Shown in pieces: positions 1-64,000 of a stretch of 64,000 nt of DNA. This DNA is from Pirellulales bacterium. GTDB taxonomy: Bacteria; Planctomycetota; Planctomycetia; Pirellulales; PALSA-1355. The notes under the pieces were generated by a model. It searched no databases. It saw nothing but the letters and a program-made list of their open reading frames with translations, and was not told where the DNA came from. The stretch is from contig CAVTBU010000004.1 of the NCBI GenBank assembly GCA_963733035.1, positions 1 through 64,000 of the forward strand, in the 5' to 3' direction. The translations under genes and the position numbers were made by a program. Numbering within the stretch: the stretch's first letter is position 1; each line of letters starts with the position of its first letter.

Positions 1-493
1 CTCTTGCCATGCTGGGGTGGCATCGACACGACCAGGCCTTCCTGCTTACCGGCCGCGGCCGCATCGATCAACTGCGCAATGGCTGTATCCAGATAGGCGA
101 GGTGCCGGGCCGGACGCCAAGCTCCCTCAGTCACCAGCTGGGCGAACATCCCCGGGCTGGTCGAGGCTAAGAGTCGCTCCAACTGGGCCAATTGCGGGCC
201 GCTGTTCAAGGCTGGCGATAAGCGCAACGACTTGTGATCGACGTTCTTCAAAGGTGACGTTGGAACGGGCATGGCTGCCGGACTCCATGGAAGCCGGGGC
301 GAGATCGAGACCAAGTACGCGCACGACGCGTGGCGATGCACTGATTTACAAGGGCCAGGAAGCGCGGATCGCCGTACTGATTGCGGATCCCTTCCTGTTC
401 GATCAGGGCCAGCTTCTGGAGTTCGTGCTGGCGACAGAGATCAAAATCCCGGACCGCGTCGGCCCGCCATTGTTTCTCAATGATCTTGAGATC
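1..493 (-). pseudogene. Truncated third copy of the TerS-like/TerL module: the TerL N-terminus runs off the window and the TerS-like gene is cut by a transposon
   Basis: Closely similar to 35536-36114 (GDLKIIEKQWRADAVRDFDLCRQHELQKL; SMPPQHGK Walker A), with a ~85-bp internal deletion. Homology stops where the transposon left end begins. Confidence 0.85.
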
Positions 494-533
494 TCCCCGG
501 AAAGAACCCTCTTCGAACCTGTACGCGCGAGAG

Positions 534-722
534 TGTTTTCGAGAAGTGCTTGTCCGGAACGGACTTGCTGAGTTCGAGTCTCTTTCGGTCTCCCTCAAAC
601 CGAAAGGAACCCTTTCGAACTCGGCGCTATCGGGTTAACAGCAATGTCAAGCTGGGCTATTAACTGCGCGACTCTTTTTCCGCACGCCCAAACTTTTGAC
701 GCTCCAGTTAACAGCCGCGCGC
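534..722. repeat. Structured non-coding segment, repeated at 19729-19920
   Basis: Stems GCTGAGTTCG/CGAACTCGGC (567-576/616-625) and GGCTATTAACTG/CAGTTAACAGCC (655-666/705-716) are kept in both copies. Confidence 0.75.
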
Positions 723-820
723 GACTTTGAGAGCTTCATCCTGCTGGTTATTTGCCGGTCTACCATGTACAAAAATGTATCCTTCCTCCAACCTGACAAC
801 GACTTGCGGATTCTACAGGG

Positions 821-1885
821 ATGTTGAAGCCTTACCAGGCCCTGATGGTTCTCCTGGCCCAAGCCACGGACCGCCAACTCGCCAAGTACGTCCAGTTTCT
901 CAAGGCCGAGAACGAAATCCTGCGGGCGCGATTGCCGCAGCGCATCGTGACCACGCCCGCAGAACGGCGCCGGCTGGTCAAATTGGGCAGGCCGCTCGGT
1001 CCGGCGATCAAAGGCCTGATCACGATCGTCAAGCCGGACACGTTTGCCCGCTGGCTGCGAAGTGCACGGAAGACCAAACCCGCCAGCAAACTGGGCCGGC
1101 CCAAGCTGCCGCTGCCGATTCGCGAGTTGGTCCTGCTCATCGCGCGCCAAACCGGTTGGGGCTACACCCGCGTGCTGGGGGAATTGCGGAAACTGACCTC
1201 CCGGAAAATCTCCCGGCAAACGGTGGTCAACATCATGCACGAGCACGGGCTCGATCCTGGACCCAAGCGCGGCGAATCAACCTGGGACGAGTTCATCCAT
1301 ATCCACGCTCAGACGCTCTGGCAGTGCGATTTCTTCAGCAAGCGCATCTGGACACCCAAGGGTTTGCGCGATTACTTCGTCCTGGTTTTCCTGCACGTCG
1401 CCAGCCGACGAGTTTTCATCTCGCCGGCCACCGCCCATCCCAATGCGGCCTGGGTGGTGAACCAGGCCGACCGCTTCTGCGAACACCTGCGATTGACCGG
1501 CGAGCGTGCCGACTTGCTGTTCCACGACAGTGACACAAAATTCACCCGCGTGTTCGATGAGGCGATTCAATCCTATGGCATCCGCGTCCGCCGGCTGCGG
1601 CCCATGTCGCCCAACTTGAATGCCTTTGTGGAGCGTTGGATCCAATCGATCAAGCACGAATGTTTGAATTATTTCATCGTGCTGGGCGAAGCTCACTTGA
1701 ATTACCTCGTGGAGCAGTACGTCAAGCACTACCACACCGAGCGGCCGCACCAGGGTGTCGGCATCGACAATGCATTGCTTTGTCCACGCAGTCCGCCTGA
1801 CGAGGGTGTGCCCCTGCTCGACGAGATCGACTGCCACGAGCGGCTCGGTGGGCTGTTGAAGTCGTACTCGCGCCGGGCAGCGTAG
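821..1885 (+). CDS. DDE transposase, integrase core (rve) domain, IS3/IS481-like superfamily
   Basis: WQCDFF, HDSDTKFT and PNLNAFVERWIQSIKHECL motifs (D-D-E), YHTERPHQG, and C-terminal RLGGLLKSYSRRAA. Confidence 0.9.
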   Translation: MLKPYQALMVLLAQATDRQLAKYVQFLKAENEILRARLPQRIVTTPAERRRLVKLGRPLGPAIKGLITIVKPDTFARWLRSARKTKPASKLGRPKLPLPIRELVLLIARQTGWGYTRVLGELRKLTSRKISRQTVVNIMHEHGLDPGPKRGESTWDEFIHIHAQTLWQCDFFSKRIWTPKGLRDYFVLVFLHVASRRVFISPATAHPNAAWVVNQADRFCEHLRLTGERADLLFHDSDTKFTRVFDEAIQSYGIRVRRLRPMSPNLNAFVERWIQSIKHECLNYFIVLGEAHLNYLVEQYVKHYHTERPHQGVGIDNALLCPRSPPDEGVPLLDEIDCHERLGGLLKSYSRRAA

Positions 1886-2503
1886 CGCGGCTACGTTCGC
1901 GATCGCGGGCCGGCGGCTCGCATTGCTGCTGCGCGGTTTGCTCGAAGTCTTCCGCTCCACTCCACATCGTGCCATTCCTCGGTGCCGCGACCGGCTTCCG
2001 TCGCCTACTGATTCGGAGATTCTGCGATCGCCCCCCTTGCAGATCCATCCGCAATCCGTCGATCCGATCGACGGCAATCATTTTTTTACGGGAAGGACAC
2101 CTGTACACTACCGAAAATACCTGTTTTCTCCGAAGCAAACGCGATTTTATCACGTCCAGAACGCATTTCAACGCGTTTCATATCGCATCGCGTTTTCGCG
2201 GGGAATTACGGTCATTTTGAAAAGCAATCCGGTAATTACCGGATCAAGATTTCGCGTTCGGGCTGATCGTCGCCAACTGGCAATAATGCCAGTTGAGACG
2301 GACGGACGCGACCCCTCAGAGTGCACGGGCTCTTCATTGCACCCAGCGATTGGGGTGATTACACTCCCTCGTATCGGACCCGCATGCCCGCGCCATCGAA
2401 CCAGAGAACAGCTAACCTCCTAGCCTCTCAACCTTAAGCGGCCCGCAACCTGGGCTGCTTTCTCGGTGTTCTGGTTCAAATCCCTACCTTCGGAGAGTAC
2501 GCA

Positions 2504-3499
2504 ATGCGCGCGCTTGGAATATCACTCGTCCTGTGGTTTTGCGTGGTGTCGTCGGCCACGGCCGTCACGATTGATTGGTCGCCAGTGGGCAACCCTGGCA
2601 ATGCCCCCGACTTCACGGGCTACGGCGCTATAGGCTACGAGTACAACATTGGCACGTACGACGTCACGGTCGGCCAATACACCGACTTCTTAAATGCGGT
2701 GGCGAAGACGGACCCCTACGGCCTCTACAACACTTTGATGGCCACGGACCTCAACATCGCCGGCATAGCACGCAATGGCTCCTTGGGCAGCTATACGTAC
2801 AGCATCATCGGTTCTTCGGCGAATCTACCGATCACCTATGTCAGTTGGGGCGACGCGGCCCGCTTTTCCAACTGGCTACAAAACGCGCAGCCGACCGGGA
2901 CCGAAGACGCGGGTACCACGGAAACCGGTGCGTACACCCTCAACGGGGCGGTTACCTACACCGAACTAAACGCGGTCACACGCAACGCCGACGCCACGGT
3001 CTTCATCCCCAGCGAAGACGAGTGGTACAAGGCGGCTTACTACGATCCGGGTAGCAATTCGTACAACCAGTACCCGTTTTCCAGCAACACGGTGCCGACA
3101 TCGGCGCCTCCAGGCAGCACGCCCAACACAGGCAATTTTTATGACTTCGCGACCGGCTTCGCCGTTACGGGGCCCACGAGCTATGACCCCAACCAGAACT
3201 ATCTAACTGATGTGGGAGCGTACACCGCCTCGGGCAGCCCCTACGGCGCGTTCGACATGGGAGGCAACGTCTGGCAATGGAACGAAGCCTTGATTGACGG
3301 TTCGTATTTTCGGGGTCTGCGCGGGGGTTCGTGGTTCTACCCGCACTCCCTGGCGTCCTCGGACCGGTACGCCGAAAGGCCGGCGGACGAGTCCTTCTAC
3401 ATCGGGTTCCGCGTGGCAACCGTCCCTGAGCCAGGTACAGGAGTGCTGGCGATTGTCGCGTGTGGGTTGATGTGGTTGCTACGAAAACGGTTCGAGTAG
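2504..3499 (+). CDS. Secreted FGE-sulfatase/SUMF1 (C-type-lectin fold) protein with PEP-CTERM
   Basis: Signal peptide; EWYKAAY, DMGGNVWQW, RGGSW and GFR motifs; VPEP + TM + RKR tail. Confidence 0.9.
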   Translation: MRALGISLVLWFCVVSSATAVTIDWSPVGNPGNAPDFTGYGAIGYEYNIGTYDVTVGQYTDFLNAVAKTDPYGLYNTLMATDLNIAGIARNGSLGSYTYSIIGSSANLPITYVSWGDAARFSNWLQNAQPTGTEDAGTTETGAYTLNGAVTYTELNAVTRNADATVFIPSEDEWYKAAYYDPGSNSYNQYPFSSNTVPTSAPPGSTPNTGNFYDFATGFAVTGPTSYDPNQNYLTDVGAYTASGSPYGAFDMGGNVWQWNEALIDGSYFRGLRGGSWFYPHSLASSDRYAERPADESFYIGFRVATVPEPGTGVLAIVACGLMWLLRKRFE

Positions 3500-3540
3500 C
3501 ACTTTATCCTTTTTCTCTTTTACCCTTTTCCTTTTGTTCC

Positions 3541-3563
3541 CGCCGAAGGCTGCGCCTTCGGCG
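3541..3563 (+). terminator. GC hairpin, probable terminator
   Basis: Perfect 10-bp stem CGCCGAAGGC-TGC-GCCTTCGGCG after the FGE gene, with a T-run shortly downstream. Confidence 0.5.
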
Positions 3564-3654
3564 CGCGATGGTTTTTTGGGATTTCTATCGTCGAAGCATC
3601 CCGGCACGCTATACTTGCCGCGTCCCGCCCCCTCACGCCCCGGATACCTTCCCG

Positions 3655-3909
3655 ATGAAATCCCCCCGCCGGCAACACTACCGATGCGCAAGTTGCGGAA
3701 AAAAATACTTCTCCGGTCCCAATGAGTTGCCATTGTGCGAGGGATGCCGCGCGTCTGCGGAGCCAGTCACGATTCAACTATCAGTTGCCGAACGCAAGCG
3801 ACTCAAAGCGCAGGCGACGATTCGCGATTGTACGGTAGAGCAAGTACTCCGGGATGCGATCGCGGCTTTCTGCGACCATGGGAAAGGTGAGCCGAAATCG
3901 AGCCGCTAG
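3655..3909 (+). CDS. Small Zn-finger plus ribbon-helix-helix-like protein
   Basis: CxxC...CxxC, then VTIQLSVAERKRLKAQA...VEQVLRDAI. A paralogue lies at 31896-32114. Confidence 0.6.
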   Translation: MKSPRRQHYRCASCGKKYFSGPNELPLCEGCRASAEPVTIQLSVAERKRLKAQATIRDCTVEQVLRDAIAAFCDHGKGEPKSSR

Positions 3910-4036
3910 AGTGGCCCGAAGCTCAAGCGGAAATAGTGCGGCGTATCTCCGGCTAGGCAGCCTCCAATCGTGAAAGTTTCGTAAGGGTGCAATTTTCGCA
4001 TTTTCGCCACTTGTCACGTCCAGTGACAATGTCGGA

Positions 4037-4312
4037 ATGCTTACGCGGATGATTGTTGCCACCGAAGTTCAGCATGTTTTGCCGCTGTTCGGTTTGAGCG
4101 TGACTACGCAACAGGCGGCCGACATTAGCGACATCTATACTGTCGAACGGCCGCGCATGACTTTGGAGCAGCTGACCGGATTGATTCTCCGCCTTCCCGA
4201 TCTCCCTTGGCTCGACGACGACACGAACGCCACGAAGGAACTCACCGTCAGCACCTTGATTTCGCACCTCGATACGATGTACTTCGTAGCGACGTTCGAG
4301 CACGATCGGTAA
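4037..4312 (+). CDS. Hypothetical protein
   Basis: 91-aa ORF with plausible composition, collinear with its neighbours. Confidence 0.45.
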   Translation: MLTRMIVATEVQHVLPLFGLSVTTQQAADISDIYTVERPRMTLEQLTGLILRLPDLPWLDDDTNATKELTVSTLISHLDTMYFVATFEHDR

Positions 4313-4445
4313 TAGCCCAAACTTTCTAACGCACGCCCGCGCTACGCGGCTCAGATTTCACGCGGTGCCGTTTGAACGCGACATGCGCAATACTGTGCGG
4401 GCCGCTTTCCTTGCATCGCGCTGGCGGGTGGCCTATTCTGCCCCC

Positions 4446-4940
4446 ATGCAAGCAAAAACCATCCTCGCCGCCGTCCTGCTGCTTTTGGCGACTGTTGCCA
4501 GCGCCGCCGACACCTTCACCGGCCGAGTGGTCAAAGTCATCGACGGAGACACGATAACCCTACTGGTCGACGGCAACCGGCAGGTCAAAATCCGCTTGAG
4601 CGAGATTGACGCCCCGGAACGTCGACAGGCGTTCGGACGCGTGAGCACTGAAGCACCGGCCAACATGGTGTTTGCCAAAGACGTTCGCATCGTCGACCAC
4701 GGCAAAGACAAGTACGGGCGGACGATTGGCGACGTTTTTATTGGCGACACTAACGTCAACTATGCGACGGTGGCTCTAGGGCTCGCTTGGCAATATCGAC
4801 GCTACTCCAAGTCAGAACGCCTTGCGGAACTTGAACGCGAAGCCCGCGATGCTAGGCGCGGCTTGTGGAGAGATAACGAGCCGGCGCCGCCTTGGGAGTA
4901 TCGCGCGATAGAACGCGAGAAACGAAGCCGGCGCGACTGA
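4446..4940 (+). CDS. Secreted thermonuclease (SNase family)
   Basis: Signal peptide; VIDGDT, IRLSEIDAPE, DKYGRTIG and ARRGLW motifs. Confidence 0.9.
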   Translation: MQAKTILAAVLLLLATVASAADTFTGRVVKVIDGDTITLLVDGNRQVKIRLSEIDAPERRQAFGRVSTEAPANMVFAKDVRIVDHGKDKYGRTIGDVFIGDTNVNYATVALGLAWQYRRYSKSERLAELEREARDARRGLWRDNEPAPPWEYRAIEREKRSRRD

Positions 4941-5119
4941 CCAGCAACATTACGTGGTTTGCTGGACAATTGAAATGTGGTCCTGGTTTTGCTCCGACAA
5001 AAAGCTTTCGGATAAGCAAGGGAACTTCTGTCAGGTTTGTCTTGTCAGGGAAATAGTGGCAGCGGCCTATAACGTTGTATAAGTTATGTTCCCGTCGTTT
5101 TTTCAGGGGCTTCTTGCTC

Positions 5120-6145
5120 ATGAACTTTCGATGCGCTTGCCACCTCCTCGCCGCTGCGGCGATGCTCGCCGCGCTGTCTCCCGCCCACGCCGTCACGATC
5201 GATTGGGTGCCCGTCGGCGACCCAGGCAACTCGCCCGACGTGACCGGATACGGCGAAGTTGACTACAGCTACACGATCGCCAAGTACGACGTTACGGTCG
5301 GCCAGTACACGGCCTTCCTGAACGCCGTGGCCCAGAGCAGCGATCCCTACGACCTTTACGTGACGACGATGAGCACCGACCTTACGGTGGCAGGTATCGC
5401 GCGCAGCGGCTCGTCAGGCAGCTACAGCTACAGCGTGATCGGCTCAGCCGACCATCCGATCACCTACGTCAGTTGGGGCAACGCAGCGCGGTTCGCCAAT
5501 TGGATGGAAAACGGGCAGCCGACCGGCTCGGAAGGGCCAGGCACCACGGAGACCGGCTCGTACACGCTCAATGGTGCGATGACCGACGCGGCCCTCAACG
5601 CCGTCGGGCGCAACCTCGGCGCGACCTACGTCATCCCCACCGAAAACGAGTGGTATAAGGCCGCCTACTATAATCCCAACACCGCCACGTATTTTCAGTA
5701 TCCGTTCTCCAACAATACCGTGCCTACCTCCGCACCGCCGGGCACCACACCGAACAGCGGGAACTTTGTCGGACCAGGTGGATACGCCGTCACCGGCTCG
5801 GGCACCCTCGATCCCAGCCAGAACTACTTGACTGACGTGGGTGCGTACGCCGCCTCCGCCAGCCCCTATGGCGCCTTCGACATGGGCGGGAACGTATCTC
5901 AATGGAACGACGCGATTATTAGCGGCACCCAACGAGGGACGCGCGGCGGTTCGTGGGATGCCAACTCGATCTACATGTCCTCCGGCTTCCGTAACGGCAA
6001 TGTGCCGACGTTCCGCAACCAGCTCATCGGCTTCCGCGTGGAAACGGTGTCCGTCCCCGAACCGGGCACAGTGGTGCTGGCTGCTTTCGGCTTCGCGACC
6101 CTCATGCTCATGCGACTGCGTAAAGCGCGATGGGCAAAGCGATAA
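5120..6145 (+). CDS. Secreted FGE-sulfatase/SUMF1 protein with PEP-CTERM
   Basis: Paralogue of 2504-3499; VPEP-TM-basic tail. Confidence 0.9.
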   Translation: MNFRCACHLLAAAAMLAALSPAHAVTIDWVPVGDPGNSPDVTGYGEVDYSYTIAKYDVTVGQYTAFLNAVAQSSDPYDLYVTTMSTDLTVAGIARSGSSGSYSYSVIGSADHPITYVSWGNAARFANWMENGQPTGSEGPGTTETGSYTLNGAMTDAALNAVGRNLGATYVIPTENEWYKAAYYNPNTATYFQYPFSNNTVPTSAPPGTTPNSGNFVGPGGYAVTGSGTLDPSQNYLTDVGAYAASASPYGAFDMGGNVSQWNDAIISGTQRGTRGGSWDANSIYMSSGFRNGNVPTFRNQLIGFRVETVSVPEPGTVVLAAFGFATLMLMRLRKARWAKR

Positions 6146-6188
6146 AAGTATAGAGCCGCAGATTGCCAGTCCACGGCTCGCCGAATTG

Positions 6189-6514
6189 TCAAAGAACGTC
6201 CGACGCTTCCGCCCGGCGTATTGCCTCGTCGACCAGCGAACCGAACGGGTCCAGCGGGTTAAGCTTGAACGCTAGGCCGGTCGTTACCGAGTTGGCCACC
6301 GCCGCCCAGACTTCCGCCGTACTCGTTTCTTTGTATGAGGTCCGTAGGTGCTCGATAATCTCGGCGCGATGCTTTTGGCATCCTTCCGTTCCCCTGGCGT
6401 ACATCTTCGCGGCCATTTTCTGGCAGCTACCGTTCAGTTTGTCGAATGTGAATGAAAACCCGCCGGCCAGGAGGAGACGACTGGCGACGGCGGGTGTGGA
6501 TTTATTCGTAAAGC
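6189..6514 (-). pseudogene. 5'-truncated hypothetical gene cut by unit U1
   Basis: The frame is open from the stop at 6189 into the U1 left end, with no native start. Confidence 0.4.
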
Positions 6515-6900
6515 GCTCCCCGTAAAGAACCCTCTTCGAACCAATGCGCGCGAGCGCGATTTCGAGAACTGCATCGCCATCAAGGAATTGGCACTTGCCT
6601 GATCGGTGCCGACGATTCGGACGGGCCGCCATTGATTGATGATGTCGAGCAGCTTGCGTGCGAATCTCGACTCGGTGGGCTGCTCAAGACCTATCGTCGT
6701 GCCGCTTGAAGCCAGCCGAATCTCGGTTGATGTGATTCTGCCGCACGCTGGCGATGCGGCCGATCTCTCGAATGGGCAATTCTGAACCGAGATTTCGGAC
6801 GCACGCTGCCATGCTGCCGACGCAAAGGGCTAGGGATTCAAAGCACAACCACGCTCGCGAAGTGCCGAACAGGCTGTGGTATTCTTTTTGTACACAGCGG
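6515..6900 (+). mobile_element. Unit U1: non-autonomous derivative of the DDE element
   Basis: Left end GCTCCCCGTAAAGAACCCTCTTCGAAC, then the last ~40 transposase codons (HQGIG...RLGGLLKTYRRAA*), then right end TTTTGTACACAGCGG. Confidence 0.85.
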
Positions 6901-7109
6901 ATTGCACACATGTCGTGTCGAATTAGGCGGTACTCACTAACCTGAAACCCGTGATTTAATGGTTTGGTTGCCGTTCCCGGACGCATGGTCGCAGAGATTT
7001 GACCCTCCCCACCCGTTCTCGAACGACCGCAATAAGTTGGCGTGGCCACAGTTCCGACGTAGAATTGACCCCGGCCTAACGAGTCGGCAAATATATCGGA
7101 GAGCGTAGG

Positions 7110-7814
7110 ATGATCGGGCGATGCTTCGCTGTGGCAATGCTTGGGTTGACGATTGGCTTTCTGGCTGAACCGTGGCGCGCGATTGCACAAACGCCCGCGG
7201 AGGATGAAGCCGCCCGAGCGAAGATTCTCGAGGGCGCCTCGTGGCGGTGCGCAATGTTTGAAGTTAACGAATGGCTCATGAACCAGCGGGTCTATACCCG
7301 CGAGCAGGTGGATGAGATGCGCGAGGAGTTTCGAGAGCGCGTGGCGGAGATGGAAGCCGACGAATTAGCGTTAGTGCTAGCCGACCTGGAGACTAAGTTG
7401 CACATCATCGATAGCCAGGAGGCGCGCGAAGCTCGCGCATGGATGGCCGAGTATGTGTCGGTGATGTCTGATCGGAAACGGGCCGAAGTGCTGAGGGATC
7501 TGCCAAACTTGGCTCAGATGACTTCAGCTCAACTGCATCAAGAGGTCCTGCGGATCATTAAAAAGAGGGCGAACCTCGACCAGAGGCAGTTAGCCTTCAG
7601 GCGGAGTCAGGCGCAACAAGTTGCGTCCCAAGGACAGAGGAATCAATTTGCGCCGCAAATCCCTGCCCGTGCCCGTGCTGCGACAACCTTCTCGCCCTAC
7701 CGATCGCAATCGAACGTCAATGAGCGTTTGAACGCGGCGCCGGCGAATAGGCGTCCTTCGTTCTTCGTCGACGCATGGGGTAACGTAGGGCGGACTCTAC
7801 CGAGTAGCTGGTAG
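7110..7814 (+). CDS. Secreted alpha-helical hypothetical protein
   Basis: N-terminal signal-like sequence; 234 aa; the only gene between U1 and U2. Confidence 0.7.
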   Translation: MIGRCFAVAMLGLTIGFLAEPWRAIAQTPAEDEAARAKILEGASWRCAMFEVNEWLMNQRVYTREQVDEMREEFRERVAEMEADELALVLADLETKLHIIDSQEAREARAWMAEYVSVMSDRKRAEVLRDLPNLAQMTSAQLHQEVLRIIKKRANLDQRQLAFRRSQAQQVASQGQRNQFAPQIPARARAATTFSPYRSQSNVNERLNAAPANRRPSFFVDAWGNVGRTLPSSW

Positions 7815-7840
7815 GGTGCACTTCCTATTCCGGGAAGTGT

Positions 7841-8175
7841 CCTCCCAGTAAAGAACCCTTGTCGAACGAATTCGTGCGAGTGTACTTTTTCCGAAGGCGC
7901 ATGCTGCCGCCACTTGCTGTGTTGTGAACAGTTTTGAAGTGAGTCTCGCCTCGGCGGCCTGCTGAAGACCTATCGCCGAGCCGCGTGAAGTCGTGTCCCG
8001 GTGGCGCAGTTCCGTTCAGGCTGGCGATGCGCGCCCGTTTGTCCAATTGGCAATTCTGAAACAAAATCTCGGCAACACTCGGCCATTCTGCCAGCGTCAA
8101 TGGGTCGATAGTCGCGGCACAACTTCGCTCGCCGAGCACCAAAATCATTGTGGCATACATTTTGTACATGACAGG
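7841..8175 (+). mobile_element. Unit U2: non-autonomous derivative
   Basis: CCTCCCAGTAAAGAACCC ... RLGGLLKTYRRAA* ... TTTTGTACATGACAGG. Confidence 0.8.
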
Positions 8176-8386
8176 TCCTTGGCATGTTGGCCTATGCTCG
8201 CCGCGCCTGTCGCTAGTTATCCCGCAGCGGCCCCTGGGATTTGTGCGCCGCCGCGCAAAAAAGGCTTATAATCTATCTCGGATCTGGACGATAAGGATTC
8301 ACCGGTGCACCATTGGCAACCGGTATGCCCGCATGCGTTGCTGCCCCGCGCCATGCGGGTGTTTTTTTGCGCTGGCTCAACCTAAG

Positions 8387-8429
8387 AAAACCCCCGCTGC
8401 CTCACGAAGCCCGGTGAACCAGCGGGGGT
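8387..8429 (-). terminator. Probable intrinsic terminator of 8437-9471
   Basis: ACCCCCGCTG/CAGCGGGGGT stem followed by a T-run on the minus strand. Confidence 0.6.
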
Positions 8430-8436
8430 ACTGCCA

Positions 8437-9471
8437 TCAGTATCGGAAGATCACGTCGACGTATAGTCGATTTCGCAGGATATCGGTTCGAGCAGTCATG
8501 GGGAACTCGTAGCCGGCACCGACCTCGCAATGTCGACTCGGCTTCCACCTCGCACCCACCACGCCCGTAACAACGTTGTTTCCGGCCGCACTGCCAGCAG
8601 GCAGGTTCATGATATCGAGTCCGGTGAGATCACCATTGAGATTCAACCCTGAGCTACGCATCCAGTGGTACCAGTTGATGCCCACCAACCCGTAGATGCC
8701 ATCGGTGACTTCGTAGTCCCACTGGTTCGACCAGTACCACATCTGGGTACCCCAGTTTGAGTTGGCGGGCAGGCGGAAGCCCGTGGCACTGAGCCAATGG
8801 CCGCGATCGAAAATCTGCTTGCCTGCCGTGAGAAATAGATGGAAATCACCATCGCCGAAATTCGAGAACACATTTCCCGAGCCTTTGATGAAGTACGTCA
8901 AACCGCCACTGACAAGCAGTTGTCGTTCCGCATCGCGGATGAAGTTGTATTTGAAACCAACGGGAGCTGCGAGAAAACCGTTCGGCGCGCCTCCACCGGC
9001 TTGATTTGCGTTCAAGAATCCAAGCCGCGGAACGATGATGCTGACCCGCTCGGTGACGCGTCCGCGAATCTGGCCCGCGTAGAGTTGAAAGTCGCCACCG
9101 CCAATGCTCGCGGGCAGGCTATTATCAATGAAGATCCCGCGCACTTCCGTCAAAGAACGTGGATCCTCAAAGTAGAACGGATTGGAGAGCGGGCTAATGA
9201 AGCTATCGAAGCAGTGGTCGCTGGGGAGTAGGCCGAAAATGCGTTGGCGACCGTTGAAACAATCACAACAGTCGTGGCATTCTTCATCGCAGCCGAACGA
9301 GGGACAGTTGAGCGGATCGCACAGCGTTGACGCCGAGCCGGCATTGTCAGTTGTCGCGGGTTCGCTTGATCCGGAGTCCGCGTAATAGGCGCTAAACTCG
9401 TTGGCGGCGATTGCCACGCTGCCGAACGAGAGAGAAACAGCTAGAGAGCCAAACACCCAGATCCATCTCAT
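8437..9471 (-). CDS. Putative outer-membrane beta-barrel protein
   Basis: Signal peptide, Cys-rich N-terminal linker, alternating hydrophobic strands, aromatic C-terminus VDVIFRY. Confidence 0.7.
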   Translation of the reverse strand: MRWIWVFGSLAVSLSFGSVAIAANEFSAYYADSGSSEPATTDNAGSASTLCDPLNCPSFGCDEECHDCCDCFNGRQRIFGLLPSDHCFDSFISPLSNPFYFEDPRSLTEVRGIFIDNSLPASIGGGDFQLYAGQIRGRVTERVSIIVPRLGFLNANQAGGGAPNGFLAAPVGFKYNFIRDAERQLLVSGGLTYFIKGSGNVFSNFGDGDFHLFLTAGKQIFDRGHWLSATGFRLPANSNWGTQMWYWSNQWDYEVTDGIYGLVGINWYHWMRSSGLNLNGDLTGLDIMNLPAGSAAGNNVVTGVVGARWKPSRHCEVGAGYEFPMTARTDILRNRLYVDVIFRY

Positions 9472-9734
9472 AGGGGTCGCCTTTCCTCAGCAATGCCAGG
9501 AATAGTGCGCCCCGCATCCTGGTCATCGGCTAGTTGCGCCACCCAAATTGCTCGCGCGGCGACCAGATTCGTGTGGGATCGATTGCGTAGAGTCTGACGC
9601 GAGAAGAGGCTCACGGCGAAGTGCTGGGCTCTGCGCAATCGGTTCCGAATGAGCTGGTTGCACCTATGACGGCTTACGTCCGTGTACCAATCGTGCCAAC
9701 CTTAACCTGGTGGTAGCCGTTGGTTGCCACGGCG

Positions 9735-10121
9735 CCTCCCCGTAAAGACCGCTTTTTGAACCAATGCGCGTGTGAGCGATATCGAGAAGTGCATCGCCAT
9801 CAAGAAATTGGCACTTGCCTGATCGGTGCCGACGATTCTGACGGGCCGCCACTGATTGAAGGCATCGAGCAGCTTGAGTGTGAATCTTGGCTCGGCGGGC
9901 TGCTCAAGGCCTATGGCCACGCCGCCTGACGTCAGGCAAGTTTCGATCAGTTGTGATTCTGCCGCAAGCTGGCGATGCGGCCGATCTCTCGAATTGGCAA
10001 TTCTGAACCGGATTCTCGGCCGGCCGCCACCATGTTGCCGCGCCAATGGCTCGAGAAACGCGGCACAACCACGCTCTCCTGGAGCCGAACTGGCCGTGGC
10101 ATTCTTTTTTGTACGAGGCGG
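9735..10121 (+). mobile_element. Unit U3: non-autonomous derivative
   Basis: Same architecture and length as U1; ends CCTCCCCGTAAAGA and TTTTGTACGAGGCGG. Confidence 0.85.
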
Positions 10122-10236
10122 CCTTTCGTCGTGCGAGACCCATACTGGCGAGGCCGAGCGGCGCATCAAGAGCACCAGAGCGGAACAACCCCGCCCCGGC
10201 CCTCGGTGCGTGATTGTAAGTTCGCGTGATGGAAAG

Positions 10237-11013
10237 CTAGGCTGCACGCTTGTGTCGTCGCCACCAGCCTGCACCACCGATCGTCAGACCTAGCAGCGAC
10301 CAGACGATGACGCTGGCGGGTTCGGGGACCGAGGACGTAATCAAGGTCGCATTATCGACCGCCAAGCCATCGCTCATGGTAAGTTGGCTGAACCAAGCAT
10401 AATCGGGGCCGCCCGGCTGGTGGGCGGGGTCGAGGGCCAGACCCTGGTAAGTCTTGGTGTTGTCATAGGAGTAGATCTCCGCGCCATTGAGAGGTTCCAC
10501 AAAGACATGGCGGTTGAGGAAACTGCTTCCAGCCGTCCAAACGACCCCGATAGTGTACCATCCGGAGGTGTCGATCTTCGTACCACTGCCAAGGGGGACA
10601 TTATAGGAGCCACCGTTGCCCGTATAGTCCACGTACCACCCATCACTGGCCTTTCCGGCACCGAGGCCGGTATCGTCGAGCCAAGTTCCGTCCGAGGCTC
10701 TACGGATGCCGAAATCGAGGTTCCACTTGTCGCCGACGATCCCGGCAGCGGTGTCGATGTAGACGTCGATGCTCTGGGTGTAGGGCCCGGTCCAGACGGT
10801 GGACGGTGTCTGGTCAAAGTACGTGTAAGCATCCTGCTTGGCGATCGCGTAGTAGCTGCCGCCAGCAGGGGAAAGCGGAGAACTCACCCGATTAATCGTC
10901 CCGGCCCAGTCCCCCGTGCCTGATTCAAATCCCTGAACGGAGATCACCGCCTGCGCTGTGCTCGCCAGCGTCGTCACCACCAGCCCCATAAGTGCAATCG
11001 TAAAAAGTTTCAT
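10237..11013 (-). CDS. PEP-CTERM secreted protein
   Basis: Signal peptide; VPEPASVIVWSLLGL...WWRRHKR tail. Confidence 0.85.
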   Translation of the reverse strand: MKLFTIALMGLVVTTLASTAQAVISVQGFESGTGDWAGTINRVSSPLSPAGGSYYAIAKQDAYTYFDQTPSTVWTGPYTQSIDVYIDTAAGIVGDKWNLDFGIRRASDGTWLDDTGLGAGKASDGWYVDYTGNGGSYNVPLGSGTKIDTSGWYTIGVVWTAGSSFLNRHVFVEPLNGAEIYSYDNTKTYQGLALDPAHQPGGPDYAWFSQLTMSDGLAVDNATLITSSVPEPASVIVWSLLGLTIGGAGWWRRHKRAA

Positions 11014-11382
11014 TCCGAGTCTCCTTTGGCCCTCTGCTGGCCGTTTCGTTGTCTGCAGATCCGACTCTCAAATCAGTGCTCGTGCGATCGAATCGGACAT
11101 AGCCGAGGCCATTGTGCGAGCCAGCGGTGTGAAACCGGCTTCATCGCTGGCGGACGCATATACTTTGCGTGCTCAGGCCACTTGCGCTATACACAAATAG
11201 TCCGCTCAACAAGCATCCCTGACACAATCTAGGAAAAAACTGTGATTTTGAATGGCCGTAACTCAGAGATTGAGGTCGTGAGCCCCAAAGTCAGGCGGAA
11301 CTGAAAAGTTGAACAGACAAGCGAACGGCGGCTCGTGGCCTGGAATGTGAACCTACCCACGTTTGGTGGGCGCGCTGTGGGG

Positions 11383-12363
11383 TTATTTGTTGGACATTGG
11401 GTTTGAGTTTGGGGTATTGGGTTGGCGACCCGCGAGACCCTTCGCGGGTCTTGCGCGGTCGCGGTGCTCGTGGGCGGATGATGCTTGGAGAGCGGTATCT
11501 GCCAGAGTCCGCCGGAAGGCTGGGGCGCCGCTGGCGAGGCTTTCTTCGTACTCCACCGGGCTCAAGTGCCCCAGCGACGAATGACGCCGCCGACGATTGT
11601 AGAACACTTCGATGTATTCAAACAGGCTTTGTCGAGCGACCTCTTGAGTCGTGTACTGTTCGTGATACACCAGCTCCGTCTTCAGCGTGCCGAAGAAGCT
11701 TTCCGCGACGGCATTGTCGTAGCAGTTGCCACGGCGACTCATGCTGGCTTGCAGGCCATACCGCGTGAGCAAGCCCTGGTAGTCGTCGCAGGCGTACTGC
11801 ACGCCCCGATCGCTGTGATGCAACACCTCGTTCTGCGGCCGCCGCTGCTCGATCGCCAACCGCAGCGCCCGCAAGCACAAGTCCGCAGCCAGCGAATCGC
11901 TGGTGGCCCAGCCCACGATCTTCCGCGAACACAAGTCGATCACCACCGCCAAGTACAGCCAGCCCTCGGCCGTGCGGACGTACGTGATGTCGGCCGCCCA
12001 GGCCCGATCGGGCTGCGGCTGGCAAAACGCCCGATTCAGCCGGTTCGGAGCGATCGGATGGGCGTGACGGCTTTCGGTCGTCCGGACGCGGAACCGGCGA
12101 TGCATTTTCGAACGCAGACCGGCGGCACGCATCAGCTTGGCCACCGTGTTCTTCGAGCAGCGAACGTCTTCTGCGATCAGGTCGCGATGCACGCGCGGCG
12201 AGCCGTACACCGCGCGGCTCCGCTCGTGCACGCGGCGGATCTGGTCGGTCAGCTTCGCCCGCCGCTCGGCGGTTACGCTCGGCGCACGCTCCCGCCAGGC
12301 GTAGTAACCGCTCCTGGTTACCTGCAAAACTCGGCACATCACGTTCACCGGAAACTCCCGCAT
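11383..12363 (-). CDS. IS3 transposase OrfB
   Basis: WAADITY, HSDRGVQY and DNAVAESFFGTLKTE motifs; likely joined to OrfA by a -1 frameshift at A AAA AAG (~12419-12426). Confidence 0.92.
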   Translation of the reverse strand: MREFPVNVMCRVLQVTRSGYYAWRERAPSVTAERRAKLTDQIRRVHERSRAVYGSPRVHRDLIAEDVRCSKNTVAKLMRAAGLRSKMHRRFRVRTTESRHAHPIAPNRLNRAFCQPQPDRAWAADITYVRTAEGWLYLAVVIDLCSRKIVGWATSDSLAADLCLRALRLAIEQRRPQNEVLHHSDRGVQYACDDYQGLLTRYGLQASMSRRGNCYDNAVAESFFGTLKTELVYHEQYTTQEVARQSLFEYIEVFYNRRRRHSSLGHLSPVEYEESLASGAPAFRRTLADTALQASSAHEHRDRARPAKGLAGRQPNTPNSNPMSNK

Positions 12364-12386
12364 GTGATCCTTGATGAACGCGAATC

Positions 12387-12668
12387 TCAGGGCTGGTGCT
12401 TGGCGAAGAAGGCCGTCGCTTTTTTTAAAATCTCACGCTCCATGAGGAGCCGCTTGTTCTCCTCGCGCAGCCGCCGCAGTTCCGCCCGCAAAGCCGAGTC
12501 ACCGCTCGCGCTGACGCCCACTTCCGGCCCGAACTTCTTCAGCCAATTGCGGATCGAGGCGGCGTCCACGCCCAGGCTCTTGGCCGCCTCCACGACCGTA
12601 TAGCCCTGCTGGTTCACCAACTTGACCGCCGACACCTTGAACTCACGCGAATACACTCGACGACCCAT
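12387..12668 (-). CDS. IS3 transposase OrfA (HTH)
   Basis: YSREFK...AAKSLGV...LRRLREENKRLLMEREILKKATAFF. Confidence 0.92.
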   Translation of the reverse strand: MGRRVYSREFKVSAVKLVNQQGYTVVEAAKSLGVDAASIRNWLKKFGPEVGVSASGDSALRAELRRLREENKRLLMEREILKKATAFFAKHQP

Positions 12669-12736
12669 GACACGCTCCTTTCACCGGCATTATGCCAGTT
12701 CTGTCGCGCGCCACGAATCGTGGGGAAGGTCAATGT

Positions 12737-13342
12737 CTATTTCTTAGCCCCCTCTTTCGCAAGCATTTCTTCCGCCAGCTTGGCGTCGAAGATTTCTAGC
12801 ACCGGCATAGAATTATCAAGCTCGATGACTTCATAGGCGCGACCATTGCTCACAAAGTATCCGTTCGTATCTTCCGTTGAACGGACAACCATTGGCCTGC
12901 CGACCTCGACATCCTTTGCGGAGAAGTTGCCAGCGCGCTCTCCGAATTGATTCGTCGGAGCGACAAATGCGTTGATTTGAGAGATGATTACGAGCGAGTC
13001 CTTTCGTTTCTCTCGCACCTTCCAGCGGATTTGGCTCTTTCCCATAGAAGTCGGCAGCGTTCCAAAATCGCCGACTTTCGGTTCCGACATGAGTTGCGGA
13101 ATCCCGGAGATTCTCGCGGCTTCCTTTTGCGCCTGCGACGCTTCCTTCACCTTTTGGGCATGGCTGGATATGTCTCCGCCAGAACGACGAGCACGTGCCA
13201 GATTTGTTCTCGCCTCCTTCAGTTGCGCTTTGGCACGGTTGGATCGCTCGATTTTGTAGACCGCCTTGTAGTCCGCATACTGCTGTAGCTTCTCCGGACT
13301 GAGAGAAACGCAAAGCAGAGAAAGCATAATTGCAGTCAACAT
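12737..13342 (-). CDS. Secreted hypothetical protein
   Basis: AAGGAG RBS before the ATG at 13342; hydrophobic N-terminus. Confidence 0.6.
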   Translation of the reverse strand: MLTAIMLSLLCVSLSPEKLQQYADYKAVYKIERSNRAKAQLKEARTNLARARRSGGDISSHAQKVKEASQAQKEAARISGIPQLMSEPKVGDFGTLPTSMGKSQIRWKVREKRKDSLVIISQINAFVAPTNQFGERAGNFSAKDVEVGRPMVVRSTEDTNGYFVSNGRAYEVIELDNSMPVLEIFDAKLAEEMLAKEGAKK

Positions 13343-13395
13343 GTCGTTCTCCTTTTGCTTGTCGATGAGGCAATCCGACGGCCTGGCTTCGGCGA

Positions 13396-13876
13396 TTACG
13401 TCGCTCGCGCTCGTGCGCTCGAAATTCCCAAGGCGGCATCGGCTCTTTATCAGACCACAAGCCACGCCTAGCATCGCGGGCTTCGCGTTCAAGTTCCGCA
13501 AGGCGTTCTGACTTGGAGTAGCGCCGATATTGCCAAGCGAGCCCTAGTGCCACCATCACCTAGTTGACGTTCGTTTCTCCAACGAACACGTCACCAATTG
13601 TTCGCCCGTACCTGTCTTTGCCGTGGTCGACAATTCGGACATCTTTGCCGAACACCATGCTGGCCAGTGCTTCAGTGCTCACGCGTCCGAACGCTTGTCG
13701 ACGCTCAGGGGCGTCAATCTCCGCGAGCCGGATTTTGACCTGGCGGTTGCCGTCGACCAGCGCTGTCAGCGTTCACCATCGACAACCTTGACCACGCGGC
13801 CGGTGAAGGTATCGGCTGCTTTCGCTAATTGGGTTGAAGCCAACAGCAAAAGCACGACGCCGAGGATGAGCTTCAT
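13396..13876 (-). pseudogene. Thermonuclease pseudogene, paralogue of 4446-4940
   Basis: The ADTFTGRVVKVVDG, IDAPERRQAFGR and LGLAWQYRRYSKSERL segments fall in different frames, with an in-frame stop. Confidence 0.8.
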
Positions 13877-14061
13877 CAGGTTGTCCTCAATTGGCTTGTA
13901 CGAATCGACAAATTGTATGTTCTATGGATTGTTGATTCCACCATATATGGGTGATATGGTTGGCTAATCTGCGTGGAAATCGGCTGATGGTCCGCGAATG
14001 CATCACGCGCGCCAAGCCAGGATCAATTATCGAATTGAGTTTCCCGAGGGACACAACATCG

Positions 14062-14508
14062 ATGAGTAATCGCAGTCCTTCTCAGCAGCTAACCATCAAG
14101 AGACTCTTGGTGCTGACTACGTGCGTTGCTGCCGTTTGTGCAATGAGCAATCTCGGTGAATTTCCGATTGCGCTATCTCGTACAAAGGGCCATAATCCGA
14201 TCACGAACAAAGAAATAGTCGAGATCAGTTACATACTGCGACCTGCCACTGCCATAGAAGTGCAGTGGCGCACACTGCTGTGCGTCTGCACCAGCGTACT
14301 CGTCACGCTTGAGTATTTCTATTCGTCCATTCCGAAATCTCTTACGTCACGTTTGTTGCTGTACTCTGCACTTGTATTGGCCTTTAACGTTGCGTTCGTG
14401 GTATCGCATCACCCGCAGGCCTGGAATGGTATTTTTGCGTCCCTGAGCGCGACTCTGACGCTACTCTGCGTTTCCTTTCAACCTTCCGGGCGATTGCCGT
14501 TCAGCTAG
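14062..14508 (+). CDS. Membrane protein
   Basis: Several hydrophobic segments; lower GC; shares an LRPxTxxE motif with the next gene. Confidence 0.55.
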   Translation: MSNRSPSQQLTIKRLLVLTTCVAAVCAMSNLGEFPIALSRTKGHNPITNKEIVEISYILRPATAIEVQWRTLLCVCTSVLVTLEYFYSSIPKSLTSRLLLYSALVLAFNVAFVVSHHPQAWNGIFASLSATLTLLCVSFQPSGRLPFS

Positions 14509-14564
14509 TGTCGCCTCCTGCCTGATATAGACCAGACAACCTCTTGAATAGCGACAGGTGAACC

Positions 14565-14942
14565 ATGAGGCGACGGGGATTGTCCGATCTTTCTTTGCTC
14601 CTTGTCGGTGTCACGATTATTCTGGTGCTGGCCACCTATTTCATCCCTTTTGAGTTTCCAGTGATCGACTGGAAGCAAAGCCGAGCATCGGAGCTTCGTC
14701 CTCCCACCCCCGAGGAATCGGGAAGTCGGCTAATCATCATGGTCGTGATCGACCTGATAGCCTACATAGGGGCGTTGACTTTTTTCAATTGGCGGGAGGG
14801 GGACAAGATTCTCCCGGATGACGGATTGCTTCCCATTGATGGGGAACCAATCGAAGGGGAACTGCTGCTGCCCGTTAAGGTTCTTGGTTGTTCACCTGAG
14901 AAGGATGGCACGCTCGATGATGACAAGCAGGGCGTCGAATAA
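14565..14942 (+). CDS. Small membrane protein
   Basis: Two hydrophobic segments and an acidic tail. Confidence 0.55.
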   Translation: MRRRGLSDLSLLLVGVTIILVLATYFIPFEFPVIDWKQSRASELRPPTPEESGSRLIIMVVIDLIAYIGALTFFNWREGDKILPDDGLLPIDGEPIEGELLLPVKVLGCSPEKDGTLDDDKQGVE

Positions 14943-14998
14943 TGCCGTTACATCGGACGGAAGCAACACTTTAGCCAAGCCGGAATTACTCAGGTGAG

Positions 14999-15133
14999 AT
15001 AGCGTTCCTTGCCGTTGCCAACGATTCGCACGTCTTTGCCGAAGATCATCGCGGCAAGGGCTTCGGTGCTCTTGCGCGAGAACGCCTGTTTGCGTTCCGG
15101 GGCGTCAATCTCGCTGAGTCGGATCTTGACTTT
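14999..15133 (-). pseudogene. Internal thermonuclease fragment (third copy)
   Basis: Translates to KVKIRLSEIDAPERKQAFSRKSTEALAAMIFGKDVRIVGNGKERY. Confidence 0.75.
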
Positions 15134-15159
15134 AAAGATCCACTAAACTTCGTCCGCCA

Positions 15160-15905
15160 GTGACCCCCTCCCGATTTCAGCATGTCTGGACGCTCCAGGG
15201 GTCGCGGCAAGTCTTTGCAATGGCGTTTATTCATGTGGCAACACGGCGCGTATTTGCCACGCCGGCGACCTTTAAGCCGGACTCCACCTGGATGACAGCG
15301 CAGGCGCATGCGTTCCTGGTTCATGCCGAGCGACAGGACTTGCGTTGTGAAACCATCATTCGTGACCACGACGGCAAGTACACTTCCGACTTCGACCGGA
15401 TCTTCCAGAAGCGCGGCATCAAAGCGAAGCCGGTCGGCCCTCGGGCGCCGAACTTGAATGCCTTCATCGAGCGGTGGATTCAAAGCCTGAAGCACGAGGC
15501 CCTCAACCACTTCATCGTTTTTGGCCTGGCGCACTTCGACCACATCGTCAGCGAGTTCGTCGACTACTACCACGACTGCCGACCGCATCAAGGAATTGGC
15601 AATCGGCTGATTGGTGCCGAAGACTCCGACGGGCCGCCACTGATTGAAAGCGTCGAGCAGCTTGAATGCGACTCTCGGCTCGGTGGGCTACTCAAGACCT
15701 ATCGTCGAGCCGCGTAGTGACGACCCACGTCGAGGCGTCTCGGCCTGACAAAATTGGTGTGCGCACGCTCGGCGAATTGGCAATCTCGTCACGAAAAAGG
15801 GCCGAGTTGCTCGCCGGACGGACCCGCCCTGACTGCGTGATCGCCCGAAGATGGGCATGAATCGCCCCTCGAATTCGCTGTGGCAACCATTTTGTACATG
15901 ACGCG
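15160..15905 (+). mobile_element. Unit U4: 5'-truncated DDE element (3' half of transposase 15160-15717 plus right end)
   Basis: RDHDGKYT, PNLNAFIERWIQSLKHE and RLGGLLKTYRRAA*; right end TTTTGTACATGACGCG; the first catalytic Asp region is missing. Confidence 0.85.
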
Positions 15906-16399
15906 CGGCACGCGAAGTACGTGACGTTCCAACTGGCCGAGGTGGCGGTCGCGCGGAACTTGTTCGCCGCGATTCTAGCCAGGATCGCGCGGCTGGCAAT
16001 TCCGCCGGCGGTTGTTGGTCGGATCCAAGTGTAGGAGCGGATAACTGGCCAACGAGGACTTGTCCCGGGGGATGCCCTGCGCCGCAGCCCGCCGAACGAC
16101 GCTGGAGACCATGATTCCAGCCGTGGAAACTCAGAAACCGGAGCCGTACGCGAAAAAATGGAGAAGAATTCAGTACGCGCTAGACGCGGAGGGGGGGCGC
16201 GTTGCTACAATCGTGGCCAGACCGAGCCCGGATCGATTCCAGGCTCAGCCCATATGGGAAATGTCGGTTCAGGGCAGTTTCTTGGAGCGCGAAGATGAAC
16301 ACCGAAGCTTTCCCCTCTCCCCAAACCCCTCACCCCTGTCCATCCACCCACGCGCTCGCGCAATCAAATTTCCTATCCATGTGGGGCCTCGGGAGTGAG

Positions 16400-17380
16400 A
16401 TGATACGATCCATTTTGCACGGGCAGTTATTTCTTCTGATCGCAGTCTCCAGTGCTGCGGCAGCGGCGCCGTATTACGTATACGATGGGGCCAGTGCGCA
16501 GGCGTCGGCGGGCGGCGACGGGGCTCCCGATAGTGATTCCCATTCGTACAACAGCGGCAAGCTGGTTCAACAATCGATAAACGGATCGACCTTTGCATCC
16601 GCCGTGGGTCAGGTGATGGAATACGGCGGGCCCGACGTGGTGAACGTGCCGCAAATGGCGTACGGAACCGTCACCGACACCGCTGAGATCGGCGCGCTCC
16701 ACGCCAGCCTCTCAGCGCACAGCGATTCGGGGCTTGAAAATGTGAGCGCTGTGCCGCTCAACGTCGGGGTCGCGGCGGCTAATATGAGCGACACTGTGAT
16801 GTGGTCCGACACCGTCTATTTTAACACGGCCAATCCGGCCGGCTCCGATTACCTGCTTTCACTGCACGTGGACGACTCGATTGTGGCTGCGGGAGAGTTT
16901 TATTTCTACGAACCGGGATTTTACACCGGCTCGGTGCTGGCGCGGGTGGATTTCACAAACAGCAACTTTGGGTTGGGCGCGTCGCAGTCGCTCGTCGTTC
17001 AAGACGTCTACAGCTACAATCGTAATGGAACAACTATCAATCAAGTCGCCCAAAGCCACGATGTGTCGGTCCTCGTCCACGTCGGTTTCGAGCAGGGCGC
17101 GATGGCGACGGTCACGGGCGAGCTCGTCACCACGGCCGGTGTTGAGAATGGAACGAGCTTTGCACTTGTGGACGCCGGCGACACCGCGCTGTTCACGATC
17201 AACTCTGCCGACCCGCTGGCGAGCTATACGACCAACTCGGGGACGGTTTTCGCAACGTCCGTTCCCGAGCCGACGAGCCTGTCGCTGCTGGCCTTGGGCG
17301 CATTGTCCCTGCTTGCCCGCCTGCGCCGACCATACGTGGGGAAGTCCAATCAGTTAACCCCTCACCCCCCAAGCCCCTGA
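16400..17380 (+). CDS. PEP-CTERM secreted protein
   Basis: GGGAG RBS, signal peptide, VPEPTSLSLLALG...RLRR. Confidence 0.85.
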   Translation: MIRSILHGQLFLLIAVSSAAAAAPYYVYDGASAQASAGGDGAPDSDSHSYNSGKLVQQSINGSTFASAVGQVMEYGGPDVVNVPQMAYGTVTDTAEIGALHASLSAHSDSGLENVSAVPLNVGVAAANMSDTVMWSDTVYFNTANPAGSDYLLSLHVDDSIVAAGEFYFYEPGFYTGSVLARVDFTNSNFGLGASQSLVVQDVYSYNRNGTTINQVAQSHDVSVLVHVGFEQGAMATVTGELVTTAGVENGTSFALVDAGDTALFTINSADPLASYTTNSGTVFATSVPEPTSLSLLALGALSLLARLRRPYVGKSNQLTPHPPSP

Positions 17381-17451
17381 CGCCGGCCCGCCTGGAATCA
17401 AATTTCCGATCAGTGATTGTTGGCCGGTGTCATACAAGTTCGGATGCGGTA

Positions 17452-18456
17452 ATGAAAATGAACAAGCATGTATTTCTCACGTTTGTCTTTGCTATCGCGT
17501 TGTGCCCCGCCGCCGCGCTTGCCGTGCCGATGTATTCCGTAAATTTGACCGGCGTCACCCCCGTGTCCAACAGCCTCTCGCCCGTCACGCTCCAGACGAA
17601 CGTCAACTCCGGCTCCGGCGGGCACATGGAAGGCATCGCCACCGCCTCCTCATCGCTGCATTCGAAAATCATCGCCTCCCAAAACGCCACCGGTCTCAAC
17701 ACCGGCATCTTCGCTCAGTCCGATGCCAACCTCACTTCCATCTACGACGACATCGTCTTCACCGGCCCCGGCTCCGGGCTGATCTCCGTCACGACGCACA
17801 TACCCTTCCACGCCGAGGTGTATCAGTCTTTTAATTATCTTGATTCCCTTGAAAACGGTCACGACACCTCCTACGTCGATCAAGGCATCGACCTCGACGC
17901 GACTTTACAATCCGTCAGCGGACGACTCGTCATCAGCGGTTTCAACGAAGCGCTAGGCAATTTGACCATCACGCCGAGTACAACCTCCGGCGCCGCCGTA
18001 GTCGGCCATGCCACCGACATCGATCCCGTCGGCGACGGCGGTTTCCTCAATCGCGTCTCACACACGGCCATACCCATCATGACGCCACCCAATTTCGTTC
18101 CCGCCGGCGCCGGCGAATCCATCGACGATGTCTTCGCGCTCAACGGCGAAATTATTCTCACCAGCTTGGTCTCGCTCAACACGCCCGAAACGCTCGTGCT
18201 CCAGATGAATCTCACCTCCATCGCACACGGCGGCAATAACGGCTTGCTCAGCTCGTTCGGAGAAATCAACGCGCTCAACACTTTCGGCCTCGAAAACGGT
18301 CAAATTGCCTTCGACCTGCCCGACGGCTACACCGTTAATTCTCCTTCGCTGAACATCGCGAACAACGTGGTCGTACCCGAACCCCCCACTCTCATCCTCG
18401 CCGCCCTTGGCCTCGTCGGGCTGGCCGCCTGGGGCTGGCGGCGGCCTTCGACGTGA
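17452..18456 (+). CDS. PEP-CTERM secreted protein
   Basis: Signal peptide; FDLPDGYTVNS...VPEPPTLILAALG...WRR. Confidence 0.85.
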   Translation: MKMNKHVFLTFVFAIALCPAAALAVPMYSVNLTGVTPVSNSLSPVTLQTNVNSGSGGHMEGIATASSSLHSKIIASQNATGLNTGIFAQSDANLTSIYDDIVFTGPGSGLISVTTHIPFHAEVYQSFNYLDSLENGHDTSYVDQGIDLDATLQSVSGRLVISGFNEALGNLTITPSTTSGAAVVGHATDIDPVGDGGFLNRVSHTAIPIMTPPNFVPAGAGESIDDVFALNGEIILTSLVSLNTPETLVLQMNLTSIAHGGNNGLLSSFGEINALNTFGLENGQIAFDLPDGYTVNSPSLNIANNVVVPEPPTLILAALGLVGLAAWGWRRPST

Positions 18457-18892
18457 TGCAGGCCGTCAGCCGCGCGCGTGCGCCAGCGGACAGCGTTGAG
18501 CGTCGCCGGCACCGGTGCTTTCATGTTCAATTCGAAGATACAAGGCCAGTTCCCCGTCATCGCCCGAGTACTCGACAGCAGCGGAGACCCTGTGGCGAGT
18601 AGCTTAAAGCCCGACTATGTTGCAGAAATCCTGTCGCCCGCCGTTGAGGACGCATGATGGCCGTGTTAATGCTTGAAGACGCGTTGAGAAATGCAAATTC
18701 CTGCAGAGGAGCTGATGATTCGGACAGGAGCCAATTGTCTCCGTCCGTGCAATTTTGTTGACTCGATGCATTTATCGCGGCAAGATGACGGCCGGTAAAA
18801 GATGCTAGCGGAGGTCGGTCTTCTGGAGAGCAGCGTTGGAAGGTATTCCGTAACGAGCGAGGGTTTCCTATTAACGCGGAGGATTCACGATC

Positions 18893-19294
18893 ATGATGCG
18901 ACATGCGAACACCCTGAAACTTTTTGGCGCGGTCTGTTTCGCATTTTTGTTGACGAATGCGACGGCGAGCGCTGCCGACCCCAACGGAACATGGACCTGG
19001 ACGTTCTCACGCAATGGCCAGGAATTCGAGTTCTCACTGGACCTGAAACAAACGGACGAAAAGCTGACCGGAACTCTGATGTTACCCTTCGGCGACGGCG
19101 TGAAGCTTGACATCGAAGATGGTACTTTCAAAAACAACGAAGTCAGCTTCAAAACGGTCTTCGAACGCAACGGCAACAGCTTTGAAACGAAGTACAAAGG
19201 CAAAGTCGACGGAGATACGATCAAGGGTACCACGGAGCGTGAACGCAACGGCGAAGTAGTGAGCCGTGATTGGGAGGCAAAGCGGCAAAAGTAG
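18893..19294 (+). CDS. Small secreted beta-rich protein
   Basis: Signal peptide; ADPNGTWTW...KYKGKVDGDTIKG...WEAKR. Confidence 0.75.
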   Translation: MMRHANTLKLFGAVCFAFLLTNATASAADPNGTWTWTFSRNGQEFEFSLDLKQTDEKLTGTLMLPFGDGVKLDIEDGTFKNNEVSFKTVFERNGNSFETKYKGKVDGDTIKGTTERERNGEVVSRDWEAKRQK

Positions 19295-19309
19295 TAGCCG
19301 ACCCGTGGT

Positions 19310-19728
19310 CCGCCTTGCAGTATGATGTCATTGGTTGTCTTCGGCCTGGCGCACTTCGACCACATCGTCAGCGAGTTCGTCGACTACTACCACGACTGCC
19401 GACCGCATCAAGGAATTGGCAATCGGCTGATTGGTGCCGAAGACTCCGACGGGCCGCCAGTGAATGATGATGTCGACCAGCTTGAGTGCGAGTCGCGCCT
19501 CGGCGGCCTGCTCAAGACCTATCGCCGCGCCGCCTAACGTCAGCCAAGTCTCGATCAGTTAAAATTCTGCCGCACGCTTGCGATACGCGCCGGGGTGTCG
19601 AATTGGCAATTCGGAACTGACATTTGGCAGCTCGCTGCCATTCTGCTGACGCTAATGGCAGGAAAATCACGCAAAACCACACTCGCCAAGAGCCGAACTG
19701 GCTGTGGCATTCTATTTGTACAAGGCGG
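19310..19728 (+). mobile_element. Unit U5: non-autonomous derivative
   Basis: IR CCGCCTTG...CAAGGCGG; last ~65 transposase codons nearly identical to U4. Confidence 0.8.
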
Positions 19729-20170
19729 TGTTTTCGAGAAGTGCTTGTCTGACAAAGACTTGCTGAGTTCGAGTCTCTTCCGGTCCCCCTAAAACCGAAT
19801 GAGACTGTTGCGAACTCGGCGCTCTCGGGTTAACAGCAATGTCAAGCTGGGCTATTAACTGCGCGACGCTTTTTCCGCACGCCCAAACTTTTGACGTCCA
19901 GTTAACAGCTGCGCGAGCGCGGAGACTCGACGGCTGGCTCGGCTCCGCGGGCTGCCAAATAAGTATCGTCGCGCGGCATGATGCCGTTCAATTCAGTTGA
20001 TGGAGTTCGGTCACGCGCTCGTGATGCACGCCGATCTTTCGAATTGGCAATTCCGAAACAGAATTTCGTCGGCCGCCGTCATGTTGCCGACACCAATCCC
20101 TCGAAAATCACGGCAGAACCACGCTCACCAAGCGCCGATCTCGCTGTGGCATTCGTTTTGTACACAGCGG
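19729..20170 (+). mobile_element. Unit U6: derivative keeping the structured leader, outer left end lost at the U5 junction
   Basis: 19729-19920 matches 534-722, followed by a degenerate RLGGL..YRRAA* and right end TTTTGTACACAGCGG. Confidence 0.75.
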
Positions 20171-20333
20171 TCTTTACACTCCAAGGATAAATTATTCGTA
20201 AGGAACTGCGCGACCGTTGACGCCAGCCAGATCGCCTGCCTACTGTCATATCGTTTGTCCTGGTAGGCGGAACTTGAACGCGTAGTAAAAAGCAGCTCAT
20301 GAAGTAAAACCACAATTCGGTTGAGGACATCCG

Positions 20334-21005
20334 ATGTCAAAGGCACCCGTGCTCGGTCGCTTGACCCAGGTGGCAATTCCCTTATGCGCGGTGTTGGCCG
20401 CCGTGCTCAACCCTTTCGTAGCGCTGGGAGAAACGATCACCTATAGCGTCGTCGACTATCCGGCAGCCGAAGCTGATGTGGTTAACCCCGGCAATCAGGA
20501 CCGAGTTTTGGGTACCATCACGGCATCGAGCGCCGACCCTCTCGGCTCATATACCGCCGGAGCAGCCTCTGGTTCGCCGGCGAACCCGATCAACGTCACG
20601 TTGTCGTACGCGATCACGCTCGAGTCGCTGGCGCCGGGAGGCGCGACAACGGCGTCGGTTAGCTACACCGGTTCCGGTCCACTGTCCTACTACCTGGGCT
20701 CGGGTACGATTACCTTTGATGCGACTTCGATTCAGCTCGGTGGGTACCTCTCGCTCGGCGCCAGCACAGTTGGCGCATCGGAAGAGATGTATTGGCGACC
20801 CGATCTTAACTCCTACTTTGGTCGCTACACGACGAACAGCGGACCGGTGATTTACTTCAGCCAGAACCCGGCCAACGATCTCGGTTCCTCCCCCTGGACC
20901 GTCGCCGTGGCGGTTCCCGAGCCGGGGACGCTCGCTCTGTTCGGTTCGGCCGCGGTGTTGCTGCCGCTGGCTCGCTTGCGGCGCGGGCGACGCATTCGCG
21001 GGTAA
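20334..21005 (+). CDS. PEP-CTERM secreted protein
   Basis: Signal peptide; VPEPGTLALFG...RLRRGRR; the only gene between U6 and U7. Confidence 0.85.
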   Translation: MSKAPVLGRLTQVAIPLCAVLAAVLNPFVALGETITYSVVDYPAAEADVVNPGNQDRVLGTITASSADPLGSYTAGAASGSPANPINVTLSYAITLESLAPGGATTASVSYTGSGPLSYYLGSGTITFDATSIQLGGYLSLGASTVGASEEMYWRPDLNSYFGRYTTNSGPVIYFSQNPANDLGSSPWTVAVAVPEPGTLALFGSAAVLLPLARLRRGRRIRG

Positions 21006-21042
21006 GCCGAGAATCGCCTCGCAGTGCTATAACGCTATAACG

Positions 21043-21370
21043 CCTCCCCGTAGGGAAGCCTTTTCGAACCGCTTCGCGTGAGCGCGCTTTCCGAAGGCGC
21101 ATATTGCAGCGACCGGCCGAGGTGCGAAAAGTTTCGGAGTCAGTCTCGCCTAGGCGGTTTGCTCAAGACCTAACGCCGTGCAGCCTGAAGTCAGCCAGGC
21201 TTCGGTCGGTTGGGATTCTGTCGCTCGCTGGCGGTGCGCGCCGGTGTCTCGAATTGGCAATTCTGAACCGAGATTTCGGACGCACGCTGCGACTGATGGC
21301 TCGAGAATCAGGGCACAACTACGCTCGACTAGAGGCAAACTGGCTGTGGCAACATATTTGTGCAGAGCGG
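21043..21370 (+). mobile_element. Unit U7: non-autonomous derivative
   Basis: CCTCCCCGTAGGGAAG...RLGGLLKT...TTTGTGCAGAGCGG; same short architecture as U2. Confidence 0.8.
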
Positions 21371-23532
21371 CCGATGCGCTTACGAAAGCGACGAACAGCG
21401 ACCGGAGCGACAACTGTCGCGGCCAAGCCGAGCAGGACAAACGTCGCCGGTTCAGGAACCGTGCGGACGCCCACGATTGTGCCGCTGAGGCTGACCGTTC
21501 CCACAAGACCATTGACGTCGAGCGGAAACGCGGCATTGATCGGCAGCGTCAAGGTTTCGGTGATGCCGGAGACTGAAAGATTGCCGATAGCCGAAGCATC
21601 GGGTGCCGATTGCCCTGCCAGAGGTGTCGTCCCCATCAGCGAAGCACCAAGCACGACCGCGTTATAGTCGAGGTCGCCTGCGGTGATTCCCAGCACATAT
21701 CCGGTGGCATCGAAATCACCGGTGCCACCGATCGTTGAAGGGCCACCGCTAACGTCAAACAGAATGTTGCGAAACGCGGCAGTACCACTGGCAAGACCGC
21801 CAAGCGTGAAGCCGTAGTCAGCGTCGGCCGACCCGTCACGGCCGCCTACAATCGGCTGCCAGGTGCCATTTACAAGAGCGTTCAGCGCTGCGCTTGTCAG
21901 CGAGATGGAGCCTCCCGACAGGTCACCGCTGATTGTTCCCTGGTAGTTTGTTTGATCGGCTCCAGGCCCCTGGGGCACGAGCGTCACGATGTCGTTGGGA
22001 AAGGTAGTCGTGACCTGAATGTAGGATGCTGACGAATCGACATTCCACGAGACCATGCCTGCCGTAGCTGAGGGGGCGTTTAGAGCGACGCCGAATAGCG
22101 CGACGAGAAGCAGAACTTTGCCATTCACAAGCGATGCCCTTATGGCCGTAACAGAGCGGCAGGGCAACAGGGGTCCAAAACTTAGAGCACGACGCAGGCG
22201 GGAGGTCGCTGTCATCATGACGCGCCTCCCGGACACAAGCTGGCGTCCTCCAAAAGTTGCATTGCGACAGCGCATGGACGTCTTGAGCCGTCCGAGCAAA
22301 CTCCAAGGGCTATGCGGTCGCCGCAGAGTGATTAGCAACAAGGCCGATAGCCCAAGTACGATCGATGCGGGCTCGGGCACGACGGTGACTTGCAACGTCG
22401 CAGTGACCGGGAAGTGGTCGGAGGGATAAAGCCCGTTATACGACGTGTGTACGATCTGGGCGGCTGTGGCCGTGAATGTCGACGCGTCGTAAAAAATGTG
22501 ATCGATTGAAGCACCATACTGGTCTCCGGTAAAATGGTGAGACGTCGACTCGTCGACGCCGATCGTGGGATATACGTTCCGATAGGCATCGGTGAGCTTA
22601 AAGCCGCTGGCGATGCTGCCATCGAGCGTCTGCAGGCTAGAACTTTCGAGTTCCGCGTTGAAGTCGCCGATCACCAACACCGGCAGCCCGCCCGCGAGCT
22701 GGCTGATCTGGTCGCGCATGAGCGTGGCCGACTCGTCCCGGGCCAGCGAATCGAGCGACCAGTGCGTGTCGACGGTAAAATACGTCTGGTGGCTTTGATT
22801 GTCGTTCAGCTTGATCCAGGACACCATGCGCGGATTGCTGGTGTCGGTCCCGGTTCCGTAGAACGTCGTCCCAGGCACGGTCGGAGTATCGCTCAGCCAG
22901 AAGTCTCCATGCCCTAGGTCGGTGAAACGAGAGGTCAAATAGAAAATGCCATTCGTCTCGCCGCTGTTACTGCCGTTGCCGCCGCGCCCTTGCCCGTAAT
23001 ACGTGTATCCGGGGAGAGCGGCCTTCAAGTCATTGACCTGGTTGGGCAGCCCTTCCTGCTCTCCCAGGATGTCCGGCGCGTAGCTGGTAATCTTGTCGAT
23101 GGCTTTGTCGCGGCGATCGCCGGTAAAGATTACTGATTTGTCCGTGACCCAACTGTTGGGGGACAATTGATTCGTGGCGTCGTCTTCCTTGATGTTGAAT
23201 GTCATGACGTTCAGATCCGCGGTCCCGGCCTGCGCCAGTGTGCCGGCCAACAAGACCGTGGCCGGCCCCGCCCATGAGAGGACGAGATTTGCAAGGCGGG
23301 AGGAATGATCACGGTGGGGCCATCGATTCCTGACCGGGGCCCCGCCCCCGCCGGCGCTTGAACGATCCGAACGCAGCCACGCTCGCCGCCACCGAAATAG
23401 GAAGGCCCCAGGCGCTGGCTGCGGCACCTCCAACCGGTCGAATGAAGCACGACCCGTTACGTTGCGATCTTGGGCCAATGGCAGTCTCAGAGATTCCCTG
23501 AGCCGAAAAATGGCCGCGCCGGCCAGCAACAC
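21319..23532 (-). CDS. Fused ORF: endonuclease/exonuclease/phosphatase (EEP) domain + PEP-CTERM, then a second PEP-CTERM protein (possible own GTG start at 22128)
   Basis: VMTFNI, GEQE, GDFN, IDHIF and SDHFPV motifs; two VPEP-TM-basic signals; the stop lies inside U7. Confidence 0.75.
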   Translation of the reverse strand: MLLAGAAIFRLRESLRLPLAQDRNVTGRASFDRLEVPQPAPGAFLFRWRRAWLRSDRSSAGGGGAPVRNRWPHRDHSSRLANLVLSWAGPATVLLAGTLAQAGTADLNVMTFNIKEDDATNQLSPNSWVTDKSVIFTGDRRDKAIDKITSYAPDILGEQEGLPNQVNDLKAALPGYTYYGQGRGGNGSNSGETNGIFYLTSRFTDLGHGDFWLSDTPTVPGTTFYGTGTDTSNPRMVSWIKLNDNQSHQTYFTVDTHWSLDSLARDESATLMRDQISQLAGGLPVLVIGDFNAELESSSLQTLDGSIASGFKLTDAYRNVYPTIGVDESTSHHFTGDQYGASIDHIFYDASTFTATAAQIVHTSYNGLYPSDHFPVTATLQVTVVPEPASIVLGLSALLLITLRRPHSPWSLLGRLKTSMRCRNATFGGRQLVSGRRVMMTATSRLRRALSFGPLLPCRSVTAIRASLVNGKVLLLVALFGVALNAPSATAGMVSWNVDSSASYIQVTTTFPNDIVTLVPQGPGADQTNYQGTISGDLSGGSISLTSAALNALVNGTWQPIVGGRDGSADADYGFTLGGLASGTAAFRNILFDVSGGPSTIGGTGDFDATGYVLGITAGDLDYNAVVLGASLMGTTPLAGQSAPDASAIGNLSVSGITETLTLPINAAFPLDVNGLVGTVSLSGTIVGVRTVPEPATFVLLGLAATVVAPVAVRRFRKRIGRSAQICCHSQFASSRA

Positions 23533-24490
23533 CAGCGCGGGCGCCTTCGCCGCAATGCGACCAGCAGCAGAGTCAGCCCGCCAGCGCCGGCCAGCACGGC
23601 CGTGCCGGGCTCAGGGACACTTGCCACGCGGAACCCGATTTCGTCGTACCCCTGCGTCGGGTATAAGGTGTAGGTGTAGTACCCGCGGGCCAGGGTGTCG
23701 TAGGTGCCGTTCCACGCGCCACCACGCGCAGCTAAGCCGTCTTCGTTCCATTGAAAGACGTCGCCTCCCATGTCGTACGCGCCGTAGGGGCTGGCTGAGC
23801 CCGTGTACGCTCCCACATCGGTTAAATAGCTCTGATTGGGGTCATAGGGCATCGAGGGGCCCGTAAGGGAGAAGCCCGTTGAATTGCTGAAGAAGTTCGC
23901 AGTGTTGGGCGTGCTGCCTGGAGGCGCGGAGGTCGGCGCTGTGTTGCTGGAAAATGGGTATTGGTAATACGAGCTCGTGGCCGGGTCGTAGTACGCCGCC
24001 TTGTCCCATTCATGTTGGCTGGGGATGTAGACGGTGGCGAACGGACTGCGTTGGACTTCGAGCAGTGCAAGGTCGGTGTTCGCTCCGTTGAGGGCGTACG
24101 CACCCGTTTCCGTAGTGCCCGGGCCTTCGGCTCCGGTTGGCTGGCCGTTTTGCAGCCAGTTGCAGAAGCGGGCCGCGTCGACCCAACTCACGTAGGTGAT
24201 CGGCAGATTCGCCGAATTGCCGATCACGCTGTAGGTGTAGCTGCCCGAGGAGCCGCTGCGCAATACCGGCAATGTTGAGGTCCGTGCCCATCGGCGGGTA
24301 GTACAGCCCGTACGTATCGGTGGCCGCCACGGCGTTCAGGAACTCAGTGTACTGGGCGACCGTGACATCGTACTTGTCGATGCTGTAATTGTAGGGGACC
24401 GAGCCGTAGCCGGCGTTGCCCACCGGCACCCAATCGATCGTGACGGCCAAAGCGGGGGAAGCGAACGCGCACAGGGCCGTGCAGCCCAGG
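23487..24490 (-). CDS. FGE-sulfatase/PEP-CTERM unit 2, frameshifted near 24260, translated as a continuation of the upstream ORF
   Basis: VTIDWVPVGNAG in one frame and EWDKAAY...GFRVASVPEP in another; a GC dinucleotide is missing relative to paralogues. Confidence 0.75.
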
Positions 24491-25593
24491 AACGCCAACG
24501 CGCGGCGCCTTCGCCGCAGAACAACCAGCAGCAAGGCCAGCCCGCCAGCGCCGGCCAGCACTGCCGTGCCTGGCTCAGGGACGCTGGCCACGCGGAACCC
24601 AATGCCGAAGCTCTCGTCCCCCGGGTTGTAGGAATCCCGCCATGAGGAGGCCGAGGTGTTCGAGCCGTAGCTATACGAACCACCCCGCATGACCTTATTA
24701 TCCCCGTTTCTGGTTTCGGTCCACTGCCACACGTCGCCTCCCATGTCGAACGCGCCATAGGGGCTGGCCGAGCCTGTGTACGCCCCCACATTGGTCAGGT
24801 AAGGTGGGCCCGCTACGGCGTAGTCGCTGCCATAAAAATTGCCTGTGTCGGGCGTGCTGCCTGGTGGCGCCGAAGTCGGGAGCGTGTTGCTCGAAAACGG
24901 ATATTGATAGTAAGCTCCCGCGCCGCTGTTGAGCGTCGGGTCGTAGTAGGCTGCCTTGTACCACTCGTTCTCGTTGGGAAGGAAGATCGTGGCGTCGGCG
25001 TTGCGTGTGATGGTCCGCAGCAAGATATCGTTAGTGATACCGTTGAGCGTGTACGCGCCGGTTTCGGTCGTGCCCGGGCCTTCCGCTCCTGTTGGCTGGC
25101 CGTTTTGCAGCCAGTTGGCAAACCGAACCGCGTTGCCCCAACTCGCGTACGTAACCGGAAAATTGGCCGAGTTGCCGATCACGCTGTAGGTGTAGCTTCC
25201 CGAGGAGCCGCTTTGGGCGATGCCCGCAATGTCTGCGTCCGTGGCCATATTGCCGTAGTAGAGCCCGTACGGGTCGGCCTTCGCGACGGAGTTGAGGAAC
25301 TCGGTGTACTGACCGACCGTGACGTCGTACTTATCGATGTTGTAGTCGTAGGCCACGGCGCCGTAGCGGGAGGACGTGTTCGGATCGGCCGCATTGCCGG
25401 CATTGCCCACGGGTGCCCAATCGATCGTGACAGCGGAGGCAGGTAACGCGAAAACGCACGCAAACGTGTAGGCCAGCCAGACCAAAGCGCGGCGCCTTTG
25501 CCGCAGAGCAATCGGTGAGGGCTGCAGAGCCGGCTTCCGTGGTGGGATGGTCATGCCTTTTAGCAAGGCGGAATGAGCAAGGACGAGGTCCAT
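24490..25593 (-). CDS. FGE-sulfatase/PEP-CTERM unit 1 (no stop; runs into the signal peptide of unit 2)
   Basis: Start overlaps the GH99 stop (TAATG); complete FGE motifs; VPEP-TM-RRRRR. Confidence 0.8.
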
Positions 25594-26849
25594 TAGAAGC
25601 CTTCCTTTCTTTGTCGAGAAACATGCCGATGCCCAACCGCCACTTGTCTCAGCAATACGGCCAGCACAATCAAACAGCTACCTGCCAATAACAGTTGACT
25701 GCTTGTCGGCTCCGGAACGGTGGCCGTGCGCAGCTCGTTGAGGTAAAGATCGCCGTATCCCGGGTACGAGTATCCCTGCGTCAACGTTCCCGAGGCGTCG
25801 TCGGCGCTGGTCGGAGCGGCCAGGTTCGTGGGCTCGATTTGCGTGTCCTCGTGCCACTCGTTGAACGAGTTAACCATCAGGATATTTGCAGCCGCCGGAT
25901 CGAGGTTGGGCAGCGCGGCGCGATTGAGCTCGTCGGCAAACAACGATCCCTCGGCCGAGCCAGGGACATCGGTCTCGTAGCGCGGCGCGGCCGCGTGGCC
26001 CGAGCGGACCGCCGCGTCGTTGAAACCCGGCGAGACCGTGGGAATGAACCCGATATTGTCCGCGTGCGCCATTTGAGCGGCCGCCTGGTATTGACTGGCC
26101 AGCTCGGTCACGGCGGCCGTCGTCGAACCAAGACCTCCTAGCGCGCTTCCGTAGACGTCGAAGTCGGTGATCGCGTCCCACAATCCCGCCCGCTGGGCGT
26201 CGTTCTGGCCGGGAAACACGTCGTCGCCGATCAAGTAGGGATCGACGCCGAACTGCTGCTCCATCGCTTGGCGCAGGTCCGCGACCGCCTGCTGTCCGCC
26301 CGGACCGTTGAAGTAGGCCCGCGTGAGATACATGAACACGACCGGGCGCCCGTCGATTTGCAGGTAATTGGGATTGTTGAAATAGTCCTGCGCCAGGTAT
26401 TGAAAGTCGGGGATCAGGTTCGTGTAGTTGGGGCGGCTGAAGCTTCCCAGCCGTCCGGTGGACTCGTAGTGGATCGCGTATTTCAGTTCGCCGGCGCGCG
26501 GATCGGTCAACACGTAGTCCTGCAACGTCGTATCTTCGGCCGAACCTGACCCCCACCAGCTCGTGGCCCAAAAGCTGATGTTCGCCTGGTGGCTGGCGTC
26601 GATCTGCGACTCGATGGCCGCGCTGCTGCGGCTGCTGTAGTAGCCCTGCGCGGGCGACTGCTGCGGCGCCAGGTTCTCGCGCAGCGTCTGCGTCCAGCTA
26701 TGGCCGCCTGGGTACGGTCCGTACCACGGATAGTAATAGGCTCCTACGAGGGGAGCCGCCTGCGCGCGGATGCCCGACAAAGCCAGGCAGGCAATAAAGC
26801 CCAGCGCGAGGAGTCGTGCGGCAAGCGGACGAAACGCGATCTTCAACAT
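25593..26849 (-). CDS. Glycoside hydrolase family 99-like protein with PEP-CTERM
   Basis: AYYYPWY, SWWG, IDGRPVVF, VSPGFND and NSFNEWHEDTQIEP motifs; VPEP tail. Confidence 0.8.
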   Translation of the reverse strand: MLKIAFRPLAARLLALGFIACLALSGIRAQAAPLVGAYYYPWYGPYPGGHSWTQTLRENLAPQQSPAQGYYSSRSSAAIESQIDASHQANISFWATSWWGSGSAEDTTLQDYVLTDPRAGELKYAIHYESTGRLGSFSRPNYTNLIPDFQYLAQDYFNNPNYLQIDGRPVVFMYLTRAYFNGPGGQQAVADLRQAMEQQFGVDPYLIGDDVFPGQNDAQRAGLWDAITDFDVYGSALGGLGSTTAAVTELASQYQAAAQMAHADNIGFIPTVSPGFNDAAVRSGHAAAPRYETDVPGSAEGSLFADELNRAALPNLDPAAANILMVNSFNEWHEDTQIEPTNLAAPTSADDASGTLTQGYSYPGYGDLYLNELRTATVPEPTSSQLLLAGSCLIVLAVLLRQVAVGHRHVSRQRKEGF

Positions 26850-27262
26850 GGCTAGCAACTACGCGAGGATTTCCCCGTCCTTTCTTTTTTGAGAGACGAG
26901 ACGTTCGCCAGGACCGAGAAGGAAATGCTTCTGTGCCTGTCGACGACCGATCTGCGATTGAATGAAAGGGTAATGTTCTTGTGTGCAGGGCCGTCAGCCG
27001 GGCTCGTCCGCAAATTCAACCGGCTACCATTCAATGCGTGAAAGCCTTCCCCCTTGCACCGACTTTTTTGAGAATTGCCGCCAGGAACGAACTGGACGGG
27101 CGTCCTGAGGTGCTGCCCGGCTCCGCGGCACACTCGCCGGGCTCAGAGGTTTGGAAGGCGCGAAACGTCGCTTTGCGCGGGACTTCCAAGAAAGACGAAA
27201 CCGGCGGAGTCCTGGTTTACAATGGTGCCTTAAGGTCAGTCTGTTCCGGCGGTCCATTGAAG

Positions 27263-27819
27263 ATGGATAACGTTACTCAAATCCTATGCGCGATCCAACA
27301 GGGCGACCCTCGCGCCGCGGACCGGCTTCTTCCGCTGGTGTACGCCGAGCTGCGGCGGCTGGCCGCACAGCGTCTGGCCCAGGAGCAGCCGGGACAGACG
27401 CTTCAAGCAACGGCGCTGGTTCACGAAGTTTACCTGCGACTGGTCGACGTGGAGCTCATCCAGAAATGGGATGGGCGAGGTCACTTTTTCGCGGCCGCGG
27501 CGGAAGCGATGCGGCGAATCCTGATTGAGCGAGCGCGCAAGCAGCGCACGCTCAAGCGCGGGGGGCGGGAAACCGGCTCGATTTCGAGGAGCTTTCGCTG
27601 GCCGTCGATGGCCCGTCCTTCGAGTTAATGGCAATCGACGAGGCTTTGAGCGAGCTCGAGCGCAACGAGCCGCAGGCTGCACTGCTCGTCAAATTGAGGT
27701 TTTTTGCCGGATTGTCGCACCAGGAGGCGGCCGAGGCCATCGGGGTCACCCGCCGGGCCGCGGACCGGCTTTGGACCCTGGCTAAGGCCTGGTTGTATCG
27801 ACGTTTGGACGGCGCTTAG
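27263..27819 (+). CDS. Planctomycete-type ECF sigma factor (TIGR02999-like), frameshifted at the G-run 27560-27565
   Basis: LLPLVYAELRRLA, TLQATALVHEVYLRL, HFFAAAAEAMRRIL; second frame LVKLRFFAGL...AKAWL. Confidence 0.85.
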
Positions 27820-27904
27820 GCAGCATCGATCCGACAAATAGCGTGCAAACTCGCAGCGGCTGACGCATTAGAGGGTAGAGCCCCATCGCCCCCAAAGAAA
27901 CGCC

Positions 27905-30250
27905 ATGGCTGACTGGAACCCGAAAGCGAACGAAATCTTCCTGCGGGCGGTGGAAATCGACTCGCCCGACGACCGCGGGCGCTACCTCGACGAAGTGTGC
28001 CAGGCGGACGTAGCACTCCGCGCCGAGGTGGAATCCTTGTTGGCGGCCTCGGAGCAAGCCGGCAGCTTCCTGGAGTCACCACCGGCAGGCTTGACGGCCG
28101 CCGCGATCGGCGAGTCTCTCCCAGAACACGTCGGTTCGATCGTCGGCCCCTACAAGCTGCTGGAGCAGATTGGCGAAGGCGGCATGGGCGTGGTGTTCAT
28201 GGCCGAACAGACCCAGCCGGTACGTCGCAAGGTGGCCCTGAAGCTGATCAAGCCGGGCATGGATACGCGCAACGTGATCGCACGGTTCGAGGCCGAGCGG
28301 CAGGCGCTTGCCGTGATGGATCATCCGGGCATTGCCCGCGTCCTTGACGCGGGCGCGACGCCCGCGGGTCATCCCTACTTTGCGATGGAACTGGTTCGCG
28401 GCGTGCCGATCACCGCCTATTGCGACGAGCAGAATCTGCCGATTCGCGAGCGGCTGGAGCTTTTCGCGTCTGTCTGTCAGGCGGTCCAGCATGCGCACGG
28501 CAAGGGGATCATTCACCGGGACATCAAGCCCAGCAACGTGCTTGTCACCCGCCAGGACGGCAGGGCGGTCGTCAAGGTGATCGACTTTGGCGTGGCCAAG
28601 GCGATGGGCCAACAGTTGACGGAGAATACGCTCTTCACGAACTTTGCCCAAATGATCGGCACGCCTCTCTACATGAGTCCCGAGCAGGCGGAAGCCAGTG
28701 GCGTGGACATCGATACCCGAAGCGACATCTATTCCTTGGGAGTCCTGCTCTACGAGCTGCTCACCGGCACGACGCCTGTGAGCACCGAACAACTGCAGAA
28801 GGCTGGATTCGACGAGATCCGCCGCATCATTCGCGAGCAGGAGCCTCTCACGCCAAGTGCGCGCATCAGCAGCAGCCAAAGTTTGCCGGCGATCGCCGCA
28901 CACCGGCACATCGAGCCTGTGCGCCTGACGCGACTGATGCGCGGAGAGCTGGACTGGATCGTGATGAAGGCGCTGGAGAAGGATCGCAATCGGCGTTACG
29001 AGACGGCCAACGCCTTTGCAGCGGATATCCTGCACCACTTGCACGACGAACCGGTCCAGGCGTGCCCACCCTCGGCGAGTTACCGGTTCCGCAAGCTTGC
29101 CCGCCGCAACCGCGCTGCCTTGGCGACCATCAGCGTGGTAGCCGCGGCGCTGCTTGCCGGAACGGTGCTCAGCACCTGGCAGGCAGTCCGTGCCAGACGC
29201 GCCGAGCGCTTGGCCGATGCTCGCCTAGTCGCGGAAAAAAAGGCGCGTGAGGCGGAGACGGCCCTGCGCAAGCAGGCCGAAGCCCAACAAGCCGCCGCGG
29301 AGGTTTTCGTAAAAGACGTTTACCAAGCGGCCGAAAATATGTCCAAGACGGATGACTGGCGGGAACTATTGTTCGAGCGGGCTCTCGCGCTTACCGAGGA
29401 GCTGGCCCGCGGATTCCCCTCTCAGCCAGACCACTTGGAGCGTGCGGGCCACATTCACAGGTTCCTAGGCTGGATTGCCGAAGCCGACGGCCGATTCGAC
29501 GAAGCTCGCTCGCACTTAGAAAAGGGCGCCGCTGCGTTCAAACAACTCGCCGCAGGTCACTTTCCAAAGGGGGACCGGTACTACGGCGGTTTACATGGCG
29601 ATGCACTCGCGAGCTTGGCCATCGTGCTGCGGAAGGCGGGAAAGCCCAGCGAGGCCGAGGAGACGGTTCGCGAGGCCATCCGCATTTGCCGCGCTGCGTC
29701 TGGGGACGAGAGCCAACCCTTGGCCTTTGCGCTGTCTGCGCTCGCACAGTTGCTCGCCGAGCGCAAAGAATACCTGGAAGCCGAGGCGAGCTACCGCGAG
29801 GTCATTCCCATTTGGGAGAAACTGGTCACCCGGTCGCCAACCAACGAGTTCTATCGCTGGCATCTCGCGGATAGTCACAGAAGCCTGGGCAATGTGCTGC
29901 GTGCCGTTGAGCGCTACGACGAGGCCGAGGCGAGCTGCCGCAAGGCCATCGCCGTCTGGGAGAAACTGGTCGCCGAGTCGCCGACCAATCAGGGCTATCG
30001 CTGGCACCTCGCCGGAACTCACGACAACCTGACCTACGTGCTGCGTGCCGTCGAGCGCCACGAAGAAGCCGAGGCGAGCTGCCAGAAGGCCATCGCCATT
30101 TGGGAGCAGCTGGTCGCCGAGTCGCCAACGAACCAGGACTTTCGGCATCATCTCGGCTGGAGCCGCAAATCGTCGCGAAATAGCGATTCAGGCAATCTCA
30201 AATCATGTAGCGACTTGCTTAAGCAGCCCCCTCAAACGAGTCCGCGCTGA
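27905..30250 (+). CDS. Ser/Thr protein kinase with TM and TPR-like repeats
   Basis: [22 protein letters not shown] and [10 protein letters not shown] motifs; the C-terminus looks abruptly truncated. Confidence 0.92.
29780..30160 (+). repeat. 144-bp (48-aa) tandem repeat, ~2.7 copies
   Basis: GCCGAGGCGAGCT at 29780, 29924 and 30068. Confidence 0.85.
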
Positions 30251-30415
30251 GATGAGTAGTCTTGGCGGGCACAGATCGCAGGAGGTCTTTCGATACGATG
30301 CGGCAAGAAGTACGGAATGGGTTAGGATTATCCCGAAGTTGCGAGACGCTGAGGTGCTAACCCCCCCTGGGCAGGTGAGTGAAACTGGATTGGACGGTGG
30401 CGACGTCCTTATTGC

Positions 30416-30897
30416 GCTCCCAGTACAGAACCCTCTTCGAACCAATGCGCACGAGTGCTATTTTGAGAAGTGGTGTTGGGCAATCCGTGGTCGCCAGGTT
30501 CGTCTGCATATCACCGGTCCGAACGACGGTGTGGGATGGCGAGTTCGTCGACTACTATCACGACTGTCGACCGCATCAAGGCATTGGCAATCGGCTGATT
30601 GGTGCGGACGATTCCGACGCGCCGCCAGAGTTTGAGTGCGTTGAGCAGCTTGAGTGCGAGTCTCGGCTCGGCGGGCTGCTCAAGACATATCGTCGCGCCG
30701 CCTGACGACGGTCAAGTTTCGATCAGCTACGATTCTGTCGCACGCTGGCGATGCGGCCGATCTCTCGAATTTGCGATTCTGAACCGAGATTTCGGACGCA
30801 CGCTGCCATGCTGCCGACGCAAAGGGCTAGGGATTCAAAGCACAACCGCGCTCGCGAAGTGCCGAACAGGCTGTGGTATTCTTTTTGTACACAGCGG
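30416..30897 (+). mobile_element. Unit U8: non-autonomous derivative with 5-bp target duplication
   Basis: ATTGC at 30411-30415 and 30898-30902; ends GCTCCCAGTACAGAA and TTTTGTACACAGCGG. Confidence 0.85.
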
Positions 30898-30937
30898 ATT
30901 GCACACATGTCGTGTCGAATTAGGCGGTACTCACTAA

Positions 30938-31849
30938 GAGCCTAGAGACAAAACTAATCTCTGATCCAGATTCGGTAGCAGATAATGGCGGCTGCGAGGG
31001 AAAGGAAGGCCTGATGGATTTCGGGTTTTCGGTCCCAGCGGATGCGTAAGCGACGGAACTGGTGGAGCCAACTGATCGTGCGTTCGACAAACCAGCGTTG
31101 GACACCCAGTCCGCCTTCATCCTCGCCACGTTTGGGCAGCAGCGGTTCGATGCCGAGCCACTTCAGGATGTCGCGCAGCGGCTGGCTATCGAAGCCCTTG
31201 TCGGCGAGCAGCGTGGTGGGTTTGCGTTTCGGCCGCCCGGGCTTTCCAGCAACGGCAGGTAGGTCGATGACCAGTGGCAACAGCGTGGTGACGTCGTGTT
31301 GGTTGGCCGCGACGGTCTGGACCACCAACGGTACACCCTCGGCGTCGGTCAGCACGCAGTGCTTACTTCCCTGGCGGCCGCGGTCCGTCGGGTTCGGGCC
31401 CGTTTTGGCCCGCCCAGCGGGGCCTTCACCAGACCACAATCGACTAGCACTCGCGACCAATCCAGCAGGTCCGCGCCACGCAGCTTGGCCAGGAACAACT
31501 CGTGGATCTGCTGCCAGATACCCTGCTCCGTCCACTCGTCGATCCGACGCGTGCAGGTCTTGTAGGACACGCCGAAGGCTTCGGTGGGCAGGTCCTTCCA
31601 GCCGATGCCTGTCTTCAGCACAAACACCACGGCGGTCAGCACCAACCGCGCCTCCTTTGGTGGCCGACCGCCATCCGGCGATGGCTCGTACTCCGGAAAC
31701 AACTGCTCGATTTCGTTCCACAACTCGTCCGGTAAAAGCTTGCTCGACATGGTCGTCCCTCCGTGAACCGCTCTTGCCTCCAACACGAAAGGACATCATC
31801 TTGAACCAACCTCGCCGATCAGGCCAACACCAGTTTTGTCCCTAGGCTC
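30938..31849 (-). mobile_element. IS5-family insertion sequence
   Basis: IR GAGCCTAG(A/G)GACAAAACT; TAA duplication; the matching empty site is visible at ~6931-6950. Confidence 0.92.
30954..31750 (-). CDS. IS5-family transposase, two frames joined by a probable -1 shift near 31402-31408
   Basis: LPDELW...GGRP...LKTGIGWKDLP; GPNPTDRG, ADKGFD and RWFVERTISWLHQFRRL. Confidence 0.88.
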
Positions 31850-31895
31850 TAACCTGAAACCCGTGATTTAATGGTTTGGTTGCCGTTCCCGGACG

Positions 31896-32114
31896 GGCTG
31901 TGGCAAGCAGTTCTGGTCATCTCCAAATGAGTTGCCGCTATGCGACAAATGCCGCAAGTCGGCCGAAACTGTCACCATTGCGCTATCGGTTCGTGAACGC
32001 AAACGGCTCAAAGCGCAGGCGACGATACGCGATTGCTCAGTTGAGCAGGTTCTCCGCGAGGCGATCACCGCATTCTGCGACCAGGGGAAGGGTGAGCCTA
32101 AAGTCAACAAGTAA
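31896..32114 (+). pseudogene. 5'-truncated paralogue of the Zn-finger/RHH gene at 3655
   Basis: GCGKQFWSSPNELPLCDKCRKSAETVTIALSVRERKRLKAQATIRDC. Confidence 0.65.
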
Positions 32115-32384
32115 TGTTCCCGGCATAAAGGAAGCGCGGCGATATCGCCGCTCAACTCGGGCAGTCGCTCAAGCCGTGACTGCTTAGCTCGGCTATACTG
32201 GCCGTATGAGCGACAAGCCACCTAGCACTGACTTAGTAGCGAAAACGAGATTAAAATGGCATTAAGCCGATTGCCGGACAGGACAAACGCGGCCGATTCT
32301 ATGAAGTCGAGATCCCGAGCTACTGGTAACAGCGTCGACGCACGATGTTTGAGCTGGCGATGAGCCAGGCGAGCGACGGCGCAG

Positions 32385-33467
32385 TCAAGCAGATGTGATC
32401 TTACGCCGACGCATGGCAAAGACGGTGAGTCCGATAAGCCCCATCACTGCGAGCGCGATGCTGGAGGGCTCGGGGACGGCCAACACGTCGATCGAGAAGG
32501 ACAGGCTCTGAGATGTAGCATAGGAGTAGTTCTTCGTGGTTGTTTGCTGGGCAGCAGAAATGCCAAGAAACCTCGACGCCACCACGTTGTTCAGGACCGT
32601 CAAATCGGCAGTAATTCCGGGTACGGTTTTGTCCGTGAGAGTTCCGGCCAGTTGAAAGCCGGCCAGCGTGAAGTCATAGACCCCTGGCACCGGTAAATTG
32701 ACCATCACGCCGTTGGAGCCTGCCAGCGAAACGGGCACCATGCCCGTGACCGCCGGCATTGTCGCGTGATGGTACATCAGCATGGCACCGATGCTTGATC
32801 CAACGTCTACCGTCGAGGTGCCCGTGACCGTCGGCGTGGCACCAGCTGTACCCACGTCGACCAACGGTACGGCGATGCCAACGGCGACGCGTCCTGCTGA
32901 GGCGGTGTCGCTGTCGCTGAGCGAGGACCCCAGTGCTCCACTGTTGCTACCGGAAGTTGCGATTGACAAATCCGTATCCAGCACGTTCACCGGAATACTG
33001 AAATTGCTCCCGATAATTGGGTCCAGAAAAACGTCCGCGCCGGCCGTGAACGCCACGCCGGGCGACGTGTCGGAGAAGGTGTTCGACAGCCCGGATTGCT
33101 GAAAGCTGATCGTCGCCATCCCAGGCGCAGCGAGCTGGTCGGGGTGGTCGATCGAGATCCTCGATTTGTGTGACGCTTGGAAGGCTCCCACCGTGGCGAA
33201 CGAAAAACCGGCCGAGAAATTAACGCCCGTCACGGAGGCAACTCCCAGATTGATATTCAGAGGCACCGACTTGCTGGCGTTAAAGCCGGTTGCCGGCGGC
33301 GCCGCGGAGCTGTAGGAGAGCGTCACGTCACTTTGCACCAGCGACCCGACAACTCGATCCGCGCTAGCGACAAGCGACCATTGCGCGGCGATGAAAAGCG
33401 CCAAGAACGTCGCTGGTCTGGATAGTGGCCTCATGCTCGCGAATCTAAAGGTTGACTTATCCATCAT
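32385..33467 (-). CDS. PEP-CTERM secreted protein
   Basis: Signal peptide; VPEPSSIALAVMG...MRRRK. Confidence 0.85.
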   Translation of the reverse strand: MMDKSTFRFASMRPLSRPATFLALFIAAQWSLVASADRVVGSLVQSDVTLSYSSAAPPATGFNASKSVPLNINLGVASVTGVNFSAGFSFATVGAFQASHKSRISIDHPDQLAAPGMATISFQQSGLSNTFSDTSPGVAFTAGADVFLDPIIGSNFSIPVNVLDTDLSIATSGSNSGALGSSLSDSDTASAGRVAVGIAVPLVDVGTAGATPTVTGTSTVDVGSSIGAMLMYHHATMPAVTGMVPVSLAGSNGVMVNLPVPGVYDFTLAGFQLAGTLTDKTVPGITADLTVLNNVVASRFLGISAAQQTTTKNYSYATSQSLSFSIDVLAVPEPSSIALAVMGLIGLTVFAMRRRKITSA

Positions 33468-34309
33468 ATCTCTCCCTTAAGGAGGCTAGCGCACAGGGCG
33501 CCGCGGTGCGTATTTCGAAACCGTTTGTCTGCGACCTGCTCCGGTCAACAGGCGGGGCACTCCGGCACAAGCCGGAAACTAGAAAGGCCTCCGAAGTTCG
33601 CTCCGCTAAGCGGGAGAACCCAGAAGCCTTGAGTGAAAACCAAGCTAGATTAGCGTCGCCTCTTTGGGCTATGACTCCAGCAAATCAGCCTCGCGAGACA
33701 ATAATGAGAAACGAGTTGCTCGTCGTTCGAAGTACACAACTCTCAAATCGTTGAATTTGAAAACTCAAGACAGCGTCAGCGGTGAGAACCGCTTCGCACC
33801 AGCCCATGCTAGCCGCTAGCTGACGTATTGCAAGTAAATTCTCTGTCAAAAGCCGAGACACGAGTCGGCGAGACACGAACGGGCAACTCCACCCACAGAC
33901 AATAAAGTTGGGCCGCGACGGTTCGCGGTCCGATGGTGGCGACCCGGCCATCAGTGAGAAGGGCCGCTGTCGCTGGGCCACGTTCGGCACCGCCAAAGAA
34001 AAAAGCCAGAGCAGAGTTGGCACCCGTCCTGGCTTTTGGCGTTGTACTGAAACTGAAGTAGTGCACTACGCGGCGGCTTTGCGTCGTCGCCACCACGTTG
34101 CGCCGATGGTTAGCCCGAGCAGGGACCAGACGATCAGGCTGGTGGGGTCTGGGACGGCCGCGCATGCAAAGCCGGGCGCGGTATGCCATCCTGATAATCA
34201 ATGTGACTGATTGCCCAAGGTAGTGCACCACGGCTGAAAACCGGCGTGTTACGCGGTCATGACACGACGTGATCGACTTCAGAGCTCGTCAATAATACGG
34301 GTGGCCTCG

Positions 34310-35745
34310 TCAGTTCCAATCCAGAACACTCCCCACCACCACTTCCTGCGGCTGGTTCAGCATGTCACCAGCCAGGCGGACAGCCATTTCCAATGCATCA
34401 GGGCCGTCATCGTGGTCTCCGTTCGGGAAGTCCCGAAGCTGCTCGACCAATAACCGGGCTCCAGGCGAATCCCCTTTGAACCGTATCCGTCCTTGAGCCA
34501 GATAGGGAGTCAAGCGGCGAATCCGCACGGCCTTGTTCACGCGATTGTCCAGCGTATAGAGCGGGAGCAGAACGTCTCGTTCCCGGCTCAACCGGTTCAA
34601 CTCGTCAGCCAAAAGCTGTTGGAATTGGTTCACCTCGACGCCAAAGCCATCCGGCCGAAACCCGCGCTGAATCTCCAGGGCCGTTTCCCCGATGATCGCC
34701 GTATTGCGGATCGCCAGGTCCGCGTCGACGTACAGCACTCCGTCGCGCCCCAGCATCATCATCGCGAACGCCGAGTAGTCTCCGAACTTCGCATCGGTCC
34801 CCTTGCTGGGATCAAGCGCCACGGTCTTGATCGACCACTCCCTGGGCCATTCGTCGAACCAGACGTGCGGACCAAAGTATTCACTCGGCCATTCGGCTCC
34901 GCCCTCGGCCTGAGGATTCTGCTGGTAGAGTGACTGCCAGTAGTACGCCGTGCGCGCTGATTTGGCAGCCTCCAGTCGTTCGATCGAGTACATCTCCGGC
35001 CAAAGTGCTTCTCCTGGCTCTCTGCCTAGCAAGTCGTGCTCTTCGGCAATGGCTGGGAACTTCACCTGTCGCCAGTTCTGGCCCTTGCGGTGGGCCTGCT
35101 CGAGGATCCGCCCGGTCAGGTCATCTCGATGCCAGCGGGTCTGAATAACGATAACCAGTCCACCAGGTCGCAGACGTGTGGTAGCCACCGACTGCCACCA
35201 TTCCCATTGCCGCTGCCGGGCGCTGGCGCTGCGTGCCTCTTCGTCGTTCTTGATCGGATCGTCGACGATCAAGCAGGTGGGCGCCTTTGCCGGTGATCGG
35301 ACCTCCCACGCCGGCCGTCATCATGCCGCCCCCCAACCCCTCAATCTCCCAGCGGCTGGCGGCCGACGAGCTGCGCGACACACGCACGCCAAACAGCTGA
35401 CCATGCTGGTCCAATAAGTCGCGTGCCTTGCGTCCCCAGCTGGCCGCGAAGTCGGCCTCGTAGCTGGTCAGGATCACGCGTCGGTCGGGATGGACACCCA
35501 GATACCAGGCCGGCAGGTACTTGCTGCACAGTTCGCTCTTGCCATGCTGGGGTGGCATCGACACGACCAGGCCTTCCTGCTTACCGGCAGCCGCCGCATC
35601 GATCGACTGCGCAATGGCTGTATCCAGATAGGCCAAGTGCCGGGCCGGACGCCAAGCTCCCTCAGTCACCAGCTGGGCGAACATCCCCGGGCTGGTCGAG
35701 GCTAAGAGTCGCTCCAGCTGGGCCAATTGCGGGACGCTGTTCAAG
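34310..35745 (-). CDS. Terminase large subunit 2 (frameshift near 35272; start approximate)
   Basis: SMPPQHGKS Walker A, ITGKGA..IVDDP Walker B, QTRWH, ALDPS and HDDGPDA motifs. Confidence 0.85.
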
Positions 35746-36246
35746 GCTGGCGATGAGCGCAACGACTTGTGATCGACGTTCTTCGAAGGTGACGTTGGAA
35801 CGGGCATGGCTGCCGGACTCCATGGAAGCCGGGCGCGAGATCGAGACCAAGCAAGCGCACGACGCGTGGCGATGCACTGATTCACCAGGGCCAGGAAACG
35901 CGGGTCGCCGTACTGATTGCGGATTCGTCTTGCGATTGGGGCGGTTTGAGCCATCGCCCGCCAGGTCTGCCGACTGCTGGGGTTTCTGGGACCGCTCCCA
36001 GGCCTGCCAGGCTTCCTGCTCGATCAGCGCCAGCTTCTGCAGCTCATGTTGCCGGCAGAGGTCAAAATCTCGGACAGCGTCGGCCCGCCACTGTTTTTCA
36101 ATGATCTTGAGATCGCCGCATACGGTGGCCTGGGATACGCCCAGGCGCTCAGCGATCTTCGTCTGCGTGTAGCCCTGGATATGGAGCTGCGCCACTTCCT
36201 TGCGGCGGGATGCCAGCTCGGTCCGTTTACTGGTTTTTTTGATCAA
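35662..36246 (-). CDS. HTH protein, putative terminase small subunit 2 (frameshifted)
   Basis: AAGGAG RBS + TTG start; GYTQTKIAERLGVSQATV HTH; GDPRFL; paralogue of 38857-39423; overlaps terL. Confidence 0.65.
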   Translation of the reverse strand: MIKKTSKRTELASRRKEVAQLHIQGYTQTKIAERLGVSQATVCGDLKIIEKQWRADAVRDFDLCRQHELQKLALIEQEAWQAWERSQKPQQSADLAGDGSNRPNRKTNPQSVRRPAFPGPGESVHRHASCACLVSISRPASMESGSHARSNVTFEERRSQVVALIASLEQRPAIGPAGATLSLDQPGDVRPAGD

Positions 36247-36260
36247 GGTGATCTCCTTGT

Positions 36261-36912
36261 TCAAACAATCTGGGCGAACAGGTTCCCCAAAGCTTCGTCG
36301 TCGTCCACCGCCACATGCAGGTAGCCGCTGGTGATCGTGATATTCGAGTGACCAGCAGCGTCGCGGACCTCGGCCAGCGTGCGGCCACCAGCCAGTGCGT
36401 GGCTCAGGAACGTGTGGCGGCCATGGTGAATCGTAAGCGTGGCCAAACGATTGGGACCCAGCACTTTGCACGCTGTCCGAAAGCGCTTGCGAAGCGTATG
36501 ACGCGATAGAGGCGTCGGTTCATGGCCGGGTCTGAGCGATGCGAGATAGACCGCACTCCGACTTCGCTCCCTGCACAATGCGATGCTTCTTCCAGGCTGC
36601 CAGGTCGGCCAGTGTTCCCGCGTCCCACCACAGCGGAACAATGCGTGGTCGGCCACCCTTGGCCGCCCCGGCCCGAATGCGCAAATGTGGTCGCGGCAGT
36701 TCCGTTCGCACGTCGCCTACCTGCAACTGGGCGATCTCGCTAGCCCTGAGGCCACAGCACGCCGCCAGGCGAAAGAGGACTAGGTTCATGCGGGTATTCG
36801 GCGAACGCGGTGCCTTGCGCGCCAGGTCGGCCAACACGGCCCCGACTTCGCGGCGCGTGAGGATCTTCGTGGGGTCGGCGGTTCGTGATCGGTAGATCGA
36901 CATGGTCTTCAC
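36261..36912 (-). CDS. Minimal (catalytic-domain-only) tyrosine recombinase, frameshift near 36560
   Basis: GLRASE (R), AKGG (K), HHGRHT (HxxR), AGHS (H) and SGY (Y); ~215 aa with no N-terminal binding domain. Confidence 0.85.
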
Positions 36913-37336
36913 CTTTTTGCGGAGGATTCTGGATTGCTCTTAGCACGGCGCTTGCCGCGTCGCGCTGTCAGTCAGTTACCTCCGTTTGCCACCAAGCTCA
37001 AGCGAGTTCGGACCCAGTTCGCCCATGTTGGGTCCTTCCTCGTAGCACACTTTATGCTTGAACGAGCGCACCCGGTCGCCGGCGAACCCGATACCATAGA
37101 GTCGATATGGCGGCCGGGATTTTGGCGTTTTAGAAGCCTTTGGAGCACCGCTGGCGAATTGCCAAGCGCACTGCGGCCATGTAGCAAACCGTTTCACGCC
37201 AGGCGGTTTTGCCTTGTCCCTTCGGAATTGGTCGAGTTGAAGACCTTTTACCGTTGGCGCACAAGTCGCCCCAAATGACATCTAAGTAGCGGCTACATCG
37301 GGCCTAGATCACGCTAAGTCAGGGCAACTTGGGGCC

Positions 37337-37359
37337 AATTCGCCAGGAAGTGGCGAATT
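37337..37359 (-). terminator. Hairpin downstream of terL1
   Basis: AATTCGCCA-GGAAG-TGGCGAATT; no clear T-run. Confidence 0.35.
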
Positions 37360-37379
37360 TCACCGGGCCTACGCCCCAC

Positions 37380-38900
37380 TCAATTCAAGCCAGGCCGCAG
37401 AAGAACAGGCTCGATGTGCATGATGCCGCCGGCCATACCGTATTGAGCGTGTCCCGCCGCGTAGGCGGCCGCATCGATCTGGTCGGACGGTTCTTCCTCG
37501 AGGCCCGTCCAGGCCAGCCATTCCTGTTCCAGGTCGGCCAGCCAGGTGCTGTTGGCACTGGGGAAGAAGATCTGGCCCTGTTCGAGCTTCGTGAGCAACG
37601 GCGTCGCCCGCTCCACCTTGCCCGGCCGGCCGCTCTGGCCACGCATGTACTGCGTGACCGGGTTGACCAGCTCCGCATTGAATTCGCCTCGGAGCTCATG
37701 GTACAGCGGTGGCCCGTGATGCGCGTTTTCCACCAACACCACGCTCGGCCGCCAGTCGCGCAGTGTACGCCGCACGCCAGCCTTCAGCCCGTCCCAGTTG
37801 ACCCGTTCCCGCCACACGTGCCTCAGAAACATGAACTCGTGCTGCGGCCAGTAATCCCAAACCTGGCATACCGACCAACTCGGTGGCTTTCCCTTACGCT
37901 CCTCCGCCTTCTGCTTGCTGGTGCCGGCCGTGTCGATGGTCGCCAGCCGTGTGCATTCGTGCATATTGATCACGGACCCGAGGGATTCCCGGAACTTGTT
38001 GAGGGGGACCAGGATCTCTCCTCGGACATCGTAGTACCGCAGCCAATCCGGACGAATAATCGCGTCCTCGACGACCGACCAGTCCCCCTGCAGTAGACGG
38101 GCCCGCGTCACGGAAGGTAGATGCAACAGGTTCTGGATGTACTGCTCCCGGTCGATGTGGGGATTGTCGGCCAGCAGGGCCGGCACAAACGCCCGGTCGC
38201 GCTGCTGGGGGTCGGCATAAAATACCCGGGGCTGATCGTCACGTAGCGCCTCCAGCGCCTCATCGGTGATAAAACGGCGTTTCACGTAGAAATGCCCGAT
38301 GTTCCCCGGGTTGCTGGCGGCTCGCATCCGCAAAGGGACCTGCATGCCAGTAGGTTTTCGGAGCCGGCTGAACATAAACTCATACGGATTGTCGTCGCCG
38401 ACTCCCAGTCGGAACTCGGTCAATTCGTCCCAGCCAATGTATTGGTACTCGCTGGACGCGTAGCGATAGCGGTCTTCCGGACTGTCGATGTACCCGAACT
38501 GCAGCACCGCCGATGATGGGAAGCGGTAGGTCTTGCTCTGCGCGTTCCAAACGGCATCCGTCCCCCGCAGCCACTGGTGAGCACGGTCCATGATGGCGTT
38601 GGGGAGCGACAACCGGGGATAATCACGGCGCAGAATCAAGGCCGAGTACCCAGGCACATGGACATACTGTAGCGCCGCCATCAAGAGTGCCTCACTCTTG
38701 CCAGGGCCGGCACCGCCTCCGAATAGTGCTTCGCGGCAGTCCAGGTCCAGGAACGCTTGCTGCTTGGGGAACGGCCGATGCGGGCAGTACTGCTCAAGCC
38801 CTGACTTCGCCTGCGGCGCCAGCGGGCTCATCCGCAGCAGCTCTTCATCGCTGAGCTTAGTCAGCCGCCGCCTCAATTCGTCGAAGTCCATCTGCTTCAT
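37380..38900 (-). CDS. Terminase large subunit 1
   Basis: FGGGAGPGKS Walker A, IGWDE Walker B, ASNPG coupling motif, IDTA and DQIDA nuclease residues. Confidence 0.88.
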   Translation of the reverse strand: MKQMDFDELRRRLTKLSDEELLRMSPLAPQAKSGLEQYCPHRPFPKQQAFLDLDCREALFGGGAGPGKSEALLMAALQYVHVPGYSALILRRDYPRLSLPNAIMDRAHQWLRGTDAVWNAQSKTYRFPSSAVLQFGYIDSPEDRYRYASSEYQYIGWDELTEFRLGVGDDNPYEFMFSRLRKPTGMQVPLRMRAASNPGNIGHFYVKRRFITDEALEALRDDQPRVFYADPQQRDRAFVPALLADNPHIDREQYIQNLLHLPSVTRARLLQGDWSVVEDAIIRPDWLRYYDVRGEILVPLNKFRESLGSVINMHECTRLATIDTAGTSKQKAEERKGKPPSWSVCQVWDYWPQHEFMFLRHVWRERVNWDGLKAGVRRTLRDWRPSVVLVENAHHGPPLYHELRGEFNAELVNPVTQYMRGQSGRPGKVERATPLLTKLEQGQIFFPSANSTWLADLEQEWLAWTGLEEEPSDQIDAAAYAAGHAQYGMAGGIMHIEPVLLRPGLN

Positions 38901-39423
38901 CCACCGTGATGACTTGGGATTGCTTGAGCGCCAGAATAATGGCTTCCACATGCTCGTTCCGCTGTTCGGCGGTCAACGGCACGGGTGCCGGCAACACCGG
39001 CTCGACCTGCGCCGGTGCGTCCAGACCCAAGATGGCCCGGCGCGACGCAATGCACTTATGCACCTGCTCGAGGAACCGAGGATCGCCCACCTGGTTCTTG
39101 ATCGTCCGGTCCGCATTCTGGTCGGACTGCGAAGCCTTGACGCGTGCCTGCTGGGATGGCTTTTGGGAGCGTTCCCAGGCGGCCCAGGCTTCTCGCTCGA
39201 GGCGATCGATCTTCTGCAGCTCCATGGTCACCCGGGCGTCGAAGTCCCGGATCGTCGAAGCGCGCCATTGCTGCTGAATCCGCTTGAGGTCGTTGGAAAT
39301 CGTCGATTGGGCAGCCTGCAAGTGCTCGGCGATTGCGCCCTGGGCCCAGCCCTTGAGATACAGGTCGGCCACCTGCTGGCGTCGCTGGGTGACGATGAAT
39401 TGGCGACGCGTGCGCTCACCCAT
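38857..39423 (-). CDS. HTH protein, putative terminase small subunit 1
   Basis: GWAQGAIAEHLQAAQSTISNDL HTH; GDPRFL; RRAILGLDAP; overlaps terL1. Confidence 0.65.
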   Translation of the reverse strand: MGERTRRQFIVTQRRQQVADLYLKGWAQGAIAEHLQAAQSTISNDLKRIQQQWRASTIRDFDARVTMELQKIDRLEREAWAAWERSQKPSQQARVKASQSDQNADRTIKNQVGDPRFLEQVHKCIASRRAILGLDAPAQVEPVLPAPVPLTAEQRNEHVEAIILALKQSQVITVDEADGLRRIEAAAD

Positions 39424-39662
39424 GGGATGCCTCGGCCAGGCGTAGAAGTCCTCGCAAGTCAAGCAGGATTTCGTGCATCTCAGAAGCTTAACACAGCCAC
39501 CACGACCGGCCCCGACCGAATGCGCCAGAGTTCCCCGGTCGAGCGCCAAAGCGTGGAATTCTTTTGCCTCCTGGCCAGAACCGCGCTTGATGTTCCCCAC
39601 CCGTCATGGCTGTGTGTGACTGTCCGAGCGGGACATTCCCACACAAACCAGGAGCAAAACCA

Positions 39663-39917
39663 ATGATGAACGCAAACAACGACAACCATGAATCCGGGGC
39701 GGTCGACCAGGAGGCCTTCGAGAAGGTGATCCAGGACAACCTTTCGCCCGAAGGCGTGGCCACGATCATCGCTTTCCTGCAGCCGGCGGCGTTCCACAAA
39801 CCGGCCCATGAAGGAGCGCTGCGCGGCTTGCGACAGGCCGAATGGTTCGCCAACACGCTCACGGAGATGCTGGGCGTCGACGAGCTGAACCGCCTGATGG
39901 AAGAACTGGGGCTGTAA
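39663..39917 (+). CDS. Hypothetical protein
   Basis: AGGAG RBS; acidic helical protein of ~84 aa. Confidence 0.6.
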   Translation: MMNANNDNHESGAVDQEAFEKVIQDNLSPEGVATIIAFLQPAAFHKPAHEGALRGLRQAEWFANTLTEMLGVDELNRLMEELGL

Positions 39918-39934
39918 GTCCAAGGGAGGCCACC

Positions 39935-40561
39935 GTGCGCTACTACCTGCAAAACCTGGCACCCGGCACGAGGTTTCGGGTAGCCGGAATGCCAGAGCTC
40001 ACTGGCATACTGGTCCGCTGCTCCGACTCGAGCGCCGTCGTCCGTGTTGATGGCGGCGTGCGCGATGTCGAGTTTGAATCCGCCGACGGCACCTCGAGGC
40101 GTTTTCGCGCCAATCGTTCCATGACCACTACCTGGGCCCCGGCCACGTTGGTCGAGCCCGTTCCCTTTGATGACGAGGAGATTTCCATGTCGCCCAAGAA
40201 GACCACCAAGAACCCTGCTACGGCCGCGAAGAAGACCAAAAACCCGCAGTCCCGAAAACCGGCTGCGAAAAAGACGGCCCAAGCCACTGCCCCGCCGCAG
40301 AAGCCGAAGGCAGCTCGCAGCGCCAAGCCGACGAAGCTCAGCGCACTGGACGCCGCCGCCCAGGTCCTGGCAGCATCGAAGGAACCGCTGAACGCCAAGC
40401 AGATGATCGACGCGATGGCGGCACAGGGCCTGTGGACAAGTCCTGGCGGAAAGACGCCGCACGCCACGCTCTACAGCGCCATCCTGCGTGAGATCGGGAC
40501 GAAGGGCAAAGAAGCCCGCTTCAAGAAAACCGAACGCGGGCACTTCGCCGCGAACGCCTAG
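39935..40561 (+). CDS. HARE-HTH (HB1/ASXL-type winged helix) protein with Lys/Ala-rich linker; second in-frame start at 40187
   Basis: LSALDAAAQVL...GKTPHATLYSAILREI...RFKKTERGHF; RBS before both starts. Confidence 0.75.
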   Translation: MRYYLQNLAPGTRFRVAGMPELTGILVRCSDSSAVVRVDGGVRDVEFESADGTSRRFRANRSMTTTWAPATLVEPVPFDDEEISMSPKKTTKNPATAAKKTKNPQSRKPAAKKTAQATAPPQKPKAARSAKPTKLSALDAAAQVLAASKEPLNAKQMIDAMAAQGLWTSPGGKTPHATLYSAILREIGTKGKEARFKKTERGHFAANA

Positions 40562-40677
40562 CCTTTGCACCAGGGCCCGCCCCAACGCCTCGCGTTCGCC
40601 ACGTCGGGGCGTTTTCTTGTGGGTGGCCCCAACGGCTAGCTGAGGCCATCGTTTGCCACACGGACCAAACGTCGCGT

Positions 40678-41985
40678 TCACTTGGCCACCTCCGAGAGCC
40701 GCTCGGCCTTTTGGCCAGTGAACTTCTCCCACCGCTCGACGATCACGTCACAATAGAGCGGATCGAGTTCCATCAGGTACGCATGCCGGCCGGTTTGTTC
40801 TGCGGCAATCAGCGTCGACCCGCTGCCGCCAAACAGGTCGAGCACGTTCTCGCCCGGGCGTGACGAGTACTGCATCGCGCGAATGGCAAGCTCGACCGGT
40901 TTCTCGGTTAAATGCACCATCGACTGCGGGTTGATCTTCTTCACGCTCCACACGTCGACGGCGTTGTTCGGGCCGAGCCATTGGTGTGCCGCGCCTTCGC
41001 GCCAGCCATAGAAGCACCACTCGTGGTTGCCCATGAAATCCTTGCGGGTCAGCACGGGGTGCTCCTTGACCCAGATGATCGCCTGCGAGAAGTACAGCTC
41101 GCAGGCCTTCAGCACCGGCGGGTAGTTGGCACAGTTCGCATAGCCGCCCCAGATGTAGAACGCACGGCCGGGCTCAAGCACGCGGGCGATGTTACCGAAC
41201 CAGGCGGTCAGCAGTTGGTCGAAAGCCTCGTCCGAGACAAAGTCGTTCGCCAGCGGCCGGTCTTTCGCCCGGAGCTTCTTGCCAGTCGGTTTGGACTTCT
41301 CCGGATGCCGAGCCAGGTCGAGCGACTGGTGGTGCTTCGGACCGGCGAACGAACTCAGGCCGGCGGCGATGGCGTTGTTGCTGCGTGGCTCGACTTTGAC
41401 GTTATACGGCGGGTCGGTATTGACCAGGTGAATCTTGGACCCATCGAGCAGGCGGTCCAAGTCCTCGGCCTTGCTCGAGTCGCCACACAGGAGCCGGTGG
41501 TTCCCCAGGATCCACAGGTCGCCCGAATGCGTCGTGGCCTCGTCGGGAGGTGCAGGCACGTCATCCGGGTCGCACTGGCCTTCTTTGAGATCGGGATTGA
41601 GTATCTTGATCAGCTCGTCCTGATCGAATCCAAGTAGCGCCAAATCGAACTCCATCTCCTCCAAAGCGGCCAGTTCGATCGGCAGAAGCTCGAAGTCCCA
41701 CTCGGCGAGCTGGGCGGTCTGATTGTCGGCAATGCGGTACGCCCGGATCTGAGCTTCTGATAAATCCGTCGCGACGTGCACTGGTACTTGTTCGAGGCCC
41801 AATTTACAGGCCGCCTTCCAGCGGGTGTGCCCCACAATGATCACGCCGGCCTCATCGACCACGATCGGCTGGCGGAACCCGAACTCGCGCAGCGATGTTG
41901 CCACTGCGTCGACCGCCTCGTCGTTGTGCCTGGGATTGGCTTCGTAGGGCCGGATTTGCGAAACCTTGCGTAATTGGACTTCCAC
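40678..41985 (-). CDS. ParB-domain / N6-N4 DNA methyltransferase
   Basis: PYEANPR, FGFRQPIVVD and GHTR (ParB); TDPPYN and DLFGGSGST (MTase). Confidence 0.9.
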   Translation of the reverse strand: MEVQLRKVSQIRPYEANPRHNDEAVDAVATSLREFGFRQPIVVDEAGVIIVGHTRWKAACKLGLEQVPVHVATDLSEAQIRAYRIADNQTAQLAEWDFELLPIELAALEEMEFDLALLGFDQDELIKILNPDLKEGQCDPDDVPAPPDEATTHSGDLWILGNHRLLCGDSSKAEDLDRLLDGSKIHLVNTDPPYNVKVEPRSNNAIAAGLSSFAGPKHHQSLDLARHPEKSKPTGKKLRAKDRPLANDFVSDEAFDQLLTAWFGNIARVLEPGRAFYIWGGYANCANYPPVLKACELYFSQAIIWVKEHPVLTRKDFMGNHEWCFYGWREGAAHQWLGPNNAVDVWSVKKINPQSMVHLTEKPVELAIRAMQYSSRPGENVLDLFGGSGSTLIAAEQTGRHAYLMELDPLYCDVIVERWEKFTGQKAERLSEVAK

Positions 41986-42033
41986 ATCAGACTCCCTTGA
42001 GGTGCCAACTCTGCTCACTCCAAGGCCGCGGCT

Positions 42034-42124
42034 GGAACCATCGGAACCTTGGAACCACACTTCCGGTTTGTTCACCTATGCGCTGCGCGTAAGGACTTAT
42101 CTGGCTTTCAGGTTCCAAAGTTCC
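42034..42124. repeat. GGAACC iteron-like repeats, candidate replication origin
   Basis: GGAACC at 42034, 42043 and 42051; inverted GGTTCC at 42111 and GTTCC at 42120; lies just after the helicase gene. Confidence 0.5.
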
Positions 42125-42152
42125 AATCCTTCCGCCCCGCAACGATCGAGCC

Positions 42153-43676
42153 CTAATGCTCATGGCCCACAATCGAAATCCCGTCATACCAGACGCCGTT
42201 GCTCTTTCGGCGATGTATGCCACGACCACACATCACTCCACCGAATGTGCGCTGGCTCATGGCACGCTCGCCGGTTGTCTCACACCATCGGCAATACTCG
42301 CCATAGAGGTCGCTGGCTTTGACCGAAGATTGGGCGCCTTCGACGCAACGGTCTTCAATAAATGCACCGAGAACGTCTTGACTTTCACGATACTCGGAAG
42401 TCGCGTTGGCAATCACCTTCGACTGCCCCAATCCGTCGTTCTGCCATGCCAAGCAGCCCTCGACGAGCCATGCCAGAATGCCGGGATGCTCTGCAGCAAG
42501 ATGATCTCGAAGATGTTTGTCCGCCCGTAAACGCTCTGAGCCCGACTCGCCGCGATCGGGGTCCCAAAATCGCTGCTGAAACGGAATGAGCACTAGACGG
42601 CGCCAAATCCCGTGGTCCGTGCCGTGCACCCGCGGTTTCTGATTGGTCAGCAACAAGAGAGTGTGAGATGGCCGGAACTGCCAAAAATCTTCCCTCATAC
42701 GCCGGGCTTTTAGCGTATCGCCACCGGTGATTTCCTTCACAAATCCCTCTCGAAGTCTTCGGCCGTCATCGGTCTCACTTGCAACGACGAGGCGTTTCCC
42801 ATGCAAATCCGCGAGCTCCGTTGGATGTCGATCGTTCGGACGCGACATGAGCATTTCCGCATTGATTTTGCAAGCAAAGTCCGATCCAAGAACGTCCATA
42901 ATCGTCTCTATAAATAAGCCTTTGCCATTGGATCCGCCTCCATAGAAGATGGGGAGCAAGTGCTCAACGACCGTTCCGGTGAGAGCGTAGCCTAGAAGCC
43001 GCTGTATGAAACCGATTAATTCGCAGTCGTCGTCGAAGATCGTTGACACAGCCCTCGTCCATCGCTCGCAGCTTGCGTCAGGGTCGAATGGCACGGGACA
43101 GATTTTCGTCAGTAGGTCACTTCGATCGTGACGTCGTAGCTTGCCGGCCTGAAGATCTAACGTGCCGTTCAATACATTGAGCAGCGACGGTTGACGATCG
43201 AGTGAGTCGGGCAGAACCGACACTCCGGGCTCACTTTTTGCCAGCGAAAGCATGTTATTGATTCCGCGAGCGCTTGCCGTATGGCGGGCGAAGTTGGTCA
43301 GCCATCTTCCCGTCGTCGAGTCAGCGTCTGGCATTATCACGCCGACCGCCTTCCAGACGTCGCTTGCAACCTGCTTGGCCAGCTGTTCGACCTTTTTCGT
43401 CTCATCGACCTTCCATCGTTTACCGTCCCACACGAGCCACTTGCCCCAGGGTTCGCACCAGCGCACGTTCGTCCCATGCGCTTTACTAAACCGAATAGCG
43501 TTGGCAATATCAGTTCTTCCAGAGGGCAACCTAAGATCGATTGGTTCGGCAATGATCCTGACGTGATCAGGATCGCCGGTCACACTGTGACGCGATCCGT
43601 TTGTCTCAAAGCCGTTAGCCCCGTCGCCCCACGCGGCCTCCTGTGCCAACCTATTGAAATCCATTTCGTCGCTCAT
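42153..43676 (-). CDS. P4/D5-family primase-associated SF3 helicase
   Basis: WLVWDGKRW, LNVLNGTLDL, GGGSNGKG Walker A, ITGGD, TNQKP and WRRL motifs; C-terminal winged helix. Confidence 0.9.
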   Translation of the reverse strand: MSDEMDFNRLAQEAAWGDGANGFETNGSRHSVTGDPDHVRIIAEPIDLRLPSGRTDIANAIRFSKAHGTNVRWCEPWGKWLVWDGKRWKVDETKKVEQLAKQVASDVWKAVGVIMPDADSTTGRWLTNFARHTASARGINNMLSLAKSEPGVSVLPDSLDRQPSLLNVLNGTLDLQAGKLRRHDRSDLLTKICPVPFDPDASCERWTRAVSTIFDDDCELIGFIQRLLGYALTGTVVEHLLPIFYGGGSNGKGLFIETIMDVLGSDFACKINAEMLMSRPNDRHPTELADLHGKRLVVASETDDGRRLREGFVKEITGGDTLKARRMREDFWQFRPSHTLLLLTNQKPRVHGTDHGIWRRLVLIPFQQRFWDPDRGESGSERLRADKHLRDHLAAEHPGILAWLVEGCLAWQNDGLGQSKVIANATSEYRESQDVLGAFIEDRCVEGAQSSVKASDLYGEYCRWCETTGERAMSQRTFGGVMCGRGIHRRKSNGVWYDGISIVGHEH

Positions 43677-44113
43677 CGTGCAACCCTGCGAGTAAGTCTG
43701 ATTCCTTGGCTCAAGGCGTAGCTCTCGATGGCATCGAGGGCGACAGAGAGGCGAGAAAGGCGCAGGACGAGCTTGCTGGCTGTTTCAATTGTTGCCTGCG
43801 AAGCGCCGGTAAGAGCCCTGATTCGCCGCCCCCAGACGTCTACAGTGCAGAATTCCGCGTCGCGAATCTCTTCCGCTCGCTCATTGATAGCGATCTGCGC
43901 CCAGTCAAACGCTTCCGCCACGCCGCCGGGACCCCTTTCGTCGTCGATGCGCACTAAGGCGCGGTATAGCCGCGTGCACAGCCATACTTCCATCGCGTCG
44001 GCTTGCCCAACGTTATCAAGTTCTGGCGTTCTCACTTGTGTAACCTCCTTCGAGGACCTGACCTCTACGACCCGATCCGGAGGGTCACCCACATCCGGCG
44101 TTGTTGAGTCCAA
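43673..44113 (-). CDS. Hypothetical protein
   Basis: Stop overlaps the helicase start (ATGA). Confidence 0.55.
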   Translation of the reverse strand: MDSTTPDVGDPPDRVVEVRSSKEVTQVRTPELDNVGQADAMEVWLCTRLYRALVRIDDERGPGGVAEAFDWAQIAINERAEEIRDAEFCTVDVWGRRIRALTGASQATIETASKLVLRLSRLSVALDAIESYALSQGIRLTRRVAR

Positions 44114-44469
44114 TCGACGACCGCCGCAATGGGCTGCAACTGTCGCAGGTGTATCTGTTCGCGTCCCCGCTCAATCTCCGGAAGAAACAGAAGCTCTTCC
44201 TGAATGTCCGGGGCGAGCAGGAGCAGATTCATGATTTGCGTGACCCGAGCTCTGCTGACGTGACCCAGGCGGGCGATTTCGGCGTAGTCCCGAACCTTCC
44301 CAGCGCGGATCAAACCATCGAAGTGAACGGCCAGTGCCATCAAGCGAGCAACTCGAGGAATTCGGCCTGAGGGCGACTCGGTTACCCGCCGTGGCCCCTT
44401 CTGCAAAACCTTCCGACCATGTGCGCATCGCGCCACATGGAACTCACAGTCGACGGTCAGACTGCTCAT
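44065..44469 (-). CDS. Hypothetical HTH protein associated with the serine recombinase
   Basis: ATGA overlap with the recombinase stop; RVARLMALA...YAEIARLGHVSRARVTQIMNLLLLAPDIQE. Confidence 0.75.
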   Translation of the reverse strand: MSSLTVDCEFHVARCAHGRKVLQKGPRRVTESPSGRIPRVARLMALAVHFDGLIRAGKVRDYAEIARLGHVSRARVTQIMNLLLLAPDIQEELLFLPEIERGREQIHLRQLQPIAAVVDWTQQRRMWVTLRIGS

Positions 44470-46031
44470 GCACTTTGCTCCTGTTTGTCCACGAGGCATT
44501 GCAGGCCCGTTGGATGGAAGGTGATCGACACCTTGCCGGCCACACCGTCGAAGTCGACTCGCTTTACCACCAGTTGGATCAACTGCACCTGCTCGCGCGG
44601 AGTGAGCGCATTCCACACGGGATCGAACTGCGACAGGGCCTTGGCGGCTAGCTGCTCGTCCAATGCCTCTCGGCGAAGATGGTCGAGTTGATCGTCGATT
44701 TCGGCGAGGCGAGCTTCCCCGACGCGGATTCGCTCTAGCAGGTCCGCCAGGCGAGCAACGGCTGGCGAGTCGACGTCTCCCGAAGTCGCTGGCCCCAATA
44801 GGCCACGGCTGTCGGCACTACGGCGCGACAGTTCACGCTCGAGCGCACGCCGTTCCGACTTCAGCTCAGTGGTACGCAATTCCGACTGTCTGCGGGCCTG
44901 CTGCAGCGTTTCAGCAACCAACGTCGGATCGCCGCCCAGGCTCCCAATCTGGTCGACAACCACCTGCTCGATCTGATGCGCGGGCACGGACGGGGATGGA
45001 CAGGCTCCGCGACCGTTCTGCTGACCGTGCTGACAGCGATAATATCGGTATCGCTTTTGGCGATCCTTGGTCGCATACGTGGGCGTCATTAAACAGCCGC
45101 AGGCCACGCACCACACAATCCCTTTGAGCAAAGCGTTCGACTTGTTTCTGGCGGCCGAGCCGCCCCGTTGGCTGTTCCGGGCAAGCTGTTCCTGGGTGCG
45201 CTGCCAAGTTTCCGGGTCCACGATCGCGTCGTGCTGGCCATCGTAGATTTCACGCTTGTACTGCGTTTTGCCGATATACGTGACGTTGGTCAGCAGCCGG
45301 TGCAGACTCGTCTTGGTAAATGCCTTTCCCCCAAGACGGCGGCCATCCTTGGTCGTTGATACCTTGCCTTTCCGGCCTCGCCTAACCAGCTCTTGGACAA
45401 CTGAAATCAGCCCTCCCAATTTCAGGTACAGCCGAAATATCTCCCGGACCAGCTCAGCCTCCGGTGCATTGACCACCAATCGCCTATCCACGACGTCATA
45501 ACCCAACACGGGCCGGCCACCCAGCCAATAGCCCCTCCGTCGTGCCGCGGCCATCTTGTCGCGTGTCCGCTCCGAAATCATTTCCCGTTCAAATTCGGCG
45601 AAGCTGAGCAGCATGTTCAGCATCAGGCGTCCTGACGGCGTGGTCGTGTTGAACGCCTGAGTGACGCTGACAAACATCACGTTGTGCTTCTGGCAAAGAT
45701 CCATCAGCCACAGAAAATCGCGAAGCGACCGGCTAATGCGATCGACCTTGTAGACAACAATGCAGTCGATCTTGCCCCCAATAAGGTCTTCCTTAAGGCT
45801 GCGAAGCCCAGGTCGTTCCATATTGGCGCCGGAATACCCCAGGTCGTCGTAGCGCTTCTCAACGCACTCCCAGCCTTCCTGTCGCTGACTGGCGACGAAC
45901 GCCACGCCCGAGTCTCGTTGGGCTTCAATCGAGGTGTAGCCCTGGTCGGCACCTTCGGATGTGGACTTACGCGTGTAAACCGCGCACCGATAGATGGTTT
46001 TGAACTTCCAATGCTTCGGGTCTGCTTTCAT
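44466..46031 (-). CDS. Large serine recombinase
   Basis: YTRKST, SGANMERPGL and VYKVDRISRS motifs; recombinase domain, CxxC Zn ribbon and coiled coil. Confidence 0.93.
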   Translation of the reverse strand: MKADPKHWKFKTIYRCAVYTRKSTSEGADQGYTSIEAQRDSGVAFVASQRQEGWECVEKRYDDLGYSGANMERPGLRSLKEDLIGGKIDCIVVYKVDRISRSLRDFLWLMDLCQKHNVMFVSVTQAFNTTTPSGRLMLNMLLSFAEFEREMISERTRDKMAAARRRGYWLGGRPVLGYDVVDRRLVVNAPEAELVREIFRLYLKLGGLISVVQELVRRGRKGKVSTTKDGRRLGGKAFTKTSLHRLLTNVTYIGKTQYKREIYDGQHDAIVDPETWQRTQEQLARNSQRGGSAARNKSNALLKGIVWCVACGCLMTPTYATKDRQKRYRYYRCQHGQQNGRGACPSPSVPAHQIEQVVVDQIGSLGGDPTLVAETLQQARRQSELRTTELKSERRALERELSRRSADSRGLLGPATSGDVDSPAVARLADLLERIRVGEARLAEIDDQLDHLRREALDEQLAAKALSQFDPVWNALTPREQVQLIQLVVKRVDFDGVAGKVSITFHPTGLQCLVDKQEQSA

Positions 46032-46505
46032 GGCTTACCTCCAGCCAGTCCAAAGAACTGGTAGCCATTGCAGTGCGAACCGGTGATCTTCTTGGCCAAC
46101 CCCGAAAGGGATTTAAAACGCTCGCCTTCGTACTCGAATCCGTCGGTGACGACTTTCACTTGCAGGGTTCGGCCCTTGTAGGTGCGAGTGATGACCGTAC
46201 CTGGTACAGGCAACCGGTGGTCACGGGTTACCACGGCGTGCCTCGGAACTTCCGGTACGGTTCCGTTCTGCTTCGGAGGCGAAAGTCGCAGGTCGGATTC
46301 GCGCCAGTTCGGCGGCTCGCCGCTGTGCACGTTCGGACAGGCCGCCTTCGGCCAGAGCTTGTAGTCGCCACGCGATACGCTTGACTAACCAGTTCTTGTG
46401 GCGAGCCCCCGTCGGTTCGCCAAAGACTTCGGCGTACTTTGAGCGAAGCTCGTCGACCGTCATTTGCTGCAGCTCAATCAGCGTGCTCGCAAGGTGCAAT
46501 GTCAC
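46028..46505 (-). CDS. DUF2924-like protein (frameshift near 46300)
   Basis: ELRSKYAEVFG...RIAWRLQALAEGGLS; PVPGTVITRTYKG...SLSGLAKKITGSHCNGYQFFGL. Confidence 0.8.
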
Positions 46506-46711
46506 GGGTCCTCCTTTCTCGGCTCTCGTCGGCCGTTAACCCCATGGACACTGAGCACGGTTTCCGACGAAACCTCAAGGCATGTTTCCGGCTGGCCGCA
46601 ACGAATGTCCGCCGCGTTACAAGATGCAGCCGATTTGCGTTGCAATCGCAGCAATCCTGTCGCCAGGATGTTCGCTAGTTCGGCCCGTCGAGGTTCGACT
46701 TCTGGCGGCAA
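46502..46711 (-). CDS. Small hypothetical protein
   Basis: GGAGGAGG RBS; RRAELANILATGLLRL; coupled to the DUF2924 start. Confidence 0.55.
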   Translation of the reverse strand: MPPEVEPRRAELANILATGLLRLQRKSAASCNAADIRCGQPETCLEVSSETVLSVHGVNGRREPRKEDP

Positions 46712-47155
46712 AATAAACCTCCTCCCTGATGTCTCTTCGTTACGGTCCGACTCAGCCCGGTCGTCTGATGACAGCCGGAGTGAACACAGCTCAGTCTAGC
46801 GCCCGACTACGAATCGTGGGCGGCCGAATGCGCCAGGTGGGGCCTCGTACGTCAATAGATGGGTTTCTCAGGCACGCCAGGCGCGCTTGCGCAGCAAGAC
46901 GATCTGTTAACTCGTCGCCAAAGTCGGTCAGAGAGTCCGAGAGTTTGCGGGTGTCTCGCGCGGGGTTCGATCGATACCATGAAGGTTACGAGCGGGCCCC
47001 CGAAAGATCTTTTCAAACCCGAGAGAGGACCTAGAGAGACGGCGATTGACAGAAGGTCGGCCGACGTAGCGGGATAAACGCCAAACGCCCGCTCACCGGG
47101 GATCGGCGACGGGCGTTAACTCAAATGGAGGCGGGATTTTGCATCCCCTCAAGAG

Positions 47156-47229
<74 letters not shown>

Positions 47230-47549
47230 GTGTGGTAAACGATCTAATTTAGTGCGATTTTTGTCATTCGGCAAGCCGCAATCTTGGCCACGGCCAGCAG
47301 GCCAATAAGTGCCAGTGGTGCGGGTTTTGCCTTTCATGACAGGCGCTTTACGACGGAACAACATGTCCTTGCTCATTTGTTGCCGGCGCCGGGGAAGTTC
47401 CCGTGGTAGGATCTAGAGAAACCTTCCCGATTTGATAGAGTTTCCCGCCGCTAGTTGCTCCTCGCCGAATCGGAACCGGTAGTTTGGAGCTCATTCCAGG
47501 TTTGTAAACTGGGCATCCTCTGCCCTGGTTCGATCCCTAGGACACGCTG

Positions 47550-49517
47550 ATGATGGATGATTCGGTCTTGTCAGCCATCGAAGGTCGGCGCCGTGTGGTC
47601 GTCGAGAATGTGCAGCCGACCGTCGATTGCGGCCGCTTCCCAATCAAGCGTACGCCAGGCGAGCAAGTGGTCGTTACGGCCGACGTCTTTGCCGACGGCC
47701 ACGACACCGTACGTGCGGCCCTGCTATGGCGGATCCGGGGAGAAACCGTCTGGCGTATTTCGGCCATGACAGGCCTGGGCAACGATCGATGGCAAGGCTC
47801 GTTCCCGATCGACACGATGGCGCCGTATGAGTATGCCGTTCGCGGCTGGGTGGACGCCTTCGAAACATGGCATCACGACCTCAAGAAGCGGATCGATGCC
47901 GAGCAGGATATCGATATCGATTTGCAAATCGGAGCGAAACTCCTGGGTGAAGCGGCAGGGCGTGCCGACGGCGAGGATGCGGCACGTCTACGACATTGGC
48001 AAAGTGTCTTGGCGACGAACCACAATGTATCTGCCTATCAAGCGGCCGCCGCCGAGCTGGAGGAGGTGGCGCTACGACATCCCGATCTCCGATTTGCCGT
48101 GGAATCGACTCCGTTGGCGGTCGACGTCGAACGACAGCGGGCTCGCTTCAGCAGCTGGTACGAGTTTTTCCCCCGTTCGACGACTGGCGACCCAAATCGC
48201 CATGGCACCTTTCGCGACTGCATTGGTTGGATACCCCGAATCGCCGAGATGGGCTTCGATGTGATCTACCTGCCGCCGATCCATCCAATCGGCCAGCAGT
48301 TTCGCAAAGGCAAGAACAACCGCACCGAGGCCCAAGCTGACGACGTGGGTTCTCCGTGGGCGATCGGGTCCGAAGAAGGGGGCCACAAAGCAATCCATCC
48401 CCAGCTAGGTACCCTCGAAGATTTCCATGCCCTCGTGGCGGCAGCTAATGAACGAGGCATGGACGTTGCACTGGATATCGCTTTCCAATGTTCACCCGAT
48501 CACCCGTATGTGAAGGAGCATCCAGAGTGGTTCCGTGCACGTCCCGACGGCACGATCCAATACGCAGAAAACCCGCCCAAGAAGTATCAAGACATCTACC
48601 CCTTCGACTTCGAAACGCCTGAGTGGCAGTCGCTGTGGCGCGAGTTGGCGGACGTCTTCCTTTATTGGTGCGAGCAGGGCGTGCGGATGTTTCGCGTCGA
48701 CAATCCACACACGAAATCGCTTGCATTTTGGGAATTCTGCCTGGCGGAAGTGAAAGCAAGATTTCCAGATACGATCTTTCTCTCCGAAGCTTTCACTCGC
48801 CCTCGCGTGATGTATCGCCTGGCGAAACTCGGCTTTTCACAGTCCTACACCTATTTCACGTGGCGCAACACTTCGCAGGAACTGACCGAATACTTTACGG
48901 AGCTAACGCAGCCACCTGTCAAGGATTTCTTCCGACCCAACTTGTGGCCAAATACTCCCGATATTCTGCCCGAGCATTTGCAAGTCGGTGGCAGGGCGGC
49001 ATTTATCGCGAGATTGGTGTTGGCCGGAACTCTCTCGTCGAATTACGGCCTCTACGGCCCCGCGTTTGAAACGATGCAGCACTTGCCGCGCGAGGCCGGC
49101 AGCGAAGAATACCTCCATTCGGAGAAGTATCAGATTCGAGCCTGGGATTTCAGCAGCCCAGGTGACCTTGGAGACCTGATTAGCAAGCTCAATCGAGTTC
49201 GGAGAGAGAATCCAGCACTGCAGTGGAACGAAAGGCTGGTCTTTCATCGGACCGATAACGATCGCATTTTGTGCTACAGCAAGCGGAGTGAGGATGGATG
49301 CAATCTACTTCTGATCGCCGTCAATCTGAATTTTCGCGACACGGAGCAAGGCTTCCTCCGTTTGCAGATGGACCAGCTGGGGCTTTCGCTAGACCGCCCT
49401 TACCAACTCCACGACTTGCTCACGGACCAGATGTTCACCTGGCAGGGAGACCGAAACTTCGTCAAGCTCGACCCACAAAAGCTGCCAGCTCACATATTTC
49501 GAATCGCGCAAGCGTGA
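47550..49517 (+). CDS. glgE: Alpha-1,4-glucan:maltose-1-phosphate maltosyltransferase
   Basis: WYEFFPRS, YLPPIHPIG, AENPPKKYQDI, FRVDNPHTK, SEAFTRP and NTPDIL motifs. Confidence 0.95.
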   Translation: MMDDSVLSAIEGRRRVVVENVQPTVDCGRFPIKRTPGEQVVVTADVFADGHDTVRAALLWRIRGETVWRISAMTGLGNDRWQGSFPIDTMAPYEYAVRGWVDAFETWHHDLKKRIDAEQDIDIDLQIGAKLLGEAAGRADGEDAARLRHWQSVLATNHNVSAYQAAAAELEEVALRHPDLRFAVESTPLAVDVERQRARFSSWYEFFPRSTTGDPNRHGTFRDCIGWIPRIAEMGFDVIYLPPIHPIGQQFRKGKNNRTEAQADDVGSPWAIGSEEGGHKAIHPQLGTLEDFHALVAAANERGMDVALDIAFQCSPDHPYVKEHPEWFRARPDGTIQYAENPPKKYQDIYPFDFETPEWQSLWRELADVFLYWCEQGVRMFRVDNPHTKSLAFWEFCLAEVKARFPDTIFLSEAFTRPRVMYRLAKLGFSQSYTYFTWRNTSQELTEYFTELTQPPVKDFFRPNLWPNTPDILPEHLQVGGRAAFIARLVLAGTLSSNYGLYGPAFETMQHLPREAGSEEYLHSEKYQIRAWDFSSPGDLGDLISKLNRVRRENPALQWNERLVFHRTDNDRILCYSKRSEDGCNLLLIAVNLNFRDTEQGFLRLQMDQLGLSLDRPYQLHDLLTDQMFTWQGDRNFVKLDPQKLPAHIFRIAQA

Positions 49518-49558
49518 AACGCGTGGCTGGTGGAACTGGCCTTCTATAGTAAAGACAC

Positions 49559-51208
49559 ATGGACGACACCGCTTTCACCGGCACGCTGCCGACGCTGGCA
49601 ATTGAGCCCCCATGGAACTGGGACAAGGTGCTTGCAGGGCCGGCCCGAGAATTGTTGACGAAGGCCATGGCCGAGGCGATTGCTACGCGGCGATGGTTCG
49701 GTTCCAAGGCCAGGACCGTTCGCTCGCTTGAAATCCTCGATGCGCTCGCTCTGGACCAACGCATTCGCGCGCTGATCGTTCAAGTGCACTTCGCCTCCGG
49801 CCCGGAAGAAGTCTACCAGATCCCCCTGACCTTTTTACCCGCGGGTGGAGAGGCGCCGACATCGGGCGATATGCTCTGGATCCAGGTTCGATCGTCGTCC
49901 GGCGAACTGCTCGGAGGGTTCGTCGATGCGCTCGGAGATCAACAGTTCCTCAAGCTTTTGTTGGAACTATTCGACCAACCCGGCGTACGAGCAGGAACAA
50001 ACGGCAAGGTGCTGATTCAGCGATCCGCGGCATTTTCCGAGGCTCGGGGTGACGCGAAGCAAATTCTCGCGCCCAGGTTGGTGCAGGCGGAACAAAGCAA
50101 CAGTTCCGTGATCTATGGCGATCGCCTCATCATGAAGATCTTCCGTCGCATCGAAATGGGACTGAATCCGGATGTTGAAATCAGCAATTTCCTGACTCGG
50201 CAACACTTCGCAAATACGCCGCCACTGGCGGGATCCGTTGACTATCGGCAAGATGGCGAGCCTTGGGCGCTGGCGATGCTGCAGGCGTATGTGCCGAACT
50301 TAGGCGACGCCTGGAAGTTCACACTCGACTGGCTCAGTGCATCCTTACCCTCGTTCGGTGCGGGCGGCCTTGGCAACGACATACCGGCTTCGCCAGATAC
50401 GAATCTTCTTACCGCGGCTCAGGAAGTCGTGGCCGAGCCCGCCAAATCTGCGTTTGGCAACTATCTAACGCGATTGGACCTGCTCGGTCGGCGGACGGCG
50501 GAAATGCATCTCAAGCTCGCTTCCGACTCCCAAGATGCGAACTTCGCCCCCGAACCGTTTACCGAGATTGATCGGCAGCAGTTTTGCCGACGTGCCAGCG
50601 AACAAGCGGGCAAGACGTTCGCCCTGCTACGCGAGCGAGCTGGCAACATGCCAAGCGATCTCAAGCAACAAGCCGAACGTGTGGCATCACTTGAACCGTT
50701 ATCACTAGCACATTTTGCGCGGCTGGCGACCGAGGCGGTCGAGGTTGACAAGATGCGCATCCACGGTGACTACCATCTCGGCCAAATACTTACCACAACG
50801 GATGACTTTGCCATTATCGATTTCGAGGGGGAGCCGATTCGAAGCATTTCAGAGCGCCGCCAGAAACAACCTGCACTGCGCGACGTAGCAGGGATGATCC
50901 GCTCGTTGCACTATGCCAGTTGTGCGGCAGCCAGCGAGGCGCGACCGGCCGCATCGCGCGCTGAATGCGCGGAGGCCTGGATGCGCGCCTGGTATGAATG
51001 GAGCAGCGTCGCGTTTCTCGCCGCCTATCGTCGAAAAGCCGGTGCCGCCCGTTTCCTACCTGCATCCGATGATGCATTTCTGCTCTTGCTGGAGAGCTGC
51101 CTGCTCGACAAGGCAATTTATGAATTGCGATATGAACTCAATAATCGGCCGGACTGGGTCTATCTGCCGATCGCGGCACTTGTAGACTTGCTGCGGAAGC
51201 CTGAATGA
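49559..51208 (+). CDS. Maltokinase (Pep2/Mak-like)
   Basis: RRWFGSK, EQSNSS, RIHGDYHLGQ, IDFEGEP and DVAGMIRS motifs; follows glgE. Confidence 0.88.
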   Translation: MDDTAFTGTLPTLAIEPPWNWDKVLAGPARELLTKAMAEAIATRRWFGSKARTVRSLEILDALALDQRIRALIVQVHFASGPEEVYQIPLTFLPAGGEAPTSGDMLWIQVRSSSGELLGGFVDALGDQQFLKLLLELFDQPGVRAGTNGKVLIQRSAAFSEARGDAKQILAPRLVQAEQSNSSVIYGDRLIMKIFRRIEMGLNPDVEISNFLTRQHFANTPPLAGSVDYRQDGEPWALAMLQAYVPNLGDAWKFTLDWLSASLPSFGAGGLGNDIPASPDTNLLTAAQEVVAEPAKSAFGNYLTRLDLLGRRTAEMHLKLASDSQDANFAPEPFTEIDRQQFCRRASEQAGKTFALLRERAGNMPSDLKQQAERVASLEPLSLAHFARLATEAVEVDKMRIHGDYHLGQILTTTDDFAIIDFEGEPIRSISERRQKQPALRDVAGMIRSLHYASCAAASEARPAASRAECAEAWMRAWYEWSSVAFLAAYRRKAGAARFLPASDDAFLLLLESCLLDKAIYELRYELNNRPDWVYLPIAALVDLLRKPE

Positions 51209-51220
51209 GTTGCTGGGGGT

Positions 51221-54200
51221 CTATTCGAGGCGCATCAGCAGGTCGTTTGTGTCCACTTGCGTGCCGGGGGTTACCAACATCTCAACGACTTTTCCGGCTC
51301 GTTCGGCATAGAGCGTGGTTTCCATCTTCATCGCTTCCAGCGTCATCAACTTTGCACCCGAGTCCACCTTGTCACCCAGCTTGACCGACACGGTTACGAC
51401 AAGGCCCGGCATTGGAGCGCCGACCTCTGACGGGTTGCTGCGGTCGGCCTTCGGTCGATTCTTCTCCTCCGGCTCTAGCGACAAGTCCTGCACGTTAATG
51501 CTGCGCGGCTGGCCATTCAAATCGAAGAATACGGTCCGCCGCCCGTCGGGATGTGGATCTCCTACGGTCAGGTATTTGACAATCAGTGTCTTGCCTGTCT
51601 CGATTTCGACGGCCACTTCCTGGCCCGGCTCCTGTCCGTAGAAGAAGACATCGGTCGGCAACACACTGACATCGGCATACTTCTGCTGATGCTCGACAAA
51701 ATCCGTAAACACTTTCGGGTAGATTGAGTACGAGAGTACCTCCTGCTGGTTCGGCTCGCGACCGAGCATTTGCGTAAGCTCTGTGGCGACGGCCTTAAAG
51801 TCTGCTGGGGGCAAACTTGCACCCGGCCGATCGGTGAGCGGTTCCTGTCCCCGCAGAATTCGAGCTTGCACGTCCTGGGGAAATCCACCCGGCGGTTGTC
51901 CCATCCGTCCCGCCATCAGATCCACCACCGATTCAGGAAACGACAGCTCGCGGCTTGGGTCGAGCACGTCATCACACGTGAGATTGTTTGTAATAAGAAA
52001 CAACGCCATATCTCCGACTGCCTTCGACGATGGCGTCACTTTCACGATATCGCCGAACAACTGATTGACGTCGGCATACATCCGGCAGATTGCGGGCCAG
52101 TGCGAAGCCAAGCCCAGCGACGTCGCTTGCTGGTACATATTCGTGTACTGGCCCCCGGGGATCTCGTTAAGATACACGTCCGTCGTACTAGCCATCATGC
52201 CCGTTTCGAACGGCACGTAGAACTCACGCACAGCTTGCCAATAACGATTGATATCTTGCGTGCTCTCAAAGTCCAGCTCGGAGTCGCGGGGAAGAAACCG
52301 CAGGGCCTCGACGACGGCATTCAGACTGGGTTGCGAAGTAAGCCCCGACAGCGATGCCATCGCACCATCGGCAATGTCGACGCCCGCTTCGGCCGCCTTG
52401 AGAATCGCACCCGTCTGCATTCCACTTGTATCGTGCGTGTGAAAATGGATTGGAATGCCGATTTCCTGTTTCAATGCGCTTACCAACTTCTCGGCCGCGT
52501 ATGGCTTGCAGAGACCGGCCATGTCCTTAATGGCCAGGATGTGTGCCCCCATCTTTTCAAGCTGCTTCGCCATTTCGACGTAGTACTTGAGGTTGTACTT
52601 CGTCTTTTGCCCATTGAGGATGTCACCCGTGTAGCAGATGGCCGCCTCGCACAGCATTCCGCTTTCGAGGGCCGCATCCATGGCGACTTTCATATTGGGC
52701 ACCCAATTGAGCGAATCAAAGACGCGGAACAGGTCCATGCCCGCCGCCGCCGACTCCTTTACGAACTCCTGGACCAAGTTGTCTGGATAGTTCGAATAGC
52801 CCAGTGCGTTCGAGGCCCGCAGTAGCATTTGAAACAGGATGTTCGGAATACGTTCTCGGAGGTCCGCCAGCCGCTGCCAGGGGCACTCCCGCAGGAAACG
52901 CATGGCCGTGTCGAAAGTCGCCCCTCCCCACATTTCGATCGAAAAGAGTTCCGAACAGGTGCGGGCATACGTCTCAGCAATTTCCAGCATGTCATAGGTT
53001 CGCAGCCTGGTGGCGAGCAACGATTGATGTGCGTCGCGAAACGTCGTGTCGGTCAGCAACAGACGCTTTTGCTCCAGGATCCACTTGCTGAACTTTTCCG
53101 GACCAAGCTCTTGAAACTTCTGACGTGTGCCCGCCGGTACGGGACGTTCATGGTCCAGCGTGGGTACTGGAGCCGGTTCGCGGCGAATTCTCTCCGGACG
53201 TCTCTTCACCAAAGGATGCCCGTTGACGATGATTTCGCCCAGATAGGCGAACAGCTTAGTGGCGCGATCCTTTCGCGGCGCCAAGTCCAACAATTCCGGC
53301 GTGTCATCAATGAATTTCGTCGTGAAGCCGCCTTCGATGAATTTGGGATGCGTCACCAAATTGATCAGGAACGGAATGTTCGTCTTCACGCCGCGGATAC
53401 GAAACTCCGAGAGTCCCCGTTCCATTCGACGCGCCGCATCGGAGAAGCGAGGCCCCCAAGCGGTAACTTTCACGAGCAGTGAATCGTAGAACGGCGTTAC
53501 GGTGGCACCGCTAAACGCCGTGCCCGCATCGAGTCGCATGCCCATACCACCAGCCGATCGATAGTGCGCAATGCGGCCATAGTCGGGCAGAAATCGATTT
53601 TCGGGATCCTCCGTCGTGACGCGGCATTGCAATGCATAACCGTAAGTACGCACATCCTGCTGTGAAGTCAGACCCACGTCCGGATCAGAAAGCGTACGAC
53701 CCTCGGCCAGCAGTATCTGGCACTTCACGATATCGACACCCGTGACAGCTTCTGTAACCGTATGCTCGACCTGTATTCGAGGGTTAACCTCGATGAAATA
53801 CTGTTTTCCCGTATCGGCATCGACCAGAAACTCGACAGTACCCGCGTTCTGATAGCCGGCCGCTCGACCGATCCGCAGCGCTGCTTCGCAGATGGCCTCG
53901 CGCAATTGGGGATCAAGATTAATCGCCGGCGCGATCTCTACCACCTTTTGATAGCGGCGCTGCACGGAGCAGTCACGTTCAAATAAGTGCACGAGGTTGC
54001 CGTGTTGGTCGCCCAAAAGCTGAACCTCGATGTGCCGCGGACGTTGAATATACTTCTCCAGAAACACGTCGGAACTGCCGAAAGCCGCCATCGACTCGCG
54101 TTGTGCTTGTTCCAGTTGACTAGTCAACTCGCCGGGCTCGTTTACTACGCGCATACCGCGACCACCGCCTCCTTTGGCCGCCTTGAGCAACACCGGGAAG

Positions 54201-54667
54201 CCAAGCTTTTCTGCCAGTTTCAGCGCGGCCTTGGGCTCGGTGAGCGGTTCGCTACTGCCCGACAAAATCGGCACCTTGGCCTTGGCAGCAAGTGCCCTGG
54301 CGGCAATTTTGTCCCCGAGCATTTCCAGTATTTCCGGTGTCGGGCCGCAGAAGATGATGCCTGCCTCCTGACACGCCTTCGCCAAATCCGGATTCTCGGA
54401 CAGAAATCCATACCCAGGGTGAATGGCATCGACTTCGTATTGCTTGGCAAGGTCCAGAATTCCGGCGATGTCAAGATAGGCCCGGATCGGTTCCCCTTGC
54501 TTGCCCACCTGGTAGGCTTCGTCAGCTTTGAAGCGGTGCAGTGCGTAACGGTCCTCGTGCGAGTAGATCGCGACGGTACGGATTCCAAGTTCGTGGGCCG
54601 TGCGAAAGACCCGAATGGCGATTTCGCTACGATTGGCGACCAGGATTTTGCGGATCGATTTCGACAT
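51221..54667 (-). CDS. pyc: Pyruvate carboxylase
   Basis: ANRSEIA, HPGYGFLSE, RDAHQSL, IKDMAG and HFHTHDT motifs; biotin site EAMKM; 1148 aa. Confidence 0.97.
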   Translation of the reverse strand: MSKSIRKILVANRSEIAIRVFRTAHELGIRTVAIYSHEDRYALHRFKADEAYQVGKQGEPIRAYLDIAGILDLAKQYEVDAIHPGYGFLSENPDLAKACQEAGIIFCGPTPEILEMLGDKIAARALAAKAKVPILSGSSEPLTEPKAALKLAEKLGFPVLLKAAKGGGGRGMRVVNEPGELTSQLEQAQRESMAAFGSSDVFLEKYIQRPRHIEVQLLGDQHGNLVHLFERDCSVQRRYQKVVEIAPAINLDPQLREAICEAALRIGRAAGYQNAGTVEFLVDADTGKQYFIEVNPRIQVEHTVTEAVTGVDIVKCQILLAEGRTLSDPDVGLTSQQDVRTYGYALQCRVTTEDPENRFLPDYGRIAHYRSAGGMGMRLDAGTAFSGATVTPFYDSLLVKVTAWGPRFSDAARRMERGLSEFRIRGVKTNIPFLINLVTHPKFIEGGFTTKFIDDTPELLDLAPRKDRATKLFAYLGEIIVNGHPLVKRRPERIRREPAPVPTLDHERPVPAGTRQKFQELGPEKFSKWILEQKRLLLTDTTFRDAHQSLLATRLRTYDMLEIAETYARTCSELFSIEMWGGATFDTAMRFLRECPWQRLADLRERIPNILFQMLLRASNALGYSNYPDNLVQEFVKESAAAGMDLFRVFDSLNWVPNMKVAMDAALESGMLCEAAICYTGDILNGQKTKYNLKYYVEMAKQLEKMGAHILAIKDMAGLCKPYAAEKLVSALKQEIGIPIHFHTHDTSGMQTGAILKAAEAGVDIADGAMASLSGLTSQPSLNAVVEALRFLPRDSELDFESTQDINRYWQAVREFYVPFETGMMASTTDVYLNEIPGGQYTNMYQQATSLGLASHWPAICRMYADVNQLFGDIVKVTPSSKAVGDMALFLITNNLTCDDVLDPSRELSFPESVVDLMAGRMGQPPGGFPQDVQARILRGQEPLTDRPGASLPPADFKAVATELTQMLGREPNQQEVLSYSIYPKVFTDFVEHQQKYADVSVLPTDVFFYGQEPGQEVAVEIETGKTLIVKYLTVGDPHPDGRRTVFFDLNGQPRSINVQDLSLEPEEKNRPKADRSNPSEVGAPMPGLVVTVSVKLGDKVDSGAKLMTLEAMKMETTLYAERAGKVVEMLVTPGTQVDTNDLLMRLE

Positions 54668-54906
54668 GGGAAGCTTGCGTCAACTCGCGTTTGAGAGCTC
54701 GCGGCGGGCTAGGAACTCGGTCAAAATGTAACAGCGCCCGGGGGCGAACGACTAGGGGCAAAGTCGACTCGACAACCCACGTATGCCAAGCTTAAGGTAG
54801 AGCTTACCGCACGATGCCGCGCGAGCGGACTCGGGATTGCGCGGTGGCCGTCGAGCAGCATTCGAAATGGTCCACAGACCGCAATCGTGAAGAGAGCCTA
54901 TTTCCT

Positions 54907-56493
54907 ATGAATCCACGCACGCTGTCGGATTTGCTTGCCGGTTTTGCCTTGGCGCAGGCGATCCTGACTTCATACGCCGCTGCGATCGAAGCCGACGCAC
55001 GAGCCGCGGCCCTCGAGTCGATCACCAAGGATGAGGTCAAGCATCATGTAGACGTCTTGGCCGACGACACGTTCGAAGGTCGTGAGGCCGGTAGCCGGGG
55101 AAACCGCGCGGCTGGTCTTTACATTATTGAGGACCTCAAAAAGTACGGAATCCCCGGGGGTGCCGGCGACGGCAAGTTCTATCAGACGGGCCCCCAGTCG
55201 AACAGCATTCTGGCGATCGCCGAGGGGCGTGATCCGGAGTTGAAGAACGAAGTCATTCTCGTTGGCGCACATTATGATCACGTCGGCTATGGCACGCTGC
55301 GCAACAGCCACGGGCCGATTGGCTACATTCACAACGGGGCGGACGACAACGCCAGCGGCGTGGCCGCACTGCTCGAAGTCGCCCAAGCCGTGAGCCGGTT
55401 GCCCGAACGTCCTAAGCGAACGATCTTGTTTGCCTTCTGGGATGGCGAAGAGAAGGGCCTTTGGGGATCCAAATACTGGATCGAACATCCTACGATTCCG
55501 CTTGACCATTTGCGCGTGGCAATCAACGTCGACATGGTGGGACGGCTTCGCAACTCAAAGGTCACGGTTTATGGAGCCCGCACCGCCCCGGGCTTTCGGC
55601 GGCTTGTCAGTCGGCAAAATGCCCCTGCCCTGCTCCTCGACTTCGACTGGGACGTCCGTGGCGATAGCGATCACTACTCGTTTTTCAACCGCAACATCCC
55701 GTTCATCATGCTGCACACGGGTTTGCATGACGACTATCACCGTCCCAGCGACGATGTCGAAAAGATCAACAACGAGGGGCTCAAAGAGATCACTCGCTTG
55801 ATATTTGGCATCGTCGTTGAGCTGGCCGACGCACCCCAGCTGGGTAGTTTTCGTAGCCAGTCGCGGTCGGAGTCGAACTTCGTTCGCCGCGGTGTGGAGG
55901 TGTCGCTGTCTTCGCCGCCAGGACGGTTGGGCGTGCGCTGGGATGAGGCGCAAGCCCGCAATGGCTTGATCGTCGTGCGTGCGGTGACCCCCGACTCGGC
56001 CGCGGATCGCGCCGGTATTCGCCCGGGCGATCGCATCATCTCGTTCGACAAGCACGAGGTTCACGATGCCCGGCAGTTTCGCATGGGTGTGCTGGCTGCC
56101 GAAAGTCCGGCACCAGTCAGCGTGGCTCGCGAAGGCGAGGAGGAGCCACTCGAGTTGAGCATCCAGCTGCCCGGCTCGCCGGTACGCCTGGGCATCGCTT
56201 GGCGGGTGGATCAAGCCGAGCCGGCCTGCGTCATCGTCAACCGGCTTACCCCCGGTTCGCCGGCCGATATGGCGGGTCTGCGGCCCGGCGATCGGATCCA
56301 CCGGATCTGCGGCCGCGATTTCAGCGGCAGCGACGAGTTCCGCGAGCTGGCCCACTCCCTTCCCAACCCGCTAGTTCTCGAAGTAGAAACCGGTGGCCGC
56401 GTGCGGGCCGTGACGATTCCGAGCTTTGAGCAGGCATCGCAAGCGAACTCGCCGGCCGAAGACGGCAACGCATCTTCGGCCGACGAATCCTGA
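54907..56493 (+). CDS. M28-family peptidase with two PDZ domains
   Basis: GAHYDH, GADDNASG, GEEKGL, SDH and HDDYH motifs; two SxADxAG.RPGDRI PDZ signatures. Confidence 0.9.
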   Translation: MNPRTLSDLLAGFALAQAILTSYAAAIEADARAAALESITKDEVKHHVDVLADDTFEGREAGSRGNRAAGLYIIEDLKKYGIPGGAGDGKFYQTGPQSNSILAIAEGRDPELKNEVILVGAHYDHVGYGTLRNSHGPIGYIHNGADDNASGVAALLEVAQAVSRLPERPKRTILFAFWDGEEKGLWGSKYWIEHPTIPLDHLRVAINVDMVGRLRNSKVTVYGARTAPGFRRLVSRQNAPALLLDFDWDVRGDSDHYSFFNRNIPFIMLHTGLHDDYHRPSDDVEKINNEGLKEITRLIFGIVVELADAPQLGSFRSQSRSESNFVRRGVEVSLSSPPGRLGVRWDEAQARNGLIVVRAVTPDSAADRAGIRPGDRIISFDKHEVHDARQFRMGVLAAESPAPVSVAREGEEEPLELSIQLPGSPVRLGIAWRVDQAEPACVIVNRLTPGSPADMAGLRPGDRIHRICGRDFSGSDEFRELAHSLPNPLVLEVETGGRVRAVTIPSFEQASQANSPAEDGNASSADES

Positions 56494-56511
56494 TCGCGCG
56501 TCGTTTCCGGC

Positions 56512-57222
56512 TTAACGCGTTCGCGGCGGGGCCGTTTTGCGAATCGCTCCAGTCGTGGCGCCGGGCTTGGCAATGTCGATTAGCTCTAACTCGAACACCA
56601 GCGTCGTGTTGGGCGGAATGGCCGGCGGTGAACCCTCGGCACCGTAGGCCAATTCCGGCGGAATGAACACCAAGAACTTCGAACCGGTCGGCATCAACTG
56701 CAACGCCTCTTGCCAACCGGGAATGACCTCCTTGATCGGCGTGGCGAACGGCTTTTCGCCGTTGTTTTCGAACTCGGTGCCATCGATGAACATGGCCTTG
56801 TAGTTCACCTGCACCATGTCATCAGCCTTGGGACGCGGTCCCTTACCGGCTCGCAGCACTTTGTATTGCAGGCCGCTCTTGGTGGTTTGCACGCCCGGCC
56901 GCCGCTGGTTGTCGACCAGGAATTGCTTGCTCTTGCCAGCCTGTTGGGCAATCATCTGCTGCTCGAACTGCTGCATGGCCTGCATGGCCTCTTCCTCGGT
57001 CAACACGGTCTTGCCGGCCGTGGCATCCCGAAGGCCCTGGATGAGCAGGTTGATGTCGATGTCGACGCCTTGCTTCTTGAGCGTGCTGCCCATGCTCATG
57101 CCGAAGCTATAGCTGGCCTTTTGACGCAGGTCTTTCAGACCACCCGCCTGCTGGGCTTGGGCCTGGTTGACAACGACGGCGGCCGCGACGGCCACCAGTA
57201 AAAGCAATCTTCGAAGGTTCAT
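56512..57222 (-). CDS. FKBP-type peptidyl-prolyl isomerase (FkpA/Mip-like)
   Basis: KASYSFG, TKSGLQY, VIPGWQEAL, LAYG and IPPNTTLVFELEL motifs. Confidence 0.92.
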   Translation of the reverse strand: MNLRRLLLLVAVAAAVVVNQAQAQQAGGLKDLRQKASYSFGMSMGSTLKKQGVDIDINLLIQGLRDATAGKTVLTEEEAMQAMQQFEQQMIAQQAGKSKQFLVDNQRRPGVQTTKSGLQYKVLRAGKGPRPKADDMVQVNYKAMFIDGTEFENNGEKPFATPIKEVIPGWQEALQLMPTGSKFLVFIPPELAYGAEGSPPAIPPNTTLVFELELIDIAKPGATTGAIRKTAPPRTR

Positions 57223-57808
57223 GCGAGGTCCTTTCCGGCACATATTTGGCTGGAGTCTGAGCGGGAACGCATGCCGGAGGCCACCTCCTGCAAGCGAGCC
57301 AGATAATAGCCAAAGGGCCCAATTCCACCTAGACCGCTTCACCAGCCTTCCACGCGCAACTCCGCTTCCGCACCGCGACCTATGCGCACCGCGCGGCACG
57401 CGGGCCGCTCCACATTGTGCGACGGTCGCTGGCCCGAATTCAATCGACGATTCGCGGCGCAAGTTTTTCGGTGTCCCATACACGTCCGGCATGCCACGTT
57501 TGGGCACCGCCTCGGTACCGGTTGGCCCAATTCGGATTTTCGAAGATTTTTGAGTGGCCCATTTTCGTGCGATTTGTTCGTGATTCTTTTTCTTTTCCAT
57601 GGGAGCCCGATAAATTGTCGACCAACTCAATGCCATATTTCGCAGTTTGCCCTGTTTGAACATCGACGCCTGGCCTCCCCTCGCCAGTCCAGAATCTGCC
57701 GACCGTAAGCTACCTGAACCGCTGGCCCGATTGAAAGCGCTGGATGGGCCCGGAGGTGCAAAACGCAAGCCGCAGCGGGAAAAATGCAGCGGTTCCGCAT
57801 GGCGACGT

Positions 57809-59797
57809 TCACCGACCCGCGCTGACGAAGATCCGATCGCCGGGGAACACCTGGTAGTTTTCGGACGTGGCGCCGGAGGTGATTTCTTTCCAGTCGACTG
57901 GCAGGATCAGGTCGCGGCCTTCGGCTCCCGGCGAGGGACGCGCAATCCAGATCCGTTTGTTCGACAGGTTGCTCAAGCTGTTTGTCTCGGCCAGCGCGTC
58001 GAGCACGGTTTCGTTGCCGGTGATGGGGAAGCGGCCCACGGTGTCGCCCAGGCCTTCCCCTTCGGTTACCACGTAGTAGACCCTGCTGTTGTAAGCGAAG
58101 ACGCTCAGGAAGACCTGCGGCTTGTCGAGAAACTCCGCCAGGTGACGTTCGATGGCGGCGCGGGCTTCGTCGAGTTTCAGACCGGCCACGTAAACGCGGC
58201 CGTAGGTTCCGAGGTTGACCGTGCCATCGGGGGCCACCAGGTGCTCGCCCGTGATCGGCTGCATGCCGGCCGACTGGTCGAGTTGCACCGAAACCTGCGG
58301 ATCTTTGACGACTTGCCGGAGGCTCTCTTCAACGGCGTGAGCGGCCCCCTCTTCGGTCAGGCCGGCAACCTGCACGCGCCCCGCCTCGCCATATGCGGGT
58401 CCCAAGTCGATGCGGCCCGAGGGGCGGACCGAGTATTCGTTGTGGTTGGGCCCGCTGCCAATGGGAGGTGTGGGAAATCCGCCCTGGAGTTGAATCGTCA
58501 GCGTGTCGGCCGATTGAATCTTGTACGGAGACTTGGGGACAACGCGAACCGCCTCAATAAACAGGATGTCCGGGGGCTCGATGGTGTACTCGGGCAGCCT
58601 AACCATGTTCTTTTCCGACGGCAGCGCCGCTTTTTCCACAGCGCTGAGCGGAGTGGCCGCGCCGGTCCAGTCGGGCCATTTATTGACGATGCCCGTCGGC
58701 GGAGCCGAAGGTTTGTCCAGCGCGGCGACGTTGTTTTTCTCGCTCGTCGCATACATCACCAGGAGCCACGCCAGCGAGGCCGCGGCAGCGCCGACGAGCG
58801 CGCACGTGAGCCCGTAAAACCGACCGTGAACACGCCGCGAAATTCCTAGCACGTTGCGGACCCGTTCGAGTAGCAGCATCTTCGAGCCTCCAATTCCGGC
58901 CGCCAGCATTGGCTCCCACACGGGGCCCTGCCGCGCGGCTAAAAAAGTCAGCGCTTCGACGTAAACCAGGCGATCTCCGGTCGCCCAAGCCGCCCACTGG
59001 TCGCAGCAGAGTTCTCGTTCGATTCGCATTCGCCGCGAACACCACCACACCACGGGATGGAAAAACAACACCGTTTCCACGACGCGCTGCAGGAGATTGA
59101 TCGGCAAGTCCCAGCGGCGCAAGTGCGCGAGCTCATGCGCTAACACCGCTTCGAGCATCTCGGGCTGTAATTCCCACACCCAGGCGGCAGGGAGCAGCAC
59201 CATCGGCTTGAGGACGCCGACGGCCAGGGCCTGCGAAATGCGCTCGGTAACGTAGACGGCCGGCCGCGTGCGAAACGCCATCCGTTTGACAAGTCGCTGG
59301 ACGACGTGTTGCAAGTCCTCCGGCAGCGGCCGGCGCCGGCGCGTGATACGCCAGACGCCAATCGCACCCAACGCGAGCCTGACAGCGAAAAACACGACGC
59401 CAACCAGCCAGGCGGCCACTAACCAAGACTGGCTACGAATCAGCCATGCGCGAAGTACCACGTCGACTCGTTGCGGCGGCTCTCCCGCTGCGTTTCCAGC
59501 TAGTGCGCTTTGTGGATCGCCCGCATAAGGGGAGACGGCAACTTGTACGTCTGAAATTCTGGTGCCCGACCGCGCTGACGCACCGGACAACGTGAGAAAC
59601 GTGGCCAGCGGGCACAACAGCAGAAGCAGCATCAGTCCGCATTGAATCGAGTAGCGAATCTGAGCACTTAAAGGAGTCAGAACGTGGAGGACGCTCCAGG
59701 CCAACGCGCCCAGCAGGGTCGCTTGCCAAAGGAAATGCACGATCGTGGACGCCAGGGCGTGAACCATCTGGTCGCCGAGCGGTAAGCTTGCAATCAT
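57809..59797 (-). CDS. BlaR1-type M56 peptidase fused to polysaccharide-export (Wza/SLBB) domains
   Basis: HELAH, FFHP and ERELCCD; then YTIEPPDIL, V.PDGTVNLGTYG.VYVAGL and GNETVLDAL. Confidence 0.85.
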   Translation of the reverse strand: MIASLPLGDQMVHALASTIVHFLWQATLLGALAWSVLHVLTPLSAQIRYSIQCGLMLLLLLCPLATFLTLSGASARSGTRISDVQVAVSPYAGDPQSALAGNAAGEPPQRVDVVLRAWLIRSQSWLVAAWLVGVVFFAVRLALGAIGVWRITRRRRPLPEDLQHVVQRLVKRMAFRTRPAVYVTERISQALAVGVLKPMVLLPAAWVWELQPEMLEAVLAHELAHLRRWDLPINLLQRVVETVLFFHPVVWWCSRRMRIERELCCDQWAAWATGDRLVYVEALTFLAARQGPVWEPMLAAGIGGSKMLLLERVRNVLGISRRVHGRFYGLTCALVGAAAASLAWLLVMYATSEKNNVAALDKPSAPPTGIVNKWPDWTGAATPLSAVEKAALPSEKNMVRLPEYTIEPPDILFIEAVRVVPKSPYKIQSADTLTIQLQGGFPTPPIGSGPNHNEYSVRPSGRIDLGPAYGEAGRVQVAGLTEEGAAHAVEESLRQVVKDPQVSVQLDQSAGMQPITGEHLVAPDGTVNLGTYGRVYVAGLKLDEARAAIERHLAEFLDKPQVFLSVFAYNSRVYYVVTEGEGLGDTVGRFPITGNETVLDALAETNSLSNLSNKRIWIARPSPGAEGRDLILPVDWKEITSGATSENYQVFPGDRIFVSAGR

Positions 59798-60192
59798 GAC
59801 TCTGACTCCTGCTGGATTGCGTAGTCAGCGATGGCGCGGCGGATTTCGGCAAGTTCCTCGCCAGTCGGGTTGGCTTCTTCCAACAGGTGAGCGACCAGCA
59901 GGCTCGCCGAGCCTTCGAAGGCGCGGCCTAGCAAGTCGCCCAGCATGCGGCGCATGGTTTTCTGGCGACCGGCTTTCGGCGAGTAGACAAACGCCCGGCC
60001 GCGCGGCTTGCGGGTAACCAGGCCTTTGTCGGTCATCACACTGAGCAGGCTCATGACCGACGTATAGGCGCGGGGCCGGCGGCTATTGAGGACCTGCATG
60101 ACCTCGCGAACCGAAAGCGGGTGCTGTCGCCACAAGACGTCCAGCACTTCCAGTTCGCCGGGCGTCGGATGTTCGTATTTGGGACGCGGCAT
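59794..60192 (-). CDS. BlaI/MecI/CopY-family repressor
   Basis: ELEVLDVLW, AYTSVMSLL..M.DKGLV.R...GRAFVY; coupled to the M56 gene. Confidence 0.9.
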   Translation of the reverse strand: MPRPKYEHPTPGELEVLDVLWRQHPLSVREVMQVLNSRRPRAYTSVMSLLSVMTDKGLVTRKPRGRAFVYSPKAGRQKTMRRMLGDLLGRAFEGSASLLVAHLLEEANPTGEELAEIRRAIADYAIQQESES

Positions 60193-60536
60193 GACGGCGG
60201 CCAACGAAGAAGCGGCGTTCAACGTTCACGCGTATCGCCGCCTAGTCTACTGTTTAATCCGTAGATGTCAACGGCAGAAACAGTAGATAGATTGTGGAAG
60301 CGAAGCGAGCCAGAGGGATGAACTGCAACGAGCTGTCGACCGAATTATGGCTGATTAAGCAACTCCGCGATGCAGCGACGTCGCGGTGAGAGGCAGGTAA
60401 ATTGCCGCGCGCTTCATCGCAGGGACCGGGGACGAGCCAGGCAGGCCCAAACCGCTGCGAAGCGGTTCGGCCGATGGCGGAATTGAGTGAGCTTGCCGGT
60501 AGGTTACGGCACCGCGGACCGTCGTCCCAGGCCAAA

Positions 60537-61136
60537 CTAGGAACGTCGCTTTCGGCGGCGACGAATCAAAATGGCCGCGAATCCGGCGATGGCCAACGTG
60601 CCAAGGACGATGCTGGACGGCTCGGGGCCAGGAATAAAGATGGTGCCATCGATCAAGTTCGTGGCAGGCGCGTAAAACGGCGGCAAGTCCGACGGCCCCA
60701 GGTCAGGATGCGTCAGCGAAATCGAGTAGACGCCGGGCAGGGCTCCCGTTGTGTCGATGGTCACGAACGCCAACACGCCATTGGGCCCGACGGTGCCGCT
60801 GAGCGTGGTGATGAACGCCTGGGGTTCACGACCGGGTGCTTGCCACGGTGGATTGCCGTAGTCCTGCTGACCATTGTTGTTGCCATAGAACAACGTGCCG
60901 GGACCAACCATATCGAGGGCTGTTACGACTGGGCCGACAACTCCACCACCGATCGCAAATTGCAGGTCGGCGCCCTGAAACTCATCGCCAGGGTTGCCAG
61001 TAGTGGTAATCTGAATCACCGTCGTCGTGTTCGTACCAATGATCCAGTCACCGGCGACGATCGTCGGAGCCGCCGTCGCCACGGCCGATAGGCAAGACAC
61101 CAACAGCGCCGCTAACAGCGCTTTTCGACAAAGCAT
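60537..61136 (-). CDS. PEP-CTERM secreted protein (tandem paralogue B)
   Basis: Signal peptide; PEPSS-TM-RRRRKR. Confidence 0.85.
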   Translation of the reverse strand: MLCRKALLAALLVSCLSAVATAAPTIVAGDWIIGTNTTTVIQITTTGNPGDEFQGADLQFAIGGGVVGPVVTALDMVGPGTLFYGNNNGQQDYGNPPWQAPGREPQAFITTLSGTVGPNGVLAFVTIDTTGALPGVYSISLTHPDLGPSDLPPFYAPATNLIDGTIFIPGPEPSSIVLGTLAIAGFAAILIRRRRKRRS

Positions 61137-61225
61137 TTAAAAGTCTCCTTCGGTAGCTGATCCTCTCCAGCACCCCAATTCCCGGCCGGCGTCAGGATCG
61201 TGAAGAATATGGGCCCCCCCGACCT

Positions 61226-61822
61226 TTACCAATCACGCCTTCGGCGTCGACGCATTGCAACAGCCGCGAACCCGGCGATGGCCAACGTGCTGAGCAGGAC
61301 GCTAGACGGCTCGGGCTCAATCCAGATGGTGCCATCAATCAGGGGCGTATCCGGCGTGAAGAACGGCGGCAGGTCCGACGGACCCAGCTCGGGATGCGTC
61401 AGCGTAATCGCGTAGACGCCCGGGCCGACTCCCGTCGAGTCGAGCGTTACGAAGGCCAGCACGCCGTTGGGACCAACGAAGCCGCTGAGCGTCGTAATGA
61501 AGGCCTGCGGCTCACGACCGGGCGTTTGCCACGGAGGATTGCCGTAGTCTTGTTGACCATTGTTGTTGCCGTTGAACAACGTGCCGGGACCAACCATGTC
61601 GACGGCCGTTACGACGGGGCCGACAAGTCCGCCGCCGATCGCAAACTGCAGGTCGGCGCCCTGAAACTCGTCTCCAGGGTCGCCCGTGACCGTAATCTGA
61701 ATCACCGCCGTCATGTTCGTACCCATAATCCAGTCGCCGGCGACGATCGTCGGAGCAGCCGTCGCCACGGTCGATAGGTAGGACACCAACAGGGTCGCTA
61801 GCAGCGCTTTTCGACAAAGCAT
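61226..61822 (-). CDS. PEP-CTERM secreted protein (tandem paralogue A)
   Basis: Closely similar to B, with the same AAGGAGACTTTTAAATG leader. Confidence 0.85.
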   Translation of the reverse strand: MLCRKALLATLLVSYLSTVATAAPTIVAGDWIMGTNMTAVIQITVTGDPGDEFQGADLQFAIGGGLVGPVVTAVDMVGPGTLFNGNNNGQQDYGNPPWQTPGREPQAFITTLSGFVGPNGVLAFVTLDSTGVGPGVYAITLTHPELGPSDLPPFFTPDTPLIDGTIWIEPEPSSVLLSTLAIAGFAAVAMRRRRRRDW

Positions 61823-62536
61823 TTAAAAGTCTCCTTCGCCAAGTGAATCGCGTGGGTCTTGTGAGTCATGGCATGCACGGAACTGCCAATAGCAGGGCTA
61901 CAAGCGTACGAACGCCTGAGTCCAAAGGCAGGGAATACGGCGAATGCAATTCAGAATGGCCTGCGAATCAGGCGGTTCACATTCGCGGTGCGAGGTGTTG
62001 CAATAGCGGCTCGTGCGGCAGGACACCAAAATGAGCGTTGCCGGCAGTCTAACCGTGGGGCGGCATCCGTGTCAAGAAAAAACCGATCCGCCGTGCCGCT
62101 GGCGGCGACGCCTTTTCCCATCGCGTCCCAACTGTCCCGGCGGCCCCTTCCGAATGTTTGATTGGCAGACATTGCGGCTAGCGAGAGTCGCCGGTTCATT
62201 CGTTGCATTGATCGAAGTAGAAACGATGGAGTTTCCGCACGGCGCGCGCATTTCCGCCCACCCTCCGCAATTCAGGACGCGCCGAAGACTCGCTCCGTCG
62301 TACGCGGCCGAAGTCGTTGTCGCGTGGATGCAAAACGATCAGTCCACCCAGCCGGCTTAAGTCGCCGCTGGGTTCCATCGGTTCGCGTGCGAGCCGTTGT
62401 TCAACCGACCAACCGCGTGCGAACTAATGTTCGTGTTCGAGCGCTTTGCAAAGTGCGCACTCTGAGTTTCCTTGGTGAGTAGAATGTATTTAGGTGCCGA
62501 GGCGTTTCCACGAAAAACGCCGGAGAGGGCTCTGCC

Positions 62537-63778
62537 ATGACTCGCTGTCAAAGAGTATTCGGCTACGCGATTGCGGTGATCGGCTGTGTGCTTGTGCTCC
62601 TGTTTCGCCTGGCCATGAGCGAAACGCTGCAAAAAGAGGCCGTGTTGTCACCCTTCGTTCTTCCCGTGCTGGCGGCCGCCTGGTGCGGCGGGTTCCGGCC
62701 AGGAATGTTCGCCACGCTCCTGAGCATGGGTTGCGCGATTGTGTTTGTCTTGTCGCCGGACATGTCCCTTTCGATTGCAACGATGGCCGACGGATTTGTC
62801 GTGGGTATTTTTGCCGTCACCGGCACGACGATCAGCTTGTTGTTCGACGCGTTGTACGAAGCGCGTCGTCGCGAGACGGAGAAACAATTCCGCCGGCTGG
62901 CCGACTCAATGCCTCAGATCGTTTGGATCGCGCAGGCAAATGGGCGCTCGGTCTGGTTCAACCAACGCTGGCATGAATACACGGGGACGTCACCTGACCA
63001 CGTGGGTAAATCTCCCGTGCGGCCCTTTCACGACCCGGCCGTCATCACGTTTCGAGATAACGGCCAGGGTATTCAACCGGATATGCTCGATGCCGTGTTT
63101 GAACCGTTTCGCCAAATCAAAAACACCCGACAATGCTCGGGCGGCGGATTGGGGATTGGCTTGTGGCTCGCCAGGCAATTGGTGGAATTGCAGGGCGGCA
63201 CGATCCTGGCCCACAGCGAGGGTCCGGCGAAAGGGAGCGAGTTTGTGGTCATGCTTCCGGCGATCGCCGAACCTCGACCCCTCGACGCGTTGAGCGGAAC
63301 GCCCCAGCCGGAGCAGCAACGGGACGACATCCCCTCCCATCGCATTTTGATCGTCGACGATGTAAAGGAGTCGGCCCAGACGCTCGCGAAGCTGCTCCGT
63401 TCGCTGGGGCAGGATTCAACGCCGCTCTACGACGGGCAGGCGGGCCTGGACTGGATCGTCGCGAATCATCCAGATGTTGTGTTTCTGGACATCGCGATGC
63501 CAAAGCTCGACGGCTACGAGGTCGCCCGTCGAGTCCGACAACACCCGGAGATGCAAGACGTCGCGCTGATCGCCTTGACGGGCTACGGCCAGCACGCGGA
63601 TCAGCAACGCGCGTACGACGCGGGCTTCGACTTTCATCTCACAAAGCCCGCCAACATCCCGATCTTGAAAGACCTGCTTCGGAAACTGCCGACTGCTGGG
63701 TCTGTATCCGAGACGGCAACACATCGATCATCACCGTCAAGCCGCAACAGTCATGCGATGAACGCCGAAGGACCCTAG
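62537..63778 (+). pseudogene. Hybrid histidine kinase with in-frame internal deletion (membrane sensor, partial PAS, partial HATPase, receiver)
   Basis: The PAS segment FRRLADSMPQIVW...FNQRW jumps directly to RDNGQGI...GGLGIGL; no H-box or N-box; receiver intact. Confidence 0.7.
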
Positions 63779-63867
63779 ACGAATCACCTCAGGCAATTCA
63801 CTTCGACTTGATCGCAGCGGGCCGAAGCATTTCAAGAAGCTGCATCCAATGTGGAGGTCAAATTACG

Positions 63868-64000
63868 ATGTGGAAATCTTCGATTCTGCTTGTCGACGAC
63901 GACCCGGACGCCTGCGCCACCGCGGCAAAGCTCCTCTGGGCATGGGGCTATCAAGCAGACGTTGCCTATGATGGCCCAAGCGCCCTAAAACTCGTCGACG
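63868..64000 (+). CDS. Response-regulator receiver protein (runs off the window)
   Basis: GGAGGT RBS; MWKSSILLVDDDPD...GYQADVAYDGPSAL. Confidence 0.75.
   Translation, partial: MWKSSILLVDDDPDACATAAKLLWAWGYQADVAYDGPSALKLVD

Follow-up and report, generated by a model that had tools for sequence, protein, structure and literature searches.

What does a row of co-oriented transposon ends set among genes for secreted proteins represent? In a Pirellulales bacterium (assembly GCA_963733035.1; genome 6.65 Mb), positions 1–64,000 of the 485,618-nt contig CAVTBU010000004.1 (C4), the whole stretch of DNA that was analysed and here called the window, contain an array of nine such units, U0–U8, comprising one full element and eight derivatives at positions 493–30897. 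A sequence-only reading had proposed an integron-like platform for surface-protein genes, built by a DDE transposase. Our analysis favours, with a probability of roughly 55%, the decayed remains of a single IS family, clustered in a variable region beside tRNA-Asn and glgE–mak.

Nine units on one strand

Repeat families D1–D5, D8, D10 and D12 reproduced the nine units where the sequence-only reading had placed them, all on the plus strand, and in a mutual comparison all nine intervals matched one another on that strand. Searching with nhmmer profiles of the left and right ends, we found six left and eight right ends on C4, all on the plus strand. None lay past 30897 in the remaining 455 kb of the contig, which bears out the earlier observation that the 31–64 kb part holds no unit; as nothing of the contig precedes window position 1, the array may extend further left. 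Genome-wide, the check proposed with that reading, the units do cluster here, with about six pieces elsewhere in the 6.65 Mb (Table 1). Its figure of 1/256 for a one-strand arrangement is the correct two-sided chance of nine out of nine, if the units are independent.

Table 1. Coordinates of the units, neighbouring features and related pieces elsewhere in the genome
Feature	Contig	Position	Strand	Remark
Cut phage-like gene remnant	C4	1–496	-	Interrupted at U0 left end
U0	C4	493–2096	+	Full-length element; imperfect terminal inverted repeats
U0 transposase ORF	C4	821–1885	+	354 aa, intact, rve-type DDE
U1	C4	6515–6900	+	Type A; reference positions 4–78 + 1329–1646
U2	C4	7841–8175	+	MITE-like, type B
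U3	C4	9735–10121	+	MITE-like, type A
IS3-family element	C4	11339–12733	-	Unrelated; NCBIfam IS3, 355.7 bits
SNase pseudogene	C4	13390–13880	-	One frameshift and one in-frame stop (three-frame translation)
U4	C4	15160–15905	+	Longest remnant of derivative lineage
U5	C4	19310–19728	+	Right-hand 390 nt of an element
U6	C4	19729–20170	+	Chimera: U0-type left part, derivative-type right end
Duplicated module	C4	20171–21190	+	PEP-CTERM gene 20334–21005 plus left 150 nt of U7
U7	C4	21043–21370	+	Type B; flanked by two convergent PEP-CTERM genes
U8	C4	30416–30897	+	MITE-like derivative
IS5-family element	C4	30938–31848	-	Unrelated; inserted in U8's duplicated flank
Prophage-like or integrative-element genes	C4	34313–46034	-	Pfam, ORFs; between array and tRNA
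tRNA-Asn(GTT)	C4	47155–47229	-	ARAGORN; whole variable region on its 3' side
glgE (+), mak (+), pyruvate carboxylase (-)	C4	47541–54679		Pfam; conserved core, identifies locus across genera
Piece outside array	C2	3781–3979	+	Genome search
Piece outside array	C2	4775–5040	+	Genome search
Piece outside array	C5	2534172–2534457	+	Genome search
Piece outside array	C6	846579–846647	-	Genome search
Piece outside array	C9	20777–20976	-	Genome search
Piece outside array	C9	31284–31394	+	Genome search

An intact element and relics of a second lineage

U0 is the sole full-length element of its superfamily in this genome (a single full-length match). Its 1.6 kb comprise about 330 nt upstream of the ORF and about 210 nt downstream, with repeated subterminal motifs and, as in the IS481 family, one DDE transposase ORF between terminal inverted repeats. 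The transposase matches rve_3 (46.5 bits) and rve (30.4 bits) in Pfam and has 2527 homologues at E ≤ 1e-10; an alignment of 16 sequences shows conservation of D170, D236/D238 and E271. Its best NCBIfam model is IS481 (NF033577), at 94.1 bits below the cut-off of 224, and the IS3 model scores 71.5 bits, below its cut-off of 160. The left 230 nt of U0 are 90% identical to an element in a related genome (G007). The phage-like gene cut at this end has a paralogue at 35536–36117, matched by 1–388 (35536–35924, 95.9%) and 391–496 (36012–36117, 86.8%), whose ORF (35662–36471, minus strand) carries an HTH; the right flank of U0 did not match the continuation of this paralogue.

The other eight units had been taken for derivatives of U0, a view that does not hold: U4 retains the last 185 amino acids of a transposase plus the right end, this remnant shares just 45% identity with the U0 enzyme, and U0 has a different right end. 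The genome contains no autonomous copy of the derivative lineage. U1, U2, U3, U7 and U8, each with both ends present, are MITE-like internal-deletion derivatives. One deletion junction is common to U1, U3 and C2:4775 (type A) and another to U2, U7 and C2:3750 (type B); within a type the three copies are 70–83% identical (U1 and U3, 82.7% over 381 nt; U2 and U7, 69.8% over 338 nt). Derivative units range from 328 to 746 nt. A short left-tip-like motif lies just before U4, and an 8-nt inverted copy of U5's own right tip precedes U5. U6 abuts the U5 right tip, begins at position 41/48 of the U0-type left end and is 90.5% identical to U0 positions 41–229. Elements of the IS481 family produce TSDs of 4–15 bp. 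Inspecting flanks by eye, we saw 3-nt matches only at U2 and the G007 reference element, none at U0, U1, U3, U7 or U8, and no duplication at U0; since no TSDs are established, simple insertion is shown for no unit. The unit flanks showed no conserved target motif outside the elements.

Duplications that end at units

Two recent duplications end at or inside units, and the units thus mark recombination breakpoints. The module between U6 and U7 is copied at C2:2900–3884 with 93.8% identity over 1,021 nt; its left boundary coincides exactly with the U6 right tip and the other lies inside U7, so that cargo is bounded exactly by a unit tip among directly oriented copies, as in IS26-type arrays. No right end was found upstream of the C2 copy. 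The other duplication, of 250 nt, begins inside U1/U8: the right half of U8 and 83 nt of flank are 98–100% identical to U1 and its flank (6734–6940 versus 30731–30937, 98%; 6937–6983 versus 31849–31895, 100%). The IS5-family element within this flank scores 115.5 bits against the NCBIfam cut-off of 110, and the U8 flank resumes at 31849.

The genes between the units

Of the seven intervals, three contain just one gene (7110–7814, 8437–9471 on the minus strand, and 20334–21005), as had been noted, and the ten reported PEP-CTERM units agree in number with ten PF07589 matches in C4:1–31000, eight of them exceeding the cut-off. At E ≤ 0.1, PF07589 has 96 matches genome-wide; units occur in just one of the genome's six PEP-CTERM clusters, which speaks against the integron-like platform. 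Array genes lie on both strands, some blocks are multi-gene, and there is at least one pseudogene, the SNase copy, 85.6% identical to 4503–4919 in inverted orientation and a paralogue of 4365–4940. Among the array's paralogues are also FGE-sulfatase genes in four copies, SNase sequence in three pieces, and a tandem pair spanning 23512–25511. The GC content of the array is 59.1% against 60.3% for the genome, the 12th percentile among 30-kb windows. The IS3-family element belongs to a set of six near-identical genomic copies (99.2–99.7% identity). Separately, we noted an IS3 fragment 3 kb from the C6 unit, and a 1.4-kb IS 213 nt from the C5 unit that is also present at C2:1–1400.

Pfam scans of 29 ORFs in 1–32 kb and 23 in 32–64 kb revealed no IntI-like recombinase adjoining the array. 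The only integrase matches were two Phage_integrase fragments at 36261–36912, 5 kb past the array and within prophage remnants. Nor are the units attC cassettes: they consist of IS ends and transposase C-terminal remnants, with genes on both strands and single genes only in the three intervals listed.

A variable region beside tRNA-Asn

Between the array and the tRNA lie integrase fragments, a terminase-like ORF (assigned by eye, with no Pfam match), a ParB-methylase, a D5 primase and, at 44469–46034, a large serine recombinase; a tRNA gene at the boundary with a recombinase beside it is the arrangement of a genomic island. Self-comparison of the window gave no second copy of 47155–47229 as a direct repeat of the tRNA 3' end, and because the contig starts at position 1 the far boundary of the island may be missing. 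In G020, a 4.8-kb phage-like insert lies between copies of a 49-nt stretch of the tRNA end.

The same tRNA adjoins units in G020, G024 and G007 (loci L023, L015 and L017); L023 also has glgE, mak and pyruvate carboxylase, and GlgE is encoded in L015 and L017. G003 carries units at the same locus, and glgE orthologues are found in G001–G003. In all, the locus holds units in this genome and four others of three genera, and in five of five the units lie 3' of the tRNA on the opposite strand; these clusters may be one inherited feature and so are not five independent cases. In G020, right ends occur beyond mak as well.

Two genomes of the same genus, G001 and G002, lack units but carry PEP-CTERM genes on this flank. 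The one in G002 resembles FGE-sulfatase, is 50–58% identical to the array copies (tblastx) and is also PEP-CTERM; G020 likewise has an FGE-sulfatase/PEP-CTERM gene here. Between units in relatives, cargo is mostly metabolic, regulatory or phage, with few PEP-CTERM genes. On the reading we favour, most of the array's secreted and PEP-CTERM genes belong to this flank as residents or local paralogues and are not captured cassettes. The integron-like platform is not supported: the array lies in the tRNA-Asn/glgE flank, such genes occur there without units, and cargo beside units in other genomes is mostly unrelated to surface proteins. The caveat attached to the sequence-only reading, an orientation-biased insertion hotspot, fits better.

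Orientation and junctions across the family

Across 17 loci in seven relatives, every local cluster of the family has one orientation; the sole exceptions are two weak minus-strand matches in L028, which are inverted halves of palindromic doublets. Seven junctions fuse a right tip to the interior of a second copy, and one more joins a right-tip remnant to a left end. In another family (G056:C54), a 5'-truncated copy lies 190 nt after a full copy, on the same strand. An order-wide survey gave eight of 11 neighbouring pairs co-oriented, which is not significant by itself. At the relatives' loci (G009 and G003 left out) there are 27 right ends and 11 left ends. Uniform orientation characterizes the family as a whole, and co-orientation, fused junctions and the two duplications point to local spread that would preserve orientation.

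Alternative explanations

Fork movement could set orientation if insertion were replication-biased, giving one direction per replichore. The four informative loci in this genome (G000) fit, with plus-strand units in negative-skew C4, C2 and C5 and the minus-strand unit in positive-skew C6, as do two clusters on contig C15 of G024, on opposite strands with opposite skew. However, among 12 clusters in relatives with 57–242 kb of flank, element-oriented skew was negative in six and positive in six, and its sign differs between genomes at the orthologous tRNA-Asn locus. GC skew does not account for the orientation, and this explanation, already close to refuted, is very improbable. If instead unequal crossing-over or sister-chromatid events had multiplied an ancestral unit-plus-gene module, whose copies then diverged, co-orientation would be inherited, independent of insertion direction. 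The many paralogous pieces in the array (FGE-sulfatase, SNase, the tandem pair) favour such local segmental duplication, as do the occurrence of MITE types A and B three times each and the order B, minus-strand gene, A at both U2–U3 and C2:3750–5040. A precedent exists in Pseudomonas fluorescens, where a fresh duplication has been observed with an IS481-family copy at its centre (PMC11708052). But the cargo blocks are mostly unrelated to one another, several paralogues are inverted rather than tandem (I1–I22), units of different structure alternate, and right tips fused to second-copy interiors in five other genomes would be left unexplained; we regard this route as unlikely.

The known mechanism nearest to the platform idea is IS26-like accretion, in which circles of a unit with adjacent DNA, or unit-carrying replicons, are joined to a resident unit by transposase or homologous recombination, leaving direct repeats with foreign cargo between them. 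Arrays of directly oriented IS26 copies are described in PMC4196232 and PMC7885326. All units here are direct repeats, internal units have no convincing TSDs, neighbouring genes are cut at unit ends, and both duplications, at C2 and at U1/U8, accord with such joining; that the C2 duplication has a boundary exactly at the U6 right tip, with no unit at the other copy, suits unit-plus-cargo mobilization and our preferred reading equally. Yet the units are short, 70–88% alike and of different deletion types rather than identical full-length copies. The only transposase belongs to the other lineage, with a different right end, and is not of the IS6 family: PF13610 (DDE_Tnp_IS240) has no match on it and matches only the unrelated IS3 element, weakly. 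Relatives without units have resident PEP-CTERM and FGE-sulfatase genes at the locus, and the array GC is unremarkable. Logan contigs of three low-depth soil runs yielded no usable unit-plus-cargo joints. We consider accretion of this kind unlikely.

A probable decayed cluster beside tRNA-Asn

The reading we prefer, the decayed IS cluster, fits a locus that is a sink for mobile DNA, with IS3 and IS5 elements inside the array and prophage genes at 34–46 kb, and that shows decay in the SNase pseudogene, the phage gene cut at U0 and the absence of any autonomous derivative-lineage copy. The family is rve-type and closest to IS481/IS3; U0 is an apparently intact but divergent member, and the eight non-autonomous relics represent another of its lineages. 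The units are probably old insertions that later underwent adjacent deletions, inter-unit recombination and small duplications ending at or inside units. Judging from fossil junctions only, new copies would land head-to-tail beside or inside resident copies, akin to the tandem-dimer formation and end targeting of copy-out-paste-in IS elements; direct repeats with genes in between could then result from deletions and local duplications. Such orientation-preserving local spread may be built into the IS481-like family, through head-to-tail insertion or IS26-like circle joining, a speculative and rather unlikely proposal. Were it true, direct-repeat arrays could duplicate and move intervening genes, and a second, unrelated transposase lineage would assemble gene arrays, here of planctomycete surface-protein genes.

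Comparison with known systems

The array resembles an integron in outward look only, with short co-oriented repeats separating blocks of one to several genes; it differs in having no IntI here and in its repeats, which are not attC but ends of transposons bearing transposase remnants. With IS26/IS6 it shares direct copies among gene blocks, genes cut at the ends and modules bounded by a tip, whereas the transposase is of the rve/rve_3 IS481/IS3 kind, the copies are diverged relics and the cargo is partly resident. Like IS481, U0 encodes in a single ORF a transposase of about 350 aa that carries a DD(35)E triad, and it has terminal inverted repeats and IS481 as its best model; it differs in a score far under the cut-off, its 1.6-kb length, its subterminal motifs and the lack of a conserved target motif in the flanks. 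In Pseudomonas fluorescens SBW25, site-specific events without a TSD are on record for the IS481 family, whose copies can use an oriented repeat as target and can lie at the junctions of duplications (PMC11708052). The likeness to tRNA-linked islands and IS-derived MITEs lies in short two-ended derivatives with different internal deletions, other ISs, prophage remnants, pseudogenes, accessory secreted genes and a recombinase beside the tRNA; unlike such relics, every local cluster here and in seven relatives is co-oriented, and right ends outnumber left at the relatives' loci.

Anatomy and distribution of the transposon units

The window is the first 64 kb of contig C4. Repeat finding, nhmmer profiles of both ends and a BLAST search with all nine units against the genome reproduced the pieces of one rve-type DDE transposon family (U0–U8) that a sequence-only reading had placed in the first 31 kb of contig C4, as well as their shared orientation: all lie on the + strand (nhmmer, six left ends and eight right ends at C4 491-30897). 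The nhmmer profiles found no family ends in the remaining 455 kb of C4, and outside this contig BLAST and nhmmer detected only two pieces on C2, one on C5, one on C6 and two on C9 of the 6.65-Mb draft genome (G000; 10 contigs, 60% G+C, 92%-complete).

Units and associated features (L numbers, loci fetched from relatives)
Feature	Position	Strand	Remark
U0	493-2096	+	sole full-length element of the family in G000
U1	6515-6900	+	
U2	7841-8175	+	
U3	9735-10121	+	
U4	15160-15905	+	
U5	19310-19728	+	
U6	19729-20170	+	
U7	21043-21370	+	
U8	30416-30897	+	
Broken phage gene set (second)	34-37 kb		integrase fragments
Prophage-like element	37-46 kb		large serine recombinase, D5 primase, ParB-methylase
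Right-tip/internal junctions	U5/U6 boundary; L013:16932; L014:6701; L019:8292; L023:12638; L024:6057; L027:227		66 nt between the copies at L014:6701
Right-tip remnant joined to left end	L019:15042		single case
IS91-family elements, G024	L013:6955-9153; L015:12120-14318; L016:15560-18100		99% identity

The 354-aa ORF of U0 contains an rve_3 domain and a sub-threshold rve domain, and its best NCBIfam model is IS481, at 94.1 bits against a cut-off of 224. Aligned with the U4 fragment and 14 homologues, U0 retains the conserved residues D170, D236/D238 and E271. Its transposase belongs to a large family without a name, with 2527 proteins at E<=1e-10, and an order-wide survey found the transposase in 63 of 151 genomes. 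The left 230 nt of U0 (window 493-720) share 90% identity with an element from G007, a genome of another genus, with transposase genes only ~65% identical in DNA and unrelated right ends, a pattern that suggests either a mosaic element or strong constraint on the left end. This left end also holds a motif of ~22 nt in two direct copies and one inverted copy.

U0 is not, as had been supposed, the source of the other units: the longest relic, U4, encodes the C-terminal 185 aa of a transposase, which share only 45% identity with the U0 protein, and the right ends of the derivatives are unlike U0's. No autonomous copy of the derivative lineage occurs anywhere in G000, and copies were mapped onto a 1652-nt element of G007, itself frameshifted. 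U1 and U3 (82.7% alike) are the same deletion derivative, comprising reference positions 4-78 and 1329-1646, with a third copy at C2:4775-5040; U2 and U7 (69.8% alike) form a second deletion type, with a third copy at C2:3750-3981, and U8 represents a third. U6 is a chimera that begins immediately after the right tip of U5 and combines a left part of U0 type with a right end like that of the derivatives. Because U4, U5 and the C5 copy start, by eye, with short motifs resembling the left tip, they may be extreme internal deletions rather than 5' truncations. Within the 190-nt right end, the palindrome GAATTGGCAATTC and the last 25 nt are kept.

The units lie in a variable region next to tRNA-Asn

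A minus-strand tRNA-Asn(GTT) gene occupies 47155-47229, with glgE, mak and pyruvate carboxylase beyond it, and all DNA 3' of the tRNA in the window is variable. Leftward from the tRNA the order is the prophage-like element, the broken phage genes, a PEP-CTERM gene and an IS5 element, and the array. Window position 1 is also the first base of the contig, and the left boundary of the array may therefore be missing. Between the contig start and U0 lies a 496-nt truncated paralogue of 35536-36117; the other half of the gene cut on this flank is absent from the right flank of U0. The same tRNA-Asn and glgE adjoin family pieces in three other relatives (G020, G024 and G007) and in the same-genus genome G003; in all five genomes (G000 included), from three genera, the units lie 3' of tRNA-Asn on the strand opposite the tRNA. 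G020 carries two further right-end pieces beyond mak. These clusters may share one origin. In G020, a 4.8-kb phage-like insert (capsid, Clp protease; L023 2751-7621, contig C242) lies between direct repeats of 49 nt that match the tRNA-Asn end, making the tRNA an active integration site in a relative.

The other unit loci are also IS sinks: a 1.4-kb IS with five copies occurs at C2:1-1400 and at a distance of 213 nt from the C5 unit, and the C6 unit has an IS3 fragment 3 kb away. The array has no syntenic counterpart in the three same-genus genomes, including contig C261 of G002, which gives three short matches. An empty site for a G024 MITE was not found in G020 or G006.

Genes between the units

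The enrichment of PEP-CTERM genes around the array is real, with 10 of 96 genome-wide PF07589 motifs (E<=0.1) in the first 31 kb; by eye, the product of the gene at 10237-11013 likewise ends in a PEP-CTERM-like tail. Four lines of evidence indicate that the units do not gather such genes, as an integron-like platform would. Only one of the six PEP-CTERM clusters in G000, defined with our own profile (92 matches), coincides with units. The unit-free tRNA-Asn flanks of two same-genus genomes carry three motifs in two ORFs (G002) and two motifs (G001); the G002 gene is an FGE-sulfatase homologue of array genes, and G020 has one there too. In relatives, the units are accompanied by GlgE, DUF1501, an FGase-GCS2-RimK operon and a GDPD enzyme, together with DUF2252, ECF-sigma/kinase pairs and phage genes; only nine PEP-CTERM motifs occur in about 300 kb, and 12 of 15 of these proteins have no G000 homologue at E<=1e-20. 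Finally, the array shows decay: a frameshift and a stop interrupt one SNase paralogue, U4 borders on a 125-nt SNase fragment, and unrelated IS3 and IS5 elements have inserted.

Two apparent associations were discarded. The ECF-sigma/kinase pairs at units of G000, G024 and G007 have non-homologous intergenic DNA, their equal 166-nt spacing being a coincidence, and PEP-CTERM 3' ends were dropped as an insertion target because the two G000 cases, U7 and C2, go back to a single duplication. We found no literature treating Planctomycetes, insertion sequences and PEP-CTERM together.

Several genes merit separate description. The gene at 8437-9471 (minus strand), probably the 'beta-barrel' of the earlier reading, encodes a secreted 344-aa protein with no Pfam family and an aromatic C-terminal residue, and has a 76% paralogue at C6:881955-882796. 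It is the sole array gene with orthologues (73% identity) in the three same-genus genomes, in another context, where they adjoin a block that sits on contig C8 in G000. Tandem duplications include an FGE-sulfatase/PEP-CTERM pair (23512-25511, 69% identical), in which the frame of the upstream copy continues beyond the PEP-CTERM motif, and small PEP-CTERM genes distant from all units (60547-61838, 84% identical over 606 nt). A conserved 70-150-nt stretch has three G000 copies (16110-16270, C2:2767-2856 and C5:2839708-2839777), each followed on the same strand, 0.8-1.2 kb downstream, by PEP-CTERM motifs; several G002 and G003 loci match it at 76-91%, and small PEP-CTERM genes may share it as a leader or regulatory element.

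Co-orientation and rearrangement at unit ends

Co-orientation is not peculiar to this array. Across 17 loci fetched from seven relatives, each local cluster is homogeneous in orientation apart from two weak minus matches in L028, where palindromic left-end doublets contribute their inverted halves. These loci contain 27 right ends against 11 left ends (G009 and G003 left out). Seven junctions, U5/U6 among them, fuse a right tip to an internal position of another copy in the same orientation. In the order-wide survey, 8 of 11 pairs of neighbouring distinct copies <=60 kb apart were co-oriented, which alone is not significant, and the three opposed pairs joined copies from different subfamilies. 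In G024, a 2.5-kb IS91-family element (tyrosine recombinase and Y2/Zn transposase) lies directly after ~172 nt of the family left end; one copy sits inside a full-length family copy, and the other two appear to have taken the 172-nt left end with them.

Two younger events end at units, supporting a role for these in rearrangement. The right half of U1 with 83 nt of flank (6734-6983) recurs at U8 with 98-100% identity, there interrupted by an IS5 element. Similarly, C2:2900-3884 matches C4:20170-21190 at 93.8%, starting within one base of the U6 right tip and ending inside U7; no right end lies upstream of the C2 copy. No RNA run was listed for this DNA. Logan contigs from three soil-metagenome runs (one study, low depth) were short and covered 5-27% of sampled words; against 12000-31999 they gave five weak joints, each side 20-40 nt long (one from 19874 to 21226), which may derive from other copies or other organisms and speak neither for nor against circles. 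Two contigs, probably from the source sample, match junctions 20849-21201 and 30109-30438 without difference. Target-site duplications could not be established at the units by flank inspection; a published analysis, which includes an IS481-family case, explains missing duplications by deletions next to the IS, recombination of one IS copy with another and insertion linked to rearrangement (PMC11708052).

What could align the copies? A replication-direction bias fits the skew and element orientation of the G000 loci (4/4), and of the 17 fetched loci, each spanning 3-20 kb, 13 have negative skew when read in element orientation, two of these differing from zero by no more than 0.001; we rejected the bias because flanks of 57-242 kb give six negative and six positive skews. 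A structured RNA in the 190-nt right end was likewise rejected, RNAalifold on 29 right ends yielding four pairs and no covariation, and an Rfam search of 1-32 kb gave no match at E<=1. No conserved external target motif was seen in the unit flanks. As these explanations fail, we infer that local spread is an orientation-preserving process. Copies could have inserted head-to-tail at or inside resident copies, with subsequent deletion; IS26-like joining or local duplication would be the other options, and fossils cannot separate the three.

Discussion

The array is best explained as an IS graveyard in a tRNA-linked variable region, well documented and ordinary in kind, whose secreted-protein genes are mostly residents of the locus, the repeats having arrived later. 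The sequence-only reading was right in its observation, and its units are real recombination breakpoints; its integron-like platform is unsupported, and the orientation-biased hotspot that it offered as an alternative comes closer to the truth. Co-oriented repeats around secreted-protein genes need not mean a cassette system.

For transposon biology, the value lies in the co-oriented clusters, right-tip fusions and duplications ending at a unit tip in an unnamed, very common family. Taken together, they point to local spread of an IS481/IS3-type element in a head-to-tail or IS26-like way. In two relatives (L028, G009:C34 7845-13741; L029, G003:C5 9789-11324) the left-end motif alone recurs every 1-2 kb as palindromic doublets, in which a direct copy comes a few bases after an inverted one; these resemble REPIN-type small repeats derived from one IS end.

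Follow-up and report, generated by a model that had tools for sequence, protein, structure and literature searches.

An open reading frame (ORF) of 527 amino acids (24010-25593, minus strand) in a 64,000-nucleotide stretch of Pirellulales DNA (the window) was found to encode, in order, a signal peptide, a domain like that of formylglycine-generating enzyme (FGE), a PEP-CTERM tag, a signal-peptide core, and a second FGE-like domain (translation table 11). Two paralogous exported proteins, each with an FGE fold and its own PEP-CTERM tag, are probably genuinely fused in frame at this locus. As the best reading of the locus, its product would likely be a secreted polyprotein that exosortase and signal peptidase cleave, for which we infer the topology and both cuts. 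The same tag-to-signal fusion is shared by many related bacteria, and this suggests cleavage of a single chain into several proteins.

Anatomy of the reading frame

The N-terminal extension and signal peptide 1 (25432..25593, minus strand) were assigned by translation and homology, with an RQRRR n-region, a hydrophobic core, and ASA before the mature VTIDW. Signal peptide 1 reads ...LRQRRRALVWLAYTFACVFALPASA, then VTIDW; its position matches that of the N-terminal signal peptides of stand-alone paralogues, and an orthologue in genome G024 has the same signal peptide. The FGE-sulfatase-like domain 1 (mature unit 1; 24583..25431, minus strand) was matched by PF03781 with 91.8 bits (E 7e-26, cut-off 23.3). 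No cysteine occurs in mature domain 1 (residues 55-337), so the catalytic cysteine pair of FGE is absent. A canonical formylglycine-generating enzyme requires this pair, and domain 1 is a member of the FGE fold family and not a canonical FGE; it would more likely be a binding domain. A search of PDB sequences with domain 1 returned nothing but a distant EgtB match (E 7e-4).

After the end of the unit 1 domain (...FRVAS), the translation runs through VPEPGTAVLAGAGGLALLLVVLRRRRR and then ALAFLGCTALCAFASPALA into VTIDW of the second FGE-like domain, with both stop and Met absent between tag 1 and that domain on the minus strand. The junction string quoted in the earlier note, without stop or Met, was thereby reproduced exactly, and the TTG codon that had been reported there is present and encodes the Leu after RRRRRA. 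Internal PEP-CTERM tag 1 (24502..24582, minus strand) consists of VPEP, an 18-residue hydrophobic helix, and five Arg (residues 338-364), and the same layout is found in copy 2. Tag 1 scored 18.6 bits against PF07589 (residues 337-362 of 527), just below the cut-off of 20.7, and 17 against TIGR02595 (NCBIfam, cut-off 16), with no separately significant stretch. Its position is not within approximately 10 residues of the C-terminus: 164 in-frame residues stand behind it as assembled, or approximately 340 if a 2-nt slip in unit 2 is read through.

PEP-CTERM-like motifs were collected across the whole 6.6-Mb genome by using a regex, which gave 119 matches. The in-frame residues behind the basic cluster numbered fewer than 10 in 95 of these motifs and at most 58 in 114, and a run-on of at least 164 residues was found in just five, tag 1 of this ORF among them. 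The continuation behind tag 1 is more than chance and codes in frame for a homologous domain.

The internal signal-peptide core (h- and c-region ending in ALA; 24445..24501, minus strand) begins at ORF residue 365 without Met and is thus not N-terminal; its putative n-region is the five Arg of tag 1. From RRRRR the chain continues as ALAFLGCTALCAF and then ASPALA before VTIDW, with the n- and h-regions and the -3/-1 residues of a signal peptide. The best hydrophobic 10-mer of the h-region has a mean Kyte-Doolittle hydropathy (KD) of 2.17, and the core lines up in register with the N-terminal signal peptides of paralogues and is homologous to signal peptide 1. Its assignment as a signal peptide was made by inspection and homology.

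The FGE-sulfatase-like domain 2 (unit 2; 23619..24444, minus strand) has its frame broken near 24258 in the assembly, and its downstream piece was matched by PF03781 (E 1e-16, 61.8 bits). PEP-CTERM tag 2 (23541..23618, minus strand; VPEP, helix, and four Arg; PF07589 18.9 bits) is followed by a 17-codon tail and a stop (23487..23540, minus strand). Apart from a 1-nt indel, the DNA of this tail resembles the beginning of the signal peptide at the junction (alignment columns 1060-1100), and the tail is probably left over from a further junction; the same stretch opens an ORF (21319-23532) in another frame. A promoter and terminator scan gave sites not above shuffles (1 vs. 1.4; 6 vs. 5.1).

Recurrence of the junction and its cleavage motifs

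A 151-amino-acid junction query was searched against 401 genomes of the order, and the best 150 of 330 matches were counted by eye. Among the 149 non-self matches listed, at least 29, in at least 15 other genomes, span from tag to signal peptide with no stop, and a stop was present in one. The prospect raised in the earlier note, that no other genome would have this architecture, was therefore clearly contradicted. Forty internal junctions across 19 loci were examined, which are not independent because several arrays are recent tandem copies (e.g., six junctions in G127). Single multi-unit ORFs included those of 2427 amino acids (seven tags and six FGE stretches by Pfam), 1505 amino acids (six units, on a 6.75-Mb contig), 1243 amino acids (four units), and 2458 or more amino acids (five units of three domain types). 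In a public protein set, internal tags were found in 59 of the best 120 longer homologues, giving 83 junctions, and a hydrophobic 10-mer (mean KD ≥ 2.0) lies no more than 40 residues behind the tag in 79 of them.

The -3 and -1 positions ahead of the mature VTI... carry small residues in 29 of 33 internal signal peptides vs. 24 of 28 N-terminal signal peptides of the family. Exosortase occurs in the same genome as the many tagged paralogues represented by the 119 regex matches (two genes, PF09721, 215 and 195 bits), and a signal peptidase I gene is also present (89 bits).

Origin of the junction and alternative explanations

Unit 1 is 93% identical to its G024 orthologue, with approximately 97% identity up to VPEPGTAV, where similarity collapses. 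From VPEP onward, the junction is identical to a junction in G257 at 21-28 of 30 positions per bin, and the upstream unit in G257 is unrelated. Since the G024 similarity ends after VPEPGTAV and the G257 match begins there, the breakpoint lies in the PEP motif. For this reason, recombination between RRRAL-coding stretches, which the earlier note had offered as the origin, was rejected for the present join; the RRRAL-coding 27-mer has just two sites in the genome at ≤ 5 mismatches, signal peptide 1 and the junction. Tag 1 DNA and the copy 2 tag are identical at 26-27 of 30 positions per bin (approximately 90% over approximately 80 nt).

By this comparison, the junction is inherited and not newly made, with the helix, RRRRR, signal peptide, and FGE start common to another genus. 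Unit 1 would have been joined to the inherited junction segment by recombination inside the conserved PEP-coding stretch. In G024, the unit 1 orthologue stands alone as a normal gene with a transposase gene behind it, and G024 has no counterpart of unit 2 or the next gene, so its synteny is uninformative on the ancestral junction. Orthology of the whole of unit 2 to the G257 unit was considered and rejected: only the junction and the first approximately 60 residues are closest to G257 (75%), and the remainder is as close to a window paralogue as to G257 (62.6% vs. 61.5%).

Under one alternative, which we regard as unlikely, unit 2 is a decaying tandem copy, the fusion being a tolerated accident and unit 2 a pseudogene on its way out. 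Exosortase would remove all that stands behind the unit 1 PEP motif, so loss of the stop would cost nothing. Copy 2 lacks 2 nt in a GC dinucleotide repeat (24258..24261; alignment columns 317-318) relative to copy 1, and because of this, unit 2 is shifted in frame and the 527-amino-acid ORF ends in out-of-frame residues at 24010, with the remainder of copy 2 forming ORF 23487-24272. As assembled, the copy would therefore yield unit 1 and a truncated product. Decay is also consistent with a 10-residue deletion near the N-terminus of unit 2, a C-terminal part divergent from its paralogues, the resemblance of the tail behind tag 2 to a degraded further junction, the stand-alone unit 1 orthologue in G024, and the suggestion of Haft et al. 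2006 (PMC1569441) that long-tailed PEP-CTERM tags are possibly non-functional. However, both unit 2 pieces are open over approximately 1 kb apart from the 2-nt slip, and the class keeps its cleavage motifs and long multi-unit frames, unlike decay. An intact frame was, moreover, found in one metagenome contig only (run X1, 348 nt, depth 4), which carries "GC" behind 24257, the two extra bases restoring the unit 2 frame, and is otherwise identical over 346 nt (24076-24421). The 2-nt slip reflects variation between strains or else an error of assembly.

Three soil-metagenome runs from one study carry shares of 0.13, 0.09, and 0.08 of the stretch, all as contigs, and no RNA datasets holding the stretch were listed. 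In one contig, approximately 90% like copy 1, the match goes from 25431 straight back to 24502, the shorter side being 40 letters long; this points to a similar junction in a relative, but too weakly to be of use.

A second alternative, which we likewise hold to be improbable and place after decay, is that two genes share one frame, with unit 2 made mainly from an internal start (TTG in the loop, or TTG/GTG in the helix) and the read-through product degraded or irrelevant. Start codons were surveyed at 41 junctions including the window's own, of which 37 had a clear h-region. In the window, one TTG is the only start-type codon in the loop (first basic residue to h-region) and two more stand in the helix, and because of these in-frame codons, a separate unit 2 start is conceivable. 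Elsewhere, ATG was found in the loop at four of the 37 junctions (e.g., in G020 and on G000 contig 8). GTG or TTG alone was found there at 12 of the 37. In contrast, the loop is free of ATG, GTG, and TTG at 21 of the 37, and neither loop nor helix has a start-type codon at six. A start at the loop TTG would, furthermore, leave the signal peptide without a basic n-region, and ribosomes on unit 1 encounter no stop and must go on.

An assembly artefact, in which two paralogous genes were falsely joined at near-identical PEP-CTERM coding stretches, is very improbable: the copy 1 and copy 2 tags are alike as given above, no contig or read identical to the window (three soil-metagenome runs) covers 24440-24560, and the 2-nt difference from the metagenome contig lies nearby, but the independent genome G257 matches the junction all the way from VPEP to the signal peptide and on into FGE, the same layout occurs in many assemblies including multi-megabase contigs, and for a mis-join in an assembly of 10 contigs, the stretch in common is short and imperfect.

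Proposed processing and comparison with known systems

In the polyprotein reading, signal peptide 1 would carry unit 1 over the inner membrane via the Sec route, and the PEP-CTERM helix would then halt transfer with the five Arg left in the cytoplasm. The next signal-peptide core would take the same Arg cluster for its n-region, re-enter the membrane and begin export of unit 2, giving a hairpin of two helices and an Arg loop. Exosortase would cut at the unit 1 PEP motif and signal peptidase I after ALA, and the predicted products are mature units 1 and 2 as separate proteins, plus a small hairpin peptide. The earlier note had proposed one translation product threaded as a hairpin and cut into two anchored proteins. 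The hairpin and its cutting gained support by comparison, given that stop-less junctions recur, most lack a start, the -3/-1 residues are kept, and the enzymes are present. That both proteins are anchored was not established, because exosortase substrates lose their helix; unit 2 is also frameshifted in the assembly.

We are evenly divided on a broader proposal, in which PEP-CTERM bacteria, Planctomycetes included, would routinely make secreted polyproteins of two to seven or more units by way of a tag-signal hairpin (PEP motif, helix, dual-role Arg loop, h-region, and AxA) cut by exosortase on one side and signal peptidase I on the other. Units would then be co-exported in equimolar amounts from one ORF, and recombination at the conserved PEP-coding stretch would shuffle them from array to array. 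By definition and in annotation, PEP-CTERM tags are strictly C-terminal, and those found internally have been put down as probably non-functional. If the chains are cut as proposed, they would constitute a natural bacterial route for exporting several surface proteins from one reading frame, for which the known examples are mainly viral polyproteins and a small number of membrane polyproteins. Many "giant" Planctomycetota proteins named as SUMF1/EgtB/PvdO family enzymes would, if this is true, each be a series of individual exported proteins. Use of one Arg cluster as both anchor and signal n-region would likewise explain the tolerated loss of stop codons between such genes, and a PEP motif acting as a recombination joint the fast turnover of these families.

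Searches of the main text of freely accessible papers yielded no description of such a layout for PEP-CTERM. Membrane polyproteins resolved by signal peptidase include the Bradyrhizobium FbcH cytochrome b/c1 precursor and flavivirus glycoprotein precursors. Bunyavirus glycoprotein precursors are a further case (cf. PMC7926653, PMC4974537). As in the proposed chain, a transmembrane segment in these precursors is followed by an internal signal sequence, at which signal peptidase cuts the next protein free; unlike it, they are not known to involve a sorting-tag protease at the hairpin's other side or to form arrays of exported surface proteins.

Sorting tags can remain functional when internal, as stated in PMC11980579 for LPXTG and PGF-CTERM (citing Navarre and Schneewind 1994; Abdul Halim et al. 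2017). There, as is proposed for the window ORF, a sortase-type tag is recognized away from the chain end, although these were engineered constructs and not natural polyproteins and had no second signal peptide. MXAN_5598 of Myxococcus xanthus has an internal MYXO-CTERM (Guo, Haft and Wall 2025, PMC11980579), and differs in its tag, in its sorting enzyme (myxosortase), and in being the single case noted in that passage, and in lacking multi-unit arrays; neither a following signal peptide nor its cleavage is taken up in the passage. The canonical PEP-CTERM tag, in the definition given by Haft et al. 2006 (PMC1569441), is at the extreme C-terminus, with fewer than 10 further residues in 87%. Canonical substrates of exosortase (EpsH, Xrt) as described there (TIGR02595, PF07589) share with the window ORF an N-terminal signal peptide, PEP motif, hydrophobic helix, and Arg cluster, whereas in the window ORF a whole second exported protein comes in frame behind the tag.

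A fused reading frame in the window

The window is a 64-kb stretch at the start of contig 4 of a 6.6-Mb genome in 10 contigs (60% G+C, completeness 92%, contamination 2.9%). On its minus strand, an ORF of 527 aa at 24010–25593 begins with a long N-terminal signal peptide (...LRQRRRALVWLAYTFACVFALPASA), followed by mature unit 1, which starts at VTIDW and is assigned to FGE-sulfatase by Pfam (E 7e-26), and then by a complete PEP-CTERM tag (VPEPGTAVLAGAGGLALLLVVLRRRRR). Without a stop or Met, the frame continues after this tag as ALAFLGCTALCAFASPALA, followed by VTIDW once more and then by another FGE-like domain. The junction string reported in the earlier note is an exact match to this translation, which confirms that observation. 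Units 1 and 2 can be aligned end to end, signal peptide included, with a mean column identity of 83% at the DNA level.

At a short GC repeat at about 24258–24261, unit 2 is 2 nt shorter than unit 1, so the frame of the assembled unit 2 shifts and its remainder, including a PEP-CTERM tag (tag 2) and a tail of 17 residues, falls in the ORF 23487–24272. Parts of the stretch were present in only three soil-metagenome runs (one study), all as low-depth contigs. One of 348 nt (depth 4) is otherwise identical to the window over 24076–24421 and carries 'GC' inserted behind 24257, exactly the two bases that return unit 2 to the frame of unit 1. Given this frame-restoring insertion, an uninterrupted ORF with both units (about 700 codons) exists in nature, and the 2-nt gap of the window reflects either strain variation or an error of assembly. 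Within these three runs, no contig identical to the window covered the junction itself.

The mature domain has the signature of the FGE-sulfatase fold family, and its sole solved relative by sequence is EgtB (E 7e-4). A cysteine pair is required in FGE, whereas the domain lacks cysteine altogether; its role is therefore probably binding rather than catalysis. The upstream neighbor (25593–26858, minus strand) encodes a glycoside hydrolase, GH99-like, that also carries a PEP-CTERM tag; it is conserved beside the unit 1 orthologue in the closest relative, G024.

PEP-CTERM-like motifs were located across the whole genome using a regex scan. In 95 of the 119 motifs found, fewer than 10 residues follow the basic cluster (58 or fewer in 114), and in five the frame runs on for 164–338 residues into another exported protein. 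One of these five is the next ORF of the window (21319–23532), and another, on contig 8, links an unrelated domain of unknown type to an FGE paralogue, and its junction includes a Met. Stand-alone FGE paralogues of the same genome have normal ends, and their N-terminal signal peptides lie in the same register before VTIDW. Outside the window, the genome has three in-frame fusions of a PEP-CTERM tag to a signal peptide, the contig 8 case with the FGE paralogue among them, at contig 8:1–1599 (L007), contig 7 about 481799–483952, and contig 8 about 498120–499568.

ORF 21319–23532 (minus strand) is a second stop-less fusion, in which an endonuclease/exonuclease/phosphatase domain and a PEP-CTERM tag come first; a spacer of about 75 residues with two ATG codons then separates them from a further signal peptide and PEP-CTERM protein. 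The phosphatase-type protein has its own signal peptide without an ATG close upstream, and at the start of the ORF lies a hydrophobic stretch that shares homology with the signal peptide of the junction. A 1-nt offset separates the frame of the tail after tag 2 (23505–23545, minus strand) from that of this ORF. The same interval could fold into a hairpin of 10 base pairs with a T run behind it; terminator-like sites here are no commoner than in shuffles.

Recurrence of the junction and its translation

A query of 151 aa centered on the junction was compared with 401 genomes of the order, giving 330 matches; the rows of the 150 listed were counted by eye. Among the 149 listed non-self matches, the span from tag to next unit was free of stops in at least 29 rows, while 1 row had a junction with a stop. 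The stop-free rows represent at least 15 other genomes of the order, and the architecture thus recurs elsewhere, a point that the earlier note had proposed to check. The 19 loci that were cut out contain 40 internal junctions; recent tandem copies enter into the junction counts, which are not independent. Among these loci are single open frames of 2427 aa (6 FGE and 7 PEP-CTERM stretches by Pfam), 1505 aa (six units, on a 6.75-Mb contig), 1243 aa (four units), and 2458+ aa (five units, comprising FGE, two Kelch propellers, and two pentapeptide/dockerin proteins). Tags of the 2427-aa seven-unit ORF (L081, from G127 contig 75) also match the VPDSG-CTERM profile weakly. In a public protein collection, 831 longer proteins were recovered at E ≤ 1e-10 among 8000 scored; 59 of the best 120 of these contain one or more internal tags (83 junctions), with a strongly hydrophobic stretch within 40 residues after the tag in 79 of the 83. 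Multi-unit ORFs are annotated as single proteins by gene callers and by NCBI.

Since ribosomes on unit 1 reach no stop, the fused chain must be made. In order to survey start codons, the region from the first basic residue to the h-region was scored in the 37 of 41 junctions (40 plus that of the window) with a clear h-region. This loop is short (median 9 residues) and holds an ATG in 4 of 37 cases, only GTG/TTG in 12, and none of these codons in 21; in six junctions, start-type codons are absent from the helix as well as the loop. The single TTG in the loop of the window encodes the Leu after RRRRRA, and a start there would yield a signal peptide without a basic n-region. Small residues occupy −3/−1 before mature VTI... 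in 29 of 33 internal and 24 of 28 N-terminal signal peptides of public family members, so the cleavage site is as well preserved internally as at the N-terminus. Genes for two exosortases and for signal peptidase I are also present in the genome. The stop-free frame, the absence of start codons from most loops, the kept cleavage site, and the presence of these enzymes together favor a model in which the chain would be threaded through the membrane as a hairpin and would be cut on both sides of it. On this sequence evidence, a polyprotein is, with moderate confidence, the best supported reading.

Origin of the junction

In G024, the orthologue of unit 1 (93% identical) stands by itself as an ordinary gene. 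DNA identity to unit 1 is about 97% up to the VPEPGTAV codons and collapses beyond them. From that point, the junction of the window aligns with a junction of G257, which belongs to the same family but to another genus. Across the helix, RRRRR, the signal peptide, and the beginning of FGE, 21–28 of 30 bases agree in each bin; the unit upstream of that junction in G257 is unrelated. Because this junction is common to both genomes, the segment comprising the hairpin and unit 2 is older than the divergence of the two genera. Unit 1 was joined to the segment, or the segment's old partner was swapped, via recombination in the conserved PEP-coding stretch. Recombination between RRRAL-coding stretches, as proposed in the earlier note, is not supported, given that the identity to G024 ends and the match to G257 starts in the PEP-coding stretch. 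On G024 contig 42 (L010 1–1140), a transposase-like ORF follows the unit 1 orthologue, and synteny stops there.

At ≤ 5 mismatches, the RRRAL-coding 27-mer occurs nowhere in the whole genome except at the junction and within signal peptide 1; after tag 2 lies another copy, altered by a 1-nt indel. The pattern points to junction-type signal peptides as the source of all three copies, and to one more unit that formerly lay downstream of tag 2. The PEP-CTERM helix of the G024 orthologue (L010) is similar to the helix of another paralogue, encoded on contig 5 of the genome of the window (L005), and the tail of that paralogue (RRRYRALVLP...) again has the look of a signal-peptide start. It seems that tags travel from one paralogue to another in the manner of cassettes.

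Comparison with known sorting tags

No description of PEP-CTERM-to-signal-peptide polyproteins was found in the literature searched. In Guo, Haft and Wall 2025 (PMC11980579), one internal MYXO-CTERM protein is described as a probable gene fusion, and sorting tags are reported to be functional when internal. PEP-CTERM was defined as C-terminal by Haft et al. 2006 (PMC1569441), where the few long-tailed tags are considered possibly non-functional. Whereas the canonical PEP-CTERM tag is C-terminal, tag 1 of the window is internal and a second exported protein follows it.
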